Source of the DNA: Candidatus Latescibacterota bacterium
GTDB lineage: Bacteria > Latescibacterota > UBA2968 > GCA-2709665
Direction of reading: 5' to 3'
Assembly (NCBI GenBank): GCA_965248435.1
Contig: OZ252100.1
Coordinates: 4,914,102 to 4,978,101, forward strand
Length of the DNA stretch: 64,000 bases
Below are positions 1 to 64,000 of the stretch, piece after piece (the stretch's first letter is position 1; the number at the start of each line of letters is the position of its first letter). The position numbers and the translations under genes were made by a program. Below the pieces are notes generated by a model, which ran no database searches, had not been told where the DNA came from, and saw nothing but the letters and a program-made list of their open reading frames with translations.

Positions 1-554
1 GGCTGACGAACGGGGCGCTCCCGGACAGTGTCACGATCGACGGCCGGACTGCCCGCCGGGCAGAGCTGCCGTTCTACGATCCCGGAGACGAGAGGTCTCG
101 GGCCAAGGTGGCGCTGGATCTCGCAAGGGCCGTGGATGGAACTTCGTCCGCGATACAGGTCGACCAGGACATGGGGCGTTTCGAAAGGATCGAAGCAACG
201 CGGCTCGTGGCTTCTCCCGCGGCCCTGGATCGGATCGAATTGCCATCGGGCGCCCTCGCCCTGAGAATCGCTCCTGATGAGCTTCTGGTCACCCCGGTGT
301 TGTCGCTGGACGACCTGGATGACGCGCACACGATCGCCGAGCGCGAGACCGGGTTTGTGGGGGCGTGGGTGGAGATGCAGGAGGCAATGCGGTTTCTGGA
401 GGGGGCGTGTCCGTGGGTCCTGCCGACCGAACGGCCGGCCTTCGCCCAGGGCGCGGTCGCCGATATCCCTGTCAAGCTGTTGCTCGAGGAAGAGCGGGTG
501 CTGTTCGTCGTGCCGGCCCCTTACGCCGCTGACCTTGAGGAGCGAATGGCATGA
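1..554 (+). CDS. 5'-partial; sarcosine oxidase gamma-subunit-like / GcvT-like folate-binding domain protein
   Basis: Frame 3 is open from position 3 with no stop before the listed Met at 108. The gene ends 4 nt into the soxB start (ATGA overlap). Assigned from its position directly upstream of soxB-soxD and weak similarity to the SoxG C-terminus. It could instead be the C-terminus of SoxA. Confidence 0.4.
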   Translation, partial: LTNGALPDSVTIDGRTARRAELPFYDPGDERSRAKVALDLARAVDGTSSAIQVDQDMGRFERIEATRLVASPAALDRIELPSGALALRIAPDELLVTPVLSLDDLDDAHTIAERETGFVGAWVEMQEAMRFLEGACPWVLPTERPAFAQGAVADIPVKLLLEEERVLFVVPAPYAADLEERMA

Positions 555-1759
555 ACGAATTCGTCGAGCGCCTGATCTCGCTGCGCTGGGCCGAACCCAG
601 GAGCGCCTACGACGTCGTGATCGTCGGCGGCGGCGGCCACGGTCTGGCGACCGCCTACTACCTGGCGACGCGCCACGGCATCCAAAACGTGGCGGTGCTC
701 GAGCGCGGCTATATTGGCAGCGGCAACTCCGGTCGAAACACAACGGTGATTCGATCCAACTACGGGATCCCGGAAGCGGTCCGCTTCTATCAGCACAGCA
801 TCGAGCTCTACCAGGGCCTGGAAGCGGAGACCGGTCGCGGCGTCATGCACCAGCAGAAGGGAATGCTCTGGCTGGCGCACAGTGAGATGGGGTTGCGGGC
901 CGAGCGAACGCGTGCCGAGGTCAATACCGCCTTCGGCGCTAGGACCGAGTACGTGGAGCCCGAACGAATTCGCGAGATCTGCCCTCAGATCGACATGAGC
1001 GGCGGCGGTGTGTGGCCAATCCTGGGCGCAAGTTACCACGCCGAAGCGGCGACGGCGAGGCACGACCGGGTCGTGTGGGCCTATGCCGAAGGTGCGATCG
1101 AGCGAGGTGTCGACGTCGTCCAGCGCACGCCGGTCACCGGGCTGCTGAAAGAGGGCGACCGGGTCGTCGGCGTCGAGACGCCGAAAGGACCGATCTCGGC
1201 AGGTCTGGTGGTCTCCGCGGTCGGGGGCCACGTGACGACGCTGGCTTCGATGGCCGGTCTTCGGCTGCCGATCCGCACCCATCCCCTCCAGGCATTCGTC
1301 ACCAACCATTACAGGAATGAGTTTCACCCGATCGTGCTGTCGGCAGACCTGCTATTCTACGTGTCGCAGACCGCTCGGGGTGAGATGCTCCTCGGGGCCG
1401 AGATCGATCGCCAGCCGAGTTATTCCTATCGCGCGGGGCACGCGTTCATCCAATCGCTCGCGCATCGGGCGATGACGCTCCTGCCTTTCCTGGGGAACCT
1501 GAAGGTGCTGCGTCAGTGGACGGGCGTCTGTGACATGAGTCCCGACTATTCGCCTATCATGGGCAAGACGGGGGTCGACGGGTTCTACCTGACGACCGGC
1601 TGGGGCACGTGGGGCTTCAAGGCAATCCCCGCCGGCGGGGAACAGATGGCGAGGTTGATCGCGGAAGGAGAGACGCCGGAGCTGATGGCGCCCTTTTCGC
1701 TCGAGCGGTTTGCCGGGGACCGTACGATGGCAGATCGTGGATCGGCTGGAACACACTAA
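551..1759 (+). CDS. soxB: sarcosine oxidase beta subunit (FAD-dependent)
   Basis: 402 aa. N-terminal GGGGHG dinucleotide fold and the 'NTTVIRSNYG' segment typical of heterotetrameric SoxB. Followed by soxD. Confidence 0.75.
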   Translation: MNEFVERLISLRWAEPRSAYDVVIVGGGGHGLATAYYLATRHGIQNVAVLERGYIGSGNSGRNTTVIRSNYGIPEAVRFYQHSIELYQGLEAETGRGVMHQQKGMLWLAHSEMGLRAERTRAEVNTAFGARTEYVEPERIREICPQIDMSGGGVWPILGASYHAEAATARHDRVVWAYAEGAIERGVDVVQRTPVTGLLKEGDRVVGVETPKGPISAGLVVSAVGGHVTTLASMAGLRLPIRTHPLQAFVTNHYRNEFHPIVLSADLLFYVSQTARGEMLLGAEIDRQPSYSYRAGHAFIQSLAHRAMTLLPFLGNLKVLRQWTGVCDMSPDYSPIMGKTGVDGFYLTTGWGTWGFKAIPAGGEQMARLIAEGETPELMAPFSLERFAGDRTMADRGSAGTH

Positions 1760-1779
1760 TGTATGGTGGGTCGAATGGT

Positions 1780-1925
1780 AGACATGGAAACAAATCCCCC
1801 CTACCCCCCTTTTCCAAAGGGGGAAGGTTACTCTTTCCGAGAGAAAGTCCATTCGAAAGCAATTCCTCCCCCTTTCCCAAAGGGGGATTGAGGGGGATTT
1901 CAAAGATGCATCACAATCCTTCGTC
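1780..1925. repeat. R2 hairpin module alone (two cccccttt..aaaggggg hairpins + 'gagggggatttcaaagatgcatcac')
   Basis: Immediately 3' of soxB. The same module terminates R1 copies at 48.1 kb and 63.9 kb, and recurs at 62335-62395 and in degenerate form at 42715-42760. Confidence 0.6.
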
Positions 1926-1972
1926 GCTTCTACCGATAGGCCGATGAGAGCCAGGGAAATCAGGAGCTGCAA

Positions 1973-2215
1973 ATGAGTTTACAGATAGAGTGTCCGAACT
2001 GCGGCCGTCGACCCCTGGAAGAGTTCCTCTACGGGGAGATCCTGGTCGTGCCCGACAGCCTGACGGACGCGGATGAGCGCGACCTGGACCGGGGCTTCAT
2101 GCACGAGAATCCGGAGGGGCCTACGACGGAGCGCTGGTTCCACGCATTCGGCTGCCGCAGATGGCTGACCCTGACGCGGGACACGCGGACGGACGAGATT
2201 CTGGGCCACGACTGA
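1973..2215 (+). CDS. soxD: sarcosine oxidase delta subunit
   Basis: 80 aa starting 'MSLQIECPNCGRRP', the zinc-ribbon-like N-terminus characteristic of SoxD. Lies directly downstream of soxB. Confidence 0.6.
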   Translation: MSLQIECPNCGRRPLEEFLYGEILVVPDSLTDADERDLDRGFMHENPEGPTTERWFHAFGCRRWLTLTRDTRTDEILGHD

Positions 2216-2226
2216 ATCGAGGAGAC

Positions 2227-3198
2227 ATGCTCACACCACAGCAGTTGGTTCGTTATAGCGAGGACGGCTACCTGGTCCTGCGCGGTTTGCTCGAGCCGGA
2301 GCGTGACCTCGCGCCGCTTCGTGCGGAGTACGAATCGCTGCTGGATGTGGTAGCGGCCAAGCTCCAGGCCGACGGTGTCGTCTCTTCCAGACACGCGGAT
2401 CTGCCGTTCGGTCAGCGCTTCTGTGCCCTCGTGAAGGAGATGGGGGGGACGCTGATGAACCTCATGGATATCTGCCTGCCGCAGAAGGGGGTCACAGCCG
2501 ACACACCGGTCCACTGCGGTCCGGGCGTCTTCGGACTGCTCAAAAACCCGCGCCTGCTCGACGCGGTGGAGGCGATCGTCGGCCCGGAGATCACCTCCAA
2601 TCCTACCCAGCACGTGCGGATCAAGCCGCCTGAGGACTGTCTCGCGCAGGACGAAACGATCGTCGGTGAGATCGCCCAGACCGTCTGGCACCAGGATCTT
2701 GCCACGGTGATGCCCGAAGCAGACGAGAGCCTGATCCTGACCGTGTGGATCCCGGTCACAAAGGCCACCCGGGAAAACGGCTGCCTGCTCGTCGCGCCGG
2801 GCAGCCACAAGCAGGGCCTCGTGACACACAAACACGACCCGCGATCGAACTTCAGCCGACAGGCGATACCCGACGAGCTGGTCGGTGACCGGAGCGTCGC
2901 ACTGGAGATGGACCCGGGCGACGTCGTGTTCTTGAGCAAGCTGATGATGCACGCCTCGCTGCCCAACCTGAGCGAGGATGTTCGCTGGAGTGTGGATCTG
3001 CGCTACCAGCCCACCGGCGAGCCCACTGGAAGGCCCTGGTTTCCGGGCTTCGTCGCTCGCAGCCGGGCCGCGCCGGACAGCGTGCTGCCAGACGCTGCAG
3101 CCTGGGCGGCGCTTTGGCACGAGGCTCGCGAGCGGCTCGCGGCCGAGCCCCCCGCGTCGTTTCAGCGATGGCCGGAGGGGGATCCGGATCGCGCGTGA
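2227..3198 (+). CDS. phytanoyl-CoA dioxygenase (PhyH) family Fe(II)/2-oxoglutarate oxygenase
   Basis: Start chosen at the ATG at 2227, preceded by a GAGGAG ribosome-binding site. The longer listed ORF from 2161 overlaps soxD. PhyH-like architecture with a conserved 'WHQD' segment. Confidence 0.65.
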   Translation: MLTPQQLVRYSEDGYLVLRGLLEPERDLAPLRAEYESLLDVVAAKLQADGVVSSRHADLPFGQRFCALVKEMGGTLMNLMDICLPQKGVTADTPVHCGPGVFGLLKNPRLLDAVEAIVGPEITSNPTQHVRIKPPEDCLAQDETIVGEIAQTVWHQDLATVMPEADESLILTVWIPVTKATRENGCLLVAPGSHKQGLVTHKHDPRSNFSRQAIPDELVGDRSVALEMDPGDVVFLSKLMMHASLPNLSEDVRWSVDLRYQPTGEPTGRPWFPGFVARSRAAPDSVLPDAAAWAALWHEARERLAAEPPASFQRWPEGDPDRA

Positions 3199-3235
3199 CC
3201 ACCAAGACACGGTAGCTTGTTATGCGGGCTAGTCG

Positions 3236-4171
3236 TTGATAGACACGAAAGCTCCCATGGATTTCGGCATAAAACTTACAACAAAGGATTTCTTCGATAA
3301 GGAACCTTCACCCGTTATCGAAGAACAGGACGAATTCTTATCCCGCATCAAAAGCGCAGGCATAGATTTCGTAGAAATTCAGCACAATGACGGTGTATCC
3401 TGGGATGATATCTATAAACTCGCGAGACGATGCGCTGAGCACGGACTCTACGCTTCGGTCCATCCCTACCCTTCAGAGAATCTAAGGGCCGAAGTGTTTA
3501 CCGAGACCGATTCCTCCGACTTGCTTACGGAACTATTGAACAATGTCGCCACCGTCAAAGAGATTACCGGACGTGCTGTCCGCCTGACATTTCATGGCGG
3601 GGTCGCCAACGGAAGCCCGTGTCACCAGAATCTGGCGGATGCGACCGCGCACGCCAGGCAGTTTGTCGCGTGGATGGTGAACAAGGTGGAAACCGACTAT
3701 CCGGACATTCTCCTTTTCTTCGAAACGCAGATCCCTGCAGGTCTGGACAACGATGTGATGGTTCGGCTGGGCGACACCTTCGATTCCCTGCTTGATCTGG
3801 CAGAGGGAACAGATGCACGATTCACCTGGGATTTCGGACACAGCTTTGTGAGCTCACGGATCAACAAGCAGGCCTTACAGCCGCCTGCCGAATTCCTGGC
3901 ACGCGTAGGACACGTTCACGCGCACGACGTCGTCGAGATCGAAAAGGCGAAGTTTGGGCTCAGGGACCATCGCCCGATAGGCACGGGAATCTGTCCGTGG
4001 AAGGAATACTGTCAGCTCCTCAGCACAGTTGGCTTCGACGAAACGATCGAGTTTGAACTTGGCCTCGACCAGTTTGCAGACATCGAGGAATACGAGAAGA
4101 TGATCGCCGGCGCCACGCGTGACATCCGTTCGATTATCAGCAGTTCTGACAAGGATCCGATTCGTGTCTAA
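3236..4171 (+). CDS. sugar phosphate isomerase/epimerase (xylose-isomerase-like TIM barrel)
   Basis: 311 aa with TIM-barrel AP-endonuclease/xylose-isomerase-like motifs. GC is visibly lower than in the flanking genes. Confidence 0.55.
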   Translation: MIDTKAPMDFGIKLTTKDFFDKEPSPVIEEQDEFLSRIKSAGIDFVEIQHNDGVSWDDIYKLARRCAEHGLYASVHPYPSENLRAEVFTETDSSDLLTELLNNVATVKEITGRAVRLTFHGGVANGSPCHQNLADATAHARQFVAWMVNKVETDYPDILLFFETQIPAGLDNDVMVRLGDTFDSLLDLAEGTDARFTWDFGHSFVSSRINKQALQPPAEFLARVGHVHAHDVVEIEKAKFGLRDHRPIGTGICPWKEYCQLLSTVGFDETIEFELGLDQFADIEEYEKMIAGATRDIRSIISSSDKDPIRV

Positions 4172-5987
4172 ACTGTATGAAGGCTCATCCCAGCAGTACG
4201 ATGTGATTTGTGAGAAGAATGTGATGGTGCCCGTGCGTGACGGTGTCTGTCTGGCCACGGATATCTATTTTCCGGCACGGGGCGGGCAGCGGGCTTCGGG
4301 CCGGTTTCCGGTGATTCTGGAACGTACGCCCTACGACAAAGCGTTGGCGTCGTTGGTGAACAACGGCAACGCCTTTGCCCGTCGCGGCTATGTGTGCTGC
4401 ATCCAGGATGTGCGCGGGCGTTTTGAAAGCGAAGGTGAATGGTATCCGTTCGCGAAGGAGGCATCGGACGGCTATGACACGGTGGAGTGGCTCGCCGCCC
4501 AGGCGTGGTGCGATGGCCAGGTGGGCACGATGGGGGCTTCGTATGCCGGCAGCGATCAGTCCGCGCTGGCGACACTCAATCCACCACACCTGAAGACGAT
4601 GATCGTGGCGGTCGGTGCAAACAACTACTATCACTGCTCCATGCGCCAGAACGGGGCGCTGGAGCTGCGCTTCCTGATCTACGTCTTTCGGATGGCGACG
4701 ACCAGCAAGGAAGCCCTCGCAAATCCTGAACTCGGAGCGGCATTAAAAGAGGCCTACGCCAACGTCGGTGAACTGCTGACTAGGTTGCCGTTCAAGCGAG
4801 GGGCTACGGCATTGCACCGGCTGCCCCTCTACGAACAGTGGGTCCTGGACATCCTCACCCACGGTGAATACGATCCCTACTGGCAGCAGAGAGGCTATGC
4901 CATCTCTCACTACTACGAGGAGCACGCCGATGCGCCGACCCTTTACCTCGGTGGCTGGTACGACTCCTACGCACGGGCGACCTGCGAGAACTTCAAAGCT
5001 TTGAGCGAGCTCAAGGAATCGCGACAGGCGTTGCTGATGGGGCCGTGGACGCACGGTGGTTGGGATGTGACCTATGCCGGCGACGTCGACTTCGGAACCC
5101 ATTCCTTCATGAACTATAATGACCTGCGCCTGGCCTGGTTCGACCACTTCCTCAAGGGACTGCACACCGAGGTGGCCGATTGGGCGCCGGTCAAGATTTT
5201 CGTTATGGGGACGGGCGATGGCCGTCGCAACTACGACGGTCGCCTGTGCCACGGAGGCACCTGGCGCGACGAACCGAGCTTCCCGCTGCCCGACACGCGG
5301 TTCACGCCCTACTTCCTCCACACCGGCGACAAGCTCTCGCCCGACGCACCACAGGACACGGAGGTCGAGCCCAGCCGCTACACCTTCGACCCCCGCGATC
5401 CCGTGCCCAACATCGGCGGTTCCATCTCGGCGGCGGCCCCGATCATGCACTCTGGCGCGTTCGACCAGCGCGGCGCCGAGGCCTTCTACGGCTGTGGAGA
5501 CACCCTGCCCCTCAACGCCCGCAGTGACGTGCTCACCTTTCAGACGGCACCGCTGGATAGCGACGTGGAGGTGACCGGACCGATCACGGTCAAGCTATTC
5601 GCCGCCTCATCGGCCCGCGACACCGATTTCACCGCCAAGCTGATCGACGTGCACCCACCCTCGCCGGACGATCCGGACGGGCTGGCGATCAACCTGACCG
5701 ATTCGATCATTCGGGCGCGTTACCGCAACGGCTTCGAGAAGCCTGAACTTTTGGAGCCTGAACAGGTGGTTGCGTTCACGTTTGAGCTCTATCCGACGGC
5801 CAATCTGTTCAAGACCGGCCACCGCATACGTCTGGACATCAGCAGCAGCAACTTCCCCCGATTCGACGTCAATCCGAACACGGGGGGTCCGCTGGGAAGG
5901 GAACGCCGGTTTGAGCTTGCCCATCAAGCCATCTATCACGATGCTGAACACCCGTCGCACATCATCCTGCCCATCATCGATCGATAG
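4164..5987 (+). CDS. CocE/NonD family hydrolase (X-Pro dipeptidyl-peptidase S15-like)
   Basis: Start taken as GTG at 4164 after an AAGGA ribosome-binding site; the listed ORF start at 4119 overlaps the upstream gene. N-terminus 'YDVICEKNVMVPVRDGVCLATDIYFP', a GASYAG nucleophile motif and a C-terminal beta-sandwich are typical of CocE/NonD. Confidence 0.75.
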   Translation: MSKLYEGSSQQYDVICEKNVMVPVRDGVCLATDIYFPARGGQRASGRFPVILERTPYDKALASLVNNGNAFARRGYVCCIQDVRGRFESEGEWYPFAKEASDGYDTVEWLAAQAWCDGQVGTMGASYAGSDQSALATLNPPHLKTMIVAVGANNYYHCSMRQNGALELRFLIYVFRMATTSKEALANPELGAALKEAYANVGELLTRLPFKRGATALHRLPLYEQWVLDILTHGEYDPYWQQRGYAISHYYEEHADAPTLYLGGWYDSYARATCENFKALSELKESRQALLMGPWTHGGWDVTYAGDVDFGTHSFMNYNDLRLAWFDHFLKGLHTEVADWAPVKIFVMGTGDGRRNYDGRLCHGGTWRDEPSFPLPDTRFTPYFLHTGDKLSPDAPQDTEVEPSRYTFDPRDPVPNIGGSISAAAPIMHSGAFDQRGAEAFYGCGDTLPLNARSDVLTFQTAPLDSDVEVTGPITVKLFAASSARDTDFTAKLIDVHPPSPDDPDGLAINLTDSIIRARYRNGFEKPELLEPEQVVAFTFELYPTANLFKTGHRIRLDISSSNFPRFDVNPNTGGPLGRERRFELAHQAIYHDAEHPSHIILPIIDR

Positions 5988-6006
5988 ACTGAGGAAGCGA
6001 GTCAGC

Positions 6007-6795
6007 GTGACGCATCAGACTCCCTACGAATTGCGCTTATCCTGCCGTGAGGGCGTGTTCTCAGGGCCCACGTTCGAATCCGCTCCGGGAATTCTCCAGG
6101 CGAACCTGGTGATCGTGCCGGCGACGCTCGCGGACGATTTCGAAACGTTCTGTCGACTCAATCCGAAGCCGTGCCCGCTCCTCGAAAGAACGAAACCCGG
6201 CAGCTATGAACTGCGAAAACTGGCACAGGACGTCGATCTCCGCACAGACCTGCCCAAATATCGGGTGTTTCAGAACGGGTCGTTCGTTGCCGAACCGACG
6301 GATATTCTGAGCTGGTGGCGCGATGACCTGGTCGCCTTTCTGCTGGGCTGCTCCCTCTCCTTCGAGCACGCGATGCTGGCGTCCGGTCTTCCGGTGCGCC
6401 ACGTCGAAGAACATCGAAACGGTCCGGTGTATCGAACGAACATCCCCTGTCAGACGGCGGGGAGCTTTCACGGCCCCACGGTCGTCTCTATGCGGCCGAT
6501 CCCTCCCGGTCTCGTGGATCGCGCTATACAGCTCACTGAGAAGTATCCGTTCGCTCACGGAGCGCCGCTGCACGTCGGAGATCCATCCACGATCGGGATT
6601 AAGGACCTCCAGTCGCCGGACTTCGGTGAAGCCGTAACGATACACGCAGACGAGACGCCCGTGTTCTGGGCCTGCGGTGTGACTCCGCAGGTCGTACTGC
6701 TGGAATCGAAAACCGAATTTGCTATCACGCACAGTCCAGGTCATATGTTCGTCACTGATATCAAATCTGATGAATTTGTTTGGGAGAGGGCTTAG
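6007..6795 (+). CDS. putative hydro-lyase (DUF1445/UPF0317 family)
   Basis: GTG at 6007 follows a GAGGAAG ribosome-binding site. Conserved 'QANLVIVPATLADDFETFCRLNPKPCPLLE' block of the DUF1445 family. The listed ORF from 5770 would overlap the CocE gene. Confidence 0.55.
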   Translation: MTHQTPYELRLSCREGVFSGPTFESAPGILQANLVIVPATLADDFETFCRLNPKPCPLLERTKPGSYELRKLAQDVDLRTDLPKYRVFQNGSFVAEPTDILSWWRDDLVAFLLGCSLSFEHAMLASGLPVRHVEEHRNGPVYRTNIPCQTAGSFHGPTVVSMRPIPPGLVDRAIQLTEKYPFAHGAPLHVGDPSTIGIKDLQSPDFGEAVTIHADETPVFWACGVTPQVVLLESKTEFAITHSPGHMFVTDIKSDEFVWERA

Positions 6796-6859
6796 CGAGA
6801 CGCTCCAGCTGACGCGGATAAGCCGAGCCGCTGAGCATCACATAGGAATTCGCCAAACT

Positions 6860-7216
6860 ATGAAACCTGCACGTTGCATCTTTTTTACGAACAAAGTGGA
6901 ACTGATGGTCTCGTTCTATCGGGACGTGATGAAGATGAAGATCGTGAATCCTCCGAAGGCGATGGACTACGAAGCCGAAGATTGGGTTCAGCTTTCGAGC
7001 GGTGGGGTCGAGATCGGCATCCATCGGGCTGGAAAACCCGGATGCGGCGGACCGAACCGGAACAAGCTCGTCTTCATTGTCCGTAATGTGGGCGAAACGC
7101 GTGAGGCGCTTCAGAGTCGGGGTGCTCGTATGGGAAAGCACCAGGTCAATTCACAGTTCGAGTGTTGTGACTTCAAGGACCCCGATGGAAACGTCCTGCA
7201 GATTTCGAGCCGGTGA
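6860..7216 (+). CDS. VOC (glyoxalase/bleomycin-resistance) family protein
   Basis: 118 aa from the ATG at 6860, with a VOC-fold beta-alpha-beta-beta-beta pattern. Confidence 0.5.
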   Translation: MKPARCIFFTNKVELMVSFYRDVMKMKIVNPPKAMDYEAEDWVQLSSGGVEIGIHRAGKPGCGGPNRNKLVFIVRNVGETREALQSRGARMGKHQVNSQFECCDFKDPDGNVLQISSR

Positions 7217-7322
7217 ATGTCAGGCAAGATGAAGACCTAGGAATAGACCGAACATTCTCTACATCCACTCGCTTAGCCCGGGCGATATTCAAGATGAAAA
7301 TTCAAGTTCAACGGAGGAAAAG

Positions 7323-7739
7323 GTGAATGTTAACGAAGTTGTGCCGTTTTTCGCGGTGAGAGACATGGGGAAATCACTCGCGTTCTATGTCGATGGACTT
7401 GGGTTCGAAATGAAGACCAAATGGGAGGATGAAGGAGTGCTGAGATGGTGTCGCTTGCAGATCGGCGGCGCGGGATTGATGCTTCAGCAATTCAAGACGG
7501 AAGGGCACGATTCGTGGCAGTTCAGCGACAACAAAGGCGAAGGGGTCTCGATTTGTTTCTTCTGCGAAAATGCGGTCGAACTGTATCGGGGCCTCAAATT
7601 ACGTGGGATAGATGCATCGGAACCGGTCGTGGGCAACGGGTTGTGGGTAACGTCCGTGATCGACCCGGACGGATACAAGATGAGTTTCGAGAGCCCTACG
7701 GATGTCCCAGAAGAGACGGGACTATCGCAGATAGAATAA
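7323..7739 (+). CDS. VOC (glyoxalase/bleomycin-resistance) family protein
   Basis: 138 aa. 'FFAVRDMGKSLAFYVDGLGFE' is a typical VOC N-terminal motif. Confidence 0.6.
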   Translation: MNVNEVVPFFAVRDMGKSLAFYVDGLGFEMKTKWEDEGVLRWCRLQIGGAGLMLQQFKTEGHDSWQFSDNKGEGVSICFFCENAVELYRGLKLRGIDASEPVVGNGLWVTSVIDPDGYKMSFESPTDVPEETGLSQIE

Positions 7740-7760
7740 GTCATCAAGGAGATCTGGCGT

Positions 7761-8216
7761 ATGCACGTTTACCTATCCGGTGAAGTCCACAGCGACTGGC
7801 GATCTGAGATCGTCGACGCCTGCAAGTCAGAGCAGTTGCCTGTCACCTTCACGGGTCCGGTGACCGACCATGGCCTGTCAGACAGCGTTGGCGCCGACAT
7901 TCTGGGGGAAGAAACGGACGCATTCTGGGGCGATCACAAGTCGGCTAAGATCAATGCGATACGCATACGGACGATGATCGAGCAGGCGGACCTTGTCGTC
8001 GTAAAGTTCGGCGACAAATTTCGACAGTGGAATGCGGCCTTCGATGCGGGCTATGCGGTCGCAAAGGGAAAGCCGGTGATTGTGCTCCATCCGGACGATC
8101 TTCGTCATCCGCTCAAGGAGGTCGACGCGGCGGCCATGGCTGTGGCAGAGACGCCGCAGCAAGTCGTGGAGATTCTCAAGTACGTCGCTGCGAAGCAGGA
8201 GAAAATCGATTCCTGA
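7761..8216 (+). CDS. YtoQ family protein (nucleoside 2-deoxyribosyltransferase-like fold)
   Basis: 151 aa. 'MHVYLSGEVHSDWRSEI' matches the YtoQ N-terminal signature. Confidence 0.65.
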   Translation: MHVYLSGEVHSDWRSEIVDACKSEQLPVTFTGPVTDHGLSDSVGADILGEETDAFWGDHKSAKINAIRIRTMIEQADLVVVKFGDKFRQWNAAFDAGYAVAKGKPVIVLHPDDLRHPLKEVDAAAMAVAETPQQVVEILKYVAAKQEKIDS

Positions 8217-8791
8217 TGAGCCATTTCATTCTATCCCAGATATTGGCCGCTTTCGCCTTCGCGTGCGGCATGATCTCGTATCAGTTCAAGGAGAGACGTT
8301 CCATACTGCTCTGGATGTTCGGCTCTGCCAGCTGCAACGCGAATCATTTCTATTTTCTGGGCAGGCCAGGTCCGGCGTGTATTGCTCTCGTGGTCGGCGC
8401 CCGATCTCTTGTTTCCGCCTTCAGTATAAACCAAAGCCTGATGGTTCTGTTTCAGGGCCTTACTGTCGTCGGATTCTTCCTGACCTATCAGAATTCGTTG
8501 AGCTATCTCGTCCTGTTCGCCGGACTTGTGGCGGGATATGCGAGCTTCCAGCAGAGTGACAGAAAGATCCGCATCCTGTTCCTGCTGTGCGGGTTGATGT
8601 GGTTGACGCACAACCTGCTGGCCGGGTCCCCGGTCGGCTCGTTGATGGAGGCCACGTTCGTAACAAGCAATCTGATCGGCTACTGGCGTTTCTATCACCG
8701 CGGCAGATCGATCGACTCTGCGGACGATCAGGGAATGAAGCGGGACGGCGAGACTGATGTGCGCGTGGATGTTCGTGTTGGGCACGGGTGA
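8216..8791 (+). CDS. YgjV-like inner membrane protein
   Basis: ATG overlaps the ytoQ stop (TGATG). Multi-pass hydrophobic protein. The longer listed ORF from 8027 overlaps ytoQ and is unlikely. Confidence 0.5.
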   Translation: MSHFILSQILAAFAFACGMISYQFKERRSILLWMFGSASCNANHFYFLGRPGPACIALVVGARSLVSAFSINQSLMVLFQGLTVVGFFLTYQNSLSYLVLFAGLVAGYASFQQSDRKIRILFLLCGLMWLTHNLLAGSPVGSLMEATFVTSNLIGYWRFYHRGRSIDSADDQGMKRDGETDVRVDVRVGHG

Positions 8792-8829
8792 GAAGTGATT
8801 AAGCTCTGGCGAGAGCGACTGGATTAGGG

Positions 8830-9315
8830 ATGACGAGATTGGGTTTGGTCGTCGCAGCTATGCTCGGTCTGCTTGTCGGTCTGGGGGGCTTTGCGTTTCA
8901 TTATGGGGAGGGGCTTTCCTATTTCAGCAAGGACCCAGCCGCGTGCGCGAACTGTCACATCATGCAGCCTCAGTATGATTCCTGGCAAAAGGCCAGCCAT
9001 CACACGATGGCCACCTGCGTAGATTGCCATCTTCCTCACGACTTGATTCCAAAGTGGGTTGCAAAGGCTGAAAACGGATTCTGGCATTCCAAAGGATTCA
9101 CCTTTCAGGATTTTCATGAACCGATTTTCATTCGAAAAAGTAATCAGATGGTACTACATGACAATTGCCTCCGTTGCCATTCCGAATTTGTGCGAGAATC
9201 AATACTAACAACCGATGCGATCAACTGCGTACATTGTCACCGGTCCGTTGGCCATGGAGAAACGGTGGGACTCGGAAAGTTTCAGGCCGTTGATCTTGGG
9301 TCGACCAAACAATAG
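8830..9315 (+). CDS. nrfH: cytochrome c nitrite reductase small subunit NrfH (NapC/NirT tetrahaem quinol dehydrogenase)
   Basis: N-terminal membrane anchor and four CxxCH motifs (CANCH, CVDCH, CLRCH, CVHCH). Directly upstream of nrfA. Confidence 0.8.
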
Positions 9316-9333
9316 GCAATAGGATGAATAGTC

Positions 9334-10776
9334 ATGAACCGCATTAGATCACTCGCGGGTTACGGTGTAGTCATTGTGGTTGTCGGGACAGCCAGTGCTT
9401 TGGTCACGGCTCTGATCATGAATATCTTCGAGCGAAAGACCGAAGCGTTGAACCCGTACGTGCGCCTTGTGGAGGTGGGGGAAGATGATACCGACCCCAA
9501 GAAGTGGGGTGTTAATTGGCCCAAGCAGTTCGACTCCTACCAGCTGACAGCCCTCGCCACGCGTACTCGCTTTGGGGGACACGGCGGCAGCGAAGCGCTT
9601 CCGGAAGAGAAGATCGAGCGCGATCCGTGGCTTAAGCGAATGTTTCTGGGCTACGCCTTTTCCATCGACTACCGGGATCATCGTGGTCACGCCTACATGC
9701 TGCACGACCAGGAGGCGACCGAACGTCTGACCAAGCCCCAAACGGGTTCCTGTTTGCATTGTCATGCATCCGTCATGCCCTTGTATCGGGAGCTGGGTGG
9801 AGGCGACGCCATTGCGGGCTTCGACATGACCTACAAGATGTCTTATCAGGAGCTGAACACCAGGCTGCACGAGAGTGGCCATGCTCACGCTGTTTCCTGT
9901 GTTGATTGCCACGATCCCAGGACAATGGAACTGCGAATCACGCGTCCGGGATTCATTAGGGGAATTCAAGCTCTCGCCGAATCCGAAGCCCTCTTGCCAC
10001 AGATGCCCTCAATCGAACGCTGGCGTGACACGAATCGGAAAGCGCCTTACAACCCAAATCTCGTGGCCACGCGCACGGAAATGCGTTCTTTCGTCTGCGC
10101 TCAATGCCACGTGGAATACTACTGTTCCAGTGCAATGCCACTTGAGTTCCCCTGGAGCAATGGGCTTCGCGTCCAGGATGAAGAAGCCCACTGGAACGAA
10201 ACCACCTTACCCGACGGATCTCGATTTTACGACTATAAGCACGGTGAGACGGGCGCCGAGATTCTCAAGGCCCAACATCCGGAGTTTGAGTTGTGGTCGC
10301 AGGGGATTCACTCTCGATCGGGTGTCGCGTGCGCGGATTGTCATATGCCATATCAACGCGATGGAGCGACCAAAGTTTCAGACCACTGGGTACGAAGTCC
10401 GTTACTCAATGTCAACCGCGCGTGCCAGATTTGCCACCATGTCGAGGAAAAGGAGATCATTGCTCGGGTAGGTGCCATTCAGGAGCGAAACTTCAATCTC
10501 CTCCAACGCGCTGCCCAGGCGCTGATGGATCAACTCGATGCGATCCAGGCCGCCAAGCAGGCCGGTGCCACTGATACTCAATTGCACGAGGCCCTTGAAC
10601 TCCAGCGCAAGGCGCAGTGGCGCCTGGACTTCATTGCCGCAGAAAACTCGATGGGATTTCATGCCCCTCAGGAAGCGGCGCGGATCCTTGGTGAAGCGGC
10701 TGATTATGCCCGCCAGGGCCAGGTAGCTGCACTCATAGCAAAGGGATCTGCTGCGATCGACAGCAAGCCCGAGTAA
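9334..10776 (+). CDS. nrfA: ammonia-forming cytochrome c nitrite reductase NrfA (pentahaem)
   Basis: 480 aa with a signal anchor and five CxxCH motifs (CLHCH, CVDCH, CAQCH, CADCH, CQICH). The first haem motif is CxxCH rather than the canonical CxxCK. Confidence 0.8.
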
Positions 10777-10789
10777 GGTCTATTCTAAA

Positions 10790-11614
10790 CCATGGTAAGC
10801 GACCGCGATATCTTCTTCTTCGACCTGCGCGGGTATCTGTTGCTGGAACAAGCCCTGTCGGCCCAGGAAGTCGCCCAACTGAACAGCGATTCTGGACGAG
10901 GCACCTGAACTCAAGCCTGGAGAGTGGTGGGGCCACGTACACGCGCATTGGTATGACGACCACGACGGGCTGAACCTTCAGCAGATTTACGAAGCGGGTG
11001 AGCCGTTCGAACGGCTCATCGACCATCCGTCCTGGATCGACAAGGTCAAATGTTTCGTGGGTGGGGAGGGCACGTTCGACTGGAATCACGGACCGTTGTT
11101 CATCGACGAAAACTTCGCCAACTTTCGTGGGCCGGGCGAAGCGATCGGCATGCATTCGGGTGGACATCTCGGCTCGTTGCGTAACCAGTTTCGCGTTAAG
11201 AACGACAAGTTTCATTGCGGCCAGATCAACGTGCTTATGGCTCTGACGGACATCGGTCCAGGGGATGGCGGCACGCTGATCATCCCCGGTTCGCACAAGT
11301 CCAACTTCGCCCACCCGGACTTCGAGCAGGTTCGTATGCGCGCCGAACGTGCCGGCGACATTCCGGAGGGGGCCCTGGAATTCCACGTGAAGGCCGGCGA
11401 TGCCCTGCTCTTTGTCGACTCGATCTGTCACGGTTCGGCCAGGCGCGTCAACCCGGGCCGGCGGCGCACGGTCGTCTACCGCTATGGTCCGTCGTGGGGC
11501 AACTTTCGGCACAACTACGATGTCTCACAGGATTTGCTGGCGCGCCTGACGCCTGAGCGGCAGCAGATCGTAAGACCCCGTTCCGCCTGGCCGCCGGAAA
11601 CACCATCGGGGTGA
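10790..11614 (+). pseudogene. PhyH-family dioxygenase interrupted by a single-nucleotide frameshift
   Basis: The N-terminal frame 'MVSDRDIFFFDLRGYLLLEQALSAQEVAQLNS' hits a stop at about 10895. The protein continues in the -1 frame as 'AILDEAPELKPGEWWGH...' into ORF 11057..11614, which carries the 'GTLIIPGSHK' motif. One missing nucleotide near 10890 restores a single ~270 aa protein. Confidence 0.5.
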
Positions 11615-11834
11615 ATGGCATAGCGGGTGGCCCATCAGTCGATGGAACGGCCTGCCGACGCGGTGCGTCTAATACCATGGTCAGTTGTAGGCAGATGGAG
11701 AGAGCGGCTTTGAGAAAAGCCATCTATGACCGCGGACCACAGACGGCGGACCGCCAAACGCGAATGATCACGTTATTCGTCTCGCGGTCTGCGGTTTGTC
11801 GTCCGTCGCCTGCCTTTGAGGGAGGGATAAGAGA

Positions 11835-12179
11835 ATGGCTCTGGTCTTGAGCAGCAACGAGATTCCGGAAACGGTCGTGTCGGACCTCGCGATCCGGCGC
11901 ACAATCACGGGTGAAAACCTGATGCTGACGCGCTATGAAGCGAAGGCGGGCGCGGAGTTCGAGGGTCACAGTCACCCGGAAGAGCAGGTCGGCTACGTGA
12001 TCAAGGGTCGCGTCGAGTTCTTCATCGGGGAGCCGGAAGTGAGGTACGAGTTCGCCGCAGGGACGTTCTTTCGGTTCGAACCCAACGAGCGGCACCGGTC
12101 GAGGGCGCTCGAAGACATCGTTGTCGTGGACATCTTCTCTCCGCCGAGGCCGGAGTACGTGGCAGAGGCCAAGCGTTAA
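11835..12179 (+). CDS. cupin domain protein
   Basis: 114 aa with the two-His cupin motif 'EFEGHSHPEEQVGYVIKGRVEF'. Confidence 0.6.
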   Translation: MALVLSSNEIPETVVSDLAIRRTITGENLMLTRYEAKAGAEFEGHSHPEEQVGYVIKGRVEFFIGEPEVRYEFAAGTFFRFEPNERHRSRALEDIVVVDIFSPPRPEYVAEAKR

Positions 12180-12235
12180 TCCAGTCACGACCAGGCTTGA
12201 ATGGATATGTGGACCTCGTCTTACCACATAGGGTA

Positions 12236-12266
12236 ATTATAATGTATATTTATAGTACGCGACTAC
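12236..12266 (+). promoter_or_regulatory. possible sigma70-like promoter for the 12302 gene (TTACCA-N18-TATATT)
   Basis: The AT-rich spacer at 12180-12300 contains TTACCA...TATATT and overlapping TATAAT-like hexamers. The ribosome-binding site AGGAGG lies at 12288-12293. Weak, sequence-only call. Confidence 0.2.
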
Positions 12267-12301
12267 TTCAACCAGTCGGTGTAAACCCCAGGAGGTAACT
12301 T

Positions 12302-12931
12302 ATGAATCGATGGATCGCGCTTTTGATCGTTTTTGCGTTCGGGCTCGGTTCCCCAGCCTTCGCCGATGTGATCTGGCCGGAGACCGATCCGGAGCAGGAG
12401 GGGATCGCCGGGGTCATTCCGAATCCCTTTTACGCGGGGCGGCTCGAGGTCAGCCCCGTCTTATCGATGACTATCTCAGGAAACACACTCGTGTATCGCG
12501 CGGGTGCGTCGGTCGGCTACTCGATCACGCTCGGCCACCAGGTCGGTGGGTCGTTCGTGGTCGGCAACCGAATCTGGGATCGTAGTTCGAGGAGCGACGT
12601 CCTCCTGAGATCACCTGGAAACACGGGGAATCAGGGCACGCCGTATCGTTCCTTCGACGATGGATTCGGGTCCTCTCTAACCGGGTTCTATCGCTACAAT
12701 ATTCCCTGGGAGGTCGAAAAGCGGACCTTCCCGTTCGTAGAGCTGTTCGGGGGGCGTGACTTCTGGAGTTGGGGGGACATCAGCGAGCTCGGGGCAGGAA
12801 CGGGTGTTCGAAAGATGGTAAGCAAAAGGACCGCGTTGACGGCCCAATACGCCTATTCTGTCCTGTTTGCGAACGGTGAGCAGGCGCAGCGGCACGTCGT
12901 GACGGCGGGGATATCGAAGTTTTTCAGATAA
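12302..12931 (+). CDS. secreted or outer-membrane hypothetical protein
   Basis: Signal peptide 'MNRWIALLIVFAFGLGSPAFA'. Alternating beta-strand-like composition and a C-terminal aromatic residue. Preceded by an AT-rich spacer. Confidence 0.45.
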   Translation: MNRWIALLIVFAFGLGSPAFADVIWPETDPEQEGIAGVIPNPFYAGRLEVSPVLSMTISGNTLVYRAGASVGYSITLGHQVGGSFVVGNRIWDRSSRSDVLLRSPGNTGNQGTPYRSFDDGFGSSLTGFYRYNIPWEVEKRTFPFVELFGGRDFWSWGDISELGAGTGVRKMVSKRTALTAQYAYSVLFANGEQAQRHVVTAGISKFFR

Positions 12932-13080
12932 TCTCTCCAGAAGAGCAAAACAGACCCGGTCCCACGGTTGTGGGGCCGGGTTTTTTGTGCTCTTCACCGA
13001 ACTTCGGGACGAGGTGGGAGATCTAGGGGAAGACTCATCCTTCCCTTGCTACAATCGGTTCTTCCTACCCCACGACATCC

Positions 13081-13420
13081 CATGCCTCCGGCGGCCTACT
13101 TTTCTTGTCTCGCCACAAGAAAAGTAGGCAAAAGAAAGGCGCCGCTCAAACGCCGCGGGGGCTCGGGCCGCGGCACCTCACCCTCAGTAGAAAGGACGAT
13201 GGCGGCAATCAGGGCGGGACTCCTGCCCCGCCTGACGCCCACTATGGGACCGGCCCAGAGGGCCTAACCGCGTGGGAGGTGAAAGAACGAGGTTGCATGG
13301 GAGTCGCACACCGCGGCCCTGATGGCTTTGAGCGATGCATCTCGCGAGTTCGGGGTCGCTCGCAATCCGGCGAGTTTTACAAATAAAGCCTATTTTGTTA
13401 ACCCCAACATTCGGCGATGA
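13081..13420. repeat. modular structured repeat R1, copy (modules B + C2 + tail)
   Basis: ATGCCTCCGGCGGCC motif. Hairpin ctacttttcttgt/acaagaaaagtag and ggcgcc..ggcgcc. A ~140-nt domain closed by GGCCGCGG/CCGCGGCC. Tail '...ccaacattcggcga'. Confidence 0.7.
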
Positions 13421-13440
13421 ACCTTTTTTCGTCTGGTCGT

Positions 13441-13770
13441 TCATCTTTTGGTTTCCACTCGGGCGGCAAGCGGGCGGATCTTCTGGAGGTCCTTTCGGTA
13501 GCGCTGCTCTGATTCCCAAAGGTCCCTCGTACGCTGCGCATTCAACCAGAATTCTGGCGAATTCCCGAACAGACGGGAAAGCTTCAACGCCATGACAGGT
13601 GTGATCGCGCGTCTTTCCCTGAGCAGCTCATTCACTGTCTGACGCGAGACACCAATTCCCTTCGCGAGGGTTGCAGTTGTCAAATTGTAATCCGGAATGA
13701 AGTCTTCCCGAATCATCTCTCCCGGATGTGTCGGTGCGTATCTTCGCTTGCGCCTATTTGGTATGGACAT
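13441..13770 (-). CDS. higA: HigA antitoxin (XRE-family HTH)
   Basis: 109 aa. 'HPGEMIREDFIPDYNLTTATLAKGIGVSRQTVNELL' is the HigA/VapI-type HTH. Lies 13 nt downstream of higB. Confidence 0.75.
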   Translation of the reverse strand: MSIPNRRKRRYAPTHPGEMIREDFIPDYNLTTATLAKGIGVSRQTVNELLRERRAITPVMALKLSRLFGNSPEFWLNAQRTRDLWESEQRYRKDLQKIRPLAARVETKR

Positions 13771-13782
13771 ATGACCTCTCTC

Positions 13783-14067
13783 CTAATGATAGTCGGTGAT
13801 CTCGACGTCGAACGCATCGCCATCAGCAAAACGAAAGCAGATCCGCCATTGATCGTTGATCGATATGGAGAATTGCCCTCTCCGATCGCCTCTCAATGCG
13901 TGTAGTCTATTGCTAGGTGGGACCCTCAGGTCATCGAGTGTTTTCACAAGATGAACATATTCCAAACGACGAATCGCCCGCCTCAGAAGATTGGGTGGCA
14001 AGCGTTTCGATGTGCCGGTAATGAAAAGTTCCTCCGTTTCTCTGTTCCTGAACGACCTTATCATCAT
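13783..14067 (-). CDS. higB: HigB toxin (RelE/ParE superfamily mRNA interferase)
   Basis: 94 aa beginning 'MMIRSFRNRETEELF', a plasmid-maintenance killer-protein signature. Toxin-first order with higA. The region is low in GC. Confidence 0.7.
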   Translation of the reverse strand: MMIRSFRNRETEELFITGTSKRLPPNLLRRAIRRLEYVHLVKTLDDLRVPPSNRLHALRGDRRGQFSISINDQWRICFRFADGDAFDVEITDYH

Positions 14068-14231
14068 TGAAATGTAACGTGTAACGTGACGATTGTCAAG
14101 AGAGAATATGCAGAATTTTCGGGTAGCGAGGTAGGAAGATCCGTTGCACGTCGGATGGATAATCGATATTTTGCAGGCCGAGAGACGGAATCCCGTCGCC
14201 CTATCTTTTCGGTAGAATGGAGGTTTCCCTC

Positions 14232-15731
14232 ATGGCACTGATCGACATCGGCTCGCAGAAGCAGCTCTTCGTCGATGACTATTTGATCGAGAGCATGACG
14301 CTCACGAAGCGGGTGATGAACCCGGCTGAAAAGGTCGAGAACAACCCGGTGCTTCGCGCGGAACGTCCGTGGGAGGGGGATGAGGTGCGCCTCTCCTACG
14401 TCACGTTTGACGAACGGGACCAGGAATTCAAGATGCGCTACCGGGGCGGGACCCACACGGTGCAGCAGGGCGACGGGGAGGTGATCATCGAGGAGCGAAA
14501 CGCGGTCAACTGCCTCGCGGTCTCGAAAGACGGCGTGCACTGGGAGCGTCCGGTCGTGGGAGAGGTCGAGTTCCAGGGCAGCAAGGAGAACAATATCGTG
14601 CCCGAGCGTGCTGGGCTGCCTAATGCCGAGCACAAGCCCCCACACATCCTTGAGGATCTCCACGAAACGGACCCGGCAAAACGGTACAAGGCCCTCCGCT
14701 GGACGATGGACACCCGCGCACCGATGCAGGCCTTTCTGTATACTTCTCCAGACGCGTGGAATTGGACGCCTTACGAGAACAATCCGCTGTTCGATACGAC
14801 CCCGAAGATCGGGCGATGGGGCCCCTCTCACCTGATGGGCTGGGACCCCATAAGAGAGACCTACGCGATCACCATCGAGAATTCACACCACCGGCGTGGA
14901 CCCATGGGCAAACGGCTGATCGGCCGCTCGGAGAGCCCCGACATGATCGAGTGGAGCGAGCCGGAGACGATCCTGGTTCCCGACGAGCAGGACGCCCCCG
15001 ATATCGAGTTCTACAGCATGCCCACGATCGTCTACGAGAATATGTATGTCGGGTTGGTGTGGATCTTCAGCACGACCAACACGACCCACCACCCGGAGCT
15101 GGTCTTCAGCCGCGATGGTGTCCACTATGAACGCCGTTACCGCGCGCCGTTCATCCGCCGGGGGTCTGGTATAGAGTTCGACAGCACGTCGATCTACGCG
15201 TACCCGCCCATCGTTCACGGAGACCGCATCCTGACTTACTACGTCGGCACCAACTGGCGATCTCCCGAGCAGCTGCTGGCACTCGGCAAAAAAGGGACTG
15301 CCGCAGTCGGCCTTGCCGTAACGCGCCTGGATGGCTTAGTCTCCCTGGATGGGACCAAGGGGCGTCCGGTGGATGTTCCGACTCCTAATCCGCGGTTTCG
15401 CGATGCACCGCCCCCGCGGGTCGCCGATTTCAGCGAGATGGTCACGCGGTCCTTCGGCTTCTCGGGCTCGCAGCTGCATCTCAACCTTCGGCCTGCGTTT
15501 CAGCAGTGGGGCGCATCGCCGTGCGAGGTCCGGGTCGAGGTCCTCGAGCCGAATAACGACTATATCGATGGCTACAGGTTCGATGACGCGGACCCGATCT
15601 CAGGCCCGGATTCTCTGGACCACGTCGTTTCCTGGCGGAGGAAGTCGGACCTGAGCAACCTGGCCGGTAAGACGATCAAGCTTCGATTCTACTTTAAGAA
15701 CTGCAAGCTCTATTCGTTTCAATTCAAATAG
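14232..15731 (+). CDS. glycoside-hydrolase-like beta-propeller protein (GH43/GH32-like fold, putative)
   Basis: ATG at 14232 after GGAGG. 500 aa starting 'MALIDIGSQKQLFVDDYLIES'. The family assignment is tentative. Confidence 0.4.
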   Translation: MALIDIGSQKQLFVDDYLIESMTLTKRVMNPAEKVENNPVLRAERPWEGDEVRLSYVTFDERDQEFKMRYRGGTHTVQQGDGEVIIEERNAVNCLAVSKDGVHWERPVVGEVEFQGSKENNIVPERAGLPNAEHKPPHILEDLHETDPAKRYKALRWTMDTRAPMQAFLYTSPDAWNWTPYENNPLFDTTPKIGRWGPSHLMGWDPIRETYAITIENSHHRRGPMGKRLIGRSESPDMIEWSEPETILVPDEQDAPDIEFYSMPTIVYENMYVGLVWIFSTTNTTHHPELVFSRDGVHYERRYRAPFIRRGSGIEFDSTSIYAYPPIVHGDRILTYYVGTNWRSPEQLLALGKKGTAAVGLAVTRLDGLVSLDGTKGRPVDVPTPNPRFRDAPPPRVADFSEMVTRSFGFSGSQLHLNLRPAFQQWGASPCEVRVEVLEPNNDYIDGYRFDDADPISGPDSLDHVVSWRRKSDLSNLAGKTIKLRFYFKNCKLYSFQFK

Positions 15732-15744
15732 AAAGTGTATCGCT

Positions 15745-15885
15745 CCTCAGGACCTAACCCCCCCAACCCCCCTTCCCTGAAGGGAAGGGGGGAGCGGCGA
15801 GGAAGACGCGTTAGTTGACTTCCTCGTGAAAATGGCTTTTGTCTTCCCTCCCCTTTAGGGGAGGGACCGAGGGAGGGGTCCAGAA
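15745..15885. repeat. GC-rich hairpin cluster (R2-related), possible transcription terminator
   Basis: ccccccaaccccccttccctgaagggaagggggg and cttccctcccctttaggggagggaccgagggaggggtcc lie between convergent or neighbouring genes. Confidence 0.4.
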
Positions 15886-15975
15886 TTGCCGCATCCTCCG
15901 AACCGTATTTGTATGGTCAGGTCATTTTGAATATATTGGCCCAGGTGCTTCTCTATCTGAAACTGGAGGTGAGGT

Positions 15976-16761
15976 GTGAGCCTGTTTTCGCTGGAAGATC
16001 GCGTCGCGCTGGTCACAGGGGGAGGGCGTGGGATTGGACGTGGGATCGCGGAGGGTTTGGCTGCCCACGGGGCAAGGGTCGTCTGCGCTGCTCGAACCCA
16101 GTCACAGCTGGAGGAGGTCGTGGAGGGCATTCGGTCCGCGGGAGGCGAAGCAGAGGCCGTTCAGGTCGACATGGCGGATCTCGCCTCGGTCAGGAAGTGC
16201 GTCGAGGAGACGATTGCCCACTGCGGGCGTGTGGACATCCTCGTGAACAACGCGGGCACCAACGCCCGAATGCCCATCGTTGACGTCACTGAGGAGGACT
16301 ACGACCGGGTGATGGCTGTAAACCTGAAGGGGATCTATTTTCTGACGCAGGCGGTGGCCCGGGATATGATCCCGCGCAAGCGGGGAAAGGTGATCAACAT
16401 CGGCTCGCTGACGACGGGTGTCGGGATGCCGAAGATCTCTATCTATGGAGCGACAAAGGGGGGCGTTGGACAGCTCACGAAGGCGCAGGCGATCGAGTTC
16501 GCGGAACACAACATCCAGGTCAACACCCTCTGCCCCGGGTTTGTCCTGACCTACTTTACGGAGAAGATCTGGGCGGACCAGGCGATGCAGGCGTGGATGA
16601 AAGGCCGACTCGCGCAGGGGCGGCTGGCGACTCCGGAAGACATGGTCGGCACGGCGATCTTCCTGGCCTCGGAGGCTTCTGACTACGTTACGGGACAGTC
16701 GATCTTCGTGGACGGAGGATTCATGGCCGGAGAGCCGTGGCCGTTTCCGGATAACGTGTAA
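15976..16761 (+). CDS. SDR family oxidoreductase
   Basis: GTG start. TGGGRGIG cofactor motif, NNAG, and a catalytic YGATK tetrad. Confidence 0.8.
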   Translation: MSLFSLEDRVALVTGGGRGIGRGIAEGLAAHGARVVCAARTQSQLEEVVEGIRSAGGEAEAVQVDMADLASVRKCVEETIAHCGRVDILVNNAGTNARMPIVDVTEEDYDRVMAVNLKGIYFLTQAVARDMIPRKRGKVINIGSLTTGVGMPKISIYGATKGGVGQLTKAQAIEFAEHNIQVNTLCPGFVLTYFTEKIWADQAMQAWMKGRLAQGRLATPEDMVGTAIFLASEASDYVTGQSIFVDGGFMAGEPWPFPDNV

Positions 16762-16961
16762 CAATCGCGGAATCACCGCAGAGGCGCAGAGGCATGTCCC
16801 TGCGAAAGCAGGGATCGCAGAGGAAACCCGGCCCAATTTCATAACACCATTCCATGTCCGTAGAGACGCCCCGGCGGGGCGTCTCGAACCCGTAAATTGA
16901 TCGCACACTTGGATTGGGAATTGATAACGCGGTATCACACAAACCAGATTGATTCATCGAA

Positions 16962-18815
16962 ATGAATGACACTCTCGCCGGATTGATGAACGAAAGTTTT
17001 GAAAAGCACGCGGACCGAACCGGCATCCGCGTGCTCAGGGCATCGGGGGGAAAGGGCGAAGGACTCCAGTATGTACCGATCAGTTATGCACAGCTCCGGG
17101 AACAGCGAGACCGGCTGGCCTCCGGAATCGCGGGGATAGGGATCGAAAAGGGCGCCAGGCTGGGGATCCTGACCGACGGTGGGCTGGAGCCTGTCCTGAT
17201 TTTTCTGGCGGCAGATCTGCTGGGCTGTTCGTCGGTGCCGCTCTGCAACAAGCACCCTGACGACATCCTGCTTCACAGCATCAATGATTCCCGGATCGAG
17301 GTCCTGTTCGCCGACGCCAAGAGCGTGGATCAGATGGAACGCGTCCGGGATCGGCTGACGCATTCACCCCGGATCATCCTGACGGAAGGTCGGTCGGAAG
17401 ACACGCTGTCTTTTTTCGACCTGGCCAATTCGGGTCGGGGGACCGAGCCCCCGAAGGTGGAGCTCCATCCCGACGACGAATCGAAGGTCGTCTACACATC
17501 GGGTTCGTCCGGGCCCCCGAAGGGGGTCGTGCAGACGCAGGGAAACATCGTGGCGAACGTCCGATCGGTGTGGGATGCAATCTCTATGCGGGATCCGTGC
17601 ATCCTGTTCAAGTCTGCGCCGGACTACCACACGATGGGGATCCTGAACATCTATTATCCGTTGGCCAAGGGATGGATCCTGGACCTCGCCCGCTCCCCCG
17701 AGCGCGTGTTGACGGACATCCGGTATTCACAACCCCACTCTTTTTTGACTGTTCCCCTGGTTCTGGACAAAGTCTACGGCAACGTCCGGAAGGAGATCGA
17801 TGCGGGCGGGTTCAAGGGCAGGCTTGTCGCGCGGTCCGTTCGCGCCAAGCAGAGACGGTCGCGGAAAGAGGCGTCGATAGGCGATCACCTGATCTACGGC
17901 ACCATCGGGAAGCGGGTGGTTCAGAAGATCCGCGCGAAGCTTTCGGAACGCGTCGGCAAGGACCTGGAAGTGCTGATCGTGGGTTCGGCAAAGGCGGATC
18001 CCGAAGCGCTCGATTTTTTTCAGGACGTACTCGATATCAAGGCGTTCGAAGGCTACGGGACGACCGAATGCTGCCCGCTGATCGCGACCAATCGCCTCGG
18101 GGCGCAAAAGACCGGGACGGTCGGAAAACCTCTGCTTGAAGTCCGGATCGTCGGGGGGGACGGAGATGAGCTTGGATACGGGGACCCGGTGGAGGGGACC
18201 TACAGAGGAAGCGACGGACAGCACGGAGAGCTCCTGGTCTCCGGACGCCACGTGATGAAGGAGTACCTGGGCCTTCCCGAGGAGACGAAACAGACGCTCC
18301 AGGTGGATGAGGCAGGGAAGACCTGGTACCGCACCGGCGATCTTTTCAGCATGGATGAAGAGGGCTTTTTGACGTTCAGGGGACGTCTCGGGCGGCAGTT
18401 CAAGCTCAGAAACGGGGAGTTCGTGAATCCCGAGCGCCTCGAACGACTGTATGCACGCGTCCCGCTTATCGAGCACGTCCTCGTAGCCGGGGACCAGGGT
18501 CGCACCTTCCCGCTGCCGATCGTGACGGTCAATCTGGAGGAGGCCAGGAGCCAGAAGGAGATCCTGGAGACGCCTGTGAATGATGACGACGCGCTGAGAG
18601 GGGATGACAGGATCGCGGACCGGATCCGCGAGCTGATGCTGAAAGAGGCGGACGACGCGGGTCTGCCGGCGCACGAGCGACCCCAGAAGATCCTTGTCCT
18701 CCCCGACGCACTGAGCGAGCAGTCGGGGACGCTGACGAAGGGGTTGAAGAAGGTCGTGCCGAAGGCGGTTATGGAGAAATACAGCGCGCTCGTCGAAGAG
18801 GCTTACACGAAATAG
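16962..18815 (+). CDS. AMP-dependent synthetase/ligase (long-chain acyl-CoA synthetase-like)
   Basis: 617 aa. AMP-binding motif 'YTSGSSGPPKGV', plus 'GYGTTE' and 'WYRTGD' motifs. Confidence 0.75.
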   Translation: MNDTLAGLMNESFEKHADRTGIRVLRASGGKGEGLQYVPISYAQLREQRDRLASGIAGIGIEKGARLGILTDGGLEPVLIFLAADLLGCSSVPLCNKHPDDILLHSINDSRIEVLFADAKSVDQMERVRDRLTHSPRIILTEGRSEDTLSFFDLANSGRGTEPPKVELHPDDESKVVYTSGSSGPPKGVVQTQGNIVANVRSVWDAISMRDPCILFKSAPDYHTMGILNIYYPLAKGWILDLARSPERVLTDIRYSQPHSFLTVPLVLDKVYGNVRKEIDAGGFKGRLVARSVRAKQRRSRKEASIGDHLIYGTIGKRVVQKIRAKLSERVGKDLEVLIVGSAKADPEALDFFQDVLDIKAFEGYGTTECCPLIATNRLGAQKTGTVGKPLLEVRIVGGDGDELGYGDPVEGTYRGSDGQHGELLVSGRHVMKEYLGLPEETKQTLQVDEAGKTWYRTGDLFSMDEEGFLTFRGRLGRQFKLRNGEFVNPERLERLYARVPLIEHVLVAGDQGRTFPLPIVTVNLEEARSQKEILETPVNDDDALRGDDRIADRIRELMLKEADDAGLPAHERPQKILVLPDALSEQSGTLTKGLKKVVPKAVMEKYSALVEEAYTK

Positions 18816-18919
18816 CTTCAGCGATCGAAACACGGGGTTTCTGGCCTTATCATCTGGCGCCATTTGGAAAACTGGGGCCTTCCCGGTCTGGAGACTGGTT
18901 GCCCTCTCCACACAACCCC

Positions 18920-19117
18920 ATGCCTCCGGCGGCCAACTTTTCTTGCTCGCCCAAGAAAAGTTGGACTAAAGAAAGGCGCCCCTCAGGCGCCGGGGAGGCT
19001 GACTTTTCCGCGAACCGTCCCAGTAGCCCTAGAGATGTTTGTGTCCTTGGATCTCTTGTGGTGTCCACAAACGGGAGTGCTTGACGGATAAGCGCGGAAA
19101 AGTCCCACCCCACCCCC
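18920..19117. repeat. R1 copy (modules B + C1)
   Basis: ATGCCTCCGGCGGCC. Hairpin aacttttcttg/caagaaaagtt. Module C1 ends in 'aagcgcggaaaagtcccaccccacccc'. Confidence 0.7.
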
Positions 19118-19229
19118 AAACCGGTGGTCAGCCTTGCCGTTCTTGGTCTGGAATCACCCAAGCGAGAAGGCCGGCTAACATCTTGCGAACGTGGAATCGG
19201 GTCCTTATTTTAGAACCAGATAAAGAACC

Positions 19230-20588
19230 TTGAACCTGGACCAGGAGACAGTTATGTCCGAACGAATCCGTTCGGCCGCGAAAGAGGCACGCAGAGCGTC
19301 ACTTACGCTAGGCGTCTCGTCGGAGGCCCAACGGAACGCTGCCCTCGAGGCGATCACCGTGGCCCTGGAGTCGAATCAGGAGGTGATCCTGGAGGCGAAC
19401 CGGCGCGACCAGGAGGCCGCGGCAGAGCTCGTCGCAAAGGGCGAACTCGCACCGGCCCTGGCCAAACGCCTGAAGATGGACGCGACCAAGCTGCTTTGCG
19501 AAGTCTGTCCGGGTGTCCGGAGCGTGAAGGCCCAGTCCGATCCGATCGGCAAGACGCTGATGGCGACGGAGCTGGACAAGGGCCTGAAGCTCTATCGGGT
19601 CTCCGTGCCGATCGGTGTGATCGGCGTCGTATTCGAATCCCGTCCTGATGCGCTCGTGCAGATCGCTTCGCTCTGCCTGAAATCGGGAAATGCCGTGCTG
19701 CTCAAGGGTGGAAGCGAGGCGAAGGAGACGAACCGCGAACTGTCAAAAGTGATCTTGGAGGCGACCCATGGTCTGGACGGCATCCCCGAGGGGTGGATGT
19801 TTCAGCTCGAAGACCGGGAAGAGGTGCGCGTGATCCTGGATCTTCACGACATGATCGACCTGATTATCCCGCGCGGAGGGAACGAGCTCGTTCAGTCGAT
19901 TATGCAGAATACGAAGATTCCGGTTATGGGCCACGCGGACGGAATCTGTCACGTCTACGTGGACAAGGACGCGGATCTGAGCGATGCGATCGCGATCGCG
20001 ATAGACGCGAAGACCCAGTACCCTGCGGTATGTAACGCGGCGGAGACCCTCCTGGTACATCGCGAGATCGCCCCGGCGTTTCTGCCGGAAGTGGTCAAAC
20101 GATATCAGGAGAAGGAGGTGGAGGTCCGCGCAGACGAAGCGACGCGAGACCTGGTCGGGAACGGCGTGATTGCCGCTACAGACGCGGATTGGGATACGGA
20201 GTACCTGGATCTGGTCATCTCGATCAAGATCGTGGACGACCTGGAAGCGGCCATCGATCACATCAACACCCACAGCAGCCACCATACCGACGCGATCGTG
20301 ACGAAAGATCGGTCCGCCGCAAAGCAGTTTCTTCAAAAGGTTGATTCTGCATCGGTCGTGCACAACGCATCCACACGCTTTGCAGATGGATTCCGGTTTG
20401 GACTCGGCGCCGAAGTGGGGATCAGCACGAACCGAATTCACAGCAGGGGTCCAGTCGGCCTCGAAGGCCTTGTGATCTACAAGTACATCGTGGAGGGTGA
20501 GGGCCAGACGGCAGGAGATTACATCGGTGAGAACGCGGCCAGCTTCCGCCATCAACCTTTGTCAGAAGGCTGGGTCCCTCCAGAATGA
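19230..20588 (+). CDS. proA: glutamate-5-semialdehyde dehydrogenase (gamma-glutamyl phosphate reductase)
   Basis: Hallmark ProA segments 'LIIPRGGNELV', 'HADGICHVYVD' and 'CNAAETLLVH'. The alternative start at 19254 (MSERIR) is equally plausible. Confidence 0.8.
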   Translation: MNLDQETVMSERIRSAAKEARRASLTLGVSSEAQRNAALEAITVALESNQEVILEANRRDQEAAAELVAKGELAPALAKRLKMDATKLLCEVCPGVRSVKAQSDPIGKTLMATELDKGLKLYRVSVPIGVIGVVFESRPDALVQIASLCLKSGNAVLLKGGSEAKETNRELSKVILEATHGLDGIPEGWMFQLEDREEVRVILDLHDMIDLIIPRGGNELVQSIMQNTKIPVMGHADGICHVYVDKDADLSDAIAIAIDAKTQYPAVCNAAETLLVHREIAPAFLPEVVKRYQEKEVEVRADEATRDLVGNGVIAATDADWDTEYLDLVISIKIVDDLEAAIDHINTHSSHHTDAIVTKDRSAAKQFLQKVDSASVVHNASTRFADGFRFGLGAEVGISTNRIHSRGPVGLEGLVIYKYIVEGEGQTAGDYIGENAASFRHQPLSEGWVPPE

Positions 20589-20702
20589 GCCCGACTGATT
20601 CCCTCGGAGTACCTATTCGATGATCTTGTGTCTTTCGTAGGGGTGAGGCAGGGCCTTGCCCCTAATTTTATTTTCGGAAGCTTTTAGAAAGGGGAGAACC
20701 CA

Positions 20703-22247
20703 GTGGCATCACACCCTTTGCTCTTCTACAATAACGACGGCAGTCATATGCTCTACCTCTCGCCTCCAGTTTCACTGGACGAGTTCGTGTATGAGACGGT
20801 CGGGTATCTTTTGGGCACTCAGGTGGACGCGGTAGCCTGCCACATGTTCGGGTTCGGCGACGCCGTTCCACTTTTTCCGACGGAAGTACCTGGAGCCCAG
20901 GGTATCGAGCGATCTGAGGTCGAATGGGTGAGTGAGTGGCGCCAGGAGGAAATCATCCGCCTCCTGTTCGATCAGGGGGTCGACCCGTGGAAGGCCTCGC
21001 TGGAGGCCGCGCACAACGCCGGTATGGAGTTCTGGGCGGCCCTGAGGTTCAACGAGCTGCACGAAGGGCGCTTCCAGTGGAAGAGCGAGTTCCGCGTGAA
21101 CCATCCGGAATACGAGCTGGGCGGCCAATGTGCCGCCGACGGGCACGATCCGGAAGATCAATGCGTCGGGCTCAATTTTTCGATCCCTGAAGTACGCGCC
21201 CATCGCCTTGCGCTGATCGAGGAGGTCTGCTCGCGCTATGACGTGGACGGGTTCGAATGGGACTTCAACCGGGAGCCGGGACACCACTTTCCGGACTTGA
21301 AGGCGGGCGCGCCGATCCTGACGGCCTACGTGCGCGAGGCCAGGAAGGTGCTGGATGCCGTTGGCGACAAGCGGGGACGTCCCGTGGGGTTCGGCGTTCG
21401 AGTACCGGGCACGATCGAGGCGTGTCACCGAATTTCGGTCGAGATCGAAAACTGGATCAGCGAAGGCCTTGTGGACTATATCTGTCCGTCTCCCTACGCC
21501 GACACGTCCACAGACCTGCCGTTCGACGAGTTCGTGGCCCTGGCCGACGGGAAGGATTGCCGGATCTACGGCTGCCCGACCGAGATGTGCGGCCCGGGAC
21601 TCCACTGGCCCCCGCCGATCGAGACGCTGCGCGCGGGTGCGTGGAACGCCTGGCGCCAGGGTGTGGACGGGGTCTACATCTTCAACTATAACCATCCGAT
21701 CGTGAGCGACATGGATATGTCGGGTCTCTTTCGCGAACTCGGCAGCCCGGCAACGCTGGAATTCAGGGACAAAACCTACAGCGTGGCCGGAAGGAGAGGG
21801 CGGCCGGATGTCTTCAAAGAGAAGGTGCATCAGCTCCCACTGGCACTGGAGGAGCGGCCGACCGGTCCGGGCCAGACAGTGCGCTTTCTCGTGGGCGACG
21901 ATCTGGAAACCGCGGCCGAGCGGGGTGTGCTGGACGCGGTGACGCTGGAGCTGATCGTCATCGGCAAGACGTATGAGGATGTGGTGGAGTTCAAGCTGAA
22001 TGGAAGGCCGCTGCCTGAAGGCCCCCAGTTCAGGATGTATGAAAAGTACAAGATGGGTCTCGGCTCCAACGCCTTCCAGGGCCGATACGCGCTGAGGTAT
22101 GACCTGAGATCGGGGGACTGGATCAAGCAGGGGTGGAACGAGGTCGAAGTGGCGTTGAGAAAGAGGACGCGTCGGGTGAGGCAGCCGTTCGAGGTCTACG
22201 AAATGAACCTGGAGGTCAAGTATCGGGTATTGCCGATGCGGGCTTAG
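20703..22247 (+). CDS. TIM-barrel glycoside-hydrolase-like protein, paralog 1
   Basis: 514 aa. About 85% identical to the protein at 23777..25339. 'HPEYELGG' and 'FEWDFNREPGHHF' suggest a glycosyl-hydrolase-like (beta/alpha)8 fold. Confidence 0.5.
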   Translation: MASHPLLFYNNDGSHMLYLSPPVSLDEFVYETVGYLLGTQVDAVACHMFGFGDAVPLFPTEVPGAQGIERSEVEWVSEWRQEEIIRLLFDQGVDPWKASLEAAHNAGMEFWAALRFNELHEGRFQWKSEFRVNHPEYELGGQCAADGHDPEDQCVGLNFSIPEVRAHRLALIEEVCSRYDVDGFEWDFNREPGHHFPDLKAGAPILTAYVREARKVLDAVGDKRGRPVGFGVRVPGTIEACHRISVEIENWISEGLVDYICPSPYADTSTDLPFDEFVALADGKDCRIYGCPTEMCGPGLHWPPPIETLRAGAWNAWRQGVDGVYIFNYNHPIVSDMDMSGLFRELGSPATLEFRDKTYSVAGRRGRPDVFKEKVHQLPLALEERPTGPGQTVRFLVGDDLETAAERGVLDAVTLELIVIGKTYEDVVEFKLNGRPLPEGPQFRMYEKYKMGLGSNAFQGRYALRYDLRSGDWIKQGWNEVEVALRKRTRRVRQPFEVYEMNLEVKYRVLPMRA

Positions 22248-22250
22248 TTC

Positions 22251-22283
22251 GTCGATCGTTGGTCGTGGATCGTGGATCGTGAA
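22251..22283. repeat. GATCGTG-type tandem heptamer array
   Basis: gtcgatcgttggtcgtggatcgtggatcgtgaactg lies immediately 3' of paralog 1 and abuts the IS3 left end. Confidence 0.6.
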
Positions 22284-22315
22284 CTGATGTTACCGCGAAA
22301 AAGTGGACAGGTTAG

Positions 22316-23233
22316 TTAAGCAGCAAGGAGCTGCTCGTAGTTATGTGGACTTTTGTAGCCCAGGGTAGAGTGCCTCCGCCTGTGGTTGTAGAAACGGATG
22401 TAGTTTGAGATCCTTCTTCGCGCCTGGTTGACGGTGGCATAGGTATCGCGATGGACGCGTTCGATTTTCAGCGTTGAGAAGAAGGACTCTGCCACCGCAT
22501 TGTCAAAGCAGTCGCCTTTGCGACCCATACTAGACCGAATGCCGTTTTCAGCGACGGTATTTTGGAAAGCTTCACTGGTATACTGAGATCCACGATCAGA
22601 GTGAAAGATCAATTCCCTTGGGGGCTTTCGAGTTGCACGTGCCTTTTTGAAGGCTTCGACCGCTAGCTCCGCAGTCAAGGAGGCCCGGAGCGACCATCCG
22701 ACGATCTTCCGGGAGAACAGGTCCATCACGACGCACAGATAGGCGTGGCCTCCCACGATGGGGATGTAGCTGATGTCCGAGACCCACTTCTGGTTGACTT
22801 CATCGGCGTTGAACGCTCGACCCAGCAGGTCCGGAGACACGATGGCGTTTGAGGCTGCCTTTGTCGTGCACCGGAATTTGCGTGGGGTCCCAATGGCCTT
22901 CAAGCCCATCTTCTGCTTGATCCGGGCGATCCGGCTGGCACTGCAGACGATCCCGGCCTCGTTGAGCTCCTCCGTGATGCGAGGCGTGCCGTAAGTCTGG
23001 TCGGTCTCCCGGTGGATGGCTTTGATGTGGAGCGCCAGCACTTGGTTTTCTTGCTCCCGTTGGCTGACCGGACGGCTTTTCCAGGCGTAGTAACCGCTTT
23101 TGGAGATCCCAAGGGTCTTGCACATATGGGTTACTGAAAATCGGTCGCGGTTCTCCTCCACCAGGTGGAAGTTCATCTTTGGCGTCTGCTGAAAACGGCT
23201 AAGGCTTTTTTTAAAATGTCCCTCTCTTCGCAC
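22316..23233 (-). CDS. IS3-family transposase OrfB (DDE integrase core)
   Basis: 305 aa with an rve-type core and a C-terminal 'LGYKSP' motif. Expressed as an OrfAB fusion through the -1 frameshift. Confidence 0.75.
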   Translation of the reverse strand: MRREGHFKKSLSRFQQTPKMNFHLVEENRDRFSVTHMCKTLGISKSGYYAWKSRPVSQREQENQVLALHIKAIHRETDQTYGTPRITEELNEAGIVCSASRIARIKQKMGLKAIGTPRKFRCTTKAASNAIVSPDLLGRAFNADEVNQKWVSDISYIPIVGGHAYLCVVMDLFSRKIVGWSLRASLTAELAVEAFKKARATRKPPRELIFHSDRGSQYTSEAFQNTVAENGIRSSMGRKGDCFDNAVAESFFSTLKIERVHRDTYATVNQARRRISNYIRFYNHRRRHSTLGYKSPHNYEQLLAA

Positions 23234-23472
23234 AGATACTCGACCTGTCGCTTCAACTCGAAGATCTCCAGGTCCTTCGACTTGCGACGGCCTTTCCCGG
23301 GGAAGGCTTCCTGCTCATCCTCAACGAAGTCCCTCACCCAGCGACGCAACAACCCAACAGGCATGTCCAATTCTGTCGCGACATCTTTCGGAGTGCGGTC
23401 TTCAACCAGAATCTGCTGCACCGCTTCGACTTTGAACTCTCGGGAATACTTCCGACGCTTCCTGACACCCAT
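23173..23472 (-). CDS. IS3-family transposase OrfA (HTH)
   Basis: 99 aa, 'MGVRKRRKYSREFKVEAVQQI...'. Ends in a leucine-zipper-like segment before the slippery site. Confidence 0.75.
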   Translation of the reverse strand: MGVRKRRKYSREFKVEAVQQILVEDRTPKDVATELDMPVGLLRRWVRDFVEDEQEAFPGKGRRKSKDLEIFELKRQVEYLCEERDILKKALAVFSRRQR

Positions 23473-23776
23473 AGAAAGCCTCCTTGGATATGGGGAGACA
23501 TTCTACCTATACAAAAACCTTAACCGAGTGTCCACAAAATAGATAACCCCAAACGGCTGGATCACGGAGAAAGGCGGAAGAATGCGGAGGGCACGGAAGT
23601 ACACGGAAGAAAGGCGGAGGGTACGGAGACGATCTATTAGACTGAGCTACTTTACCGATTGAAAGGCATCACTGCGGTGGCGCAGAGGGCGTGGAGAAGA
23701 CATGTGGATCGTGGCGGGCGTCAGGCTGTAGCGCGACACCTTAGTCCAGTACAAAACAGATGCGAAGGAGAATCAA

Positions 23777-25339
23777 GTGGCATCACATCCCAGACTCTTC
23801 TACAACAACGACGGCAGTCACCTGATCTACCTCCCGCCTCCAGTTTCGCTCGACGCGTTCGTATATGAGACGGTAGGTTATCTGTTCGGCACCCAGGTGG
23901 ATGCGGTGGTCTGCCACATGTTCGGGTTCGGCGACGCCATTCCGCTTTTCCCGACCGAGGTGCCGGAGGCGAAGGGTATCGAGCTGGACCAGGTGGAATG
24001 GGTGAGTGAGTGGCGGCAGCAGGAGATTATGCGCCTTCTGTTCGATCAGGGGATCGACCCGTGGAAGGCCTCCCTGGAGGCCGCGCACGAGGCGGGCATG
24101 GAGTTCTGGGCGGGCCTGAGGTTCAACGACCTGCACGGAGGGCGGTTTCAGTGGAAGAGTGAATTCCGCGTGAACCACCCCGAATACGAACTGGGTAACC
24201 AGTGTCCGGCCGGGTCGCACCAGAGTGATCCAGAACGACCGTGTCACGGGCTCAACTTCGCTGTCCCTGAAGTGCGGGTCCACCGCCTGGCGCAGGTGGA
24301 GGAGGTCTGCACCCGTTATGATGTGGACGGGTTCGAGTGGGACCTGAATCGGCACCCGGGACACCACTTTCCGGACATGGAGGCGGGTGCGCCGATGCTC
24401 ACCGCCTACATACGTGAAGCGAAGGAGATGCTGAACGGCGTCGGAGATCGGCGGGGACGCCCCGTAAAGTTCAGCGTGCGCGTGCCGGGTACTGTTGAGG
24501 CCTGTCGCTGGATCGCGGTCGAAATCGAGACGTGGATTCGGGAAGGCCTTGTGGATTACGTATCTCCATCTGCCTACCACGACACGTCGACCGATCTGCC
24601 GTTCGACCATTTCGTTGCTCTGGCTGACGGAAAGGACGTCAGGATCTACGCGTCGCCTGGCGAGATGGTCGGGCCGGGACTCCACTGGCCCCCGCCGATC
24701 GAGACACTGCGCGCGGGCGCGTTCAACGCCTGGCAGCAGGGCGTGGATGGGGTCTACATCTTCAACTACAACCATCCGATCGTGAGCGACATGGATATGT
24801 CGGGTCTCTTTCGCGAACTCGGCAGCCCGGCAACACTCGAGTGGAGGGATAAACGGTATACCGTGGCTGGAGGGCATTCCGAGCTGAGGGGCGATTCCTA
24901 CGGTTTCAAATCGTGGAAACATCAACTTCCCGCGGCCCTGGAGGAACAGCCCACCGGTCCGGGCCACACCGTGCGCTTCCTCGTAGGCGACGATCTGCGG
25001 ACCGCGGCCGAGCGAGGCGTACTGGACGCGGTGACTCTGGAGCTGATCGTCATCGGCCAAACGTATGAAGATGTGGTGGAGTTCAAGCTGAATGGAAAGC
25101 CGCTGCCCGAAGGCCCCCAGTTCAGAATGTATCAAAAGTACAAGATGGGTCCCGGCGCGAACGCCTTCCAGGGCCGATACGCGCTGAGGTATGACCTGAG
25201 ATCGGGAGACTGGATCCGGCAGGGGTGGAACGAGGTCGAACTGGCGTTGAGAAAAAGGACGCGGCGGGTGAGGCAGCCGTTCGAGGTCTATGAGCTGAAC
25301 CTGGAGATCAAGTATCGCGTTCTGCCGATGAGACCTTAA
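23777..25339 (+). CDS. TIM-barrel glycoside-hydrolase-like protein, paralog 2
   Basis: 520 aa, collinear with paralog 1. Followed by the same heptamer repeat. Confidence 0.5.
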   Translation: MASHPRLFYNNDGSHLIYLPPPVSLDAFVYETVGYLFGTQVDAVVCHMFGFGDAIPLFPTEVPEAKGIELDQVEWVSEWRQQEIMRLLFDQGIDPWKASLEAAHEAGMEFWAGLRFNDLHGGRFQWKSEFRVNHPEYELGNQCPAGSHQSDPERPCHGLNFAVPEVRVHRLAQVEEVCTRYDVDGFEWDLNRHPGHHFPDMEAGAPMLTAYIREAKEMLNGVGDRRGRPVKFSVRVPGTVEACRWIAVEIETWIREGLVDYVSPSAYHDTSTDLPFDHFVALADGKDVRIYASPGEMVGPGLHWPPPIETLRAGAFNAWQQGVDGVYIFNYNHPIVSDMDMSGLFRELGSPATLEWRDKRYTVAGGHSELRGDSYGFKSWKHQLPAALEEQPTGPGHTVRFLVGDDLRTAAERGVLDAVTLELIVIGQTYEDVVEFKLNGKPLPEGPQFRMYQKYKMGPGANAFQGRYALRYDLRSGDWIRQGWNEVELALRKRTRRVRQPFEVYELNLEIKYRVLPMRP

Positions 25340-25340
25340 G

Positions 25341-25378
25341 TCGTGGATCGTGAATCGTGGATCGTGAAATCTGGATCG
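25341..25378. repeat. GATCGTG-type tandem heptamer array
   Basis: tcgtggatcgtgaatcgtggatcgtgaaatctggatcg lies immediately 3' of paralog 2. Confidence 0.6.
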
Positions 25379-25606
25379 CAACCACAGCGCGCCGCTTTGT
25401 CATTCCGAGCGACAGCGAGGAATCTCAACAGGCAATGGAGCAGCCGCTACTTCAAGAGATGATTCAGTTAGTATCTTACTGTTGAGATCCCTCGTCGCCT
25501 CGTTGCTCTGAGTTTACAACAAACGCAATGCTTGAATGGCTCCTCGGGATGACAAATCTGGCTGTTACGAGATAAGGGATACGCGAAATAGGATGGAGGT
25601 GACGGC

Positions 25607-26443
25607 ATGATTGTTGATGTACACACACACCTGACGCCCCTCGAGGGCTGGGGGCAGAGTTTCCTCGAGCAGGTCCCGAACGCGAACAACGCGGCCGTGG
25701 GCATAGACCTGCACGTCACACCCGAACGCCACTGGGCGGCGATGGAGGAGGTCGACAGGGCGATCGTGTTCGGGATCAACTCCCTCGCGCTCGAGATGCA
25801 CACGTCGAACGACTCGATCGCCGAGTATGCCAGCGCCCATTCCGAAAAGATCATCGGGTTCATGTCGATCGATCCGCACCAGGAGGACGCGATCGAAGAG
25901 ATCGACCGCTGCGTGCGTCAGCTCGGTTTGAGAGGGATCAAGATGAGCCCGGTCTACCAGCACTATCATCCGTGCGATGAGAAGGCGGAGCGCGTGCATC
26001 GACACGCGGAGAAGCTGGGCCTGCCGATCCTGACCCACGCGGCGTTTCACTCGATGTACCAGACGCCGATGAAGTGGGCGAATCCGATCCTGTATGACGA
26101 TGTGGCACAACAGTTTCCAAACCTGAAGATCATCCTCGCCCACATCGGCCTGCCCTGGTATTCGGACGCGATGGTCGTCGCGCGTAAGCACCCGAACGTA
26201 TTCGCGGACATCTCGCCCGTGTTCCACCTCAGGTGGATCAACCGTGCGCTCGATCTGTTTCACGAATTCTCGGTGATTCAGAAGCTTCTGTTCGGGACCG
26301 ACTTTCCGTTCACAACGACCGATCGGGCGATACAGAACTTGAGAAAGGCTCAACAGATTGGTCCCAAGGAGGCACGTGTGCCGGACGAGGAGATCGAGGC
26401 GCTGATCCACCGTGATTCTCTGAAGCTGCTCGGCCTGGATTGA
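25607..26443 (+). CDS. amidohydrolase-2 family (TIM-barrel metal-dependent hydrolase)
   Basis: 278 aa with the 'MIVDVHTHLTP' metal-binding start typical of PF04909. Confidence 0.7.
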   Translation: MIVDVHTHLTPLEGWGQSFLEQVPNANNAAVGIDLHVTPERHWAAMEEVDRAIVFGINSLALEMHTSNDSIAEYASAHSEKIIGFMSIDPHQEDAIEEIDRCVRQLGLRGIKMSPVYQHYHPCDEKAERVHRHAEKLGLPILTHAAFHSMYQTPMKWANPILYDDVAQQFPNLKIILAHIGLPWYSDAMVVARKHPNVFADISPVFHLRWINRALDLFHEFSVIQKLLFGTDFPFTTTDRAIQNLRKAQQIGPKEARVPDEEIEALIHRDSLKLLGLD

Positions 26444-26487
26444 TCGTGAATCGTGAATCGTGGATGGTGGATCGTGGATCGTAAATC
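26441..26487. repeat. GATCGTG-type tandem heptamer array
   Basis: tgatcgtgaatcgtgaatcgtggatggtggatcgtggatcgtaaatcg starts at the stop codon of the amidohydrolase gene. Confidence 0.6.
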
Positions 26488-26580
26488 GCATCTAAAGTCA
26501 TTGAATCGGCTGTTGAAGAGGGTTTTTAAACTGGTGTTCATTGGGACATAGCTTATGCCGGATATGTCAGGGGAGAAGAT

Positions 26581-27582
26581 ATGAAGGCCCGACTGATCGT
26601 ATCCAGCTGTTACGATTGGGAAACCACGGATCCGGAGCTGGAACGGCTGAAGCCGGAGGTCGAGGTATTTCGCTGTCCGGAGGGGCGTCAACTGACCGAA
26701 GCGGAGATGATCGGTTATCTTTCCGGGACTCATTACACCCTGTCCGCCGACGATCCGTTCAACGAGCGTGTGATTCGCTCCGCACCGTCGCTTCAGATGA
26801 TTAACTGTGACGGCGTGGGCGTGGATCACATCAACCTTCCCGTGGCCACCGAGTGCGGCGTGATCGTGAACAACGCCCCGGTCGTACACGACTCGAACGG
26901 AGAGTTCGCGGTCGGGTTGATCGTGGCGCTTCTGAGGAAGATTATCATCGCGGACAAGGGTGTGAGGTCCGGTGAGTGGCACGACCGGGTCCGATTCGCG
27001 GGCTATGACCTTCAAGGGAAGACGTTGGGCCTGCTTGGCTTCGGGCGGGTCGCGAAGGCGTTCGCCAAACGAATCTCGGGATTTGATATGAATGTTACTG
27101 CCTACTGCCGAGAACCCGACAGGTCGGCAGCGGAGGCGTTGGACGTTACGCTGGTCGGCCTCGACGAGCTGATCGAGGGTTCGGACATCCTGTCGCTCCA
27201 CGTCACCCTTACCGATCTGACGCGGGGGATGATCGGGGCGGAGGAAATCGGAAGGATGAAGACCGGGGCCTATCTGATGAACACTTCGCGAGGTGCGGTT
27301 GTGGATGAGGCGGCGCTGGTCGACGCACTGAACAGCGGAAAGCTGGCGGGCGCGGCCCTGGATGTGTTCGACGGCGAGCCTCCGAAGCTCGACAATCCGC
27401 TTCTGCACATGGAGAACGTCGTCCTCGCGCCGCATCTGGGCACCGAGACGTTCCAGACATTCCGAAGGGCGTTTCGGAGCGTGGTCGATGACATCCTGCT
27501 CCTCCGCGTGGGCAAGCGACCGGGAAACGTCGTGAACGTGGACGTCCTGAATCACGATCGATGGAAGGACCTCAACGCATGA
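26581..27582 (+). CDS. D-isomer-specific 2-hydroxyacid dehydrogenase (NAD-binding)
   Basis: 'GKTLGLLGFGRVAKAFAKR' Rossmann motif and the catalytic R/E/H arrangement of the PGDH/GDH family. Confidence 0.75.
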   Translation: MKARLIVSSCYDWETTDPELERLKPEVEVFRCPEGRQLTEAEMIGYLSGTHYTLSADDPFNERVIRSAPSLQMINCDGVGVDHINLPVATECGVIVNNAPVVHDSNGEFAVGLIVALLRKIIIADKGVRSGEWHDRVRFAGYDLQGKTLGLLGFGRVAKAFAKRISGFDMNVTAYCREPDRSAAEALDVTLVGLDELIEGSDILSLHVTLTDLTRGMIGAEEIGRMKTGAYLMNTSRGAVVDEAALVDALNSGKLAGAALDVFDGEPPKLDNPLLHMENVVLAPHLGTETFQTFRRAFRSVVDDILLLRVGKRPGNVVNVDVLNHDRWKDLNA

Positions 27583-27604
27583 ATCGGATGGTTAAAGGAG
27601 AAGC

Positions 27605-28489
27605 GTGATGCCCAAGCTGGCCGCATTTCCGAAGGCGTTTCTGGACGAAATGTGCATGGACGGGACGATGACCATCTGCCAGTGGGTGGAGATGGCCGCG
27701 ACGCTGGACGTCGACGGGCTGGAATTCTTCGGGGCCTTCCTGGAGCTCGAAGACCCGGCCTCCTGGAAGGCGTCCAGGAAGCTGGCGGAGGATCACGGAC
27801 TGACGATTCCGATGCTCTGCTGCTCACCCGACTTCACGCACCCGGATCCGGAGTTTCGGAACAAGGAGGTCGACAAAGAGAAGCGATGGATCGACATGAC
27901 GGCGGAGCTGGGTGGATCGTTCTGCCGGGTGCTCTCAGGCCAGCGCAGGCCCGGGGTGCCTCGCGAGGCAGGACTCGCCTTCTGCGTGGACTGCATCAAC
28001 ACGTGCGGTGAGTACGGCCGGTCTGTCGGGGTGACGCTGATCATCGAGAACCATTACAAGGACCCCTACTGGACGTATCCCGAGTTCGCCCAGCATATGG
28101 ATGTCTTTTGCGAGCTCCTGGATCGCATCGAACCCTCGGGGCTCGGTGTGAATTACGACCCGAGCAACACGCTGCTCGCTGGCGAAGACCCGCTCGAACT
28201 TCTGGACCGCGTGAAGCACCGGGTGATGACGATGCACGCCAGTGACCGCTACCTCGCGGAGGGCACGATCGAAGACCTTCGCAAGGAAGAGAACGTGGAA
28301 GGCTACGCCAATCGCCTGAGTCACGGGGAGATCGGAAAAGGGATGAACGACTACGACGCGATCTTTTCGACGCTGGCCGGGGTCGGATTCGAAGGCTGGA
28401 TCAGTATCGAGGATGGCATGGAGGGGATGGAGCAGCTGCGGGGGAGCGTGAAGTTTTTGCGGGAGAAGATGGCACAGCATTGGCCTTGA
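27605..28489 (+). CDS. sugar phosphate isomerase/epimerase (xylose-isomerase-like TIM barrel)
   Basis: 294 aa with AP_endonuc_2-like motifs ('LIIENHY', 'GEIGKGMNDYDAIF'). Confidence 0.7.
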   Translation: MMPKLAAFPKAFLDEMCMDGTMTICQWVEMAATLDVDGLEFFGAFLELEDPASWKASRKLAEDHGLTIPMLCCSPDFTHPDPEFRNKEVDKEKRWIDMTAELGGSFCRVLSGQRRPGVPREAGLAFCVDCINTCGEYGRSVGVTLIIENHYKDPYWTYPEFAQHMDVFCELLDRIEPSGLGVNYDPSNTLLAGEDPLELLDRVKHRVMTMHASDRYLAEGTIEDLRKEENVEGYANRLSHGEIGKGMNDYDAIFSTLAGVGFEGWISIEDGMEGMEQLRGSVKFLREKMAQHWP

Positions 28490-28560
28490 TCGCGTGGATC
28501 GTGAATCGTTGATCGTGGATCGTCATCTAATTGCGGATTGCGGATTTCGGATTGTGGAAT
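28487..28560. repeat. GATCGTG heptamer array followed by a GGATT(G/T)CG heptamer array
   Basis: gatcgcgtggatcgtgaatcgttgatcgtggatcgtc is followed by attgcggattgcggatttcggattgtggaatgaaagg. The second part recurs at 47438-47490 inside a long repeat copy. Confidence 0.55.
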
Positions 28561-28588
28561 GAAAGGCGAAACCTGACTGCAGGGGAGC

Positions 28589-29425
28589 ATGGCGATCCAG
28601 ATCAAACCCTACATATGGGAAGGACCCTACGCGGAGATGCGGGCCTCCACGGGAAGCTATCACGATGTGGGGCTCTGCGCGGAGGTCCGGGCGGACTGGA
28701 TGAAGGAGGGGGAGCGGATCATCCTTCGGTCGAGCGAGATCGTCGGCTGGCCGGAGTCTTATTTCTACGATGACCACAAACGTCCGTCCGATCCGGGAGG
28801 ACGAGGCCAGGGATACAGCCACCGATCCTTTGAGTGGGACCGCGGGCAGACCCCGGACCGTCTGTCGGTCGATTGCGATATCGACGGAAAAGGGGGCTTC
28901 TCACTCAGCCTCCGGTGTGACCAGGATGTCCTGGATATCGAGCTGAGCGTCCGAAATGGCCTTCGGGGCGTTATGGGACCGATCGACTGGCACTTCTGCG
29001 CGATCGGATTCGACTGCCCGCCGATCGGTGATCCTGAACTCACACGCACCTTCCTGTTCGACGGGGAGCGGCTGCGCTCTCTGCGTGAGCTGAGCGGCGC
29101 GCCGGAGTGTGAGATCTATTCGGTGACCGGGTCGGATGGTTTCGTCCCTGCGATTCACAGATCGCACCCGCGAGGCCCCGTGGACGCCGAGGCCTCCGTC
29201 GTCGTCCTGGAATCGGGCTGCGGTCGCTACGCGGCGGCGCTCGGGTTTGCGCAGGCCTACAATATCTTCAGCAACCCGCACAATATGTGCTTTCACGCCG
29301 ATCCCTATTTCGGGACCCTTGCAGGTCGGGGAGAGGAACGACAGATGAAAGGGCGCCTCTACCTGATCGAAGGCAATGCCACGGATGCCTTTGACCGGTA
29401 TCGCAGCGACTTTATCCATGAGTAA
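28589..29425 (+). CDS. conserved hypothetical protein
   Basis: 278 aa with coding-like composition. Its stop overlaps the start of the LarA-like gene. No family recognised. Confidence 0.4.
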   Translation: MAIQIKPYIWEGPYAEMRASTGSYHDVGLCAEVRADWMKEGERIILRSSEIVGWPESYFYDDHKRPSDPGGRGQGYSHRSFEWDRGQTPDRLSVDCDIDGKGGFSLSLRCDQDVLDIELSVRNGLRGVMGPIDWHFCAIGFDCPPIGDPELTRTFLFDGERLRSLRELSGAPECEIYSVTGSDGFVPAIHRSHPRGPVDAEASVVVLESGCGRYAAALGFAQAYNIFSNPHNMCFHADPYFGTLAGRGEERQMKGRLYLIEGNATDAFDRYRSDFIHE

Positions 29426-30692
29426 AAAGAAACCCTTTCCCATCGCGTATGGCCGGGGCGAGCTCCCGCTTCGGATCGATCCTGAGCTCGCCAGGGCCTT
29501 GAGGCCGGTCTCCCGGCCGGCCCTTTTGAACGCCCAGGGGCGATTCCAGGAGGCCTGTCGGCATCCGGTAGAGACACCACCCCTTCGAGGGGTCGTCGGT
29601 CCTGGCGACCGGGTGGTGATCGTGACGTCTGACAAGACCCGCCCGGTCCCGAACCGGCTCCTGATTCCCTGGATCCTGGAGGAGATTCCCGTCCCCGACG
29701 ACAAGGTTACGGTGCTCCTCGGAAACGGGTCTCACGGCGCCAATTCTCCCGACGAGATTACGGAGATGTTTGGCGAGGCGGTGGCGGAGCGGGTGGAGAT
29801 ACGCAACCACGATGCCTTCGATCCGTCGCAGAACAGAAACGTCGGAAAGACGGGCGATGGGACCGAGGTCTGGATGGACAGGGTTTACTTGGAGGCGGAC
29901 AGGCGGATCGTCGTAGGATTTATCGAGCCGCACTTCTTCGCGGGGTTTTCAGGCGGTGGAAAAGGGGTCGTCCCTGGCGTGGCGGGTATCGATACGATCC
30001 TGTCGCTTCACCGCGCAGACCTGATCGCACATCCAAAGAGTACGTGGGGCGAGCTGGAAGGGAATCCTATTCAGAATGAAATTGCGGATGCCGTATCCCT
30101 CGCGCCGCCTGACTTTATGGTGAACGTCACACTCAACTCGGAGAAAGAGATCACCGAGTTCTTCGTCGGGGATTATCAGGCCGCCCATCGGCAGGGGTGT
30201 TCCTCGGTAAAGGCGTCGGCGATGGTTCCGGTGTCGGAACCGGTCCCGATCGTGGTGACGTCGAACGGCGGGTATCCACTCGATCTGAACCTGTATCAGA
30301 CGGTGAAGGGCATCTCCGCTGCCGACAGGATCGTGGAAAAGGGGGGGACGATTCTTGTGGCGAGCGAATGCAGCGACGGGGTCCCGGATCACGGCAATTT
30401 CGCTGAATTGATGCGAAGCGGCACGTCCCCGAAGGAGGTGCTCCAGTGGGTCCACGCGCAGGATCGCCCCGTTCAGGACCAGTGGCAGGCGCAGATCCTG
30501 GCCGGCATCCTGGAAAGGGTCGAGGTGATCCTGTATTCAGGTCTGGCACCCGGGGAGGTCGAAGGGTGTAAGCTCGGCTCGACGGACGATCTGGAGGCAT
30601 GCCTCGACAGCCGACTGGCGCGCGCCGCGAATCCATCTGTCGCCGTTCTGCCCTACGGACCTCTGACCATACCCTACTTAGAGGGAAAGTAA
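29418..30692 (+). CDS. LarA-like nickel-pincer (NPN) cofactor-dependent racemase/epimerase (DUF2088 N-terminal domain)
   Basis: ATG at 29418 (MSKKKPFPIAYGRGELP) overlaps the upstream stop. LarA-like N-terminal domain with conserved His/Lys positions. Confidence 0.65.
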   Translation: MSKKKPFPIAYGRGELPLRIDPELARALRPVSRPALLNAQGRFQEACRHPVETPPLRGVVGPGDRVVIVTSDKTRPVPNRLLIPWILEEIPVPDDKVTVLLGNGSHGANSPDEITEMFGEAVAERVEIRNHDAFDPSQNRNVGKTGDGTEVWMDRVYLEADRRIVVGFIEPHFFAGFSGGGKGVVPGVAGIDTILSLHRADLIAHPKSTWGELEGNPIQNEIADAVSLAPPDFMVNVTLNSEKEITEFFVGDYQAAHRQGCSSVKASAMVPVSEPVPIVVTSNGGYPLDLNLYQTVKGISAADRIVEKGGTILVASECSDGVPDHGNFAELMRSGTSPKEVLQWVHAQDRPVQDQWQAQILAGILERVEVILYSGLAPGEVEGCKLGSTDDLEACLDSRLARAANPSVAVLPYGPLTIPYLEGK

Positions 30693-30715
30693 CGGCATCT
30701 GGAAATCGAGAAAAA

Positions 30716-30754
30716 CCCCGCACTTACACTAGGTAAGTGTGGGGTTTTTTTTAT
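30716..30754 (+). terminator. rho-independent terminator
   Basis: ccccgcacttacac-tagg-gtaagtgtgggg stem followed by T8, 24 nt after the LarA stop. Confidence 0.75.
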
Positions 30755-30769
30755 CAAGTAGGGACAAGT

Positions 30770-31011
30770 GGGTAGAAGTGGGCCTGGTTTTGGAAAGGTT
30801 TTTGGAAAGGTTTCTACTCAACGTAGTCAATGAGGTGATCGTAGCTTTGTGGGATCAGATGCCCGTAGAAGTCCTGAGTGATTGTAACGCTGGCGTGCCC
30901 AAGCCAAGCACTCACGATCTGGATACTCACCTTCCCCGAGGACAGAAGGTGGGCTGAAAACGTGTGACGAAGCATGTGCCAGTGTCCTTTCATCCCGCGC
31001 CGACGACACAC
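30770..31011 (-). pseudogene. tyrosine recombinase (phage-integrase type) C-terminal fragment
   Basis: Only box II and the catalytic tyrosine region remain ('WHMLRHTFSAHLL...LGHASVTITQDFYGHL'). No N-terminal domain. It abuts the IS3 remnant. Confidence 0.5.
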
Positions 31012-31039
31012 GGCCTTGAAGTGAATCGCTTTCCGGAGG

Positions 31040-31620
31040 CTCGTTTAGTTGAGTCCAGCCAGCATTGGCCGGGCTTCCTGCTCGTGGTAGTGTAGCCGTT
31101 CGAGCTCGACGGGTGGGATATCCCCGATGGGCCCCAGAGTCGTCTGTTGTTGAACCAGTCTACCCACTCGAGTGTCGCATATTCAACCTGATCGAGGTTC
31201 CGCCAGGGCCCTCGTCGACGAAGTCCACAATCACTTCGGTCGGCGGTCGAGCTCCGCCTGTGCGAAATAGGCCGACGCCTTGCGAAGGATCTCGTTCGCC
31301 CGCCGCAACTCTCGGTTCTCGCGCTGCAGTTCTTTGAGTTGCGCCCGTTCGCTGCTTGTCACGCCGCCTCGACGTCCCGTGTTCACCTCGGTCCGACGTA
31401 CCCACTTCCGGAGCGTCTCAGCCGCGCAGCCAATTTTGCCCGCGATCGAATAGATGGCCTCCCACTGGGAGGCGTGTTCGTCAGTGTGCTCGAACACCAT
31501 CCGAACCGCCCGTTCTCGAACCTCTGGAGAATACCTCTTCACGTTTGTCATGACTCTATCCTCTCAAGAAATAGAGTCTCCGTCAAGTCCGGGGCGATTC
31601 ACCGCGCGCACGGTTGTGTT
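31040..31620 (-). mobile_element. internally deleted IS3-family element (orfA plus the last ~55 codons of orfB)
   Basis: orfA at 31231..31551 is intact. Immediately downstream, a different frame encodes 'EYATLEWVDWFNNRRLWGPIGDIPPVELERLHYHEQEARPMLAGLN*', the conserved OrfB C-terminus. The DDE core is missing. Confidence 0.6.
31231..31551 (-). CDS. IS3-family transposase OrfA
   Basis: 106 aa, '[22 protein letters not shown]...'. HTH plus leucine zipper. Confidence 0.65.
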
Positions 31621-31633
31621 AAATGCCCGTACT

Positions 31634-32520
31634 CTATTTTGACTCACCAAGATGCATCAACGGCAGAGGCATGGGGCTGTCACTGTTGATGAAATACACC
31701 TTGGCTGCTGGATCTTTGGAGATGGCTTTAAGCGCTTCCAGCGCCTGGAGTTTGACGTAGTTAGGGTTCTTGCCGATGGCCGCGTTGATTTTCTCGATTT
31801 CGTAGGCCTGGACATCTGCCAGTACGCGGCGCTGGGCGGCCTGTTCTTCAGCTGCACCGCGTTCCGCCTTTGCTGCTGCTATTTTCTGTTGTTGCTCTGT
31901 GCGGAAACGCTCCAGTTCTGCCTTCTGCTTCTCAACTTCCTGTTCGCGCTCCTTTTTTGACTCAATCGCCTTTGTGATAAAGGGGGGTAGGGCAATATCG
32001 CGAAGGAGCACAGCCCCCACATCTATTCCCTCCGGACCCAGATAATCGCGCAGTCCTTCCAGCAGTGCAGTCTGCAAGGTGACCTGGGCTTGCTCAAGAA
32101 AGAAGTCCTCGGCGCGTTTGACCGCTTTGCCCTGTTCACGTATCAGGGAACGCAGCTTCGGGATGATATGCACTCTGACGACGTCTTCCGCGGTGCCGGT
32201 CTCCTTCAGGATGCGCGGGGCATCTTTGCGCATGAGACGATACTGCACGCTGACATCAATCTTGGTCTGTAACTGGTCCTGGCTGGGGACGCTTGCCCGC
32301 TCCAAATGGGTCTTCTGGCGTACGTCATACAGATGCCAGGCATAGAGCGGATTGACGGGAATATGCAACCCTGCCTCATAAGGCTTCGGCTTCACACTCC
32401 CGAACAGTGTCGCGACCGCTACATGCCCGCTGGAATGCTTTGGTAAAATTTGCTGCCAAAGAATAAGACAATGATCACTATCACGATTGTAACAATGAGA
32501 GACTTCGGGATCTGATCCAT
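31634..32520 (-). pseudogene. SPFH/band-7 (prohibitin/HflKC-like) membrane protein with a frameshift
   Basis: The ORF 31634..32395 lacks an N-terminus. Upstream, another frame encodes 'MMDQIPKSLIVTIVIVIIVLFFGSKFYQSIPAG' (TM anchor). Shifting one nucleotide near 32437 gives 'HVAVATLFGSVKPKPYEAGLHIP', a contiguous SPFH N-terminus. Confidence 0.55.
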
Positions 32521-32782
32521 CATTGTTTCCTCCTGAAAGGGTTAACGTGAATACCGACTCGAACCTTACCCAAAATACAAACTATCATATCAGGGTAGAA
32601 CCTGCAATGTAGGCAAACGCTGCCCGACCATCCACAAGTTCGATGACCTCTTCCAGGCAAGGCATCCGAAAGTGTTGGTTGCTGTAGTGGGACCGTGGAG
32701 AACTACGGGTAGAATTATAAAATCACGCCCACACAGCTTGCTGGGCTATAGGCCGCCGGCGCCTGAAACGGTCTCAGAACCG

Positions 32783-33007
32783 CTAGTCGCAACCGCATCC
32801 TAACTCTGGACGTGGATACATAGGTGGGGGCAGGTCACCCACCAGTTCCGAATTCTTGAGCGATTCAAATTGGCTGACTGGGCGAGCACCCACCTTTTCC
32901 CTGAAGGAAGCAACTTTTGGAGGCTCGTTCGACTCCGACAGAGCACCCATTGTCCCCGGGTCCATACAAAGATAATCAATACCACACAGAGACAAAACCT
33001 GTTCCAC
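32783..33007 (-). CDS. small hypothetical protein (74 aa, C-terminal CGCD)
   Basis: An ORF in a low-GC spacer of the island. No recognisable family. May be spurious. Confidence 0.15.
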   Translation of the reverse strand: MEQVLSLCGIDYLCMDPGTMGALSESNEPPKVASFREKVGARPVSQFESLKNSELVGDLPPPMYPRPELGCGCD

Positions 33008-33108
33008 ACCCTCCGGGCAAGTGATCCCCTCGTTTGGGAACGACGACGGGCGCTCAACATGTCAAATACACGCTGTGCCCTCTGTGGTTCTGCAGAATAT
33101 GTTGTGTC

Positions 33109-33771
33109 TTACTCCTCGAAGGGAAAGTAGTCGAGGACGTCGTACTCCCACACATTGGTGGGAAAGATTACGACCAGTTCGGCCAAGTCCTCGCCCAAGT
33201 TCTTGAATGAGTGGGGGACCATAGGAGGAATATTGACGATATAGGGGGCTTCCAATGTGAACACCGAATCGCCCAGCGCGTAAAGGATGGTCCCCTCCAA
33301 CAGGACGTGCGCTTCTTCCCCTACGTGCGTGTGCATCGGAGGTGCACCTCCGGGGGCCGTATAGGTGATGCCCACGGTCAGGTTCTGATAGCCGTGCCGC
33401 TGCCCTTCCATGACGTGCACATATTCGCCCGGCCCTGGGTTGATGACGACGAGTTCTTTCTTCTCAAGAGCAAACTCGCCCACCAATGTCATAGCCGGGG
33501 ACTTGAAGTCACCGGGGATCCTGCGGGTTTCGATAATGCCGTGGGGGTGATGTTGTGCATGCAACTGCTTTCTCGCTTCATCAATCGAGCTGATTAGTTC
33601 TCCGTGTGTGATCGTCTGTCCTAGCTTGGCGTCCTCGGGTGAATACGTAACAGTCGGTTCCGGTGGCAGCGTGGAGGATTTATCTTTCGCGTCGGACGGC
33701 TCTAAGTAAGCCAAGCCAACGATGCCTATGAGGATGAAGCTAACGACAATACGTGGTGTATACCTGTGCAT
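33109..33771 (-). CDS. secreted cupin-2 domain protein (cassette-like)
   Basis: Signal peptide 'MHRYTPRIVVSFILIGIVGLAYLEPSDA'. Cupin motifs 'HTHVGEEAHVLLEGT' and 'PPMVPHSFKN'. Confidence 0.55.
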   Translation of the reverse strand: MHRYTPRIVVSFILIGIVGLAYLEPSDAKDKSSTLPPEPTVTYSPEDAKLGQTITHGELISSIDEARKQLHAQHHPHGIIETRRIPGDFKSPAMTLVGEFALEKKELVVINPGPGEYVHVMEGQRHGYQNLTVGITYTAPGGAPPMHTHVGEEAHVLLEGTILYALGDSVFTLEAPYIVNIPPMVPHSFKNLGEDLAELVVIFPTNVWEYDVLDYFPFEE

Positions 33772-33821
33772 GGTACCCTCCCTTTAGGGTATGGTGAAAG
33801 CACGGTCCTGGACCGCAATGG

Positions 33822-33908
33822 CAGGTAACGTTCTCGGCACCCACGAACCCGCGCAGCGGGTTGGGCGGAAGCCCGAATGGGCTGAAGCCGTGGGTGCTCG
33901 TGTTAGCG
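33822..33908. other. attC-like recombination site E1 (imperfect palindrome TAAC...GTTA)
   Basis: gcaggTAACgttctcGGCACCCACGaacc...GTGGGTGCtcgtGTTAgcgg. Internal inverted repeat GGCACCCACG/CGTGGGTGC. Lies between the cupin and APH cassettes. Confidence 0.55.
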
Positions 33909-33940
33909 GATGTCGCCGACGGAGCTGGCCTGGGAGGCTA

Positions 33941-34846
33941 TTAGAGTTTCGGCATAGGCCATTCGGCGATTGGCCTTCCCGACCAGGTTGACCGACTGAA
34001 GAATCGTCCACCCGCACGGTTGATGGAGCCGAACCACGCCTGGATCGCAATTCCCCAGAAATGCTCAAAGGATCTATCCTTCAGATTCAGATCAGCACGG
34101 TCGTAATGCGACAGGACCTCATCTACGAACACCTCGCCGTACACCCAGAAACCATAGAAGTCCTTGGCCGGGTCAGTGATTTCGATGTCGCCCCAGTCTA
34201 TGATCCCGGTCAGCTTTCCTGAAGAAGGATCGTGGTAGATGTGCTTGTACCATAGATCATTGTGAGCCAGCACTGGTACGAATGCGTGATCAATGCTCTC
34301 ACTTCTTTCGATCCAGGAACCGAAGACATCCCGAACCTCTGGCTCAAGTTCGTCGGCCCGATCTGCGAAGACCTTCTTGGCCTCCGACCGGTAAAACAGG
34401 GACCTGTCGCCATCCACCACACCAACACTCCGAGCCTCCGAGACTGGATAACTGTGAAGTTCGTTGAGGAAGACGCCAAGCCTGCTTGCCGCTTCTGCCC
34501 TCCTGAATCTTGGTAGCCTGGAGAATCGCCAAGGTGAGAGCCGCGTTCCTTGAATTGCCTTATATCCAGCGAAATCCGACGCGCTGGGAATAAAGGTGTA
34601 ATCCGGAACTGGGATGCTATTAATCTCACGCCTGATGGCGCTGAGCACCGTCCGCTCCCGCGGAAGGCTCAGCCCTGTGTCCGCTACATCATTCAGAAAA
34701 CGAAAGGCAATCCCGTTGTCTAGCAGGATCATTACATGATCAGGGTATTTGTGGGTCTGAGCTCTCCGGTATTTTGACCACCTGAGTTTGGGGAACGAGT
34801 CCTTGATCCTCTGCAGATAGTAGTTTGTATCGTAGGGAGTCGTCAC
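33941..34846 (-). CDS. aminoglycoside phosphotransferase (APH) family kinase, cassette
   Basis: Brenner motif 'LAHNDLWYKHI' and 'IDWGDIEITDP'. Start set at the in-frame GTG at 34846. The listed ORF start at 34915 lies inside element E2. Confidence 0.6.
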   Translation of the reverse strand: MTTPYDTNYYLQRIKDSFPKLRWSKYRRAQTHKYPDHVMILLDNGIAFRFLNDVADTGLSLPRERTVLSAIRREINSIPVPDYTFIPSASDFAGYKAIQGTRLSPWRFSRLPRFRRAEAASRLGVFLNELHSYPVSEARSVGVVDGDRSLFYRSEAKKVFADRADELEPEVRDVFGSWIERSESIDHAFVPVLAHNDLWYKHIYHDPSSGKLTGIIDWGDIEITDPAKDFYGFWVYGEVFVDEVLSHYDRADLNLKDRSFEHFWGIAIQAWFGSINRAGGRFFSRSTWSGRPIAEWPMPKL

Positions 34847-34892
34847 GAGATCTCCAGGATCAAAGTGGACCCTAACACAAAGGCGGCGATTT

Positions 34893-34980
34893 CCGCTAAC
34901 GTTCTCGGCACCCACGAACCCGCCGCAGGGGGTTGGGCGAAGGCCGGATGGCCTGAGCCGTGCACGGTCGTGTTAGAGGC
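34893..34980. other. attC-like recombination site E2
   Basis: ccgcTAACgttctcGGCACCCACGaacc...CGTGcacggtcgtGTTAgagg. Same architecture as E1 and E3. Confidence 0.5.
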
Positions 34981-35024
34981 CGTGCGGCCCGGGGCAGGAA
35001 GGGGTTCTCAAGACCTGATCAAGA

Positions 35025-36482
35025 TTAAACCGACTCCGGACCAATCTCTATGGGCAAGCTAATCGTTACTGTCGTACCTTTTCCTACCTCGCTCTCCATC
35101 TTGATCCTCCCCTTGTGATCCTGGATAATCCTGTAGTCCGTAGACAATCCTAAACCCATTTTCACCCGAAGATCGGTGGCCTGAAAATCAACATCGAAGA
35201 TGCGTTCTAACTGCTCCGGTGGAATTCCCACGCCCGTGTCGCTGATCCGGACACAGACCTTGTCGTCCTCCTCAAAGGTGCTGACTCTTATTTCCCCAGT
35301 TTCCTCGATAGCCTGGAGCGCGTTCTTGAGCAGGTGCATGAAGACCTGGTTCAGTTGTCCGGGAGAACAGTAGATCGGCGGGATGTTCCCGTATTTCTTG
35401 ACCACGGTGATGTTTTCGCCTATCCGGTTTTGTAGCAGCGTCAGGGCGCTGTCGATCCCCGCGTGAAGGTCTACCACCTGGAACTCGGCTTCGTCCAGTC
35501 GTGCGAAATTTCGCAGACTGCCCACAATGCTGCTCAACCGTTCGGCACCGCTTGCCATCACCCGGTTGGCATCGGCTATTGCCTTGAACACCGATTGAAT
35601 GGTCCGATTATCTTTATACTCTCCGGGAAAGGTCATCTCCAGCGTTTGTTTCAGTTTACCTATAGCCCGTACCTGAGTATCGTGCATACTCGTAATAGCG
35701 CCAAGAGGCGTATTCATCTCGTGAGCCACACCGGCTATCAGACTACCCAGAGAGGCCATTTTCTCCTGCATGATAAGCTGACTCTGTGTCTCTTTGAGCT
35801 GATGCAGGGCATCTTCCAGGGCTCGGTTCTGTTCTTCCAGATACTGGAAATCGAGGGTTCGGAGATACGCCAGCGACAGCGCGTCGGTCCATTCCTCTAT
35901 TTTGATCAAGTGTTCTGGATCGGTTCCCCGGTGGCGAATCCCGATCCAACCGTACTCAAACGGCACGTTGGTAATAACCCATCCTTCACTCCCAAAAAAC
36001 GGCAGTTGTCGGTCGAAGCCCATCAGCTCGTGAAAAGGCTGCATTTCCGCTTTGTCCTCCTCCGAACTCCGCGCAATAGACCAGACCTTGCCCTCGCGCC
36101 ACTGACCCAGATCCTCCTCCCAATCAGCCGTAATGGGGACTTCCAATGCCGAAACGGTGGTTGTTTCGTCGATCTCCTTGAGTTCGGGAGAGGTCCACGA
36201 GATGCCATATTGCCGGGGATTTTCCAGGGCGGCGTACCACAGAATGCGGCCTTTGTCCTCGTCGACGAAGAAAAAGCCACACCCTGGTGCCTCTATATCC
36301 AGCCGCGAAAGCTCCTTGAACATCACCAGGATCACCTGGAGAAGGTCCTCCCTGGAACGCATGGACAGCACTTCGACCCGTATGCGTTCGATTGTTTTCT
36401 CCTGGGCTCGTTGTTGCCTAAGTTCGGCTAGTTCAATCCGGAGTTGCTCTTTGGACATCTCCATGTCTCTCATGCTAAACAA
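35025..36482 (-). CDS. cytoplasmic sensor histidine kinase (GAF-like N-terminus, HisKA, HATPase_c), cassette
   Basis: H-box 'AGVAHEMNTPL'. N, G1 and G2 boxes present ('LLKNAL', 'DTGVGI', 'GLGLS'). No TM segments. Confidence 0.75.
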   Translation of the reverse strand: MFSMRDMEMSKEQLRIELAELRQQRAQEKTIERIRVEVLSMRSREDLLQVILVMFKELSRLDIEAPGCGFFFVDEDKGRILWYAALENPRQYGISWTSPELKEIDETTTVSALEVPITADWEEDLGQWREGKVWSIARSSEEDKAEMQPFHELMGFDRQLPFFGSEGWVITNVPFEYGWIGIRHRGTDPEHLIKIEEWTDALSLAYLRTLDFQYLEEQNRALEDALHQLKETQSQLIMQEKMASLGSLIAGVAHEMNTPLGAITSMHDTQVRAIGKLKQTLEMTFPGEYKDNRTIQSVFKAIADANRVMASGAERLSSIVGSLRNFARLDEAEFQVVDLHAGIDSALTLLQNRIGENITVVKKYGNIPPIYCSPGQLNQVFMHLLKNALQAIEETGEIRVSTFEEDDKVCVRISDTGVGIPPEQLERIFDVDFQATDLRVKMGLGLSTDYRIIQDHKGRIKMESEVGKGTTVTISLPIEIGPESV

Positions 36483-36502
36483 CCTTGTTTTGGGCCGGAT
36501 GG

Positions 36503-36597
36503 CCTATAACGTTCCCGGCACCCACGAACCTGGCGAAGCCAGGTTGGGCGGAAGCCCGAATGGGCTGGAGCCGTGGGTGCTCGTGTTAACTGCAGTT
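36503..36597. other. attC-like recombination site E3
   Basis: ccTATAACgttcccGGCACCCACGaacc...GTGGGTGCtcgtGTTAACtgcagttgcgc. Confidence 0.55.
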
Positions 36598-36612
36598 GCG
36601 CAGACCGCTTTG

Positions 36613-37575
36613 TCAGATCTTCGCGATAATGGAATCTAAGTAATCGTCGAATCGACAAAACAGGACTTCCTGACCTGGGTCTTTTATGCCGTATTCAGTC
36701 CAAGGAGGATAAAATCCTGGCTTCGGAATCGCCCAATCCAGAATAGAATCTATCTCCCAGAATGAGTGATACAGGTAATGTGGAGCAGCGACCTTGTGGT
36801 ATTTCTCTCGGAAACTGCCTGCTATTTCGGGGCCGAACATCGTGGCAAGATTAATCTGACAATGAGCTACGTCCACGTTTGCGGGTCCCAGACAAGCGCC
36901 AACCCAATCGACGATCCCGGTCAGCTTTCCAGATACCCATAGGATGTTAACTGGATGGTAGTCGCGGTGGAGAAACACCTCGTCATAGGGAGGCGATTCT
37001 TCGAGTCTAATGTTGATTGCCTTCTCCCAAAGTTCAGATCGTTTCGACCAAGGTGGTACACAAAGTGTCTCGACTTCGGTATAGCTCTGGTAGTGCCATC
37101 TTACACCATAAACCGCGATACTATGAATAGTCGCCAAGGTCTCCGCTAGTTGGTCGAGCCAATGGTCCAAATTGGCCGGCTTTATGTTCACAGTTCCATC
37201 CAAACAGCTCATTAGAAGAGCGGGGTATCCGAAAACCGAAGTGTCTGCACTGTAATCGAGCAGATGAGGCGTTGGAAGGTCGGCAGAACTCAGCAATCGA
37301 AGCGCAGCCGCCTCCCGCACGATTGGATCTGGCTCCCTACCAAGCCGTTCCTCATCCACATAGAGACGTAATACATACCTTCTAGATTCACCTGCGACAT
37401 CTGCTTCCAGCAAGAAAACGGGTGAAGCGGGTCCGCAGATCAGTCTTTTGCTACTGGTCAATTTCGCGCTAGCGCCAATTGCTGAACTGATCCAGTCAGT
37501 AGCCGCACTATTGAGAATGAGTTCCGAACTCACAGCGACTCCAGAATCAAATAAGAAGGGGTTAGGGCTGCGCAA
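36613..37575 (-). CDS. APH-family phosphotransferase, cassette
   Basis: 'FLHRDYHPVNILW' and 'GIVDW' catalytic and Mg-binding motifs of the APH/choline-kinase fold. Confidence 0.6.
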   Translation of the reverse strand: MRSPNPFLFDSGVAVSSELILNSAATDWISSAIGASAKLTSSKRLICGPASPVFLLEADVAGESRRYVLRLYVDEERLGREPDPIVREAAALRLLSSADLPTPHLLDYSADTSVFGYPALLMSCLDGTVNIKPANLDHWLDQLAETLATIHSIAVYGVRWHYQSYTEVETLCVPPWSKRSELWEKAINIRLEESPPYDEVFLHRDYHPVNILWVSGKLTGIVDWVGACLGPANVDVAHCQINLATMFGPEIAGSFREKYHKVAAPHYLYHSFWEIDSILDWAIPKPGFYPPWTEYGIKDPGQEVLFCRFDDYLDSIIAKI

Positions 37576-37674
37576 TTGCAGTTAACGGTCTAGGCACTTG
37601 CGAACCCCGGAGGGGTTTGCCGAGGGCCGTCAGGCCCGAGCCGCAAGTGCCTTGTTAACTGCTGTTGCGCCCGG
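37566..37674. other. attC-like recombination site E4
   Basis: GGGCTGCGCAATTGCAGTTAACggtctaGGCACTTGCGaacc...CGCAAGTGCCttGTTAACTGCTGTTGCGCCCGGG. The extended terminal palindrome matches the ends of E3 and E5. Confidence 0.55.
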
Positions 37675-37677
37675 GTG

Positions 37678-38541
37678 TCAATAGAGCCTCTTCACCTCTT
37701 GGAGTCGAGTCAGCACATGTCTCTCGTAGGCCGTTTTCAGTCGCAATGAATCCCACGGTTTCCCCCGTCTCTTGATAGAGTCCACGACTACCGAGCCAAA
37801 ACCGAATGCCATGTAGTAGGGGAGATCTGCGGCGTCTACGCCGAAGAACCTGAGATCTCTGAGCCGAGAAAATAGCCGAGACGCAGGCCAAATAGGATTG
37901 TGGAGCAGGACTCCCACTAGAATCTCCTTTGTGCCGAAAAAGGCTTGCTCAAAATCAATAAATCTGTGGATGGCCCCGTTTTTCAGGAACAGGTTCTCTG
38001 GATTCCAGTCCAGCTTGATCAGCAGGTCTTCTGAAATCTCAACCCTGGCCACCGAGTCGCAGATGTCCTGAAAAATCGGACCGCAATCTCCGACATCCTT
38101 TGCCAGACGAGATAGGTTGTCAATCAAGGTCCCGAGATTTTCCTCTGCCCCAATCCCTTCGTAGTATTCGCCTTTGAGTTCGAGAGTTGGCTCTGGCCCC
38201 CTGAACAGACTTATGAGTTCATCGACGTAGTTATCGGTCAACTCGAGTAGCTCATCAGAGGGAAGTGGGCTGATGTCGCTCATCCGATCTCCCTCTGCTC
38301 GTTCGATAACGATGTAGTCATTGACACTCAGATCAATGAGTTTGGGGATTAGCTTTGACTCTTTGTAATGAGACAAGAATCCTACTTCACGCCTGAATTT
38401 GCCTGCTCTTTCCCCGTTTCCGCTGTAAGTCTTCTTCACAGACTTTCCATCGGAGAGGAACTCGATTTGGCTCTTCCTGCCTTGAGGCGATTTATGCACG
38501 GCAGATTCTCGCTTCTTTAGAGTCTTTCCCAATGGGCGCAA
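37678..38541 (-). CDS. protein-kinase-like phosphotransferase (APH/Kdo-kinase-like), cassette
   Basis: 'IKLDWNPENLFLKNGAIHRFIDFEQAFF' contains a D..N catalytic loop and a DFE Mg-binding motif of the PKL fold. Confidence 0.5.
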   Translation of the reverse strand: MRPLGKTLKKRESAVHKSPQGRKSQIEFLSDGKSVKKTYSGNGERAGKFRREVGFLSHYKESKLIPKLIDLSVNDYIVIERAEGDRMSDISPLPSDELLELTDNYVDELISLFRGPEPTLELKGEYYEGIGAEENLGTLIDNLSRLAKDVGDCGPIFQDICDSVARVEISEDLLIKLDWNPENLFLKNGAIHRFIDFEQAFFGTKEILVGVLLHNPIWPASRLFSRLRDLRFFGVDAADLPYYMAFGFGSVVVDSIKRRGKPWDSLRLKTAYERHVLTRLQEVKRLY

Positions 38542-38695
38542 TTGCAGTTAACGTTCTTCAGGTTTACGACGCCTGCTGTCCCGAAGGGCTGGCGCGGCAT
38601 TTGCGCTTCTCACCAAATGACGTGACAGAAGCAGGTGTGCCCCAAGGGCCAAGCGGAACGAAGTGGAGCGCAGCGTAAACCTGGTGTTAACAGAT
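38536..38695. other. attC-like recombination site E5 (long variant, ~160 bp)
   Basis: GGGCGCAATTGCAGTTAACgttcttcaGGTTTACG...CGTAAACCtggtGTTAACagatg. Inner inverted repeat GTTTACG/CGTAAAC. Confidence 0.5.
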
Positions 38696-38936
38696 GGCAC
38701 GCGCCGGGGTGGTTGTGGGGGCGGGCCAGGACGGCCCGCGTAGGGGTGCTTTTTCTGATTTTGACTCCAAGTTTTTAAATAAAGCGTGCTGTCATCAACA
38801 TCGTTCTCTTTATGTTTTATCTTCCAATTTAACGTGCCGATAAGCGGCGGCGATTAGCCGTCCGCTCCACTGGCTAGTTCGCCTCGACCTTCGTCCACCT
38901 GAAGAGCTGTCGACAGCTGACCCGTGTGCTCCGCCT

Positions 38937-39995
38937 TCACCACTGCACGCGGAGGCGCGTCCAACGGATGCCGCAGACGTCGTCCTCTACGCACCAATGA
39001 ACGGCAAGCACGATGTTGTCCTCAAGCAAAAGGCCCATCGGATAGCCGAACTGAATGAGCCCGATCTGCTCCTGACTGCTGACGTCCTCGGTAAGCTCAA
39101 GCCTTGACCGACCGTCGAACAGGGTGCCTTCGAACTCAAGCGACCAGCACGCGCCCGACACTCGGACCAGGCACATCTGTACGCTCTGGTCACCGAAGCG
39201 TCTGTTGTACAGCACGAGATACCGATCGTCCCCGAGCCAGATCGGGGTCATTGTCTGACCCTGGATACCGGTAGGGTACGGTCCTTCCCAACTGCGGCCG
39301 CCGTCGGTCGATACGCTAAACGCGTTCCTCAGGTCAGTGTCTCCCGCGAAGTCCTGGACCCACGCAATGGCCAGCATTTGTCCCGGTTCCGTCTCGATCA
39401 GCTTCTGCTCCAGATACCCGATGCCGGTGCCGGGGTCCTGGAAGACAGTATACATGCTCGGCCAGGTCGCCCCCTGGTCGGACGATTCGTGCAGCACCAC
39501 GCGCTCCCCGTAACGCCCGTCGTATAATGTCGCGGCCGGAGCGAGCCAGCGTCCGTCAGCGGTGACGACAATCGGGTTCGAGATCTCATAGGGCCCCGCA
39601 ATCTGAAAGGGAATAACTTCGGGAAAGGACCACGTATGGCCGCCGTCCGTCGAGCGGCACAGCACGGGTTCACAGACGCGACCCCGTCCGCCGTCCGCGA
39701 TGCTCAGCTTCTGGTCGCGCTGGCCGTACGCGAGGATCGTTCCGTCCGCGGTGCGGCTGAGGCGCAGATGGTTGGTCTTCACCGGGCTCTCGTCCCGCTT
39801 GAGGACGACGCCCAGGTACGACCAGATGAAGCCCCCATCGGCAGAACGGGCGCAGTGCGTGTCGCCTTGCGCGTGAGCTCCGCCGCCGCGACTGAACCCG
39901 CAGACGATGTCGCCGCTATCTAACCGTACTAAGGTGGGAAACGCTGAGTCGCCGCGGTCGATGTGGCCGGTACCGAGAATCTCGATAGTGGACAT
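38937..39995 (-). CDS. BNR/Asp-box repeat sialidase-like beta-propeller protein, first cassette
   Basis: Three S-x-D-x-G-x-T-W Asp-boxes (STDGGHTW, SSDQGATW, STDGGRSW). Confidence 0.65.
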   Translation of the reverse strand: MSTIEILGTGHIDRGDSAFPTLVRLDSGDIVCGFSRGGGAHAQGDTHCARSADGGFIWSYLGVVLKRDESPVKTNHLRLSRTADGTILAYGQRDQKLSIADGGRGRVCEPVLCRSTDGGHTWSFPEVIPFQIAGPYEISNPIVVTADGRWLAPAATLYDGRYGERVVLHESSDQGATWPSMYTVFQDPGTGIGYLEQKLIETEPGQMLAIAWVQDFAGDTDLRNAFSVSTDGGRSWEGPYPTGIQGQTMTPIWLGDDRYLVLYNRRFGDQSVQMCLVRVSGACWSLEFEGTLFDGRSRLELTEDVSSQEQIGLIQFGYPMGLLLEDNIVLAVHWCVEDDVCGIRWTRLRVQW

Positions 39996-40099
39996 GGAAT
40001 CCTCCAGGCATCTGCGAACTATTTCCTATACGGAAAAATCGCCGAAGAAAGCTATCAATGGTTTTCTTGGCGGCCAGGACGGCCGCCGGTTGTGGTTTT

Positions 40100-40250
40100 G
40101 AATTTGATGCGTGCTTTCTGTTAACTTCTGCATTCGCGCCCCATCGGCGCAAATACCACCCGATAGGGCAAATAATGCGCACTGCGCAGATCCTGCCAAT
40201 AATATAGATAATGCGCCTTATTTCGTGAATGCTATTTATAGGAGACACCA
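40100..40250. other. candidate attI-like region, with a GTTAAC core at 40120-40125
   Basis: GTTAACTTCTGCATTCGCGCC resembles the 3' ends of E3 and E4 (GTTAACTGC(A/T)GTTGCGC). Lies between the intI remnant stop and the first cassette. Confidence 0.35.
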
Positions 40251-40251
40251 A

Positions 40252-40536
40252 TTAACCGGAACCTGTCTCCCTCTCCATCGGGTCGTCCAGGGGATTCCTA
40301 ATCTGGGCGAGGTCCCTCCGGGTCATGTGAGTATGGATTCCCGTCGTTTTTGAACTTTTGTGGCTCAGGAGCTCCTGGATGTATCGGAGGTCCGTGCCCC
40401 TTTCAAGAAGATGGGTCGCAAATGAGTGTCTGAGGGTGTGTACGGACACCGGCTTCTCAATACCGGCCCGTTTGTAAGCTTGGTCGAAGATTTTCTGCAC
40501 GGATTGGATCCATAAAAAAATACCGAATGCCTAAGC
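40252..40536 (-). pseudogene. intI: integron-integrase-like (IntI) tyrosine recombinase, 5'-truncated remnant
   Basis: The frame opens right after a stop at ~40536. It encodes '...[51 protein letters not shown]...QIRNPLDDP'. Box II, the catalytic tyrosine region and the C-terminal 'R(S/N)PLD' motif resemble the IntI 'GVRSPLD' ending I recall rather than XerC/D endings. Confidence 0.5.
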
Positions 40537-40854
40537 TCCCAGAGCCCGTGACATTCGGCTTATTTGTTGCCGGTCGAACGCCACAGGCTGCACTCATAGG
40601 CACCTACAAATTCCACGACCGCTACGGACTCCGATTCGGGTTCCGAAGTCACTACACGATGCGACCGGGGCCTTGCTCCTGAACCCGGATGGACGCATGT
40701 GGACAACTCAGAACTTGCAGACGGCGGCAGATTTTGTAACTTTGGAGCGAAGCCGCGCACGGAGGAAGAAGAGATGACGAAGGGGAAGAGGGCGCGGATC
40801 GCGGTCAAAAATAGATAGAAAACGGAATAATCCCTTACTTAGAGGAGAACTGAC

Positions 40855-41700
40855 GTGGTCACTCGCTCAGACCCTCGACTCAGCCGCTTCGATCCGCTGC
40901 CTCAGATCCACTACTTCGATGATTTCGACGTGGGTCTGCAGGGATGGACAGCGCTGATCGGGAACTACGAGGAGACGCTGGATTCCGTGCTGCCCGGATA
41001 CCGGGACTTCGGACCTCCCATGCTCAGCAATGCCACGATGTGGGACACCGGATCGGCCGGTGCCTTCGACGGCACATATGCCATGAAGCTGGTTACGAGG
41101 CCGAAGTCGGGGTGCATGACGACCGCGGTAAAACGTGTGACCTGGCGCCATCAAGGCCCGATTCAGCTGGAGGCCTATGTGACGTTCAAACCGGAGGCGT
41201 CGGAATTGCGGCTTTCCGAGCTGGACGTGAGGTCGTTCGGCGTTTTGTTCGACCTGCACGACGCCACGCGGCGGGTGATGCCGCACCTGCGTTATCTGAA
41301 TGCGCTGGACGGACAGCCGGTCGCTCGCTGGCAGTATAAGAAGGAGCTGGAGACCGCCGAGGAGATCGGGACGTCGGGGAAGACCCGATCCCATCATCAC
41401 CTGGCGCCGGAGGGCTGGCTGGACGTGCCGGGCGAGCCCCAGCCCCTCTGTTACAACGAGATCGCGACGAAGCAGAACTGGCACTATATAAAGGTAGGGT
41501 TCGATCTGGCGTCGATGACCTACCTGAGTTTCCAGTGCAATGACCGGGAGTATGATGTCTCCGAGATCGCCCCGATGTCTATGCCTGCGTGGTCGAATCT
41601 CTGGTGTATGCTGAATGTAGTCTTCTTTTTGGAGACGGATCTGGACAAGAGGGCGTTTCTGTATGTGGATTCGGTGTTGGTTTCGGGGGAGACGGACTGA
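40855..41700 (+). CDS. hypothetical protein
   Basis: GTG after an AGGAGA ribosome-binding site. 281 aa. Translationally coupled (TGATG) to the following ORF. Confidence 0.4.
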   Translation: MVTRSDPRLSRFDPLPQIHYFDDFDVGLQGWTALIGNYEETLDSVLPGYRDFGPPMLSNATMWDTGSAGAFDGTYAMKLVTRPKSGCMTTAVKRVTWRHQGPIQLEAYVTFKPEASELRLSELDVRSFGVLFDLHDATRRVMPHLRYLNALDGQPVARWQYKKELETAEEIGTSGKTRSHHHLAPEGWLDVPGEPQPLCYNEIATKQNWHYIKVGFDLASMTYLSFQCNDREYDVSEIAPMSMPAWSNLWCMLNVVFFLETDLDKRAFLYVDSVLVSGETD

Positions 41701-42029
41701 TGCTTAACCGCAGTCATACTGCCGTCGTGGAGCTGAACCGGGTCTGGAAGGGGGCGTTCGAGACCGAGCCGTACGAGGCGGCATGGGCACGGGAGGCGAT
41801 CTTCTTCGTCCGAGTCCTGGAGACGACCGGACCGGAGCAGCGGGCTCGTGTTCAGATTTCACCGGATGGGATGCGCTGGTGTGACGAGGGGACAGAGGTT
41901 TCGGTTCCGGGAGAGGCGGGTGTGAGTTTCGCGAAGGTCGGGCATTTCGGGACTTACCTCAGGCTTGCGGGAGAATTGCCCGAGGGTGTGGAGGTCAAGG
42001 TGATTGTCTACCTGGTGTTGAAGGAATAG
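41700..42029 (+). CDS. hypothetical protein (109 aa)
   Basis: ATG overlaps the upstream stop. Coding-like composition. Confidence 0.35.
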   Translation: MLNRSHTAVVELNRVWKGAFETEPYEAAWAREAIFFVRVLETTGPEQRARVQISPDGMRWCDEGTEVSVPGEAGVSFAKVGHFGTYLRLAGELPEGVEVKVIVYLVLKE

Positions 42030-42067
42030 AGATGAAATTATTTTCCGGTAGAGACGCCCCGACGGGT

Positions 42068-42760
42068 ATCGTATCCGGTAGGAGCCAACTCCGGTTGGCG
42101 ACAAAATGATTCACGGTGTTGGCATACAACATTGGCCAAGTGATCACCCAAATCCTCTCCTGTGTCGGGGTGGGTCCAGTCACGATGTCAGAACAACATG
42201 CCTCCGGCGTCCCGCCCGTCGGCTCGCTGTCTTCGATCACGAACTCGCCGTGGATAATCACGAAGTCGATGCCGACGGGCTTCTGAACGGTTCTACCGGT
42301 ACCCTACTTTTCTTGTCTCGCCACAAGAAAAGGGCTACCGCAACCGCCACCCTTGGGCACAGCGCGGCTGTGCCCCTACACTCCAAGATTTCGCCGTAGG
42401 GGCGCGGCGTGCCGCGCCCGAAGGCAAAAGAAGGGCGCCGCTCAGACGCCGCGGGGGCTCGGGCCGCGGCACCTCACCCTCAGTGGAAAGGACGGTGGCG
42501 GCAATCAGGGCGGGACTCCTGCCCCGTCTGACGCCCACTATGGGACCGGCCCAGAGGGCCTAACCGCGTGGGAGGTGAAAGAACGACGTTGCATGGGAGT
42601 CGCACACCGCGGCCCCGATGGTTTTGAGTGATGCATTTCGAGAGTCCCAGGGCCGCCGGCAAGTCAGCGAGTTCTACCAATAGAGCATATTACCTTCCCC
42701 AACATTCGGCGAAGAACCTTGGAAAAGGGGGATCGAGGGGGATTTCAAAGTACGTCAGGA
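42068..42760. repeat. R1 composite copy (A' + amidohydrolase 3' fragment + B + extra hairpin module + C2 + tail + R2)
   Basis: Contains 'cggctcgctgtcttcgatcacgaactcgccgtggataatcacgaagtcgatgccgacggg'. On the minus strand this reads '...KPVGIDFVIIHGEFVIEDSEPTGG', a D-aminoacylase-like C-terminus. C2 is ~98% identical to the copy at 13150-13330. Confidence 0.7.
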
Positions 42761-42761
42761 T

Positions 42762-43535
42762 ATGACTCTACTTATTATCACCGTATCGACGCTGATTCTT
42801 TGCGGATTCTCAAACCCGGGCGCGGAACCGTTCGTGGTCGTGGAGCTGTTCACGTCAGAAGGCTGCTCGAGCTGTCCGCCTGCAGATCAGCTGCTGGGTG
42901 AGATTGCGGAAAAGGCGAAGAAGGAGGGCAGCCGGATCTTTCCGATGGCCTTTCACGTGGATTACTGGAACCGCCTGGGTTGGCACGACCCATTCAGCGA
43001 CGCTGCCTATTCGCAGAGGCAGAGTCAGTACGCCCGCGCGCTGGGCAGTCCGAGGAGGATCTACACGCCCCAGATGATCGTCAACGGCGTGGAGGGGTTC
43101 GTCGGATCGAGAAGGGAACAGGCCTACAACAGCATCAAGAAGATGCTGAAAGATCACGAGACAGACATCGGTCTCGTTCTGGAGGCAGAAATCGATGAGG
43201 ATGGGAAGCGAATCGAGGTGAGCTACCGCGTGGAGGGCACACCGGAACGGGCGATTCTGAATATCGCCCTGCTGGAGGACGGAATCGCGAACGAGATACC
43301 CCGGGGAGAGAACGCGGGACGAAGACTGAGTCACGAGCGGGTCGTGCGGGCATTCAAGACCGTATCTCTGGAAAAATCGGTCAAGGGGACGCTCGAAGTT
43401 TCGATACCGGAATCTATCGATCTGGATCGCATCGGCATCGTGGGGTTCGTGCAGGATCGTGAATCGCTGGCCGTTCTCGGGGCCGGACACGTCCAATTTC
43501 AAGACAGGGGAGAAGAGGTTGGAGAGGACCTTTAG
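42762..43535 (+). CDS. DUF1223 domain secreted protein
   Basis: Signal peptide, then 'ELFTSEGCSSCPPAD', the family signature. Confidence 0.6.
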   Translation: MTLLIITVSTLILCGFSNPGAEPFVVVELFTSEGCSSCPPADQLLGEIAEKAKKEGSRIFPMAFHVDYWNRLGWHDPFSDAAYSQRQSQYARALGSPRRIYTPQMIVNGVEGFVGSRREQAYNSIKKMLKDHETDIGLVLEAEIDEDGKRIEVSYRVEGTPERAILNIALLEDGIANEIPRGENAGRRLSHERVVRAFKTVSLEKSVKGTLEVSIPESIDLDRIGIVGFVQDRESLAVLGAGHVQFQDRGEEVGEDL

Positions 43536-44625
43536 GCTCGGCCTTGTCGGATGCGGATCGATGGGCCGGAACCACCTCGACACGGTCGCGCGTCTGCCTC
43601 AGGTCGAGGTCTCGGCGATCTGCGACGTCGTTCCCAAGGCCCTGCAGCAGTCGGGCGAAGCCTACCACGTGGAGGCCCGCTACACCGAATTCGATCGCAT
43701 GTATGACGAAGTGAAACCGGATTTCGTCACCGTAGCCACGCAGACGCGGGGACACCACGCGCCGACGGTGGCCGCTTTGGAGCGAGGGATATCGGTCCTT
43801 TGTGAAAAGCCTATCGCGATCGATCTGGTCGAGGCCGACGAGATGGTCGACGCGGCCGCATCGACGAACGCAAAGTTGGCGGTGAATCACCAGAATCACC
43901 TCAACCCTGGCATCCTCAAGGCGAAGGCGCTCGTTGAAGAAGGGCGAATCGGTGACATCGTGATGCTCCGGGGTCGCAACAAGGCAGGCCGAAGGAGCGG
44001 CAACGAGTTCATGGAAATGGGTACCCATATCGCGGATATGATGCTTTGTTTCGCAGGCCTGCCTGAATGGGTCGCTGGAACGATCATCACCCAGGGGCGG
44101 CTCGCGGATGGCACCGACATCATGGAAGCGAAAGAGATGTCTCAACGCGACCGTGACTCGGGTCTCGTGATGGGCGATCGGGCGATCGGCCAGTATGGAT
44201 TCGCTGGCGGGATCCTGGGGGAGATCCACTTCCCGGGATACGAGCAGCGAATAGAGCACAACTACGGCGTGGATATCCTCGGAACAGAGGGCCAGCTTTC
44301 GGTGCGGGCGAGGGGTGGGCTTCCTCAGAAGCTGTGGCACCTTCCAAGACCGATGGAAGGCCTGCCTTCGGAGCTGGGAGACTGGCAGGCCGTGGACCTC
44401 CCGGAAGGTGATTCGGGTGACGGGAAGGTAGAGCTATATCGCCGGCTGCTCGACGCGATCGGGAAGGGAGAGGATCCGCCCAGCAGCGGGGAGGAAGGTC
44501 GCCGGGCATTCGAGATGATCCTGGGCATCTATCACTCGCACAGAGCGGGCGGACGCCGGGTATCGATGCCGTTAGATGAACGCAGACACCCACTCGAGGT
44601 CTGGCGGAGCGAACTAGGTTCGTAG
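43459..44625 (+). CDS. Gfo/Idh/MocA family oxidoreductase
   Basis: Listed GTG start overlaps the DUF1223 3' end. The true start may be the in-frame TTG at 43519 (LERTFRLGLVGCGSMGRNH). 'EKP' motif present. Confidence 0.65.
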   Translation: MNRWPFSGPDTSNFKTGEKRLERTFRLGLVGCGSMGRNHLDTVARLPQVEVSAICDVVPKALQQSGEAYHVEARYTEFDRMYDEVKPDFVTVATQTRGHHAPTVAALERGISVLCEKPIAIDLVEADEMVDAAASTNAKLAVNHQNHLNPGILKAKALVEEGRIGDIVMLRGRNKAGRRSGNEFMEMGTHIADMMLCFAGLPEWVAGTIITQGRLADGTDIMEAKEMSQRDRDSGLVMGDRAIGQYGFAGGILGEIHFPGYEQRIEHNYGVDILGTEGQLSVRARGGLPQKLWHLPRPMEGLPSELGDWQAVDLPEGDSGDGKVELYRRLLDAIGKGEDPPSSGEEGRRAFEMILGIYHSHRAGGRRVSMPLDERRHPLEVWRSELGS

Positions 44626-44635
44626 ATTTTTTACC

Positions 44636-45691
44636 TTGAACATGGCATCTGACACCGTGACAGAGGACAAAGCGAAGGTCCTGGAAGCGGCCATCTCTCG
44701 CCTTCCTCGGATTTCCCTCGCGAGCAGGCCGACACCGCTTGAGGCCATGCCGAGATTGAGCCAGGAGCTGGGAGGCCCTCCCCTCTACATCAAGCGGGAC
44801 GATCTGACCGGGCTGGCCATGGGCGGGAACAAGACCCGCATGCTGGAATTCAACATGGCGGAGGCACTGGAAAAGGGTGCCGAGGTGGTGGTCTTCAGCG
44901 CCGCGGTCCAGTCCAACTACGCCAGGCAGATGGCCGCGGCCTGCGCGAAACTTGGGCTCGAGCTCAGGCTTCTTCTGCGCCCGGAAAAGGAGGGCGATCG
45001 AGAGGGGGCCCAGGGGAACCACCTGCTCCATCGCCTCTTCGGGGCCAAAGTCACGATCCTGGAAGACAATGACATCACCAAGAAGCCTGCGCTCATCGCT
45101 GCGGAGGTGGCGCGCGTGGAGGCGGAAGGACGGAGGCCCTACGTGCTGCGGGGGGACGACGCGATCGATCTGGACGCCATCGCCTATGCGGAGGTCGCGC
45201 TCGAGATCGTGAAGCAGGCCCGGGATCTGGGGATCGGCACGCTCTACATGACGGGTTTGAGCACGACGCAGGCCGGCCTTGTGCTCGGGCTGCGCTTCCT
45301 CGAGAGCCCGATCCGCGTGCAGGGGATCTGCCCGTTTTCGAACATGCCCCAGAGGTTCGCTGAAATGGCACAGATCGCGAACCAGGCGGCCCGGCGGTTA
45401 GATCTTGACATCGAGATGCGTGAGTCGGATTATGAGAACGATGACAGCTTTGTCGGGGAACGGTATGGGATCCCCACTGCCGTCGGGATAAAGGCCATCA
45501 GGACGGTCGCACGATGCGAGGGTATCTTCCTGGATCCCGTCTATACCGGCAAAGGGATGTCGGGGCTGTTTGCGCATATCCGGGAGGGCAGGCTATCGAA
45601 CGACTCGCCGGTCCTTTTCCTGCACACGGGGGGCGCGCCTGCGTTGTTTGCCTACGCCGAAGATCTGGTTCGCGATCAAATTGGTGTGTGA
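44636..45691 (+). CDS. PLP-dependent D-cysteine desulfhydrase / ACC deaminase family enzyme (fold type II)
   Basis: 'IKRDDLTGLAMGGNKTRML' contains the PLP-lysine motif of the ACCD/DcyD family. Confidence 0.7.
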   Translation: MNMASDTVTEDKAKVLEAAISRLPRISLASRPTPLEAMPRLSQELGGPPLYIKRDDLTGLAMGGNKTRMLEFNMAEALEKGAEVVVFSAAVQSNYARQMAAACAKLGLELRLLLRPEKEGDREGAQGNHLLHRLFGAKVTILEDNDITKKPALIAAEVARVEAEGRRPYVLRGDDAIDLDAIAYAEVALEIVKQARDLGIGTLYMTGLSTTQAGLVLGLRFLESPIRVQGICPFSNMPQRFAEMAQIANQAARRLDLDIEMRESDYENDDSFVGERYGIPTAVGIKAIRTVARCEGIFLDPVYTGKGMSGLFAHIREGRLSNDSPVLFLHTGGAPALFAYAEDLVRDQIGV

Positions 45692-45833
45692 GTTTTAGCG
45701 AAAGCGGATTATCTTATTGCAGTACTCCATTCCTTCCGATAGGTCAATGTAGTTTGTCATCCGACCAGCTCGGCGATTCTGGAGTAATGCAGTACTGGAG
45801 TATTGGCAAAAACAAAATCAGGGAGGTTTGACC

Positions 45834-46697
45834 GTGGCACGAAAAGCTCGCAGGAAACCGATGCTCAGGCTGATCGCAGCAGAGTGGACCATGAGGGGGT
45901 ATCCCGCATCCAATCGAGAGTGGTCCATGGATAGGAAGGTCAAAGCCGCGAAGGAGGCCGGGTTCAAGGGCCTCAGTGCGCCCGCGGACGACGAAGTGAT
46001 CGCGGCACTGCATAAGCACAAGATGGTCCACGTCGGAAACGTGGATGTCTCGACGGAGGGACAGGTCGCCCGCAGACTGAGGAAATTTCAGAAGGCGGGT
46101 GCCGTGCACATCAACGTCCAGCTGTGTGACCACGATACCCCGGTCAAGACGTCCCTGCCCGTCGCCAGGAAGGTGATGGTCGTGGGGGATGAGCTGGGCA
46201 TCAAGCCGGCCATCGAAGTTCACCGGGACACGTGCACGGAGACGCCCGAGAAGACCTTCGCCCTTGCAAAGGCCTACGAGAGGCGCTACAAGAAGAAGCT
46301 GAGGATGAATTTCGATCATTCCCACCCCGCGATTATCAAACAGCTTCGTCCGCCTACCTACTGGAAGCGGCTTTCCGAACGCCTGGATCTCTTCCTGATG
46401 GCCGAGCTGATCCATCTGAGGCCGTTTACCGGGAGCCACTGCCAGACGCCGGTGACAAACGGTAAGGGCAAGCTGGACACCGATTTTAAAACCTGGCTGG
46501 ACAATTTCTGTGAGCCGGCCCTGAAGGCGTGGTTGAAGGGCGCCGGGCCGGGCAAGGAACTGTTCGCCGTCGTCGAGCTTGGGCCGAAGGGGTCTGGCTA
46601 TGGGCTGGCCGTGTTCCCCGACATCTGGAAGGACGCGATTCGGGGGAGAAGAGAGATCGCGCGGGTGTTCAGGAGACTCGTCCAGGACTGGAAATAG
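45834..46697 (+). CDS. hypothetical TIM-barrel-like protein
   Basis: GTG start 7 nt after GGGAGG. No confident family assignment. Confidence 0.4.
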   Translation: MARKARRKPMLRLIAAEWTMRGYPASNREWSMDRKVKAAKEAGFKGLSAPADDEVIAALHKHKMVHVGNVDVSTEGQVARRLRKFQKAGAVHINVQLCDHDTPVKTSLPVARKVMVVGDELGIKPAIEVHRDTCTETPEKTFALAKAYERRYKKKLRMNFDHSHPAIIKQLRPPTYWKRLSERLDLFLMAELIHLRPFTGSHCQTPVTNGKGKLDTDFKTWLDNFCEPALKAWLKGAGPGKELFAVVELGPKGSGYGLAVFPDIWKDAIRGRREIARVFRRLVQDWK

Positions 46698-46731
46698 GAG
46701 TCGTTATCAGCGCCTGAAGCGGAGGACCGGC

Positions 46732-47244
46732 ATGAATCAGAAACAGCATCAACTGATGAAGATCCTTCAAAAGATCAGTGTGTTTCAAGGCCTCGAGATT
46801 TCGGAAGCCGAGCGCCTGATTCAAATTTGCAAGTTCCAGCAGTACGAAGATAATGAGCATATCTATAATGAGGGTCAGGCCAGCTCGGAGATGCTCGTCC
46901 TGATGCAGGGGAAGTTGCTTGTGGTCGGCCCAGCAGGTAACGTGTTCGGAGAGGTCAAGCCAGGGCAGCCGACCGGGGAGATGGGCGTCTTCACCGGGCA
47001 TCGCCGCTCGGCGAACATCGTTGCCGCCGAGAAGTCAGCTGCGCTTACGATCCAGAAGAAGGACCTCGACGAGCTTATGGATCAGGACCGCGAGATCAAG
47101 GCGAAGGTGCTTTCGAATGTGGTGGGCTTCCTTTCGCTGCGTCTCGAGGAATCCAACAAGCTGGTCGCGAAATACAGAACGGAAGTGGAAGAGCTGAAGG
47201 CGCAGGTTGCCGAGCAAGGTTCTCAGGTTTCCGAGGAAGGTTGA
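46732..47244 (+). CDS. cyclic nucleotide-binding domain protein
   Basis: cNMP-binding beta-roll ('FGEVKPGQPTGEMGVFTGHRRSANIVA') with a C-terminal coiled coil. Confidence 0.6.
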   Translation: MNQKQHQLMKILQKISVFQGLEISEAERLIQICKFQQYEDNEHIYNEGQASSEMLVLMQGKLLVVGPAGNVFGEVKPGQPTGEMGVFTGHRRSANIVAAEKSAALTIQKKDLDELMDQDREIKAKVLSNVVGFLSLRLEESNKLVAKYRTEVEELKAQVAEQGSQVSEEG

Positions 47245-47339
47245 GAGGGTCGAATTCGCGCAGATGATGGAAGAGGGGCAGATCCAAGGATCCGCCCCTC
47301 TTTTGTTTCTTCATATTATGACGATCTCGAAAGATCGTT

Positions 47340-48195
47340 GTTGATTACCAGGGAGGGGTGCCCCGAAGGGCTTGCCCCTGCAAGATTTAAAGCAGGGGGC
47401 GGGGTGGGTTATATCGCGAGCACAAAAAATCATGCCTCCGGCGGCCGCACAATTGCGGATTTGGGATTGCGGAATGAAAGGCAAAAGGGCGTGTTTTCGG
47501 AATCAGAAAATAAATGTGGTAGGAGCCAGCTCCTGCTGGCGAACCCATGAATGGGGCTTCGCATTCGAGGGTTTCCGATCGATGAATCGGTCGTGTCCCA
47601 CAGGACACGACCTGAGACGATCCACCAACGACGGCCCTTGCCTCCGGCGGAGAGGCCAGTTCCCTCCTGGTCGGGGTGGGTAATATCGCGAACTTCACAA
47701 CATCATGCCTCCGGCGGCCCGCCCGTCGGCTCGCTGTCTTCGATCACGAACTCGCCGTGGATAATCACGAAGTCGATGCCGACAGGCTTCTGAATGTTAC
47801 CGGTACCCAACTTTTCTTGCTCGCCCAAGAAAAGGCCTACCGCAACCGCCACCCTGGGGCACAGCGCGGCTGTGCCCCTACACTCCAAGATTTCGCCGCA
47901 GGGGCGCGGCGTGCCGCGCCCGAGGACAAAAGAAAGGCGCCCCTCAGGCGCCGGGGAGGCTTCGGCCGCGGTACCTCACCCTCAGTGGCATAAACAGTCC
48001 ACGGCAGGAGGGCCAAATCCTCACCACGCGCTCGCGATCACTGAGGAACCCACCCGCTGGGAGGAGAAATGGGCTGGTTGCATCGGAGTCGCACACCGCG
48101 GCCCCGACGGTTTTGAGCGATGACATTGCTTTCGTTCAATTCTTCCCCCTTTATCAAAGGGGGACCGAGGGGGATTTCGAAATGTATCACAATTA
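47340..48195. repeat. R1 composite copy, the longest (module D + two ATGCCTCCGGCGGCC motifs + A + gene fragment + B + C3 + R2)
   Basis: Module order read directly from the sequence. Ends with cccccttt-atc-aaaggggg and 'gagggggatttcgaaatgtatcac'. Confidence 0.7.
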
Positions 48196-49155
48196 TTGTT
48201 TTTGTACGAGATAGCCGAGGCGTTTGTCCACGACGTTCAGGAGGGGTTCGCCTTCCAAATAACGGCGGAGGTTTTCAACGAAGATGTCACCCTGGTTGTC
48301 CCAGCCTTCTGCTGACCAGCCTGCGACGTGGGGGGTGAGGACGACGTTCTCCATGTCCCACAACGGGCTGGACTCTGGGAGCGGCTCTTGTTCGAATACG
48401 TCCAGCCCGGCGCCCCCGATCTTGTTCGACTGAAGCGCCTGGATGAGGTCGGATTCGTTGATGATGCCGCCTCGGGCCACGTTGACGACCAGGGCCGTCT
48501 CTTTCATGTGGTCGAAACACTCCGCATTCAGGAGCCCTTTCGTCCTCGCATTCAGAGGCAGGGCCACGGCGACGACATCTGCTAGAGAAAGGGCTTCCAG
48601 CATGCCCTCCGGTTTGAAGATTCGATCCACGCCTTCAGGAGGCGTTTCTACCTGCGCGTCTACCGCGATGACCTCCATGCCCAGTGCGTGGAGTCGACTG
48701 ACCATGCCCCGCCCGATGCTGCCGAGCCCGAGGACGCAGACGCACTTTCCCTCGATCTGGGTGACTGTGCGATTCCGCTCCCACGTCCGGGTTTTGCGGT
48801 TTCGCTCGAAGTGAGAGATCAGGCGGGTAGAAGCCAGTATCAGCGAGATTGCGTGCTCCGCCATCGCCGTGTCGTAGGCCCCGGCGGTGTTGGTCATGAT
48901 GACGTCGCTTTCGATCATCTCAGGGTAGAGCATGGTCTCGAACCCGACCCCGATGCTCTGGACCCAGCGAAGCTGCTTGGCGGCCAGGAAGGCGTCCCTC
49001 GGAATCCGACCGTAGACCACCTCCGCATCCCCGACTTCGCTCATCAGGTCGGCATCCTTCACTGCGATTGCGTTTACCCTGGGTGATATCTCCCGCATGG
49101 CGGGGACCCACCTATCCCATTCCCCTTCCATCATCACGAGCTTGATTTCTGACAC
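48193..49155 (-). CDS. D-isomer-specific 2-hydroxyacid dehydrogenase
   Basis: 'GKCVCVLGLGSIGRGM' NAD-binding motif and catalytic R/E/H residues. Confidence 0.75.
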   Translation of the reverse strand: MSEIKLVMMEGEWDRWVPAMREISPRVNAIAVKDADLMSEVGDAEVVYGRIPRDAFLAAKQLRWVQSIGVGFETMLYPEMIESDVIMTNTAGAYDTAMAEHAISLILASTRLISHFERNRKTRTWERNRTVTQIEGKCVCVLGLGSIGRGMVSRLHALGMEVIAVDAQVETPPEGVDRIFKPEGMLEALSLADVVAVALPLNARTKGLLNAECFDHMKETALVVNVARGGIINESDLIQALQSNKIGGAGLDVFEQEPLPESSPLWDMENVVLTPHVAGWSAEGWDNQGDIFVENLRRYLEGEPLLNVVDKRLGYLVQKQ

Positions 49156-49234
49156 GAGCGATCCCTTTCTCCAGTTGTTTGTGAAACGCTAGGGGTAGGA
49201 TCAAACGTTTGCAAATCGGGGGGCAAAATGCCTT

Positions 49235-49600
49235 GGACATTCGCCTGTCACCACAACTTCCCCGTGCCTCCGGCGGCCTACTTGTCTCGCCACAAGAAAA
49301 GTAGGCAAAAGAAAGGCGCCGCTCAAGCGCCGCGGAGGCTTGGGCCGCGGCACCTTACCCTCAGCGGACCGATCGGACGCAGCAAAAGCCCATACTCCTC
49401 CCCCCACCTTACGCCCGCTGTGGGACCCGCCCCCACTCCGCGAATTTCCATTCGCCCCTGCCAACACCCCGAACCCCGCACCGTCCCACAGAGGGCCCCA
49501 ACCCCTTGGGAGAACGAACATTGGTGGTCGCAAAGGAGTCGCACACCGCGGCCCTGAGGCATTCGGCGGACCCACCGCAATTGCAATCGTCGCAACGCGC
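49235..49600. repeat. R1 copy (B + divergent C)
   Basis: gtgcctccggcggcc variant and ctacttgtctcgccacaagaaaagtag hairpin. Closing stem GGCCGCGGCACC...GCACACCGCGGCC. Confidence 0.6.
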
Positions 49601-49690
49601 GGACTTGCGAGATTTCCTGAGTTCACGTATCATTATGCCGCTATGAGAAACCATGATATGAAAAAATCCTCAGTTCGCAAGGAGTAGCCG

Positions 49691-50683
49691 ATGGCGGGAA
49701 GGGTTAACGTCTACGGAATCGGAAACGCCCTGGTAGACATCCAGTATCGCGTCGAACCGGACTACCTGGCCAGGATGCAGATCGAAAAGGGCGTGATGAC
49801 GCTGATCGAGGAAGCGCGCCATCACGAGCTGGTCGAGGGTCTCCAGGCGCTTTCTTCTGAACGTGCTTCAGGTGGCTCGGCGGCGAACACGATGATCGCG
49901 GTGGCCAACATGGGCGGAAGCGCCCACTATGGGTGCAAGGTCGCCCGGGATGAATTTGGCGATTTTTATCTGAATGACCTGGAAGCAGCCGGGGTGGGGT
50001 CCGATCCGTCTAATCGCGGGGAAGGGATAACGGGAAAGTGCCTGGTCTTCATCACGCCCGATGCGGATCGAACCATGAACACCTTCCTTGGCATCACGAG
50101 CACGTTCGGGCCCGACCAGATCGACGAAGAGGTCGTGAGCCAGAGCGACTATCTCTACATCGAAGGCTACCTGCTTTCCTCCGATACCGGGTTCGAGGCG
50201 GCGCTTCTGGCTCAGTCGCAGGCGCACGACCACGGGACGCCTGTCGCGATTACGCTGAGTGATCCCTTCATCGTGAGTGTCTTCAAGGAGCGTGTGCAGA
50301 CGATTCTGGAGCGCGGGGTGGATCTCCTCTTTTGCAATGATGCGGAAGCGATGGCCTACACGGAAACCTCAAAGATCGATGAAGCCTGTTCGGCCCTTTC
50401 CCGGGCGGTGGGATTCTTCGCGGTGACGTGCGGAGCCAGGGGGGCCGTGATCGGTGATCGAGATCGAACCATGGAGGTAGACGGCTTCAAGGTGGACGCA
50501 GTGGACACGAATGGCGCGGGGGATTCGTTCGCGGGTGCGTACCTGTTCGGGATCACGAACGGGTACGATGTTGGCGACGCGGGGAAGCTCGCGACCTATG
50601 TCTCTTCCCGTGTCGTCGCCAAGTACGGGCCCCGGCTTGACGCCTCTCTTAAAGGAGAAGTGGACCGGATTCTATCTCTCTAA
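49691..50683 (+). CDS. PfkB-family carbohydrate/adenosine kinase
   Basis: N-terminal 'GIGNALVDI' and C-terminal 'DTNGAGDSFAGAYLFG' PfkB signatures. Confidence 0.75.
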   Translation: MAGRVNVYGIGNALVDIQYRVEPDYLARMQIEKGVMTLIEEARHHELVEGLQALSSERASGGSAANTMIAVANMGGSAHYGCKVARDEFGDFYLNDLEAAGVGSDPSNRGEGITGKCLVFITPDADRTMNTFLGITSTFGPDQIDEEVVSQSDYLYIEGYLLSSDTGFEAALLAQSQAHDHGTPVAITLSDPFIVSVFKERVQTILERGVDLLFCNDAEAMAYTETSKIDEACSALSRAVGFFAVTCGARGAVIGDRDRTMEVDGFKVDAVDTNGAGDSFAGAYLFGITNGYDVGDAGKLATYVSSRVVAKYGPRLDASLKGEVDRILSL

Positions 50684-51950
50684 GTTGGCCCCGCGACTCG
50701 CTGAATGGGAATGTCGTCTTCTGACGGCATTCCCACCTCTCCGTTCTCCGCCTTCCAGATTACCGGCATCGTCGTGGCTACACCCACCACAGAGGCTACC
50801 GCGGCCGCTCCAAACAGCCCCACCGCGAGGGGCGCCCCCATTCCTTCTGCCATCGCTCCCAAGGTCAATTTTCCCACAGGTCCAAACCCGATCGCGAGCG
50901 CAACCGCCCCCATGGCACGGCTTCGCATCTCGTCAGAGGCCCGAAGCAGCACGATTGAGCTTTGCATAATCCCGAACCAGGACTGGCCGACCCCGAAAAG
51001 GAACATCAGTGCTATAGATAGATGAAAATTCGTAGAGGCCGAAAACCCGATCACGGTCGTTGACATCACGAAGGCACCAAGGCAGTAGACCCACCCGTTG
51101 CCGATCGATCGCCGCATCCTGTTGATGAGGAGCAGTGCAAGCAGCGAGCCGAGCCCGGGGGCCTTCCGAGGATACCGAGTCCGACCGGACCCTGTCCCAG
51201 AATATCTCGAGCGAATATTGGGTGGAGCACCTTGTGAGGGAAGATCAGGAAGTTCATGGCAGCCGTGATCAGCAGGGCTGCGAGGATCAAACGGCTGCCG
51301 ATGATGTAAGCCAGGCCGCCCAGGATCTGTTTGCCGGGAGAAGCTCCGGGTGTTTTGAACTGGGGAGCGTCGGGCACCGAAATGCGGGTCGTGAAGAACA
51401 GCCCGATTCCCGAAAAGACCGTCATCATCGCAAAGCAGCCCACGGGACCCGCGGCATCGATCAGGAATCCTGCCGTAAAGGGGCCCAGGAGCCGCGCGAT
51501 ACTCTGGAAGAAGCTGTCCAAAAGTACACCGTCTACAATCCTGGACTTTCCCACCAGATCGGGCATCAGTGAGCGCCGAGTCGGGAAATCCACGGCCCAC
51601 CCGATGCCGAGGATGAAGGAGCCGACCGCAAGGTGCCAGAAAGAGAGCGTGTCGGTCCACAGGAGGAGGACGATGGCGAACTGGACAAGGAAATTCAGTC
51701 CCTGGCTGAGCCCCACCAACCTCACGCGACCGAATCGGTCTCCGATCGGTCCTGAGAAAAAGCCGATGAACATCAGCGGCGCGGCGCGATAAAAACCGAT
51801 GAGAGAAACCATCCAGGCCGAATTCGTCAATTCCAGGGTGAGCCACCCGACGACGATCATCTCCATCCACATGCAAAGCCACCAGAGCGTGTTGCTGCTC
51901 AGCAGGAATCGATAGCTCGGGTTGGCGAGCGGCGCCAATCCCCCGCTCAT
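50680..51950 (-). pseudogene. MFS transporter with a frameshift in a C5 homopolymer
   Basis: The N-terminal ~250 aa (ORF 51066..51950) and the C-terminal ~130 aa (in ORF 50680..51882) are both MFS-like. The frames join by a 1-nt shift at 'ggaaggcccccggg' (~51155). Confidence 0.55.
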
Positions 51951-51974
51951 GATGGAGGTTTTCTTATTTTCAGT

Positions 51975-53025
51975 CAGCTGGATTCAATGACTAAGTGCAA
52001 CACTTGGACTTGAAGACTTCAGCTGGTGTTTTGAAGTTAAGACATTTTCTTGGTCGGTTGTTGATCCGGTTCTGAATTTTCTTTAACTCGTGTTTGCTGA
52101 CCTTTGAGAAGTCTGTCTTCTTGGGGAGGTATCTGCGGACCAGACCGATAGCGTTTTCCACAGCGCCTCGCTCCCAGCTGTGGAACGGTTTGCAGAAATA
52201 GGATTTGGTGCCAAGCACCTCGTTGACCCGTTGATGTTGGCCGTTTTCGGATCCGTTGTCATATGTGATGCTCTTCCTCATGTGGGGAGGATGTCGCCCA
52301 AGGCGTCGATTAATCGCTTCGGCGACCTCCGAGGGTCCGTTCTTTGCCAGCTTAGCCAGGTGTAGGTATCTCGACGATCGCTCAAGACAAGCGCCAACGG
52401 CCTGTTTGCTCTCACGAGAGATGATGGTGTCGGATTCCCAGTGGCCAGGTTGTTTCCGTTTTTCGATGTAACGGGGACGTCGATCGATCGAAATACGGCC
52501 TGGAATGTGGCTTTCCCGGTGTTTTCGGGTATGCCACCGCGGCTTTCGTTTTTTGTGAGCTCGGGATAAGCAAGCAACCAGATCCCGCTGCTTGTGCACC
52601 TTTGGATCGTAGATATACTGGTAGATGGCTTCGTGGCTGATACCCGCGCTCGGACGCTCCTCGGGAAGCCTCCCAGCGATCAACTCGGGAGACCATCCTT
52701 GCTTGAGTTTGGTCTCGACATATCGCCGGATAACCGGATTCTTCAGCCGTTTCCGCTTGCCGGCCTCCCGCTTACGTTTCTCAGCCCTTCTGTGAGCCTG
52801 GAGGCCCGAGTAACTCTCAGCTATCGGGGACGGATTACGTTTCAACTCTCTTGAAATCGTGCTGGCGCTCCGGTCAAGGGCCTTGGCAATATCTCTAAGG
52901 CTTGCACCAGTGGCTCGACAAAGCGCAATCTGCTCGCGTTCGTCTATCGTAAGATGCTTGTAATTGTTTCCCATACACTTAGGATAGGACAGTTGCTACC
53001 CTAAGTGTTGCACTTCCTTATTGAA
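51975..53025 (-). mobile_element. IS30-family insertion sequence
   Basis: Low GC. Single transposase gene. Terminal inverted repeats share AAGTGCAACACTT(G/A)GG (left ~51975-52005, right ~52995-53025). Confidence 0.7.
51991..52974 (-). CDS. IS30-family transposase
   Basis: 327 aa. N-terminal HTH ('LTIDEREQIALCRATGASLRDIAKALDRSASTISRELKRN') and a DDE core ('WESDTI', 'ITYDNGSE'). Confidence 0.8.
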   Translation of the reverse strand: MGNNYKHLTIDEREQIALCRATGASLRDIAKALDRSASTISRELKRNPSPIAESYSGLQAHRRAEKRKREAGKRKRLKNPVIRRYVETKLKQGWSPELIAGRLPEERPSAGISHEAIYQYIYDPKVHKQRDLVACLSRAHKKRKPRWHTRKHRESHIPGRISIDRRPRYIEKRKQPGHWESDTIISRESKQAVGACLERSSRYLHLAKLAKNGPSEVAEAINRRLGRHPPHMRKSITYDNGSENGQHQRVNEVLGTKSYFCKPFHSWERGAVENAIGLVRRYLPKKTDFSKVSKHELKKIQNRINNRPRKCLNFKTPAEVFKSKCCT

Positions 53026-53164
53026 CTCAGGTCATGGATAGCAATCAGATCGAAGAGGCTGCGCCATCAGGTGGGCCTGGACCACGGCGCGGTCAAATTT
53101 ATTCGCCGCCAGGAGGCGGCTCCTACCGGATCTACCGGTGTTTGAATTCATGTCATTCCCTCAA

Positions 53165-53660
53165 GTCATGTATAAGGTAGGAGCCAGCTCCTGCTGGCGA
53201 ACCCCTGAATGGGGGATTCATATTCAAGGGGCATATCAAACGAGGATCACAAGGTTCACAAAATCATGCCTCCGGCGGCCTACCCTTCGGCAGGCTCAGG
53301 GCATGCTTTTCTTGCTCGCCCAAGAAAAGTTGGACAAAAGAAAGGCTCCCCTCAGCCCCTCGATACACCGATCGCTCCCAGAAGCGGTCGCGGTCGGCAC
53401 TCGGGGGCTATTTTTCCGCTGAACCGTCCCAGTGGCCTTAGAGAGATAAGTGTCCTTGGATCTTTTGCGGCCTCTAAGAACGAGGGTGCTTGACGGATAA
53501 GCGCGGAAAAGTCCCACCCCACCCCAAACAGGTGGGTTTCTTCGCGCCTTTCGTGCTTCTTCGTGTCCTTCGTGATCCAGCGTTTGCGATCCACGAACGA
53601 CGGCCTTAGCCTCCGGCGGCCATTGTATGCGTAGGAGCCAACTCCCGTTGGCGACGGGAA
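53165..53660. repeat. R1 copy (A + B + C1) plus a partial A-like fragment at ~53595-53660
   Basis: ggtaggagccagctcctgctggcgaacccctgaatgggg ... atgcctccggcggcc ... C1. Confidence 0.65.
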
Positions 53661-53680
53661 AAATCACGACGTTGGAAGAA

Positions 53681-55143
53681 CTACCCGAAGAGCTTCCAGA
53701 AGAGACCCCATCCGCTGACGCAGGCCGACGTGATCAGGATCGCCGCGGACACAAGTGCGCCCAGAAGCACGGGGGGGCGAGTGCGATACGGACGCGGCAG
53801 TTTGAAGTTGAGATAGATGGCCGCGATCATGATCAAAGCGATGGCGAAGTTGGCGAGCATGAAGCCCGCGATTTGGGTCAGGATGTCGAAGGGAATGTTG
53901 AGCCAGACGATGACCATGGTCGTGGCGAGGAGGTAGACGCTGATGATGTGGCGTAGTTTCTGGTAATTCCATTCGCGATGGGGCCACACGGCCTGAAAAA
54001 ACTCGTGCGTGACGCGCGTGTAGATTTCCGGCAGGGCCTGAAGGGTGCCCCACAACGCGGCAACGATGTAGATGTAATAGACGACAACCAGAGACGGGTG
54101 GATGTTGGCCCAGACGTGCGCCTGGTTCGTGAGAAGACTCCATCCCTCGAATCTGGACTCGAGGGGGTAGAGCACGGCCGCACCAGAGAGCATGAAGGCA
54201 GCGGTCACGACGAACAACACGAGCGCTCCCATGCCTACGTCCCATCGCATCGGGGCCGTGAGGTGACGAAGATGAGCTACGGCGTCTGGAGAATCGGGGA
54301 GGTAATCGATCTCGTCCTGAGAGGAGGCGTGTTGGCGGATCTCTTCGATTTTTTCGTGGCCCGTCAAACCCCATCCGTGTAATCCGACCCAGTTGGCGTA
54401 GACGATGTATCCCATGACCGATCCACCGACGTATCCAAACGCGGTCCCCATGGTCAACATGGGGTGGCGGATCGCGTCTTCAGGTGCCCAGGCCGGGAAG
54501 GGAGGCAGATAGCCGAAGCTGAGGCTGCCGGTGAACGCGTCCGAAAAGTCGGGCCGGACGAGCAGGGTCCCGAAAATGGTACCGCAGACCAGAATAAAAC
54601 AGATGGCCAGCTGCTGCTTTTCCAGCCTGTCGTACGAAAGTCGCAGACCGAGCGTCAGGGCGAGTATGATAAAGAGGGAGGTAATCAGGTTTTCCAAAAC
54701 CGTTTCCGAAATCGAAGTGGCGACGCCCTGGAAGAACAGGTAGTAAAACAGGTCTCCACACGGTTTGGCGATGGGCACCCAGGCCAGCGGTGCCCCGATC
54801 ATTTCGATGAGGACCATGGCAATAAGCAGCCAACCGCGGGGACCGGGGAGGTGTACGAGTCTGTGCCCGATGTATTCGCCTGTAAAGGCGGTGTAACGGC
54901 CCAACAGGTAGGTGACGAACAGGCCTTTGACGACACAGCTGAGCAGGACGAGCCACAGGAGATTGTAGCCCGCCCAGGCCCCGGCCCTCACGACGACGAT
55001 CGTCTCTCCTGCCCCGATACTGGCCGAGGCGACGATGGCGGCGGGACCGAATACCGCGAGCAGAGCCCAGAGTTTGCGCAGGGACCAGGGCTCGGCGAAG
55101 ACGCCCTTGACAGGAGGGATCTCTATCTTGCGTGTGTTCACGG
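53681..55143 (-). CDS. NRAMP-family divalent metal transporter (MntH-like)
   Basis: 'ASIGAGETIVVVRAGAWAGYNLLW' resembles the Nramp TM1 consensus. 11-12 TM segments. Start tentatively GTG at ~55141. Confidence 0.55.
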
Positions 55144-55224
55144 CTGGCCGATTCCAGGCGGTGTCGGACGGATGGTCGACATGGAAAAAATCTCCCCTGC
55201 CCCCTCTCGCGACGCTGCGCGGGT

Positions 55225-55550
55225 CCCCTCCCGGGAGGGGTGCCCCGAAGGGGCGGGGTGGGTGCAATCAGGATCTCTGAACAACATGCCTCCGGCGGCC
55301 AACCCTTCGGCAGGCTCAGGGCATGCTTTTCTTGCTCTCGCCCAAGAAAAGTAGGCAAAAGAAGGGCGCCCCTCAGGCGCCGGGGAGGCTCCGGCCGCGG
55401 CACCTCACCCTCAGTGGTATAAACAGTCCACGGCAGGAGGGTCAAATCCTCACCACGCGCTCGCGATCACTGAGGAACCAACCCGCTGGGAGGAGAAATG
55501 GGCTGGTTGCATCGGAGTCGCACACCGCGGCCCCGATTGCATTTGCGAGT
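55225..55550. repeat. R1 copy (D + B + truncated C3)
   Basis: gggaggggtgccccgaagggg...atgcctccggcggccaac... The C3 module is truncated after 'gcacaccgcggcccc'. Confidence 0.65.
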
Positions 55551-55626
55551 ATAAGGCACATTGGTGAAGGTACGTATGTTGGAGAGAGAGGCGAGCGTTC
55601 AGATGGCAGGACTCTGGCGAGTGACC

Positions 55627-56412
55627 TCATATCATCAGGTCGCCGCCGTTGATGTCGAGGGAGGCGCCCGTTATGTATGCCGCCTGGTCGCTCGCGAGAA
55701 AGGCGACGAGGTCGGCGACTTCCTGGGGTTGTCCGAGGCGCGAAATGGGAAAGACGTTCTCGAAATGCTTGATGCGCTCTTCGTCGATCGTGTTGCGAAC
55801 CATTTCGGTGTCGATCAGGCCCGGGCAGACCGAGTTGACCGTGATGCCGAACCCGGCCTCTTCCTTGGCCAGGTGCCGTGTAAAGCCGAGGATTCCGGCC
55901 TTTGCGGCCGTGTAATGGGCGCCACCGACCGTGCTGATGTTCTTGCCTGCCGTTGAGGAGAAGTTGACGATCCGGCCCCAACCGGCGGCCCGCATGCTGG
56001 GCAGGACGGCCTGTGAACAAAGGAAGGTGCCTTTCAGGTTCACTGCGATCACGCGATCCCACTCCGCTTCTTCGATGTCGATCACCGGCGTGGGATACAG
56101 GATGCCGGCGTTGTTGATGAGGATGTGGATCGGCCCGAAACGGTCCTGGGTCTGGCGGACCATCTCTCGAACATTTTCGGAGCGGGTGACGTCGCCCTGG
56201 ATGGCGACGGCCTCCGCGCCTGAATTTTGGAGGGCTTCCGCTGTCGTGTCCGCGCGGTTTTGATCGAGATCGTTGACGACGATGCGCGCGCCGCGGGAGG
56301 CGAGGGTTTCGGCGACGGCGCGGCCCATGCCCTGGCCTGCGCCCGTGATGAGGGCGGTTCTGCCTTCAAGTGATGATGAGTTTGGCAAGCGTCTCTCTTT
56401 GTTGAATGTCAA
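55627..56412 (-). CDS. SDR family oxidoreductase (FabG-like)
   Basis: 'TGAGQGMGRA', 'NNAG' and a Y-x3-K catalytic motif. Start at MILTF (~56412). The open frame continues upstream only because a repeat-borne gene fragment happens to be in frame. Confidence 0.75.
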   Translation of the reverse strand: MTFNKERRLPNSSSLEGRTALITGAGQGMGRAVAETLASRGARIVVNDLDQNRADTTAEALQNSGAEAVAIQGDVTRSENVREMVRQTQDRFGPIHILINNAGILYPTPVIDIEEAEWDRVIAVNLKGTFLCSQAVLPSMRAAGWGRIVNFSSTAGKNISTVGGAHYTAAKAGILGFTRHLAKEEAGFGITVNSVCPGLIDTEMVRNTIDEERIKHFENVFPISRLGQPQEVADLVAFLASDQAAYITGASLDINGGDLMI

Positions 56413-56419
56413 AATCATT

Positions 56420-56735
56420 CCCTCCACCCCACAACCCCATGCCTCCGGCGTCCCGTCCGTCGGCTCGCCGTCTTCGATCACGAACTCGCCGTTGACGAAC
56501 ACGAAGTCGATGCCGACGGGCTTCTGAACGTTTGCTACCGGTACCCAACTTTTCTTGCTCGCCCAAGAAAAGTTGGGCAAAAGAAGGGCGCCCCTCAGGC
56601 GCCGGGGAGGCTGATTTTTCCACGAACTCTCAGTGGCCTTAGAGAGGTTTGTGTCCTTGGATCGTTTGTGACGTCCATAAACGAAGGTGCTTGACGGATA
56701 AGCGCGGAAAAATCCCACCCCTCCCCCCGAGGGAG
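56420..56735. repeat. R1 copy (amidohydrolase 3' fragment + B + C1)
   Basis: Same captured fragment as at 42.2 kb and 47.7 kb. On the minus strand it is in frame with the SDR gene, which creates an artefactual long ORF. Confidence 0.65.
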
Positions 56736-56784
56736 ACGCCTCGGCGGGGCATCTCTACGGGTGATGAATCGGGTCATTCCGCAA

Positions 56785-57990
56785 TTAGATAACGCCGAGG
56801 TTTTTACCCACGTCTTTAAATGCCGCGATCGCCCGATCGAGTTGCTCGCGCGTGTGCGCGGCCGAGAGCTGTACACGTATCCGGGCCTCTCCGCGGGGTA
56901 CGACGGGGAAGCTGAATCCGACGACAAAGATGCCCCTCTGATTGATGGCGCGCGCCATCTCCACGGTGCGGCGCTCGTCCCCGAGCATGATGGGCACGAT
57001 GGGATGGATGCCCGGGAGGATGTTGAATCCCAGGGAGGTCATTTGCTCCCTGAAGAAACGGGTATGTTCCATCAGGGTGTCCCTGAGCTCAGGGCTTTTC
57101 TCGGCCAGGTCGATGGCCTTGAGGGATGCAGAGACGATGGGCGGCGCCACGGTGTTGGAGAAGAGGTAGGGTCGGGATCGCTGTCTCAGATAGTCGATGA
57201 TTTCCTGGCGGCCCGTGGTAAACCCCCCGGACGCACCCCCCAGTGCCTTGCCGAGCGTGCTGGTGGTGACGTCGATCTGTTCAGAGACGCCGAAATGCTC
57301 GGGCGTGCCCCTTCCGGTGGGTCCAAGAAAGCCGGTCGCGTGCGAGTCATCCACCATGACCATGGCGTCGTATCGGTCGGCCAGGTCACAGATCGCATCC
57401 AGCGGAGCGAGGTCGCCCTGCATGCTGAAGACACCGTCCGTGGAGATCAGCTTGAACCGGACGGCATCGGCCGCTTTCAACTTGCTCTCCAGATCGGCCA
57501 TGTCCGAGTGCTGGTAAACGTTTCGCTGTGCCTTGCAGAGTCTGATGCCGTCGATGATGCTCGCGTGATTGAGGGCGTCGCTGAAGATCGCGTCTTCCGG
57601 AGTGAGGAGCGTCTCGAACAGTCCCGCATTGGCGTCGAAGCAGGAGCCATACAGGATCGTGTCTTCCGTTCCAAGAAAGCTGGAGATCCGTCGTTCCAGG
57701 GCCTTGTGGATGTCCTGTGTCCCGCAGATAAACCGGACCGAGGACATCCCGTAGCCGCGCGTCCGCATTCCGTCGACGGCCGCTTGGACCACCTCGGGAT
57801 GATTGGCGAGTCCCAGGTAGTTGTTCGCGCAAAAGTTGATGATTTCCCCATCCGCCGTCTCGATCCGGGATCCTTGAGCGGTGGTGATCTCTTTTTCACC
57901 CTTATAGAGCCCGCTGTCCTGAATGATCTTCAGCTCTTCTTCGAGCCAGGATTTCACTTTCGCGTATGACGCCAACAGAGACCTCCTCAA
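56785..57990 (-). CDS. kbl: glycine C-acetyltransferase (2-amino-3-ketobutyrate CoA ligase)
   Basis: Near-collinear with Kbl as I recall it: '[15 protein letters not shown]', 'RFICGTQD', 'DDSHATGF', PLP lysine in 'TLGKALGG', and 'RSRPYLFSN'. Confidence 0.8.
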
Positions 57991-58049
57991 GACAAAAGTT
58001 CTTCACCAAATGCCGGCGAAGGCGCGGCGGATTTCGAGACAAATCACGT

Positions 58050-58470
58050 TTGACCCACGCAAGAACCGATGCCTCCGGCGGCCTACCCTTCGGCAAGCTC
58101 AGGGCATGCTTTTCTCGTCTCGCCACAAGAAAAGGCCTACCGCAACCGCCACCCTTGGGCACAGCGCGGCTGTGCCCCTACACTCCAGGATTTCGCCGCA
58201 GGGGCTCGGGCCGCGGCACCTCACCCTCAGTGGAAAGGACGGTGGCGGCAATCAGGGCGGGACTCCCGCCCCGCCTGACGCCCATTATGGGACCGGCCCA
58301 GAGGGCCTAACCGCGTGGGAGGTGAAAGAACGAGGTTGCATGGGAGTCGCACACCGCGGCCCTGATGGATTTGAGCGATGCATTTCCCGAGTTTCAGAGC
58401 CGGCAACTGGGCGAGTTCTTAAAATCGAGTTCAGAATTACCCTAACTTCCAACATTCAGCGAAGCCAAGG
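58050..58470. repeat. R1 copy (B + extra hairpin module + C2 + tail)
   Basis: High identity to the copies at 13.1 kb and 42.4 kb. Confidence 0.7.
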
Positions 58471-58646
58471 GTGCTTCGAACCGGCGGATAATTTGCGGAA
58501 CGGTGGTCCAAAATAGGTGATAACCCCTCTAAAAGCAAGGTAGATATGAGCGACTCGAGGTGGGAGTTTCCTTGACTTCAATCCTGGCGATCCCGATATT
58601 TGCGTTTCTTGAAATCCCCTTTTAATCCGATCTGAAAGGCGTTTGC

Positions 58647-60443
58647 ATGTTCACATTCACGACGCGTCCGGTCATCATGGGAAGACGGGGCGTTGTTACA
58701 TCGGGGCACTACCTGGCGACGGCCGCCGGGTTTCGAATTATGGAACAGGGAGGCAACGCCATAGATGCCGCGGCATCGATGGCGTTCTGCTTGAATCTCC
58801 TCGAGCCGCACATGAACGGCATTGGTGGTGAGGTGCCCACGCTCATCTACTCCGCGAAGGAGCAGAAGACGTTTTCGATCAGCGGAATGGGCTGGTCGCC
58901 CAAGGCGTTTACGATATCGTGGTGCAAGGAGCGTGCGATCGACCTGATTCCGGGCGACGGCTACCTGCCGACGTGCGTGCCTGCGTCCGTGGACACCTGG
59001 GCGGTTGCCGTCTCGCGCTTCGGAACCCAGTCTTTTTCCGAGATCCTGCAGCCTGCCATCGAGCTCGCGAAGGAGGGATTTCCTCTTTACGAGACCCTGC
59101 GCGAACATTTGGAATCGGATGCGGAGTTCTATCTCGAGAGGTATCCCACAACGGCGGAGATCTACTGTCCCGGAGGGCGCATTCCGGAGGTCGGGGAGAT
59201 CATTCGGAATCCGGATTGGGCGGCGACGCTGGAGCTGATGTGCAGTGCCGAGCAGTCCGCAAAGGGGAATGGACGTGAGGCCGGGATCGAGGCCGCCCGA
59301 GACGTCTTCTACAAAGGAGAGATCGCGGAGCGGATGGTCGACTTCGCGCAGAACACTCCTGTGCTCGACGCCACCGGGGAGGAACACGCCGGACTTATCT
59401 CTTATGAAGACATCGCCGAGTGGCGCGCGGCTGTGGAAGCGCCGGTGAGCTTCCCGTTTCGCGGGCTGGACGTTCACAAATGTTCGTCCTGGACACAGGG
59501 CCCGGTCTTCCTGCAGCAGCTGGCCCTGCTGGATGGCTACGATCTGGCCGGGATGGGGCTCAACTCTGCAGACTACCTGCACACACTCATGGAGTGTGCC
59601 AAGCTGGCCTTCGCGGACCGCGAGGCCTACTACGGGGATCCACTTTTCGACCAGGTGCCGTTCGATGTGCTCCTCTCGCTGGACTACAACTCCGACCGGC
59701 GGAAACTTATCGGTCCGGATGCATCGATGGAGATGCGACCGGGGGACGTGGGAGAAGGCCTACCGGCGTTCGCGACCGTGGATGTGGTGGAGGACAATCG
59801 GAGGGCCATGGGCCTGGAGGGTGCGATTCGAGAGGTGTCACCCAAGAGCGGGAACCCGGGAGATACGACGCATCTGGACGCCGTGGATTCAGAGGGGAAT
59901 ATGGTCGCCGCCACACCGAGCGGCGGATGGATCAAATCTTCTCCGGTCATCAAGGGCCTGGGGTTCCCTCTGGGCACCCGGGGTCAGATGTTTTACCTGA
60001 ACGCGGATCGCCCGAATGCCCTGGAACCGCGCAAGCGTCCACGGGCGACGCTCACGCCTACGATGGTCACACGTCAGGGCAGGCCCTACATGGCGTTCGG
60101 CACGCCCGGGGGAGATACACAGGACCAGACGACGCTCCAATTCTTCCTGAATTATGAGATCTTCGGCATGAACATCCAGGAGGCAATAGACGCGCCGACA
60201 GCACATTCGAGTCACTTCCCCTCCTCGTTTTACCCCCGCGCCTCCCATCCCGGGCACATGACGGCGGAAGGCCGGATCCCTTCCGATGTGATCGCGGAAC
60301 TTCGGAGACGAGGGCACGAGGTGGACATGACCGGAGACTGGGCGACCGGCAAGGTCATGGGGATTCGCTACGATGAAAAGAAGGGCGTGATCTGCGGTGG
60401 TGTCTCGCCGAGGCGGGCGGTGGGATATGCAATAGGTTGGTAG
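58647..60443 (+). CDS. gamma-glutamyltransferase family protein
   Basis: 598 aa. Autoprocessing and nucleophile motif 'TTHLDAVD'. No signal peptide. Confidence 0.75.
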   Translation: MFTFTTRPVIMGRRGVVTSGHYLATAAGFRIMEQGGNAIDAAASMAFCLNLLEPHMNGIGGEVPTLIYSAKEQKTFSISGMGWSPKAFTISWCKERAIDLIPGDGYLPTCVPASVDTWAVAVSRFGTQSFSEILQPAIELAKEGFPLYETLREHLESDAEFYLERYPTTAEIYCPGGRIPEVGEIIRNPDWAATLELMCSAEQSAKGNGREAGIEAARDVFYKGEIAERMVDFAQNTPVLDATGEEHAGLISYEDIAEWRAAVEAPVSFPFRGLDVHKCSSWTQGPVFLQQLALLDGYDLAGMGLNSADYLHTLMECAKLAFADREAYYGDPLFDQVPFDVLLSLDYNSDRRKLIGPDASMEMRPGDVGEGLPAFATVDVVEDNRRAMGLEGAIREVSPKSGNPGDTTHLDAVDSEGNMVAATPSGGWIKSSPVIKGLGFPLGTRGQMFYLNADRPNALEPRKRPRATLTPTMVTRQGRPYMAFGTPGGDTQDQTTLQFFLNYEIFGMNIQEAIDAPTAHSSHFPSSFYPRASHPGHMTAEGRIPSDVIAELRRRGHEVDMTGDWATGKVMGIRYDEKKGVICGGVSPRRAVGYAIGW

Positions 60444-60669
60444 GTTAGGCGGGATCACGAAGGGACACGAAATCCCACGAAGAATACGAAAGACAGCCAG
60501 GAGCGCCGGAGCTGGAGTAATGGGGGTATGGAGAAATGGAAAGGCAGGCTTTGGAGTACTCCATCACTCCAGTAGTGCAATACTCCAGGATCGGGAGGCT
60601 GAAAGGTTGCGGCATCGGACGAATCAAGTGACGAAGCAATAGAAAGGCAAACACATTGAGGGGATCAAC

Positions 60670-61428
60670 GTGAACATCAGACCTAACCGCGTTAAACGCA
60701 AACTGGACGCAGGTGAGATCGCGATCGTCGCGAACGGATTCGACCGGGCCGACGATGTGGATGCCTTCGGCCCGTGCGGTTTCGACGGCGCCTGGCTGGA
60801 AGGTGAGCACGGTCCCGTCGACGCCGCCACGATCGGAGACCTCACGCGGGCGTGCGATGTCTGGGGGATGACCTCCGTCGTTCGATTGAATCGGAACGAT
60901 CAGGCGTTGATCTACCGCACGTTCGATCTGGGCGCACAAGGGGTGGTCATTCCGCACGTAAACACGAAGGAGGAGGCAGAAAGCGTCGTAAAAGGCGGCA
61001 AGTTCCCTCCAGTCGGTCTCCGCGGTGTGTATACGGGGCGGCAGGGTTTCAGCGTTCCCGACTACCACCATATCGCAAACGACGAGACGCTGCTGATCAT
61101 CTTGATCGAGGATATCGTCGCGGTCCAGAACCTGGATGAGATCCTGGAGGTGGATAACATCGACGTGTTTCTTGTCGCACCCTCCGATCTATCGGCCTCC
61201 ATGGGCCACATCGGAAACCTCCAACACCGGGAGGTCCAGAAGACGCTCGATGAGGCACACCAGAGAATCATCGCGAGCGGTCGGACGGCGGGCGCACTGG
61301 CGAAGAATGAAGATGTGGCGAGATACGTCTCCGCGGGTGCACGTTTTCTGCTGACGGCATCTAAACATTGGATCGCTGCCGGTGCGGCCGAGTTCAAACA
61401 GCGTGCGGAAGAGGCGCAGAGCGGCTAG
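60670..61428 (+). CDS. HpcH/HpaI aldolase / citrate-lyase beta-like family protein
   Basis: TIM-barrel aldolase motifs. GTG start. Confidence 0.65.
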   Translation: MNIRPNRVKRKLDAGEIAIVANGFDRADDVDAFGPCGFDGAWLEGEHGPVDAATIGDLTRACDVWGMTSVVRLNRNDQALIYRTFDLGAQGVVIPHVNTKEEAESVVKGGKFPPVGLRGVYTGRQGFSVPDYHHIANDETLLIILIEDIVAVQNLDEILEVDNIDVFLVAPSDLSASMGHIGNLQHREVQKTLDEAHQRIIASGRTAGALAKNEDVARYVSAGARFLLTASKHWIAAGAAEFKQRAEEAQSG

Positions 61429-61499
61429 GATTGTGGCGGTGTCCGTTTGTCGGAATCCCTAATGCCCAACCCTGAGCCGGCCGACTTAAACGGCGAATT

Positions 61500-62165
61500 G
61501 GATCCGGTAGGAGCCAGCTCCTGCTGGCGAACCCCTGAATGGGGATTCATATTCAGGGGGCGTATCAAACGAGGATCACAAGGTTCACAAAACAATGCCT
61601 CCGGCGGCCAACTTTTCTTGCTCGCCCAAGAAAAGTTGGACAAAAGAAGGGCTCCCCTCAAGTGCCGGGGAGGCTGACTTTTCCGCGAACCGTCTCAGTG
61701 ACCCTAGAGATATTTGTGTCCTTGGATCTTTTGTGGTGTCCACAAACGGGAGTGCTTGACGGATAAGCGCGGAAAATTCCCACCCCACCCCACGAGCAGA
61801 GTGAATAAAATTGTATCCGGTAGGAGCCAGCTCCTGCTGGCGAACCCCTGAATGGGGATTCATATTCAAGGGGCGTATCAAACGAGGATCACAAGGTTCA
61901 CAAAACAATACCTCCGGCGGCCAACTTTTCTTGCTCGCCCAAGAAAAGTTGGACAAAAGAAGGGCGCCGCTCAAACGCCGCGGGGGCTGGGGCCGCGGCA
62001 CCTCACCCTCAGTGGAAAGGACGGTGGCGGCAATCAGGGCGGGACTCCTGCCCCTCCTGACGCCCACTATGGGACCGGCCCAGAGGGCCTAACCGCGTGG
62101 GAGGTGAAAGAACGAGGTTGCAAGGGAGTCGCACACCGCGGCCCTGATGGGTTTCAGTGATCCTT
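61500..62165. repeat. two tandem R1 copies (A-B-C1 then A-B-C2)
   Basis: Module A recurs at 61509 and 61820, about 95% identical. The two units differ only in the C module. Confidence 0.7.
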
Positions 62166-62430
62166 TTCGTGGAGTACACCTCGTCTAGTGGATGAGTAGG
62201 GTGGATCTGACGAGATACGCTTCACGAGATACGAGATGCGGTAACAAAGTCCCCTCTTAGGTCGGGGTGGGTTACGATCGCGGCGCCGGACATGAATTTC
62301 CAAAGCGGGGAGTAGTCTCTTCGCAAAAGGCATACTTCCCCCTTTCCGAAAGGGGGACTGAGGGGGATTTCAAATTGAATCACGATGACTCTTCAGATTA
62401 TTTGAGCAGGGTAAAGCCCGGGTCCAACAC

Positions 62431-63441
62431 ATGGCGAACAACCAACTAAGCGCGGCGGTGATCGGGTTAGGGGTCGGTGGCAGGCATATCACCGCCTACA
62501 GAGAGGCCGGTGCGGACGTGCTGGCCATTTGCGACACGGACGAGGACATCCTTGGACAGGTCGGGGATGTTTATGGGATAGCGGATCGCTATACCGATTT
62601 TCGTGAGCTGGGGATGCGGGACGACATCGATGTCGTGTCCGTATGCACCCCCGCTCATCTGCACACCGATCCCGCCGTGGCGATGATGGCTTCAGGGAAG
62701 CACGTCCTTATCGAAATGCCGATGGCTTCTACTTTCGAGGATATAGAACGGATCGTAGACACGGCGCGGCGGACGAACCGGAAGGTGATGCACGGAGGTC
62801 AGGTCGCGTACAGCGAGGCATTCGACGAGATCAAGCGAGGGGTGACGTCAGGCGAATTTGGTGATGTCTACTACGCCGAGGGGGATTACATCGCCAGCCG
62901 TTTGGATCTGCTGCGGGGCGGGTGGCGGCAGCATCTCCGTTCGAACTATAACGTCGTCGCGGACCGGGGCGTCGTACCCATAGACGTAGTGCAGTGGATC
63001 GTTGACGATGCCCCCACGGAGGTTATGGCATACGGGAACGGAATCGCCGGGCGTGGAGAAGGGCTTAAGGCCACCGACTGCATCCTCTCCATGATTCGCT
63101 TCGAGGGTGGGTGCATTGCAAAATCGCTCGTCACGATGGGTGCCGCGAGGCCGGGGTTCAGGAATCTGCAGATCTATGGAACGAAGAAGACGTATGTGAC
63201 CGAACCCTCACCTCCGGGTCACCTCCTCTCGGATGCAGAGTCGCGCAGGTGGACGCATCTCGAGTTCAAGGAGGATCGACGTGACGCACGGAGGTCGTTG
63301 ATCGCGGACCTGTTGTGGGCGATCAAGACAGATACCGAGCCCCGGGCGAGCCTGGTTCAGGCGGCGCGCACGGCGGGGATCTGCGCGGCGGCGTTCGAGT
63401 CATTGAAGGCGGGAAGGCCAGTTAAAGTGCCACAGTTTTAG
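62431..63441 (+). CDS. Gfo/Idh/MocA family oxidoreductase
   Basis: 'AVIGLGVGGRHITAY' Rossmann motif and an 'EMP' motif. Confidence 0.7.
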   Translation: MANNQLSAAVIGLGVGGRHITAYREAGADVLAICDTDEDILGQVGDVYGIADRYTDFRELGMRDDIDVVSVCTPAHLHTDPAVAMMASGKHVLIEMPMASTFEDIERIVDTARRTNRKVMHGGQVAYSEAFDEIKRGVTSGEFGDVYYAEGDYIASRLDLLRGGWRQHLRSNYNVVADRGVVPIDVVQWIVDDAPTEVMAYGNGIAGRGEGLKATDCILSMIRFEGGCIAKSLVTMGAARPGFRNLQIYGTKKTYVTEPSPPGHLLSDAESRRWTHLEFKEDRRDARRSLIADLLWAIKTDTEPRASLVQAARTAGICAAAFESLKAGRPVKVPQF

Positions 63442-63442
63442 G

Positions 63443-64000
63443 TCCGCGAACCGTCTCAGTGACCCTGGAGATATTTGTGTCCTTGGATCTTTTGTGGTGT
63501 CCACAAACGGGAGTGCTTGACGGATAAGCGCGGAAAAGTCCCACCCCACCCCACGGGCATCGTGAATGAAATTGTATGCGGTAGGAGCCAGGAACCTCTG
63601 AATGGAGCTTTCATATTCAAGAGCCATATCAAACGAGGATCACAAGGTTCACAAAACAATGCCTCCGGCGGCCTACTTTTCTTGTCTCGCCACAAGAAAA
63701 GTAGGCAAAAGAAAGGCGCCGCTCAGGCGCCGCGGGGGCTTTGGCCGCGGCACCTCACCCTCAGTGGCATAAACAGTCCACGGCAGGAAGGCCAAATCCT
63801 CACCACGCGCTCACGATCACTGAGGAACCAACCCGCTGGGATGAGAAATGGTCTGGTTGCATGGGAGTCGCACACCGCGGCCCCGACGGTTTTGAGCGAT
63901 GACATTGCTTTCGTTCAATTCTTCCCCCTTTGGAAAAGGCCTGTCCCGAGCGAGCATGCGAGTCGAGGGAGGGACTGAGGGGGATTTCAAGATGCATCAC
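63443..64000. repeat. R1 composite copy (C1 + A + B + C3 + R2), truncated by the window end
   Basis: Begins 2 nt after the stop of the 62431 gene. Confidence 0.65.

Follow-up and report, generated by a model that had tools for sequence, protein, structure and literature searches.

R1, a fast-changing patchwork of hairpin elements in the gaps between ordinary genes of one Latescibacterota lineage

Introduction

What are the repeats that lie, all in one orientation, between almost every gene across 17 kb of a Latescibacterota chromosome, and by what means did they come to be there? The window analysed here, a 64-kb stretch of the 5.66-Mb chromosome of Candidatus Latescibacterota bacterium, had been described in a first-pass annotation as carrying an abundant modular repeat family, R1, whose stems were thought to be under selection as in a structured RNA. 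Our analysis indicates that R1 is a fast-changing patchwork of hairpin elements filling the gaps between ordinary genes in one lineage of Latescibacterota, an uncultured phylum. It is best explained as a lineage-specific mosaic family of the REP/BIME kind, the B-C scaffold itself remaining unclassified.

Abundance and anatomy of R1

The abundance and modularity claimed for the family were borne out. The R1 motif ATGCCTCCGGCGGCC matched 14 times with up to two mismatches, always on the plus strand, where 0.34 matches were expected in the 64-kb window, and none of 100 shuffled sequences reached that count. A covariance model of B0-hp1-P3, a check called for in the first-pass annotation, recovered 12 complete B cores in the window, every one on the plus strand, and self-BLAST of the window showed direct repeats at 11 intergenic loci, with neither an inverted R1 copy nor terminal inverted repeats. 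R1 occupies about 9% of the window, rising to about 22% between 42 and 64 kb. Every copy is intergenic, as had been stated; where a long ORF overlaps one, its start has been called too far upstream. R1 copies are also present in separate Latescibacterota assemblies, and hence the family is neither an assembly artefact nor confined to this contig, the outcome that would have spoken against it.

The base unit is a scaffold of 220-310 nt with the order leader-B0-hp1-linker-P3-C domain. The leader is C-rich, B0 is a near-palindromic CCGG box, hp1 is a perfect A/T-rich hairpin followed by an A-rich linker, P3 is a G+C-rich hairpin, and the C domain, of 120-210 nt, belongs either to type C1 or to type C2/C3/C4. 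The longest elements reach about 850 nt. Nested within the scaffold are smaller units, namely REP hairpins with a GTAG tag (A, H and, read on the minus strand, G), inverted doublets of REPs (G-H and A-A) and a captured gene fragment, F. Modules A, B, C1, C2, C3 and D were present as first described, and to these we add F, B0', Bx, G, H, T and E. The elements of the window are as follows.

13070-13425, plus strand (locus 1): simple element with C-rich leader, B0 13082-13096, hp1 13099-13124, P3 13131-13163, C2 domain 13166-13319 and a T/T2 tail; neighbours convergent, a 209-aa ORF on plus and higA on minus
18908-19127, plus strand (locus 2): simple element with leader, B0, hp1, P3 and C1 19004-19116; neighbours an AMP-binding enzyme gene (plus) and an aldehyde dehydrogenase gene (plus)
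42060-42750, plus strand (locus 3): composite of REP-A 42078-42101, D2, B0 at 42198, F 42216-42287, B0' 42291-42304, hp1, G-H inverted REP doublet 42355-42419, P3, C2 42462-42615, T, T2 and E
47340-47700, plus strand (locus 4, 47340-48193): D1-D2, orphan B0 47432-47446, REP-A 47519-47542 and A2
47661-48193, plus strand (locus 4): composite of D2, B0 at 47705, F 47723-47794, B0', hp1, G-H REP doublet 47857-47921, P3, C3 47964-48104, T and E
49251-49563, plus strand (locus 5): B0 in a GTGCC variant, hp1 shortened by a 5-nt deletion, P3 and a C4 domain 49343-49554 of 212 nt with a C-rich insert; neighbours divergent, 2-hydroxyacid dehydrogenase (minus) and PfkB (plus)
53102-53201, no single strand (locus 6, 53100-53680): inverted REP-A doublet, REPIN/BIME-like, with arms of 26 nt that are 85% complementary and separated by 48 nt, the GTAG ends inward
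53169-53536, plus strand (locus 6): REP-A, A2, A3, B0 at 53266, Bx, hp1, degenerate P3 and C1 53413-53525
53600-53680, plus strand (locus 6): B0-like box 53607-53621 and REP-A 53631-53654
55230-55545, plus strand (locus 7): D1-D2, B0 at 55286, Bx, hp1, P3 and C3 55393-55533
56430-56731, plus strand (locus 8): leader, B0 at 56439, F 56457-56528, B0', hp1, P3 and C1
58069-58470, plus strand (locus 9): B0, Bx, hp1, G (inverted REP), C2 58209-58362 and T tail, with H and P3 deleted
61496-61800, plus strand (locus 10, 61496-62380): tandem unit 1 with REP-A, A2, A3, B0 at 61595, hp1, P3 and C1
61808-62380, plus strand (locus 10): tandem unit 2 with REP-A, A2, A3, B0 at 61908, hp1, P3 and C2 61991-62144, and a tail of T, heptamer repeats, D2 and E
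63440-64000, plus strand (locus 11): 5'-truncated C1 starting from the GFO stop codon, partial REP-A, A3, B0 at 63659, hp1, P3, C3 63743-63883, T and E, extending to the window end

Both reported variants of the B hairpin, AACTTTTCTTG/CAAGAAAAGTT and TACTTTTCTTGT/ACAAGAAAAGTA, are real. The C domains had been read as conserved ends around a swapped core, a view that did not hold, given that the cores of C2, C3 and C4 align over their full length at about 50-65% identity and are diverged subfamilies of one domain rather than unrelated swapped cores. Their ends are nearly invariant, and the centre has diverged into three subfamilies, of which C4 is the third; similarly, C1 shows no variation over its 3' 45 nt, L031, a relative at 85-90% identity, included. 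C3 copies are 95-97% identical, and C2 copies 97.4% identical pairwise, with 4 differences in 154 positions in every pair, a star-like pattern which suggests a burst from a single source.

Module F, present in three copies, is a captured gene fragment, namely an antisense 3' fragment of an amidohydrolase-like gene, and it sits between B0 and the similar B0'. Sloppy recognition of ends, or recombination, typically picks up flanking DNA in this way. The origin of F had been missed in the first-pass annotation, as had the REP nature of A, G and H, their inverted doublets and the single-strand polarity.

GTAG-tagged hairpins

REPs are imperfect palindromes of 20-40 nt with a GTAG 5' of the hairpin foot, often arranged as inverted pairs, the BIMEs or REPINs (PMC3333891, PMC3733652, PMC6006769). 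Modules A, H and, on the minus strand, G have this structure; the B0-hp1-P3-C scaffold does not. All 12 GTAGGRGC sites of the window (2.6 expected) are intergenic and inside R1, and each is followed by a hairpin of 6-9 bp, whose stems differ by compensatory changes (GCCAGC/GCTGGC, GCCAAC/GTTGGC, GCCGCC/GGCGGC). The module A head GTAGGAGCC occurs at eight sites, seven of which keep the full hairpin; the H hairpin reads GTAGGGGCGCGGC-GT-GCCGCGCCC and the G hairpin, on the minus strand, GTAGGGGCACAGC-CGC-GCTGTGCCC. These hairpins also show the high copy number, extragenic location and inverted doublets with short linker of REPs: the two G-H doublets have a 16-nt linker, a G remnant persists at 58157, and further REP doublets are nested in the R1 copies of L031, in which positions 12468-12712 repeat the REP-A doublet-plus-C1 arrangement of the 53-kb locus. 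Most REP-A copies are single and on the plus strand, and six loci lack any REP module. Pseudomonas REPs likewise carry the head GTAGGAGC.

Polarity and gene context

The genes flanking the R1 loci are convergent in two cases, divergent in two, tandem on plus in four and tandem on minus in three, and R1 nevertheless keeps a strict single-strand polarity irrespective of their direction: the plus strand carries all B0 boxes (14 of 14) and all B cores (12 of 12), over one 64-kb stretch that represents one replichore segment. GC skew is positive over nearly the whole window, so that the R1 strand is the G-rich strand in all 14 cases. The same was found for four of four independent copies outside the window, on short contigs in which skew may reflect gene direction.

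A shared orientation between almost every gene, whatever the gene direction, could also recall the attC sites of a sedentary chromosomal integron or of another site-specific cassette array, and hp1 variant 1 does end in GTTGGAC, which fits GTTRRRY. We find this hardly credible, inasmuch as hp1 variant 2 has TAC/GTA instead of AAC/GTT, the genes around R1 are full-size metabolic genes whose order is conserved with repeat-free relatives, and the window holds no integron integrase, only a truncated integrase-like ORF fragment (40252-40500) at the edge of an unrelated island. The combination of RYYYAAC/GTTRRRY core sites, IntI and variable promoterless cassettes that marks an integron attC array was not seen, and synteny contradicts it.

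Search for mobilising genes in the window

REPs go with a cognate Y1/HUH gene, the RAYT, which usually has its REPs on either side. A Pfam scan of the ~60 window ORFs revealed no Y1/HUH transposase, RAYT, TnpA, TnpB or IscB. The earlier statement that no cognate transposase is evident thus stands, with the qualification that an IS30-like (51991-52974) and an IS3-like (22316-23472) transposase gene are present, both with ends unrelated to R1. Either could in principle have moved R1 as a conventional MITE with terminal inverted repeats and target-site duplications, by the action of a DDE transposase. The IS30-family element (51978-53030) adjoins the R1 copy at 53169-53536, and C1 finishes, at its 3' end, in the reverse complement of D2 (GGGGCGGGGTGGGT), so that D...C1 composites would have inverted ends. 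Moreover, a true MITE of 117 nt is inserted in hp1 loops of strain L030, with a CTCGC direct repeat at both sides that is likely a target-site duplication. This reading is nonetheless very unlikely: no copy in the window combines D2 with C1, self-comparison gave no inverted R1 repeats, no R1 module resembles the IS30 inverted repeats (CTGGATTCAATGACTAAGTGCAACACTT), the IS itself recurs at 99% identity on an unrelated contig of 45% G+C and is missing in L030, and DDE elements do not produce single-strand polarity. As a candidate class, the TIR-MITE with inverted ends and a fixed target duplication was discarded on the same lack of inverted repeats in R1 and the unrelated IS30 ends.

Comparison with relatives and strains

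Where the window has R1, the corresponding spacers of syntenic relatives at 80-85% identity are short and empty, of 61-236 nt in L027 and L029 against 360-1730 nt in the window, and no R1 copy was found in 43 kb of these two relatives; at seven sites their short spacers are free of any R1 sequence. At the 49251-49563 site, the spacer measures 535 nt in the window versus 135 nt in L027. The 53600-53680 piece is the only one with a recognisable ortholog in distant relatives (GTAGGAGCC; position 6151 in L026/L027 and 6180 in L029).

Strains at 95-98% identity differ by whole modules at the same sites, with C3 in one where another has C1, and F, G-H or the entire element present or absent. In L030 (96-97% identical) the whole 42060-42750 composite is missing, the 47340-47700 piece is retained, and the ortholog of the 47661-48193 composite is devoid of F and G-H. 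At 55230, L030 is identical through B0 and then has hp1 with the MITE, G-H, P3 and C1; at 56430 it lacks F and has the MITE in the hp1 loop. The 58069 site is occupied by B0-hp1-P3-T without C2 in L028, by unrelated heptamer-repeat DNA in L030 and by a 45-nt spacer in L027. From the empty sites at 80-85% identity and the module differences at 95-98%, a recent spread or conversion of R1 is supported. In this respect the first-pass annotation, which had proposed recent spread or gene conversion from some C2 copies being ~98% identical, was borne out.

These comparisons could also suggest that R1 has no dedicated transposase and spreads solely by gene conversion and by recombination, homologous or illegitimate, from spacer to spacer, perhaps following DNA uptake from related strains, the spacers behaving as exchangeable cassettes. 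Every strain difference is indeed a replacement of the whole spacer or of everything from the shared B0 onward; the deletions have short direct repeats at their ends (GCCGCGG in L028, GGGGC at 58.2 kb), F lies between two similar boxes, and units stand in tandem at 61.5-62.2 kb. However, gene conversion cannot enter a spacer without homology, such as the R1-free spacers of the relatives at seven sites, and neither the uniform polarity nor the star-like identity of dispersed C2 copies is explained, which makes recombination as the sole agent quite unlikely.

Folding and the possibility of an RNA

The B-C scaffold might instead be a multicopy structured non-coding RNA gene, for instance an sRNA or guide-like RNA whose central domain varies; transcription would use the minus strand and stop at the P3 hairpin and a U-run, and the REPs would be passengers. 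Read on the minus strand, P3 (GGCGCC-loop-GGCGCC) precedes YTTCTTTTG, and 7-9 copies score as terminator-like, a feature absent from the first-pass annotation. The minus strand also gives the better fold in 11 of 13 elements and in the consensus (-50.8 versus -45.5 kcal/mol, with 4 versus 1 compensatory pairs), P3 mismatches are mostly A.C on the plus strand and hence G.U on the minus (13 versus 5), and CC[G/C]C...G[C/G]GG covaries perfectly in 12 copies, recombinant haplotypes included. The near-invariant ends and diverged centre of the C domains, together with the invariant C1 end shared with L031, point in the same direction.

Against this, the stem covariation formerly taken as a sign of selection on RNA structure fades on counting, with both-side changes at only 2 of 44 pairs and 93.6% paired cells versus 92.4% in shuffles, and DNA hairpins that are read as single strands, REPs among them, would show compensatory changes just as readily. 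Fold z-scores of the C2 and C3 elements are modest (-1.6 to -3.5), that of the C1 element at 18908-19127 being -5.6, and no conserved promoter was found on either strand of R1. Rfam 15 gave no match over the window at gathering thresholds, so it did not identify R1 as a known element and gave no link between the C domains and any described transposon-associated RNA; with E up to 10, the repeat-dense regions gave only chance-level matches (E 0.4-3) to eukaryotic snoRNA/lncRNA models. In addition, 14 copies in 64 kb and ~22% of the 42-64 kb stretch is a density far above that of known sRNA families, and orthologous copies lose or swap the entire C domain between strains with no apparent harm. 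We therefore regard an RNA gene as unlikely. R1 is not proven to be a new RNA, and any role as an RNA would sit more easily with the minus strand.

Proposed origin of R1

With a probability of about 0.5, we favour the explanation that R1 consists of non-autonomous REP/BIME- or IS200/605-like hairpin elements, which an enzyme with its gene outside the window spread in single-stranded form and which recombination between copies then shuffled. At the replication fork, a Y1/HUH enzyme of the RAYT or IS200/IS605 TnpA type, presumably encoded elsewhere on the chromosome, would copy R1 and insert it as single-stranded DNA, and the B-C scaffold might share this machinery with the embedded REPs. Insertion at the fork would place all copies on the G-rich strand (leading-strand sequence, lagging-strand template) whatever the gene direction. 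Homologous recombination or gene conversion among dispersed copies would then reshuffle the modules, which predicts both the mosaic pattern and whole-module differences between near-identical strains. Speaking for this explanation are the GTAG hairpins with their inverted doublets, the polarity, the empty sites in relatives and the module turnover between strains, the star-like identity of the C2 copies, the lack of terminal inverted repeats and of inverted copies, and the captured fragment F. Counting against it, the window is devoid of RAYT, TnpA and TnpB genes, and the B-C scaffold, common to all copies, has no GTAG hairpin of its own, six loci being free of any REP module. The strain comparisons gave no clean filled-versus-empty junction, and the polarity was read over one 64-kb stretch and four short contigs. 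Classical REPs and BIMEs are not known to be uniformly oriented, and their extra motifs are much shorter than the C domains. IS200/IS605 elements do show a replication-linked orientation bias of this kind (PMC5027513).

Comparison with known systems

On the minus strand, P3 resembles a Rho-independent terminator, being a G+C hairpin of 6-7 bp with a T-rich run behind it, but it is embedded in a much larger repeat and, at the four loci between plus-strand genes, faces the wrong direction for its neighbours. The pneumococcal BOX elements (boxA-boxB-boxC) and the small non-coding repeats of Deinococcus are modular, intergenic and structured. R1 shares with them a fixed module set in variable number and order, the intergenic location and the high degree of structure, whereas it is unrelated to them in sequence, draws on a far larger number of module types and adds nested REP doublets, a captured gene fragment and a strict polarity.

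IS200/IS605-derived PATEs, which move by 'peel and paste', are similar to R1 in size, in their lack of terminal inverted repeats and in their conserved hairpin-bearing ends around a freer centre. The orientation of IS200/IS605 elements is tied to the G-rich strand, the lagging-strand template (PMC5027513), and R1, to judge from the window and the four external copies, may follow the same rule. Unlike them, R1 is not accompanied by TnpA/TnpB in the window, and no fixed 4-5-nt target is definable at its left end, where the flank is C/A-rich without a fixed motif.

No such repeat family has been described in Latescibacterota according to our literature search. R1 is most like the REP/BIME elements of Escherichia coli and Pseudomonas, from which it differs in its B0-hp1-P3-C core, which does not have the form of a GTAG hairpin and, with its 220-310 nt, far exceeds BIME linker motifs, in elements of up to ~850 nt, in scaffolds that all lie on one strand and in the absence of a RAYT from the window. 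With the REP/BIMEs of Enterobacteria and the REPINs of Pseudomonas (traits taken from PMC3333891, PMC3733652 and PMC3116915) it has in common the extragenic location, the high copy number, GTAG hairpins with compensatory stems, inverted doublets, mosaics with other conserved motifs, and a number and composition that vary from strain to strain.

We read R1, the modular intergenic repeat family of the window, as a REP/BIME-like, single-strand-polarised, non-autonomous mosaic family that is probably mobilised in trans and continually reshuffled, a reading to which we give a probability of about one half. The first-pass annotation was right in its observation and, as set out below, only partly right in its interpretation.

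Reality and genomic setting of R1

The family is real. The 15-mer ATGCCTCCGGCGGCC occurs 14 times in the window with up to two mismatches, against 0.34 occurrences expected by chance, and all 14 matches lie on the plus strand. Self-comparison of the window returned direct repeats at 11 intergenic loci, from 13.07 kb to the window end, and no inverted R1 copy, and a covariance model built from B0, hp1 and P3 recovered 12 complete cores, all of them plus. The footprint amounts to ∼5.5 kb, that is ∼9% of the window and ∼22% of the 42–64 kb stretch. Any pair of C2 domains differs at exactly 4 of 154 positions (97.4% identity, star-like pattern), and the C3 domains are 95–97% identical.

The neighbours, found on either strand, are genes of ordinary metabolism that encode an AMP-binding enzyme, aldehyde dehydrogenase, DUF1223, 2-hydroxyacid dehydrogenase, PfkB, MFS and Nramp-like transporters, SDR, aminotransferase, gamma-glutamyltransferase (GGT), HpcH aldolase and a GFO/IDH/MocA oxidoreductase. 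The intergenic placement of all copies was upheld, since the long ORFs overlapping them owe their length to starts called too far upstream; for example, the SDR domain begins at about residue 117 of its ORF, and the proteins in relatives are shorter. A coding role was rejected, the overlapping ORFs being artefacts and module F, a fragment, being the only protein-like part.

The annotation had left room for an assembly artefact, which is excluded by copies in independent assemblies:

L012, Candidatus Latescibacterota MAG
L015, L022 and L025, three JGI metagenome contigs
L028, Logan contig from SRR28397287
L030 and L031, two ENA contigs, from ERZ25766727 and ERZ25068966 respectively

When the 19-mer GGAGTCGCACACCGCGGCC was searched against 185,579 species genomes and JGI metagenomes, 4 of the 25 matches were true members and the others chance. 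Viral contigs, plasmids and phages yielded no R1, and nothing relevant emerged from the literature on GTAGGAGC or on Latescibacterota repeats.

Anatomy of the scaffold and its modules

All loci share one scaffold, the parts of which follow each other in this order:

leader, C-rich, e.g. CCACCCCACAACCCC
B0, near-palindrome GCCTCCGGCGGC with CCGG at its centre
hp1, perfect A/T-rich hairpin of 10–13 bp, in two compensated variants
linker, A-rich, CAAAAGAARGG
P3, GGCGCC-loop-GGCGCC
C domain, either C1 (∼120 nt) or a type closed by GGCCGCGG...CCGCGGCC, with subfamilies C2 (154 nt), C3 (141 nt) and C4 (∼212 nt, with a C-rich insert)

C2, C3 and C4 can be aligned over their whole length, with nearly identical ends and centres ∼50–65% identical; they are therefore diverged subfamilies and not, as had been proposed for C2 and C3, conserved ends around a swapped core. 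Further modules are nested into the scaffold (Bx, F with B0', and G-H), stand upstream of B0 (A, A2, A3 and D1-D2) or often follow the C domain on its 3' side (T, the T2 tail and E):

Bx, 24-nt insert 3' of B0
F + B0', ∼100 nt, F standing between B0 and B0', a similar box
E, hairpin (CCCCCTTT...AAAGGGGG), then GAGGGGGATTTCA and ATG, often ATGCATCAC (Met-His-His); 1856–1915, 42724–42760, 48133–48215, 62326–62420 and 63920–64000
D2 boxes, examples, 42162–42175 and 55250–55263
C1 3' ends, 19103–19116, 53512–53525, 56713–56726, 61778–61791 and 63539–63552

To judge from its sequence, module E resembles a ribosome-binding site, present in several copies, together with the first codons of a tiny ORF; real genes follow it at 42762 and 62431. 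Read by eye, the minus-strand translation of F runs ...PVGIDFV(F/I)(V/I)(N/H)GEFVIED(G/S)EPT(D/G)G, which we take to resemble an amidohydrolase C-terminus, so that F looks like a captured gene fragment. The C1 3' end (CCCACCCCACCCC) and the D2 box (GGGGCGGGGTGGGT), which precedes many B0 boxes, are reverse complements of each other, and both are G4/i-motif-like tracts.

REP-type hairpins within R1

Three R1 modules are GTAG-tagged palindromes of the REP type, which the first-pass annotation overlooked:

A, GTAG-GA-GCCAGC-TCCT-GCTGGC-GA
H, GTAG-GGGCGCGGC-GT-GCCGCGCCC
G, read on the minus strand, GTAG-GGGCACAGC-CGC-GCTGTGCCC

The motif GTAGGRGC falls inside R1 elements in all 12 of its occurrences in the window, where 2.6 would be expected. 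G pairs with H as an inverted doublet, the two hairpins lying 16 nt apart with the GTAG ends pointing inward, and an A-A doublet with 26-nt arms lies at 53102–53201. In L031, a relative at 85–90% identity, additional GTAG doublets are nested within P3, and an A-A doublet again stands 5' of a C1 domain. A third GTAG-hairpin class (GTAGAGAYGCCCC...), outside the R1 modules, is found at 16860–16884 (plus) and, by reading of the sequence, at ∼56740–56766 (minus); a similar GTAG hairpin occupies ∼8515–8545 of the distant relative L027, in the orthologous SDR-aminotransferase spacer. Taken together, the A, H and G hairpins, the doublets and the third class indicate a lineage rich in REP-type hairpins, in which R1 forms mosaics of the BIME kind.

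Hairpin structure and a possible RNA role

Stem covariation had been put forward as a sign of selected structure, and the hairpins are indeed real, with a few compensatory changes: A-T to T-A in hp1, three compensatory stem versions of REP-A, coupled CC[G/C]C...G[C/G]GG in the P3 region of 12 copies (recombinant haplotypes included) and, in a single C-domain helix, U-A to C-G. Changes on both sides are nevertheless confined to 2 of 44 pairs overall, and the paired fraction of 93.6% is close to the 92.4% of column shuffles. C1 gave zero compensatory pairs, and its predicted fold shifted as sequences were added. Identity with a known element, a possibility raised earlier, was not borne out by Rfam, which gave no match at gathering thresholds across the whole window and nothing credible at E up to 10 in two repeat-dense stretches; no conserved promoter was found. 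An origin from tRNA or tmRNA was rejected, ARAGORN detecting no such genes.

In 11 of 13 elements the minus strand has the better fold, and its consensus fold reaches −50.8 kcal/mol with four compensatory pairs, as against −45.5 kcal/mol and one pair for the plus strand. P3 variants are tolerated as G.U on the minus strand only, where P3 followed by TTTCTTTTG also scores as a predicted intrinsic terminator. By these predictions the minus strand would thus be the better RNA candidate, if any RNA exists. Compensated hairpins are equally expected for single-strand DNA, so that the evidence from structure does not separate RNA from DNA models.

In a second explanation, which we regard as unlikely, the B0-hp1-P3-C scaffold is not a REP derivative but a new element class in itself, whether as RNA or as a transposon end of a novel type. 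As an RNA, the scaffold would be a multicopy structured transcript, most likely of the minus strand and ended by P3, whose conserved ends would bind a partner protein while the diverged C1/C2/C3/C4 centre would give specificity. As DNA, it would be a mobile element of a new kind that moves as single-stranded DNA and has a putative enzyme of its own. In both versions REP doublets would land preferentially in the scaffold. Its ends are invariant and its centre has diverged, and it is a concrete candidate for an RNA or transposon end of a new type.

Strand polarity and the mobile genes of the window

Comparison with the neighbouring genes, a check proposed with the first-pass annotation, showed R1 to be plus at every locus whatever the gene direction. 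The gene pairs flanking it are convergent in two cases, divergent in two, both plus in four and both minus in three, and the strand of R1 is therefore independent of the direction of transcription; the two-sided probability that 11 loci share one strand by chance is ∼0.001. GC skew is positive in 26 of 32 intervals and the cumulative skew rises throughout, which gives the plus strand the composition of a leading strand and makes it the lagging-strand template. The R1 plus strand is also the G-rich strand of the flanks in all four independent external copies, a support that is weak because in L012 the G-rich strand coincides with gene direction too. IS200/IS605 elements use the lagging-strand template both for excision and for insertion, and their orientation is biased genome-wide (PMC5027513).

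In keeping with the REP/BIME-like reading, we infer a mobilising enzyme and a single-strand mechanism: a Y1/HUH enzyme whose gene lies outside the window would probably act on R1 in trans. A Pfam scan of ∼60 window ORFs detected no Y1/HUH transposase, TnpB or IscB. The earlier statement that no cognate transposase is evident holds to that extent, but the window does carry IS30 and IS3 elements, the ends of the former being unrelated to R1, besides an island and heptamer repeats:

51978–53030, complete IS30-family element; transposase 51991–52974 (minus); 28-nt terminal inverted repeats
22316–23472, IS3-family element (HTH_Tnp_1 + rve)
30700–40850, island of ∼10 kb, lower G+C, genes mostly minus
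22249–22281, 25341–25378, 26443–26488, 28493–28558, 53538–53574, 60450–60520 and 62190–62240, heptamer repeats

The IS30-family element is absent from the close strain L030, and a 99% identical copy lies on an unrelated contig of 45% G+C (L032, another replicon) that is without R1; a contig with the length of the source chromosome, 5,656,476 bp, is recorded as bearing no fewer than seven other copies or fragments of the transposase. Readings of R1 as integron attC sites or as a DDE-MITE were rejected.

Other features of the window deserve mention. The IS3-family element separates two paralogous GHL10-like genes (20693–22274 and 23767–25366) that are 76–88% identical. The island, which is absent from L030, in which DUF6772 comes straight after LarA, contains a cupin, two APH kinases, a histidine kinase and a BNR protein, and at its borders stand a transposase HTH gene (31231–31551) and a truncated phage-integrase fragment (40252–40500). 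Inside it, four minus-strand ORFs in a row each have, at the end nearest their start, a second and unrelated repeat, TAACGTTCTCGGCACCCACGAACCCGC...GGGTTGGGCG (33815–33885, 34886–34956, 36498–36538 and 37574–37614). Directly downstream of the 13-kb R1 copy lies a pair of genes for a HigB-like toxin and an HTH antitoxin (13441–14067, minus), and the short tandem heptamers (TCGTGGA/TCGTGAA, CTTCGTG and GAGATAC) occur at gene ends and within spacers.

Turnover among relatives and strains

Three syntenic relatives at 80–85% nucleotide identity (L026, L027 and L029) keep the gene order from DUF1223 to HpcH with empty sites: their spacers measure 61–236 nt, as against 360–1730 nt in the window, the covariance model found no R1 copy across 43 kb, and REP-A at 53631 is the only R1 piece with an ortholog in them. 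In L031, R1 is present at the orthologous HpcH-GFO spacer and elsewhere.

Modules also turn over between close strains. L030 (96–98% identity) lacks the whole composite at 42 kb, and its copy at 47.7 kb is without F and G-H. Its Nramp-SDR spacer is the same as that of the window up to B0 and continues with hp1, G-H, P3 and C1; the corresponding part of the window reads Bx, hp1, P3 and C3. Two of its hp1 loops hold an A/T-rich 117-nt MITE (L030 14319–14435 and 15604–15720), absent from the window, with imperfect terminal inverted repeats and CTCGC directly repeated on both sides, likely a 5-bp target duplication. The aminotransferase-GGT spacer of L030 contains unrelated heptamer-repeat DNA with a (CGTATCT)n block instead of R1; that of L028 (∼95% identity) contains B0-hp1-P3-T without C2, a loss whose sequence is consistent with deletion between GCCGCGG repeats. 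A further B element of L028, 3' of the GGT stop codon, has no counterpart at that place in the window. Exact insertion junctions were not obtained, the spacers being unalignable at 80–85% identity and swapped wholesale at 95–98%.

These comparisons show R1 to be older than the species, to have undergone a strong expansion in this lineage and to be under reshuffling over the times in which strains diverge. Because the differences between strains are replacements starting at shared modules, exchange between copies, by recombination or gene conversion, is clearly one of the causes; conversion alone cannot seed spacers without homology. In the favoured reading, recombination would reshuffle the copies continually. 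The cNMP-binding gene (46579–47244) and the GFO/IDH/MocA gene (62431–63441), both bordered by R1 in the window, are missing at these positions in L027 and L029, which hints that R1 marks, or helps, gene gain.

Significance and comparison with known systems

R1 fills about one-fifth of a gene-dense stretch of 22 kb and varies between strains whose genes are 95–98% identical, and it thus offers a natural study system for the invasion, nesting and recombination of REP/BIME-type DNA, for which the relatives supply repeat-free, lightly invaded and heavily invaded states. If the density in the window holds genome-wide, the lineage, which is an uncultured one of the Latescibacterota, carries many mosaic repeat copies. 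Such repeats will break short-read assemblies, can be used as strain markers, and separate co-transcribed genes by terminator-like hairpins and by long spacers with structure.

REPs are defined as imperfect palindromes of 20–40 nt with GTAG 5' of the foot; they often occur as inverted pairs, forming BIMEs or REPINs, and are bound and cut as single-stranded DNA by the associated RAYT/TnpA-REP enzyme (PMC3333891, PMC3733652, PMC6006769). Modules A, H and G fit this definition, whereas the B-C scaffold itself, unlike REPs, has no GTAG hairpin. In the RNA version of the unlikely second explanation, its conserved ends and diverged centre would be analogous to those of transposon-encoded guide RNAs.

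Follow-up and report, generated by a model that had tools for sequence, protein, structure and literature searches.

The 64,000-nucleotide stretch of DNA analysed here (the window) contains what is probably left of a gene-cassette platform of the 'reverse' integron type, whose recombinase came from an IntI-related clade that lacks the IntI-specific insertion. A sequence-only reading had proposed an array of integron-type cassettes headed by a degenerate recombinase. That proposal is right in kind and is borne out by the flank pairing and recurrent cassettes described below; two details differ, namely the lineage of the recombinase, which is without the insertion, and the geometry of the sites. 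The locus is a dead relic and not an autonomous element: its recombinase is truncated and mutated, and of its sites one (E2) has degenerated and the last has been deleted.

Read along the minus strand, the platform would consist of a recombinase gene, of which an inactive 3′ stump of 82 codons is left; a platform site of ~120 nt ending in ...AGAA-G|TTAAC; and six promoterless single-gene cassettes, each closing with a hairpin site that reads YTAAC-(1-4 nt)-stem...stem′-(5-7 nt)-GTTR. Cassettes would enter and leave by site-specific recombination at G|TT in the downstream box, and this would be why the first ~20 nt of each cassette match, as reverse complement, the ~20 nt ahead of its own hairpin. 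The sites would be read as folded structures, their stems varying in sequence while pairing is kept. The partner enzyme would be without the I2 additional domain, and the sites would correspondingly be without the extrahelical bases that I2 reads, with a one-sided bulge of 3-4 nt beside the R box.

The cassette array and its boundaries

Six co-oriented minus-strand genes are separated by five related imperfect palindromes, as the sequence-only reading had described; the palindromes measure 81-147 nt (YTAAC...GTTR), and no copy occurs outside 33.8-40.1 kb in the 64-kb window (Table 1). Its gene calls hold for the cupin, the histidine kinase, the BNR_2 protein and two APH-family phosphotransferases, all by Pfam. 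The supposed third APH-fold kinase, its 'kinase-like' 287-aa ORF, has no match in Pfam, NCBIfam or PDB sequences; a motif seen by eye (LDWNPENL...IDFE) suggests a kinase fold. For the phosphotransferase of cassette 5, the top NCBIfam matches are APH(2″) and Mph models, far under their cut-offs, and its listed GTG start (34915) falls within E2, so that the true start should be further in.

Table 1. Features of the cassette array. Site coordinates are given on the plus strand, from the 7-mer ending in AAC through the 7-mer beginning with GTT; fold z is relative to shuffled sequences.
Feature	Position	Strand	Description
Recombinase remnant	40252..40500	-	Tyrosine recombinase C-terminus, 82 codons, box II region, ends ...IRNPLDD...; PF00589 E=4e-17
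Platform element (attI-like)	40126..40245	-	Between remnant and first cassette; 84% identical to L083 872-984
Cassette 1	38552..40124	-	BNR_2 (sialidase-like) ORF 38937-39995 (Pfam) + E5; start/end flanks pair 10/16
Site E5	38546-38692 (147 nt)	-	Long branched tip; fold z = -3.1 (+ strand); generic scanner match
Cassette 2	37586..38551	-	ORF 37678-38541 (287 aa) + E4; flanks 11/16
Site E4	37580-37660 (81 nt)	-	Best-formed hairpin, -41.4 kcal/mol, z = -6.9; R1 81.6 bits
Cassette 3	36510..37585	-	APH-family phosphotransferase ORF 36613-37575 (PF01636 E=4.8e-31) + E3; flanks 14/16
Site E3	36504-36591 (88 nt)	-	R1 86.4 bits; fold z about -3
Cassette 4	34900..36509	-	Histidine kinase ORF 35025-36482 (Pfam HisKA + HATPase_c) + E2; flanks 11/16
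Site E2	34894-34978 (85 nt)	-	Degenerate; R1 67.5 bits; fold z = -0.8; missed by stem-based scanner
Cassette 5	33829..34899	-	APH-family phosphotransferase, ORF end 33941 (PF01636 E=1.4e-13) + E1; flanks 10/16
Site E1	33823-33908 (86 nt)	-	R1 87 bits; fold z = -2.7
Cassette 6	33040..33828	-	Cupin ORF 33109-33771 (Pfam), truncated; own recombination site absent

The palindromes are cassette recombination sites, and two observations are decisive. The first is that the flanks pair across cassettes: the best partner for an element's right flank is the left flank of the element that follows (10 to 14 of 16; Table 1), compared with a random baseline of 4.1 ± 1.8 and with 5-9 for an element's own two flanks. 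The extended termini that the sequence-only reading had noted as shared by E3 to E5 are present; they are not parts of the elements but cassette ends that pair across genes.

The second is that two cassettes recur with exact boundaries in other arrays, where their neighbours differ and homology stops at the predicted GTTA crossover boxes. The BNR cassette with E5 is 98% identical between the window (40138-38549) and L082 (2247-3835); it is first in both arrays, and the two are identical through ...GAAGAACGTTA and diverge directly after GTTA. The cupin cassette, which takes the sixth place in the window's array and the second in that of L083, is 97% identical to L083 1712-2535. The window diverges at 33040, whereas L083 runs on to the site that belongs to this cassette (2547-2634); the R″ flank of that site, CGCAACGGCAGGTAAC, pairs with the start of the cassette, GTTACCTGCCATTGCG. 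In the window the array has six cassettes to five sites; no site stands behind the cupin gene, and its start flank has no partner anywhere in the window. Comparison with L083 shows that this sixth site has been lost. In a further array (L002), four copies of one cassette have a common upstream flank and core and different downstream flanks; this maps the crossover to the downstream GTTA, where integrons have it too.

Generic intergenic palindromes between co-oriented genes (REP/BIME-like elements, MITEs or terminators) could also be imperfect, GC-rich and located at gene 3′ ends, and some IS1111-family elements do target REP sequences (PMC11187229). We regard this explanation as very improbable, since cross-gene flank pairing, recurrent units and the absence of copies from the rest of the window refute it for practical purposes. 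The flanks pair across genes and not within an element, whole gene-plus-hairpin units recur with exact junctions, the elements are always arrayed where found, and on direct reading no T-run follows the stems.

Upstream of the first cassette, a lone GTTAAC (40120-40125) adjoins the recombinase remnant, as had been pointed out. The conserved ends of the platform element (TAGCATTCACGAA... and ...CGCGAATGCAGAA) make a closing stem; the element stops at 40125, the crossover G of GTTAAC, and its 5′ side has no AAC box. A variant is found in L082 (2150-2262), and every copy (window, L083 and L082) heads a cassette array. The platform may have had promoter activity: two sigma-70-like matches face the cassettes (40229-40201 and 40199-40172), a count not above shuffle expectation.

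Structure of the sites

The R boxes YTAAC...GTTR are present in all five elements and are invariant in alignments A1 and A3. Between them, the L″/L′ stem has 9-11 bp, with 6 pairs showing compensatory changes; the exception is the degenerate E2, whose L″ arm has diverged (CCGTGCACGG vs partner CGTGGGTGC) so that the main stem no longer forms. For this reason E2 folds no better than shuffles (z = -0.8), whereas E1, E3, E4 and E5 all do (z = -2.7 to -6.9). In the site alignment, 94.5% of cells are paired, compared with 24-45% when the partners are slid, and nine pairs are changed on both sides. E5 reads TGTTAAC-A-[CCAGGTTTACG]...[CGTAAACCTG]-AAGAAC-GTTAACT, and its plus strand folds 8-10 kcal/mol more stably than its minus strand. 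We infer the single-strand folding of the sites and which strand is used.

The sites are specific to the array. The terminal motif GCGCAATTGCAGTTAAC occurs five times at ≤3 mismatches, with 0.05 expected. A covariance model (R1) made from three window elements and two from another genome, when run on the whole window with filters off, matches E1-E4 only (67-87 bits), the next score being 11 bits. A generic structural scanner finds E1, E3, E4, E5 and nothing else in the window; it is stringent and does not handle bulges, and may under-detect canonical attCs beside true IntIs. No site has a match in Rfam 15 at the gathering threshold.

Canonical attC sites have R″/R′ boxes RYYYAAC...GTTRRRY with conserved AAC/GTT, a paired L″/L′ box in which structure is kept while sequence varies, a central spacer that leaves 5-6 nt unpaired in both arms, and two extrahelical bases on the ″ arm of the bottom strand, a G in L″ and, six bp deeper, a T (PMC5027507). 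The R″-L″...L′-R′ architecture attributed to the palindromes stands for the boxes and the paired L stems and fails for the extrahelical bases and the two-arm spacer. In bottom-strand folds of the window sites the L stem is uninterrupted, with no extrahelical G or T on the ″ arm; E1 and E3 have at most a single bulged T, at a distance of two bp from the R box, and E4 and E5 have none. In place of a symmetric spacer of 5-6 nt, the top-strand spacers are 1-4 nt vs 5-7 nt, and the folds have a 4-nt bulge on the 5′ (′) arm with 0-1 nt opposite (zero in E4); the bulge is 3 nt in L002 sites. Control sites adjoining an insertion-bearing IntI (L027) have the canonical spacer and the G and T bulges on the 3′ arm, unlike the 5′-arm bulge of the window type.

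The recombinase lineage and related arrays

The remnant gene has lost its N-terminal three quarters or more, and the sequence upstream of 40500 is unrelated. Its catalytic Tyr has become His (IHTH vs IYTH in relatives), and LLGH has become LLSH. It lies upstream of the cassettes and is co-oriented with them (stop 40252, crossover G 40125, all on the minus strand), so that the layout is 'reverse' and not the classic divergent one; the sequence-only reading had not remarked on this orientation. An attachment site just past the stop of an upstream, co-oriented recombinase gene, as in reverse integrons, is found here and likewise in L002 and L024. Measured against the definition of an integron (IntegronFinder / Messier & Roy), the locus has a tyrosine recombinase (PF00589, last 82 residues surviving), but the IntI-specific domain, which is regarded as the hallmark of integron integrases, is missing from the homologous L001 remnant and from the nearest full-length relatives.

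Several comparisons place the remnant closer to IntI than to XerC/D. Its best NCBIfam match is TIGR02249 (integron integrase; 88.8 bits vs 82.5 for XerD), and the closest solved structure is VchIntIA (PDB 2A3V, 65 bits, vs 46.5 for XerD). The description 'IntI remnant' is correct to this extent; it is incorrect in that the remnant nests among 25 insertion-less sequences, with no IntI, in a neighbour-joining tree that is simple and without support values and whose query is a degenerate 82-aa fragment. Mean identity is 57.5% to the insertion-less group and 52.9% to IntIs, ~5 points apart, and the nearest relatives (63-71%) all lack the insertion, with true IntIs at 48-60%. The nearest full-length relatives score 197-251 with TIGR02249, under its cut-off of 265, and pass NF040815 (220-244 bits, cut-off 220). 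The region that would carry the insertion is deleted in the window remnant, and the L001 remnant spans it without an insertion (alignment A4); the motif-to-motif distance is 56-63 aa in the L001 remnant and the nearest full-length relatives vs 99-103 aa in true IntIs. Judged by these sequence comparisons, the remnant belongs to an IntI-related clade without the 45-50 aa IntI-specific insertion (I2 additional domain).

We consider it unlikely that the locus is a canonical sedentary chromosomal integron, with a remnant of a true I2-bearing IntI and palindromes that are ordinary taxon-specific attC sites. Such an integron would account for the best-matching family and structure, the IntI-like ...PLD tail, the R″/R′ boxes, L stems, single-ORF cassettes and G|TT crossover, and reverse orientation is known for Spirochaetota IntIs with the domain (PMC9668308). 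It would not account for the insertion-less I2 region retained in L001, for nearest relatives that are without I2 or for a site geometry unlike both the canonical form and the L027 control.

The clade is associated with arrays of a consistent polarity. At 30 insertion-less loci, hairpin arrays lie downstream of the recombinase and are co-oriented with it, and at 29 insertion-bearing loci they lie upstream (43 sites downstream and 5 upstream vs 2 and 19; Fisher p=1.6e-10). The polarity of the spacer is kept in 39/43 sites at the insertion-less loci and is the same in the window. In L002 and L024, the first cassette begins 25-27 nt past the recombinase stop codon. Arrays of the window site family itself are present in L001, in L083 and in 18 metagenome contigs, among which no intact recombinase was found beside an array; the L001 remnant lies inside the array, in a duplicated block and not cleanly at the head. 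The partnership of enzyme and site in this family, and catalysis of cassette recombination by an enzyme of the clade, would follow from the two remnants by analogy with L002, L012, L024 and L009.

Dif-type sites are duplex cores of about 28 bp. Mobilization of the modules by an Xer-type enzyme of the host, or by another recombinase, working on sites in duplex DNA (pdif/IMEX-like), with incidental hairpins and an unrelated remnant, strikes us as quite improbable. The remnant clade is Xer-like in architecture, has no I2 and passes the XerA-type model NF040815; no intact partner adjoins arrays of the window site family, and at the far end of the L082 array there is an unrelated 309-aa integrase. 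Against this, the sites are structured palindromes of 81-160 nt with compensatory changes and not 28-bp dif-like cores, polar arrays directly follow insertion-less recombinase genes in several phyla (25-27 nt past the stop), and same-clade remnants stand at or in arrays in two independent genomes. An Xer/dif module (28-bp core, two inverted 11-bp arms, 6-8 bp spacer) does not fit either, as on direct reading the L′ arm and R′ flank are not mutual inverted repeats.

We suggest tentatively that the window holds a decayed member of a widespread and undescribed integron-like class, defined by a dedicated, IntI-related recombinase without I2 and by hairpin sites with a one-sided bulge. I2-less recombinases with hairpin arrays occur in Ignavibacteriota, Bacteroidota, Gemmatimonadota, a Halonatronum, probable Chloroflexota and possibly Archaea; in the literature searched, insertion-less recombinases are nowhere described as partners of cassette arrays, and standard pipelines discard these proteins. 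If the class is real, it is without I2, which the field holds to be necessary for cassette capture and single-strand recombination, and the clade would either be the missing intermediate between Xer-type recombinases and integron integrases or have arrived at hairpin recombination independently. Some of the large excess of attC clusters without an integrase (CALINs) reported in genomes and metagenomes could also be explained by the class.

Comparison with known systems

Insertion sequences in the relatives provide one point of comparison. IS110-family elements carrying DEDD_Tnp_IS110 and Transposase_20 domains (Pfam) interrupt three sites of L082 and L083, each precisely at GTTA|GATACTC...; none of the three is in the window. 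IS1111-family members target one end of attC sites, and some also target REP sequences (PMC11187229); for the IS1111-attC group, that paper cites Tetu & Holmes 2008 and Post & Hall 2009. The L082/L083 transposase genes resemble this group in their fixed position at one end of cassette sites, a likeness read from Pfam domains and insertion position.

The simple tyrosine recombinases include an 'integron-like' subgroup, and the insertion has been stated to be 'essential for integron function' (Smyshlyaev et al. 2021, PMC8138268). The insertion-less proteins here correspond to this subgroup and pass NF040815 ('site-specific tyrosine recombinase/integron integrase'). Both sources classify proteins only, and for members without the insertion no cassette arrays are described in PMC8138268. 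Xer/dif systems, pdif modules and IMEX share with the window a simple tyrosine recombinase without I2 and modules bounded by recombination sites, but the sites here are covarying hairpins of 81-160 nt in polar arrays that adjoin a dedicated recombinase gene.

Sedentary chromosomal integrons and CALINs are similar in more respects: promoterless single-ORF cassettes, RYYYAAC/GTTRRRY-type boxes, G|TT crossover, structured palindromes, related sites within an array, mixed accessory functions, frequent integrase decay, and IS in or near arrays. CALINs are clusters of attC sites without an integrase (Cury et al. 2016, PMC4889954); the definition asks for at least two attC sites with no intI within 4 kb, and the window, with five sites and no functional intI, would fall under it if standard tools scored the sites as attC. 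It differs in a recombinase lineage without the IntI-specific domain, in sites without extrahelical bases or the symmetric 5-6 nt spacer, in cassette-specific terminal complementarity that extends ~16-20 nt beyond the boxes and not 7 bp, and in a platform site that is itself a hairpin. Finally, the 'reverse' or 'unusual' integrons of Treponema denticola and other Spirochaetota (PMC3607928, PMC4909258, PMC9668308) have, like the window, a recombinase gene that is read in the direction of the cassettes, toward an attachment site directly downstream of it. For the published integrases of reverse integrons, possession of the additional domain was a criterion of selection (PMC8352920), and by that description the clade here, which is without it, is set apart from them.

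The cassette array and its sites

Between 33.0 and 40.5 kb, six ORFs on the minus strand are separated by five imperfect palindromes, E1-E5, each measured on the + strand from a 7-mer ending in AAC to a 7-mer starting with GTT. The elements are neither chance matches nor dispersed repeats. Their terminal 17-mer occurs 5 times within 3 mismatches (0.05 occurrences expected), and R1, a covariance model built from three window elements and two from another genome, returned E1-E4 only (67-87 bits) when run with filters off over the whole 64 kb, the next match having 11 bits. Because R1 is family-specific, and misses E5 as well as all site families in the 80 related genome loci considered below, a generic structural scanner with shuffled controls was written; in the window it found E1, E3, E4 and E5 only. 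The sequence-only reading, which had described five related elements lying between six co-oriented genes, is borne out, and within the 64 kb the elements are confined to the array.

Features of the array and of neighbouring sequence in the window
Feature	Position	Length	Strand	Remarks
E1	33823-33908	86 nt		
E2	34894-34978	85 nt		
E3	36504-36591	88 nt		
E4	37580-37660	81 nt		
E5	38546-38692	147 nt		
Lone GTTAAC	40120-40125			
Platform	40252 to 40125	~120 nt		remnant stop codon to crossover G
Recombinase remnant	40252-40500	82 codons	minus	tyrosine recombinase 3' end, on the strand of the six ORFs
Unmatched ORF	37678-38541	287 aa		
RF02912 match	36462-36522		minus	sub-threshold
Inverted repeat	40505-40575		minus	just upstream of the remnant's truncation
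DUF6772 protein	40855-41700		+	E=7e-122
IS3-type OrfA fragment	31231-31551		minus	HTH_Tnp_1
Stretch without recognisable gene	32400-33040	~640 bp		
GHL10-like paralogues	20703-22247; 23777-25339	~515 aa each	+	weak matches

Compared with shuffled sequence, folding is significantly better for E1, E3, E4 and E5; E2 is the exception, owing to the divergence of one main-stem arm. RNAalifold returned no structure from a MAFFT alignment of ten elements, because the variable tips were misaligned, and the structure was obtained instead from a five-sequence seed with hand-derived pairing. Drawn from two genomes, it consists of an R box, a 2-bp clamp, a 9-bp L stem and a three-way junction, and pairing reaches 94.5%, versus 24-45% when the partners are slid; 9 pairs have changed on both sides, so that what is conserved is the structure and not the sequence. 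Rfam gave no match at the gathering threshold. A weaker match, to RF02912 (attI / aminoglycoside leader; 'putative aminoglycoside riboswitch / attI site'), extends across the 3' end of E3 into the following cassette; at 22.4 bits against a gathering score of 56 (E=0.41) it was rejected, and it probably reflects the shared GTTA-type junction, nothing more.

The flanks of the elements pair from one cassette end to the other. The 16 nt past the right-hand box pair with the 16 nt past the left-hand box of the next element, with 10, 11, 14, 11 and 10 matches of 16 compared with 4.1 +/- 1.8 for random pairs; the opposite flanks of one and the same element give 5-9 matches of 16. The outer flank of E5 has its partner in the lone GTTAAC at 40125. 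Integron cassettes classically show this pattern: when G|TT recombines, the start of a cassette comes to lie beside the previous site, and the two ends of a cassette are therefore complementary.

Individual cassettes also recur in other arrays. The BNR gene together with E5 (window 40138-38549) is present at 98% identity in L082, a contig from another metagenome; the two sequences are identical through ...CTGAAGAACGTTA and then diverge at once. The cupin cassette (33863-33040), sixth in the window array, is second in the array of another metagenome contig, L083 (97% identity), where it runs into a hairpin of its own, the outer flank of which is complementary to the first bases of the cassette; by this comparison, the cassette's own site has been lost in the window. 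L082 and L083 were obtained from long-read metagenomes (ENA ERZ25766727). At L002, a locus with an insertion-less recombinase, four copies of one small cassette have their upstream flank and hairpin in common and differ in their downstream flanks, which places the crossover at the downstream GTTA. The same site family is arrayed in a second complete genome, L001 (9 model matches), and in L083 (9), and 18/18 metagenome contigs found with a 21-base pattern carry arrays (34 model matches, up to 5 in 2.6 kb); no recombinase was found on those 18 contigs. The anatomy of the array, its boundaries and the mobility of cassettes between arrays are established in this way, and the proposal of an integron-type cassette array stands on flank pairing and on BNR and cupin cassettes that appear in other arrays with their boundary at the crossover.

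The sites have in addition been targets of insertion sequences. IS110-family elements have inserted three times at exactly GTTA|GATACTCTC... (L082 3838; L083 2634 and 11367), which is the same position in three different sites, GTTA|GATACTCTCTTGGTGGTCA; their 330-aa transposase (DEDD_Tnp_IS110 and Transposase_20) lies on the opposite strand. In this fixed position they resemble the attC-targeting IS1111 group, members of which target one end of attC sites (PMC11187229). The palindromes are, as judged from sequence, cassette recombination sites. Readings of the elements as REP/MITE repeats or as terminators are excluded by the flank pairing, the recurring cassettes, the occurrence in arrays only, the conserved structure and the IS position. 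In L001, an IS630-like element (10367-11694, with 22-bp terminal inverted repeats and a TA duplication) splits the left box (..GTACGTA|AC) of the site following that genome's remnant recombinase.

Pfam identified a cupin, an APH, a histidine kinase, another APH and a BNR_2 protein among the array ORFs, while the 287-aa ORF matched nothing in family or structure database searches. The content is thus two APH-fold phosphotransferases, a sensor kinase, a BNR protein, a cupin and an unknown protein; the three APH-fold kinases counted initially reduce to two, the third having been this 'kinase-like' ORF. Both phosphotransferases are uncharacterised and score far under the cut-offs of resistance-gene models. 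The BNR gene is also found outside cassettes, at L084 (8099-9230), L085 and L086, with 88% nucleotide identity to window 38886-40018. These copies are ordinary genes in operon-like runs with no hairpin sites, and the homology spans the gene only, leaving the cassette's 5' leader and hairpin-bearing 3' part outside; they may be a snapshot relevant to cassette creation.

The flanking genes belong to ordinary chromosomal metabolism (NrfA-type cytochrome c552, gamma-glutamyltranspeptidase, LarA, S15 peptidase), and the best named homologues of the gamma-glutamyltranspeptidase are in Anaerolineae or Chloroflexi MAGs (70-72% identity), from which a Chloroflexota host was tentatively considered probable. 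A divergent DUF6772 gene adjoins the array head. The OrfA fragment, with 76% nucleotide identity to locus L075, lies ~1.5 kb past the distal array end, after an SPFH/Band 7 gene, and the sequence from that gene to the truncated cupin cassette holds no recognisable gene or homologue. Two paralogues resembling GHL10 (glycosyl-hydrolase-like 10), 1.5 kb apart, are unrelated to the array.

The platform and the recombinase remnant

The ends of the platform, TAGCATTCACGAA... and ...CGCGAATGCAGAA, form a closing stem, with no AAC box on the 5' side. Copies stand at the head of the arrays of L083 (84% identity) and of L082, and three different upstream neighbours occur; a metagenome scan with a platform 25-mer gave no match. 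Two sigma-70-like matches face the cassettes, although such matches are no more frequent than in shuffled sequence. We regard the platform with moderate confidence as an attI analogue; it ends at the crossover G (40125) of the attI-like GTTAAC site first noticed near the remnant.

The remnant retains box II but reads IHTH for the IYTH of its relatives, which changes the catalytic tyrosine, and LLSH for LLGH; upstream of the residue V/MQKIF, unrelated sequence stands in place of the gene. With the tyrosine changed and the upstream part replaced, it must be inactive. Directly upstream of the truncation point, an inverted repeat of 7 bp (CCGAATG...CATTCGG, with a loop of 22 nt) precedes TATTTTTTTAT; it resembles a terminator and marks the junction with unrelated sequence. 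The 120 best database homologues of the remnant are all short (72-144 aa), several of them on contigs of 0.1-5.8 Mb (e.g., Paenibacillus, Thermoanaerobacteraceae and Nitrospirae MAGs); the explanation is either that genomes often keep such 3' stumps or that short targets are favoured by the ranking. In L001 (5724-7536 and 9399-10264) the remnant lies inside a duplicated ~0.9 kb block within the array, with sites on both sides. The upstream gene of L083, expected to be the intact recombinase, encodes an SNase-domain protein. The 309-aa integrase of L082 is only 34% identical to the remnant and belongs to another family.

By its scores the remnant is nearer to integron integrases than to Xer proteins, both in NCBIfam (TIGR02249, IntI, 88.8 bits versus XerD 82.5) and against solved structures (VchIntIA, 2A3V, 65 bits versus XerA 52 and XerD 46.5). 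A scan of one genome per species gave 80 related loci. The closest full-length proteins (63-71% identical; Ignavibacteriota, Bacteroidota, Halonatronum and others) fall under the integron-integrase cut-off and align to the model as two separate segments; true IntIs, which share only 56-59% identity with the remnant, align in a single stretch at 372-482 bits. In alignment, the close group is without the 45-50 residue IntI-specific insertion (I2), as is the longer remnant ORF of L001, which spans the insertion junction. The GKGxKDR and HxLRH motifs lie either 56-70 or 99-103 residues apart, a cleanly bimodal distribution. A neighbour-joining tree built on the C-terminal 76 residues joins the two remnants as sisters within a clade of 25 insertion-less sequences, none of them an IntI. 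The 'IntI remnant' first proposed is therefore closer to IntI than to XerC/D, but it nests in an IntI-related clade that is insertion-less. A homology search with the Treponema L018 protein reached neither the T. denticola integrase nor any named integron integrase.

Arrays and site geometry of the insertion-less clade

Membership of the insertion-less clade goes with arrays that lie downstream of the recombinase and in its orientation. At the 30 loci of the core group there are 43 sites downstream and 5 upstream of the recombinase (2.49 and 0.25 per 10 kb), versus 2 downstream and 19 upstream (0.10 and 1.39 per 10 kb) at 29 loci with insertion-bearing IntIs (Fisher exact p = 1.6e-10 for site position against insertion status). 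The downstream sites of insertion-less loci are mostly ~130 nt, and on the recombinase-sense strand 39/43 have a shorter spacer after the 5' box than before the 3' box, a polarity that the window sites share relative to the remnant. L002 is a complete example: its recombinase, of 316 aa, is intact and insertion-less, the locus has nine hairpin sites, all cassette ORFs point the same way, and flanks pair across cassettes at 12-14/16. Its first cassette begins 27 nt past the recombinase stop codon, and L024 has the same junction at 25 nt; a search for such recombinase-proximal junctions found none by substitutions alone and, with indels, these two only. L012 (Gemmatimonadaceae) has eight sites, and L014, which combines the insertion with a group-like C-terminus, has no array downstream. 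At L016 (12628-19912), a 67-nt hairpin site occurs downstream of a truncated (188-aa) insertion-less recombinase in four identical copies spaced exactly 2406 bp apart, through either tandem duplication of a single cassette or an artefact of assembly.

The bottom strand of a canonical site carries a 7-bp R box and, on either arm, 5-6 nt of unpaired spacer; two bases are extrahelical, a G in L'' and a T six bp further in, and both lie on the '' (3') arm (PMC5027507). Control sites of an insertion-bearing IntI from Pseudoxanthomonas (L027) reproduced this geometry. In contrast, bottom-strand folds of sites from the window and from three insertion-less loci (L002, L012 and L009) have a one-sided bulge of 3-4 nt on the 5' arm, one bp after AAC and facing 0-2 unpaired bases, and their L stem is uninterrupted. 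Of the attC architecture originally described, folding thus confirms the R boxes and the L stem, but not the extrahelical G/T or the two-arm spacer. Strand stability favours the + strand in 5/5 window sites but is inconsistent in L002, L012 and L009, and was dropped as a general sign of strand choice. The I2 helix reads the extrahelical bases, according to a passage of PMC7790495 citing MacDonald 2006, and the joint absence of I2 and of extrahelical bases would therefore be coherent.

Mechanism and relationship to known integrons

In the mechanism that we propose, the sites would fold as single strands, and a recombinase of the insertion-less clade would bind the R and L duplexes and cleave AA|C on the bottom strand. 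Circular cassettes would insert at the platform site, and transcription, starting in the platform, would continue through the array. The system of this genome is dead in cis, because the recombinase is a mutated stump, E2 has lost its fold and the site of the last cassette is lost; to move the cassettes, a paralogue encoded elsewhere in the genome would have to act in trans. As a dead array, the window alone is of modest significance, and the locus merits follow-up because it points to a possible class of integron-like systems without I2.

Cassette arrays of the integron type are established, as are CALINs, decayed intI genes and reverse orientation (PMC4889954, PMC3607928, PMC9668308), and it is by the I2 additional domain that integron integrases are defined and, in bioinformatic work, filtered (PMC4889954, PMC9176274, PMC9668308). 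The locus is not a member of the canonical family; the initial integron reading was right in kind and wrong in two defining details. An 'integron-like' subgroup of tyrosine recombinases does have members without the insertion (PMC8138268). The full-text literature searched holds no cassette arrays partnered with insertion-less recombinases and no bulge-type site geometry, an absence that is not proof of novelty. If I2-less recombinases run polar hairpin-cassette arrays, a Xer-like origin of integrons becomes testable with living proteins such as that of L002, and the rules of strand choice and site recognition would broaden from extrahelical bases to a bulge adjacent to the R box. Standard pipelines drop recombinases without I2 before analysis (PMC9176274, PMC8352920), and such systems would therefore appear as orphan CALINs; in one study the tally was 54 intI against 2080 CALINs (PMC8435808). 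If I2-less recombinases do run such arrays, surveys that filter on I2 miss a class of cassette platforms and label their arrays as orphan CALINs.

Follow-up and report, generated by a model that had tools for sequence, protein, structure and literature searches.

Background

Kinases of the aminoglycoside-phosphotransferase (APH) family have been described as cargo of class 1 integrons, in which aphA15 and aphA16, both of the APH(3') type and with proven kanamycin resistance, are carried on mobile cassettes (PMC11721406). In a survey of mobile-integron resistance cassettes these two were the only phosphotransferases among 54 aminoglycoside genes, all the others encoding acetyl- or adenylyl-transferases, so that the description of APH enzymes as classic mobile-integron cargo, given in an earlier sequence-only reading of the DNA studied here, is overstated (PMC11721406). 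Two further kinds of element serve as points of reference. Chromosomal integrons of the Treponema type have an integrase gene co-oriented with the cassettes (PMC3607928), and CALINs are clusters of attC sites that lack an integrase.

Here we present an analysis of a 64-kb window, meaning the whole stretch of DNA under study, in which the segment from 33.8 to 40.5 kb represents what is left of a chromosomal integron. Like the aphA15 and aphA16 elements it carries APH-family genes as integron cassettes, but its kinases are predicted enzymes of other branches and are chromosomal. It shares an integrase oriented towards the cassettes with the Treponema-type integrons (PMC3607928) and is functionally similar to a CALIN in having no working integrase. 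It differs from both in that a recognizable integrase stump and a junction core persist, and in an attC type common to arrays in genomes labelled Candidatus Latescibacterota. The literature searched contained no report of integrons in Latescibacterota, nor of histidine kinases carried on cassettes.

Results

A decayed chromosomal integron with five cassettes

Between 33.8 and 40.1 kb the minus strand holds a row of five cassettes, each with one open reading frame (ORF) and one attC, the five sites alternating with the five ORFs in a single orientation. In reading order the cargo is a BNR-repeat protein, K3, APH2, a histidine kinase (HK) and APH1. The features are as follows, R1 and R2 being covariance models specific to this attC type.

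40252 to 40500, minus strand: integron integrase remnant (final ~82 codons), oriented towards the cassettes
40120 to 40125, minus strand: GTTAAC core bounding cassette 1 upstream, likely the attI-side junction
38937 to 39995, minus strand: cassette 1 ORF, BNR-repeat (sialidase-like) protein, 352 aa (Pfam BNR_2, E = 2.7e-12)
38544 to 38698, minus strand: attC of cassette 1, long form, 155 nt (R2 28.4 bits, E = 4e-4)
37678 to 38499, minus strand: K3, cassette 2, APH-fold kinase by structure model, family undetected by Pfam, 273 aa
37578 to 37666, minus strand: attC of cassette 2 (R1 91 bits, R2 79 bits; fold z = -6.8)
36613 to 37533, minus strand: APH2, cassette 3, APH-family kinase, 306 aa (Pfam APH, 108.8 bits)
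36502 to 36597, minus strand: attC of cassette 3 (R1 93.6 bits; fold z = -3.0)
35025 to 36482, minus strand: HK, cassette 4, soluble histidine kinase (GAF-like sensor, DHp, HATPase), 485 aa, exact start codon uncertain
34892 to 34984, minus strand: attC of cassette 4 (R1 90.8 bits; free-energy z-score -0.5, weak alone)
33941 to 34846, minus strand: APH1, cassette 5, distant member of the APH(2'')/macrolide-kinase branch, 301 aa (Pfam APH PF01636, 51.6 bits)
33821 to 33914, minus strand: attC of cassette 5, last in the window (R1 98.6 bits; fold z = -3.7)
33109 to 33771, minus strand: cupin-domain protein with an N-terminal hydrophobic segment (Pfam Cupin_2, E = 2e-14)

The integrase remnant lies on the same strand as the cassettes, 130 nt upstream of the first core, and its best NCBIfam match is the integron integrase model TIGR02249, aligned over profile positions 242-313 of 315 (E = 4e-25). 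Its nucleophile motif reads TTGIHTHM, at a position where the family consensus has Tyr. No integrase-like frame was found continuing upstream, where a DUF6772 gene begins at 40855 on the opposite strand; the locus thus holds the C-terminal part of an IntI tyrosine recombinase in place of the full-length protein with its catalytic residues. Because only the last ~82 codons are left, we interpret the element as a decayed integron, chromosomal rather than mobile, and the five cassettes as an array that is now frozen. The platform is not intact: the locus is a short chromosomal array beside an integrase stump, with ordinary metabolic genes on its flanks.

At the upstream end of the array, the 17 nt from 40109 to 40125 show 88% complementarity to the far arm of cassette 1's own attC (38686-38702). 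Cassette 1 measures 1,572 bp from core to core; neither folding nor the covariance-model scan revealed a full attC at the 40120-40125 core. The BNR ORF has a third-codon-position GC (GC3) of 0.78, resembling host core genes. At the other end, the cupin gene is co-oriented with the cassettes just past the last attC, and its product has a hydropathy maximum of 1.99 at residue 8. The covariance-model scan found no attC downstream of it, and its membership of the array is uncertain. Scans for Rfam families and tRNAs found nothing in the window.

The intergenic repeats as attC sites

The five repeats between the genes are imperfect palindromes with complementary TAAC and GTTA cores and compensatory changes. 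The long form in cassette 1 folds into an extended hairpin closed by TAAC/GTTA (z = -3.4), and no further site of the type was found by covariance-model scan of the 64-kb window. The inner stem of the cassette 2 site shows compensatory changes relative to the other sites of the window, and four of the window sites together display six compensatory pairs. In an alignment of 26 sites, which was itself fitted to the model, 87% of cells were paired, as against 72% after shuffling and 25-41% with slid partners.

The cassettes are delimited at the G|TT core. Within the window the 5' end of every cassette is complementary to the far arm of its own attC, and outside it the evidence comes from two loci, L025 and L026, that share a 1,472-bp segment bearing an APH1 relative. 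The segment is 100% identical in the two, its neighbours are different, and identity starts and stops exactly at GTTA cores. An APH1 relative at 61% identity is in this way a proven mobile cassette. Ordinary REP-like intergenic elements were considered as another identity for the repeats; the exactness of the cassette boundaries, the integrase stump and the covariation all spoke against it, and it was rejected. The repeats are attC sites, predicted to be recombined by an integron integrase, and it is close to certain that the segment from 33.8 to 40.5 kb consists of attC-bounded cassettes of a decayed integron.

The claims that each of the four kinase genes occupies its own attC-bounded cassette and that the four ORFs lie on the minus strand were borne out, the latter with a slight adjustment of extent. 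Identical public proteins are shorter than the ORFs for APH2 (ORF 36613-37575; protein 36613-37533) and K3 (ORF 37678-38541; protein 37678-38499).

Related arrays in Latescibacterota genomes

In genomes labelled Candidatus Latescibacterota, K3 relatives have attC sites immediately on either side. Together, the shared attC type and the nearest K3 relatives suggest that the host of the present array is Latescibacterota-like as well. Among 58 co-oriented ORFs of the related arrays there are five methyltransferases, three GNAT acetyltransferases and two MFS transporters, together with two chloramphenicol-phosphotransferase-like, two APH and two ANT(2'')-like proteins, and genes of the beta-lactamase family occur in other arrays. 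The related arrays are thus rich in small-molecule-modifying enzymes, and we count this cargo, beta-lactamase-family genes included, in favour of a compound-modifying role. The type-specific models R1 and R2 gave no hit in 80 metagenome loci of APH2 relatives, in L004-L006 and L027-L028, or in L001, a contig with a K3 relative, and L015, its counterpart from the full genome; these loci may have attC sites of other types.

Three divergent kinases

As proposed, the array encodes three divergent kinases of the APH fold. They have no mutual similarity by BLASTP, catalytic motifs are conserved across all three families, and their GC3 values are 0.49-0.61, compared with 0.74-0.82 in core genes, APH2 marking the lower end. 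A search against PF01636 (gathering cut-off 23.2 bits) recovers APH1 and APH2 and leaves K3 unmatched.

APH1, for which an identical public protein exists (P0072), has its best solved relatives in APH(2'')-IVa/Id and APH(2'')-IIIa (PDB 4dtb, 3tdw), the best match, APH(2'')-Id/IVa, reaching E = 5e-22 over ~205 residues. The proteins are roughly equal in size, and the motifs HNDxxxxH and IIDxGD (IIDWGD in APH1) align. Unlike these enzymes, APH1 scores 75 bits against an NCBIfam APH(2'')-Ie/IVa cut-off of 600, leaves its first 60 residues unaligned, and has a neutral computed pI of 7.3, known aminoglycoside kinases being generally acidic. The Mph macrolide 2'-phosphotransferases form a second tier, with 20-30 bits over the catalytic half (PDB 5igh, 3e-6); scores are far under the 500-650-bit cut-offs of the Mph models, as with Mph(E)/(G) at 30 bits against 500. 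The nucleotide-binding strand of APH1 carries an Arg (AFRF) that MphA presumably has as well. One APH1 relative, not a cassette, lies in a tight operon of five APH-family kinase genes followed by a LanC-like gene.

APH2 has the conserved motifs HRDYHPVN, which is catalytic, and IVDW, and scores 39 bits against the NCBIfam APH(3') cut-off of 205. Its family profile is nearest to the ACAD10/11-type kinase domain and Rv3168-like proteins, the closest solved relatives over ~210 residues being PDB 3dxp (4e-12) and the ACAD11 kinase domain (1.6e-7). ACAD10 and ACAD11 are metabolic enzymes; the similarity is remote, and APH2 differs in being a stand-alone protein with no dehydrogenase domain. Its relatives are found amid ordinary chromosomal genes. 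Among 83 such loci none has this attC type; one of the APH2-relative loci, L109, has an 85-nt spacer that is attC-like by eye and receives no R1 or R2 score.

K3 matches no sequence family, Pfam APH included, and therefore cannot be assigned to PF01636 by sequence. Its structure model (pLDDT 93.8) has the bilobal APH/choline-kinase fold with a helical substrate lobe, and the family keeps the Lys, the Glu, the catalytic Asp-x4-Asn and the metal-binding Asp. Structural similarity is flat over antibiotic and metabolite kinases, and no NCBIfam resistance model was matched.

None of the three kinases comes near the cut-off of any curated resistance model, and their identification as resistance determinants, one of two possibilities raised earlier, is not sustained by these scores; the other, small molecules of different kinds as substrates, may well hold. 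We count the low scores, as well as the neutral pI of APH1, the non-cassette operon of one of its relatives, the ACAD10/11-type affinity of APH2 and the lack of this attC type at the loci of APH2 relatives, against the explanation preferred below.

A histidine kinase as cassette cargo

As cassette cargo, a complete histidine kinase is unusual. The kinase core of HK is complete, with the H-box HEMNTP at 254 and the N, G1 and G2 boxes KNA, DTGVG and GLGL at 386, 415 and 443, and is closest to the AtoS/ZraS type (167 bits to AtoS, 129 bits to ZraS). There is no hydrophobic segment (maximum Kyte-Doolittle hydropathy 1.04 over 19 residues). Of the GAF-HisKA-HATPase architecture assigned previously, the solubility, the HATPase (HATPase_c, 79 bits), the H-box and a GAF-like fold stand; HisKA remains below its cut-off (21 versus 27 bits), and Pfam GAF gives no match to residues 1-234 at E <= 1. 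The N-terminal model (pLDDT 94.4) retrieves as its top PDB matches the GAF domains 3k2n, 6oap, 5w10, 1ykd and 4g3v, at a probability of 1.0 and a target-normalised TM reaching 0.63, and the domain appears GAF-like by structure only, a PDB profile search with the HK alignment having been dominated by the kinase core and returned nothing on the sensor domain.

HK thus resembles soluble GAF histidine kinases in its sensor domain, DHp with H-box and HATPase, and differs in that its GAF-like domain is invisible to Pfam, that it is cassette-borne and that no partner regulator is nearby. The reported absence of a cognate response regulator from the window was confirmed, in that a home-made receiver-domain HMM, built from four sequences, found nothing in any ORF. 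The closest retrievable relative (61% identity) has receiver-domain/response-regulator genes as neighbours, not APH genes.

Discussion

We consider the locus best explained, with a probability of roughly 60%, as a set of independently captured small-molecule kinases in a decayed chromosomal integron. The cassettes would have been acquired one by one, through recombination at the G|TT core. The three kinases would be cytoplasmic, mutually unrelated members of the aminoglycoside-phosphotransferase/choline-kinase superfamily with intact catalytic residues, each moving phosphate from ATP or GTP onto a small-molecule hydroxyl, and probably all three are active as such. The likeliest role would be to modify or inactivate bioactive compounds of the environment, such as antibiotics and other natural products, and APH1 is the best candidate for it because it falls in the APH(2'')/macrolide-kinase branch. 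That at least one of the kinases protects against an antibiotic is a real possibility, at somewhat less than even odds. HK, whose GAF-like domain would bind a ligand, would if expressed need a response regulator from another part of the genome as its partner. Transcription would need to start in the AT-rich stretch of ~130 nt that separates the integrase stump from the first cassette, or else to reach the cassettes by read-through; promoter-like hexamers occur at a frequency no higher than chance.

The same kinases could instead be metabolic or scavenging enzymes acting on sugars, amino-alcohols, hydroxy-acids or similar nutrients, captured to widen the substrate range of the host, with antibiotics irrelevant. 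The placement of the APH2 profile near 3dxp and the ACAD11 kinase domain rather than near antibiotic kinases is consistent with such a role, as are the ordinary chromosomal setting of its relatives, the neutral pI of APH1 and the catabolic flavour of the neighbouring BNR/sialidase-like and cupin proteins. We regard it as rather unlikely nonetheless, as the only significant characterised relatives of APH1 are APH(2''), Mph and the capreomycin/viomycin kinases, the related arrays hold several further antibiotic-modifying-like families, and no model of a metabolic kinase reaches its cut-off (homoserine kinase, 29 versus 271 bits). A housekeeping origin, which had been named as the outcome that would overturn the cassette interpretation, is likewise at odds with the best relatives of APH1 and K3, which are cassette-borne.

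Phosphotransferases are encoded in four of the five cassettes, which raises the question of whether they form one functional module, HK for example controlling or responding to the compounds that the three kinases handle, or the APH-fold proteins phosphorylating peptides in the manner of class V lanthipeptide synthetase kinases. Neighbourhoods with several APH genes do recur, and the operon of an APH1 relative, with five APH-family genes and then a LanC-like gene, likewise speaks for a module. Every gene, however, has its own attC; relatives occur singly with differing neighbours, K3-anchored loci contain no relatives of HK, APH1 or APH2, the closest HK relative adjoins response-regulator genes, and the array has no precursor peptide, lyase or cyclase gene, all of which makes a module improbable. 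Chromosomal integron arrays are known to hold defence systems, some of which use kinases, and the cassettes might accordingly be anti-phage genes. None of the seven island proteins matched any PADLOC model at E <= 0.01, and this very improbable reading was rejected.

Conclusions

The findings mainly add well-documented members to an already known kind of element. Phosphotransferases are rare among known mobile-integron cassettes, and this locus and its relatives show genuine cassettes of no fewer than two APH-fold families in circulation within an uncultured lineage, one family being undetectable by standard domain or resistance searches. Environmental integron arrays are considered a source pool of clinical resistance cassettes, and if any of these kinases inactivates a drug, it would represent a type of resistance that current surveillance cannot see. 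A bolder and rather unlikely reading makes K3, perhaps together with APH1, the first representative of an unrecognised family of antibiotic-inactivating kinases. Were it true, a family invisible to Pfam and the resistance databases would already be circulating as an integron cassette in uncultured bacteria of soils and sediments, and Latescibacterota-type integrons would stockpile diverse small-molecule kinases, which cassette transfer could carry to pathogens.

The cassette array

The three kinase genes (APH1, APH2 and K3) and the histidine kinase gene (HK) are integron cassettes, carried together with a BNR-repeat gene in an array of five in which each ORF is followed by an attC recombination site. 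All of the ORFs named in the sequence-only reading were found on the minus strand, and public proteins identical to APH1, APH2 and K3, all from a single contig, fix their likely start codons.

Features of the array and its edges (window coordinates; cassette lengths are core to core)
33109-33771, minus strand: cupin gene, downstream of the kinase genes
33941-34846, minus strand: APH1, 301 aa, start as in the identical public protein; cassette of 1,071 bp
35025-36482, minus strand: HK ORF; cassette of 1,610 bp
36613-37533, minus strand: APH2, 306 aa, start as in the identical public protein; cassette of 1,076 bp
37678-38499, minus strand: K3, 273 aa, start as in the identical public protein; cassette of 966 bp
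38937-39995, minus strand: BNR-repeat gene, upstream of the kinase genes; cassette of 1,572 bp
40120-40125: first core, GTTAAC
40252-40500, minus strand: integrase remnant, an 82-codon ORF 130 nt upstream of the first core

Between each two neighbours among these genes there is an imperfect palindrome (~90-155 nt) with ends of the form ...TAAC / GTTA.... When single-strand folding was compared with that of shuffled sequences, three of the five sites beat all or nearly all shuffles (z -3.0 to -6.8), while one was borderline (z = -3.4) and one energetically weak (z = -0.5). Six base pairs are preserved by two-sided changes among the four short sites. A covariance model built from these four (R1), scanned over the 64 kb, matched precisely the same four sites, and a second (R2), built from 26 sites including those of relatives, added the long fifth site and no further match. 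Pairing held in 87% of cells of the 26-site alignment, a figure flattered by the model-fitted alignment, versus 72% after shuffling and 25-41% with slid partners. Furthermore, every cassette begins with a stretch of ~17-22 nt complementary to the far arm of the attC in that cassette, as expected if each had once been a circle closed at that site.

Near both of its ends (38725-38745 and 40068-40086), the BNR cassette also has GC-rich stem-loops that are almost identical (GGCCAGGACGGCC), with CCACAACC adjoining; stem-loops of this type are absent from all other cassettes of the window.

A decayed chromosomal platform

The element is a decayed chromosomal integron rather than a mobile one, and its platform is dead. 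The integrase remnant corresponds to the last 72 positions of the TIGR02249 integron-integrase model (E = 4e-25), with no integrase-like sequence upstream of it in any frame; a DUF6772 gene starts at 40855 on the opposite strand. The sequence IHTHM occupies the motif that normally bears the nucleophilic tyrosine. What survives of the integrase is thus a stump. It reads towards the cassettes, an atypical orientation that it shares with the integrases described for Treponema integrons (PMC3607928).

The array lies in a low-GC island of ~10 kb flanked by ordinary metabolic genes (LarA, a sugar-phosphate isomerase-like gene, dehydrogenases, PfkB and NrfHA). The far end of the island (30814-31551) bears, all on the minus strand, an IS3-type transposase HTH ORF (31231-31551), vestiges of the second IS3 ORF, and the C-terminal fragment of a second tyrosine recombinase (30814-31011). 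No defence-system model matched the island proteins.

The entire island is bracketed by a 26-nt direct repeat (30669-30694 and 40830-40855, 77% identical), of which one copy falls at the extreme end of LarA and the second immediately precedes the start codon of the DUF6772 gene. The repeat may be a target site duplicated on integration of an island, or it may have arisen by chance. The spacer between the stump and the first core (40.13-40.25 kb) is the expected place for a cassette promoter, and its AT-rich minus-strand sequence at 40172-40229 contains two sigma-70-like hexamer pairs, a count not above that in shuffles. Elsewhere, the window encodes an IS30-type transposase (HTH_38 + rve; minus strand, 51991-52974). 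An NrfH/NrfA cytochrome c nitrite reductase pair (8830-10776) lies within a lower-GC stretch at 6-14 kb, where the genes are ordinary and there is no attC.

Three divergent kinases

The three kinases had been described as divergent, and this was borne out: BLASTP among them finds no similarity, and they are not paralogues. The catalytic Asp is D197 in APH1, D191 in APH2 and D164 in K3. None has a hydrophobic segment. Their third-codon-position GC is 0.49-0.61 versus 0.74-0.82 for core genes, which is consistent with a foreign origin.

APH1 passes the Pfam APH threshold and aligns with APH(2'')-Id/IVa (E = 5e-22), including the catalytic HNDxxxxH and IIDWGD motifs. Its other significant characterised relatives are APH(2'')-IIIa, the APH domain of AAC(6')-APH(2''), macrolide kinases and the viomycin and capreomycin kinases, so that all of them are antibiotic kinases; it scores 75 bits versus the 600 required by the curated APH(2'')-Ie/IVa model. 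APH2 passes Pfam APH strongly (108.8 bits), and its family profile lies nearest to PDB 3dxp (4e-12) and the ACAD11 kinase domain (1.6e-7), with antibiotic kinases far behind. Sequence searches with K3 (Pfam, NCBIfam and others) returned no match. Within a 39-member alignment of its family, a Lys, a Glu and an Asp-x4-Asn are invariant, and the Asp of IDFEQ is nearly so. The predicted K3 structure is confident (pLDDT 93.8, pTM 0.91), and its best Foldseek matches are APH(2'')-Ib, APH(4)-Ia, APH(3')-IIIa and MphH.

Relatives and cassette movement

All three families are rare among 5.8 billion proteins, with 40 clusters for APH1, 24 for APH2 and 66 for K3. The most direct evidence of movement comes from an APH1 relative (61% identity) on a 1,472-bp cassette present at 7851-9322 in two arrays of one metagenome, L025 and L026. 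The two copies are 100% identical, their neighbours on both sides are wholly different, and the identity begins and ends exactly at GTTA cores, which is the hallmark of a cassette moved by an integrase. Upstream of the L025 array there is a co-oriented N-terminal integrase fragment (Phage_int_SAM_4).

Another APH1 relative, 63% identical, lies inside an operon at locus L004 (4981-11183). This operon is tight, with five different APH-family kinase genes separated by gaps of 14-48 nt and followed by a LanC-like gene; a MacB/FtsX transporter and a toxin-antitoxin pair are encoded upstream of it. The cluster may serve to modify peptides or natural products.

K3 relatives occur in 12 genomes assigned to Candidatus Latescibacterota, several Pseudomonadales/Gammaproteobacteria and one Caldilineaceae. 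The window's attC type recurs, co-oriented with the genes, in six Latescibacterota K3 loci, and four of the six (L011, L012, L013 and L018) have an attC directly upstream of the K3 relative; in L013, ORFs and attC sites alternate in textbook fashion through at least 10 units. This attC type was not seen in the genomes of two further pairs of K3 loci (L001/L015 and L003/L017). At the Latescibacterota loci L014, L016 and L001/L015, the neighbours of the K3 relative are constant, among them a glyoxalase and, immediately upstream, a further gene that is weakly APH-like, with no attC between them, which suggests an older array since fixed. Among 83 loci of APH2 relatives, none has an attC of the window's type, the one type that the models cover.

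Antibiotic-modifying-like cassette families of other kinds occur at related loci (L013 2121-2678, L025 10843-11946 and L026 14786-16147), namely ANT(2'')-like PF10706, the beta-lactamase family and chloramphenicol-phosphotransferase/Zeta-like P-loop kinases.

An orphan histidine kinase

HK has a clear HATPase_c domain, a Pfam HisKA score under the cut-off, intact H-box, N, G1 and G2 motifs, and no membrane segment. Its residues 1-234 (window 35781-36482) matched no Pfam family. They belong to a sizeable Pfam-invisible GAF-like family (1,427 representatives), often found as tandem copies, up to 16, in proteins of 2,000-3,900 aa (among the public proteins P0136-P0285) with histidine-kinase or SpoIIE phosphatase outputs. 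The sensor-domain model (pLDDT 94.4) best matches GAF domains, those of 3k2n, a cyanobacteriochrome, Lcd1, CyaB2 and Nlh2. The earlier observation that the window encodes no cognate response regulator held up, since a receiver-domain HMM matched nothing there. A relative with 61% identity adjoins response-regulator genes outside any array; the HK of this window is thus a cassette-borne orphan.

Cassette cargo and the role of the kinases

Integrons whose arrays encode enzymes putatively modifying antibiotics are a well-known phenomenon, and so are integrase-less attC clusters. Some novelty lies in the array's cargo: a Pfam-invisible family, K3, with a predicted APH fold, circulating as a cassette; an APH(2'')/Mph-branch family directly evidenced as mobile, with an attC type common to Latescibacterota genomes; and a complete GAF-like histidine kinase as a cassette. 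The sequence-only reading had called APH enzymes classic cargo of mobile integrons, which is overstated, because phosphotransferase cassettes are uncommon there, at 2 of 54 aminoglycoside cassettes (PMC11721406).

In arrays related to this one, two of 53 non-anchor ORFs are Pfam APH. At that rate, at least three APH genes in five cassettes would arise about 5 times in 10,000, and at a 10% rate still in less than 1% of cases (binomial; both figures are post hoc, the locus having been chosen for the three). Multi-APH neighbourhoods recur in this lineage. Methyl-, acetyl-, nucleotidyl- and phospho-transferases are abundant in the related arrays, as are glyoxalase-fold proteins and MFS pumps. A detoxifying role for the kinases is favoured on circumstantial grounds, mainly because this pattern of cargo fits a pool of small-molecule-modifying enzymes.
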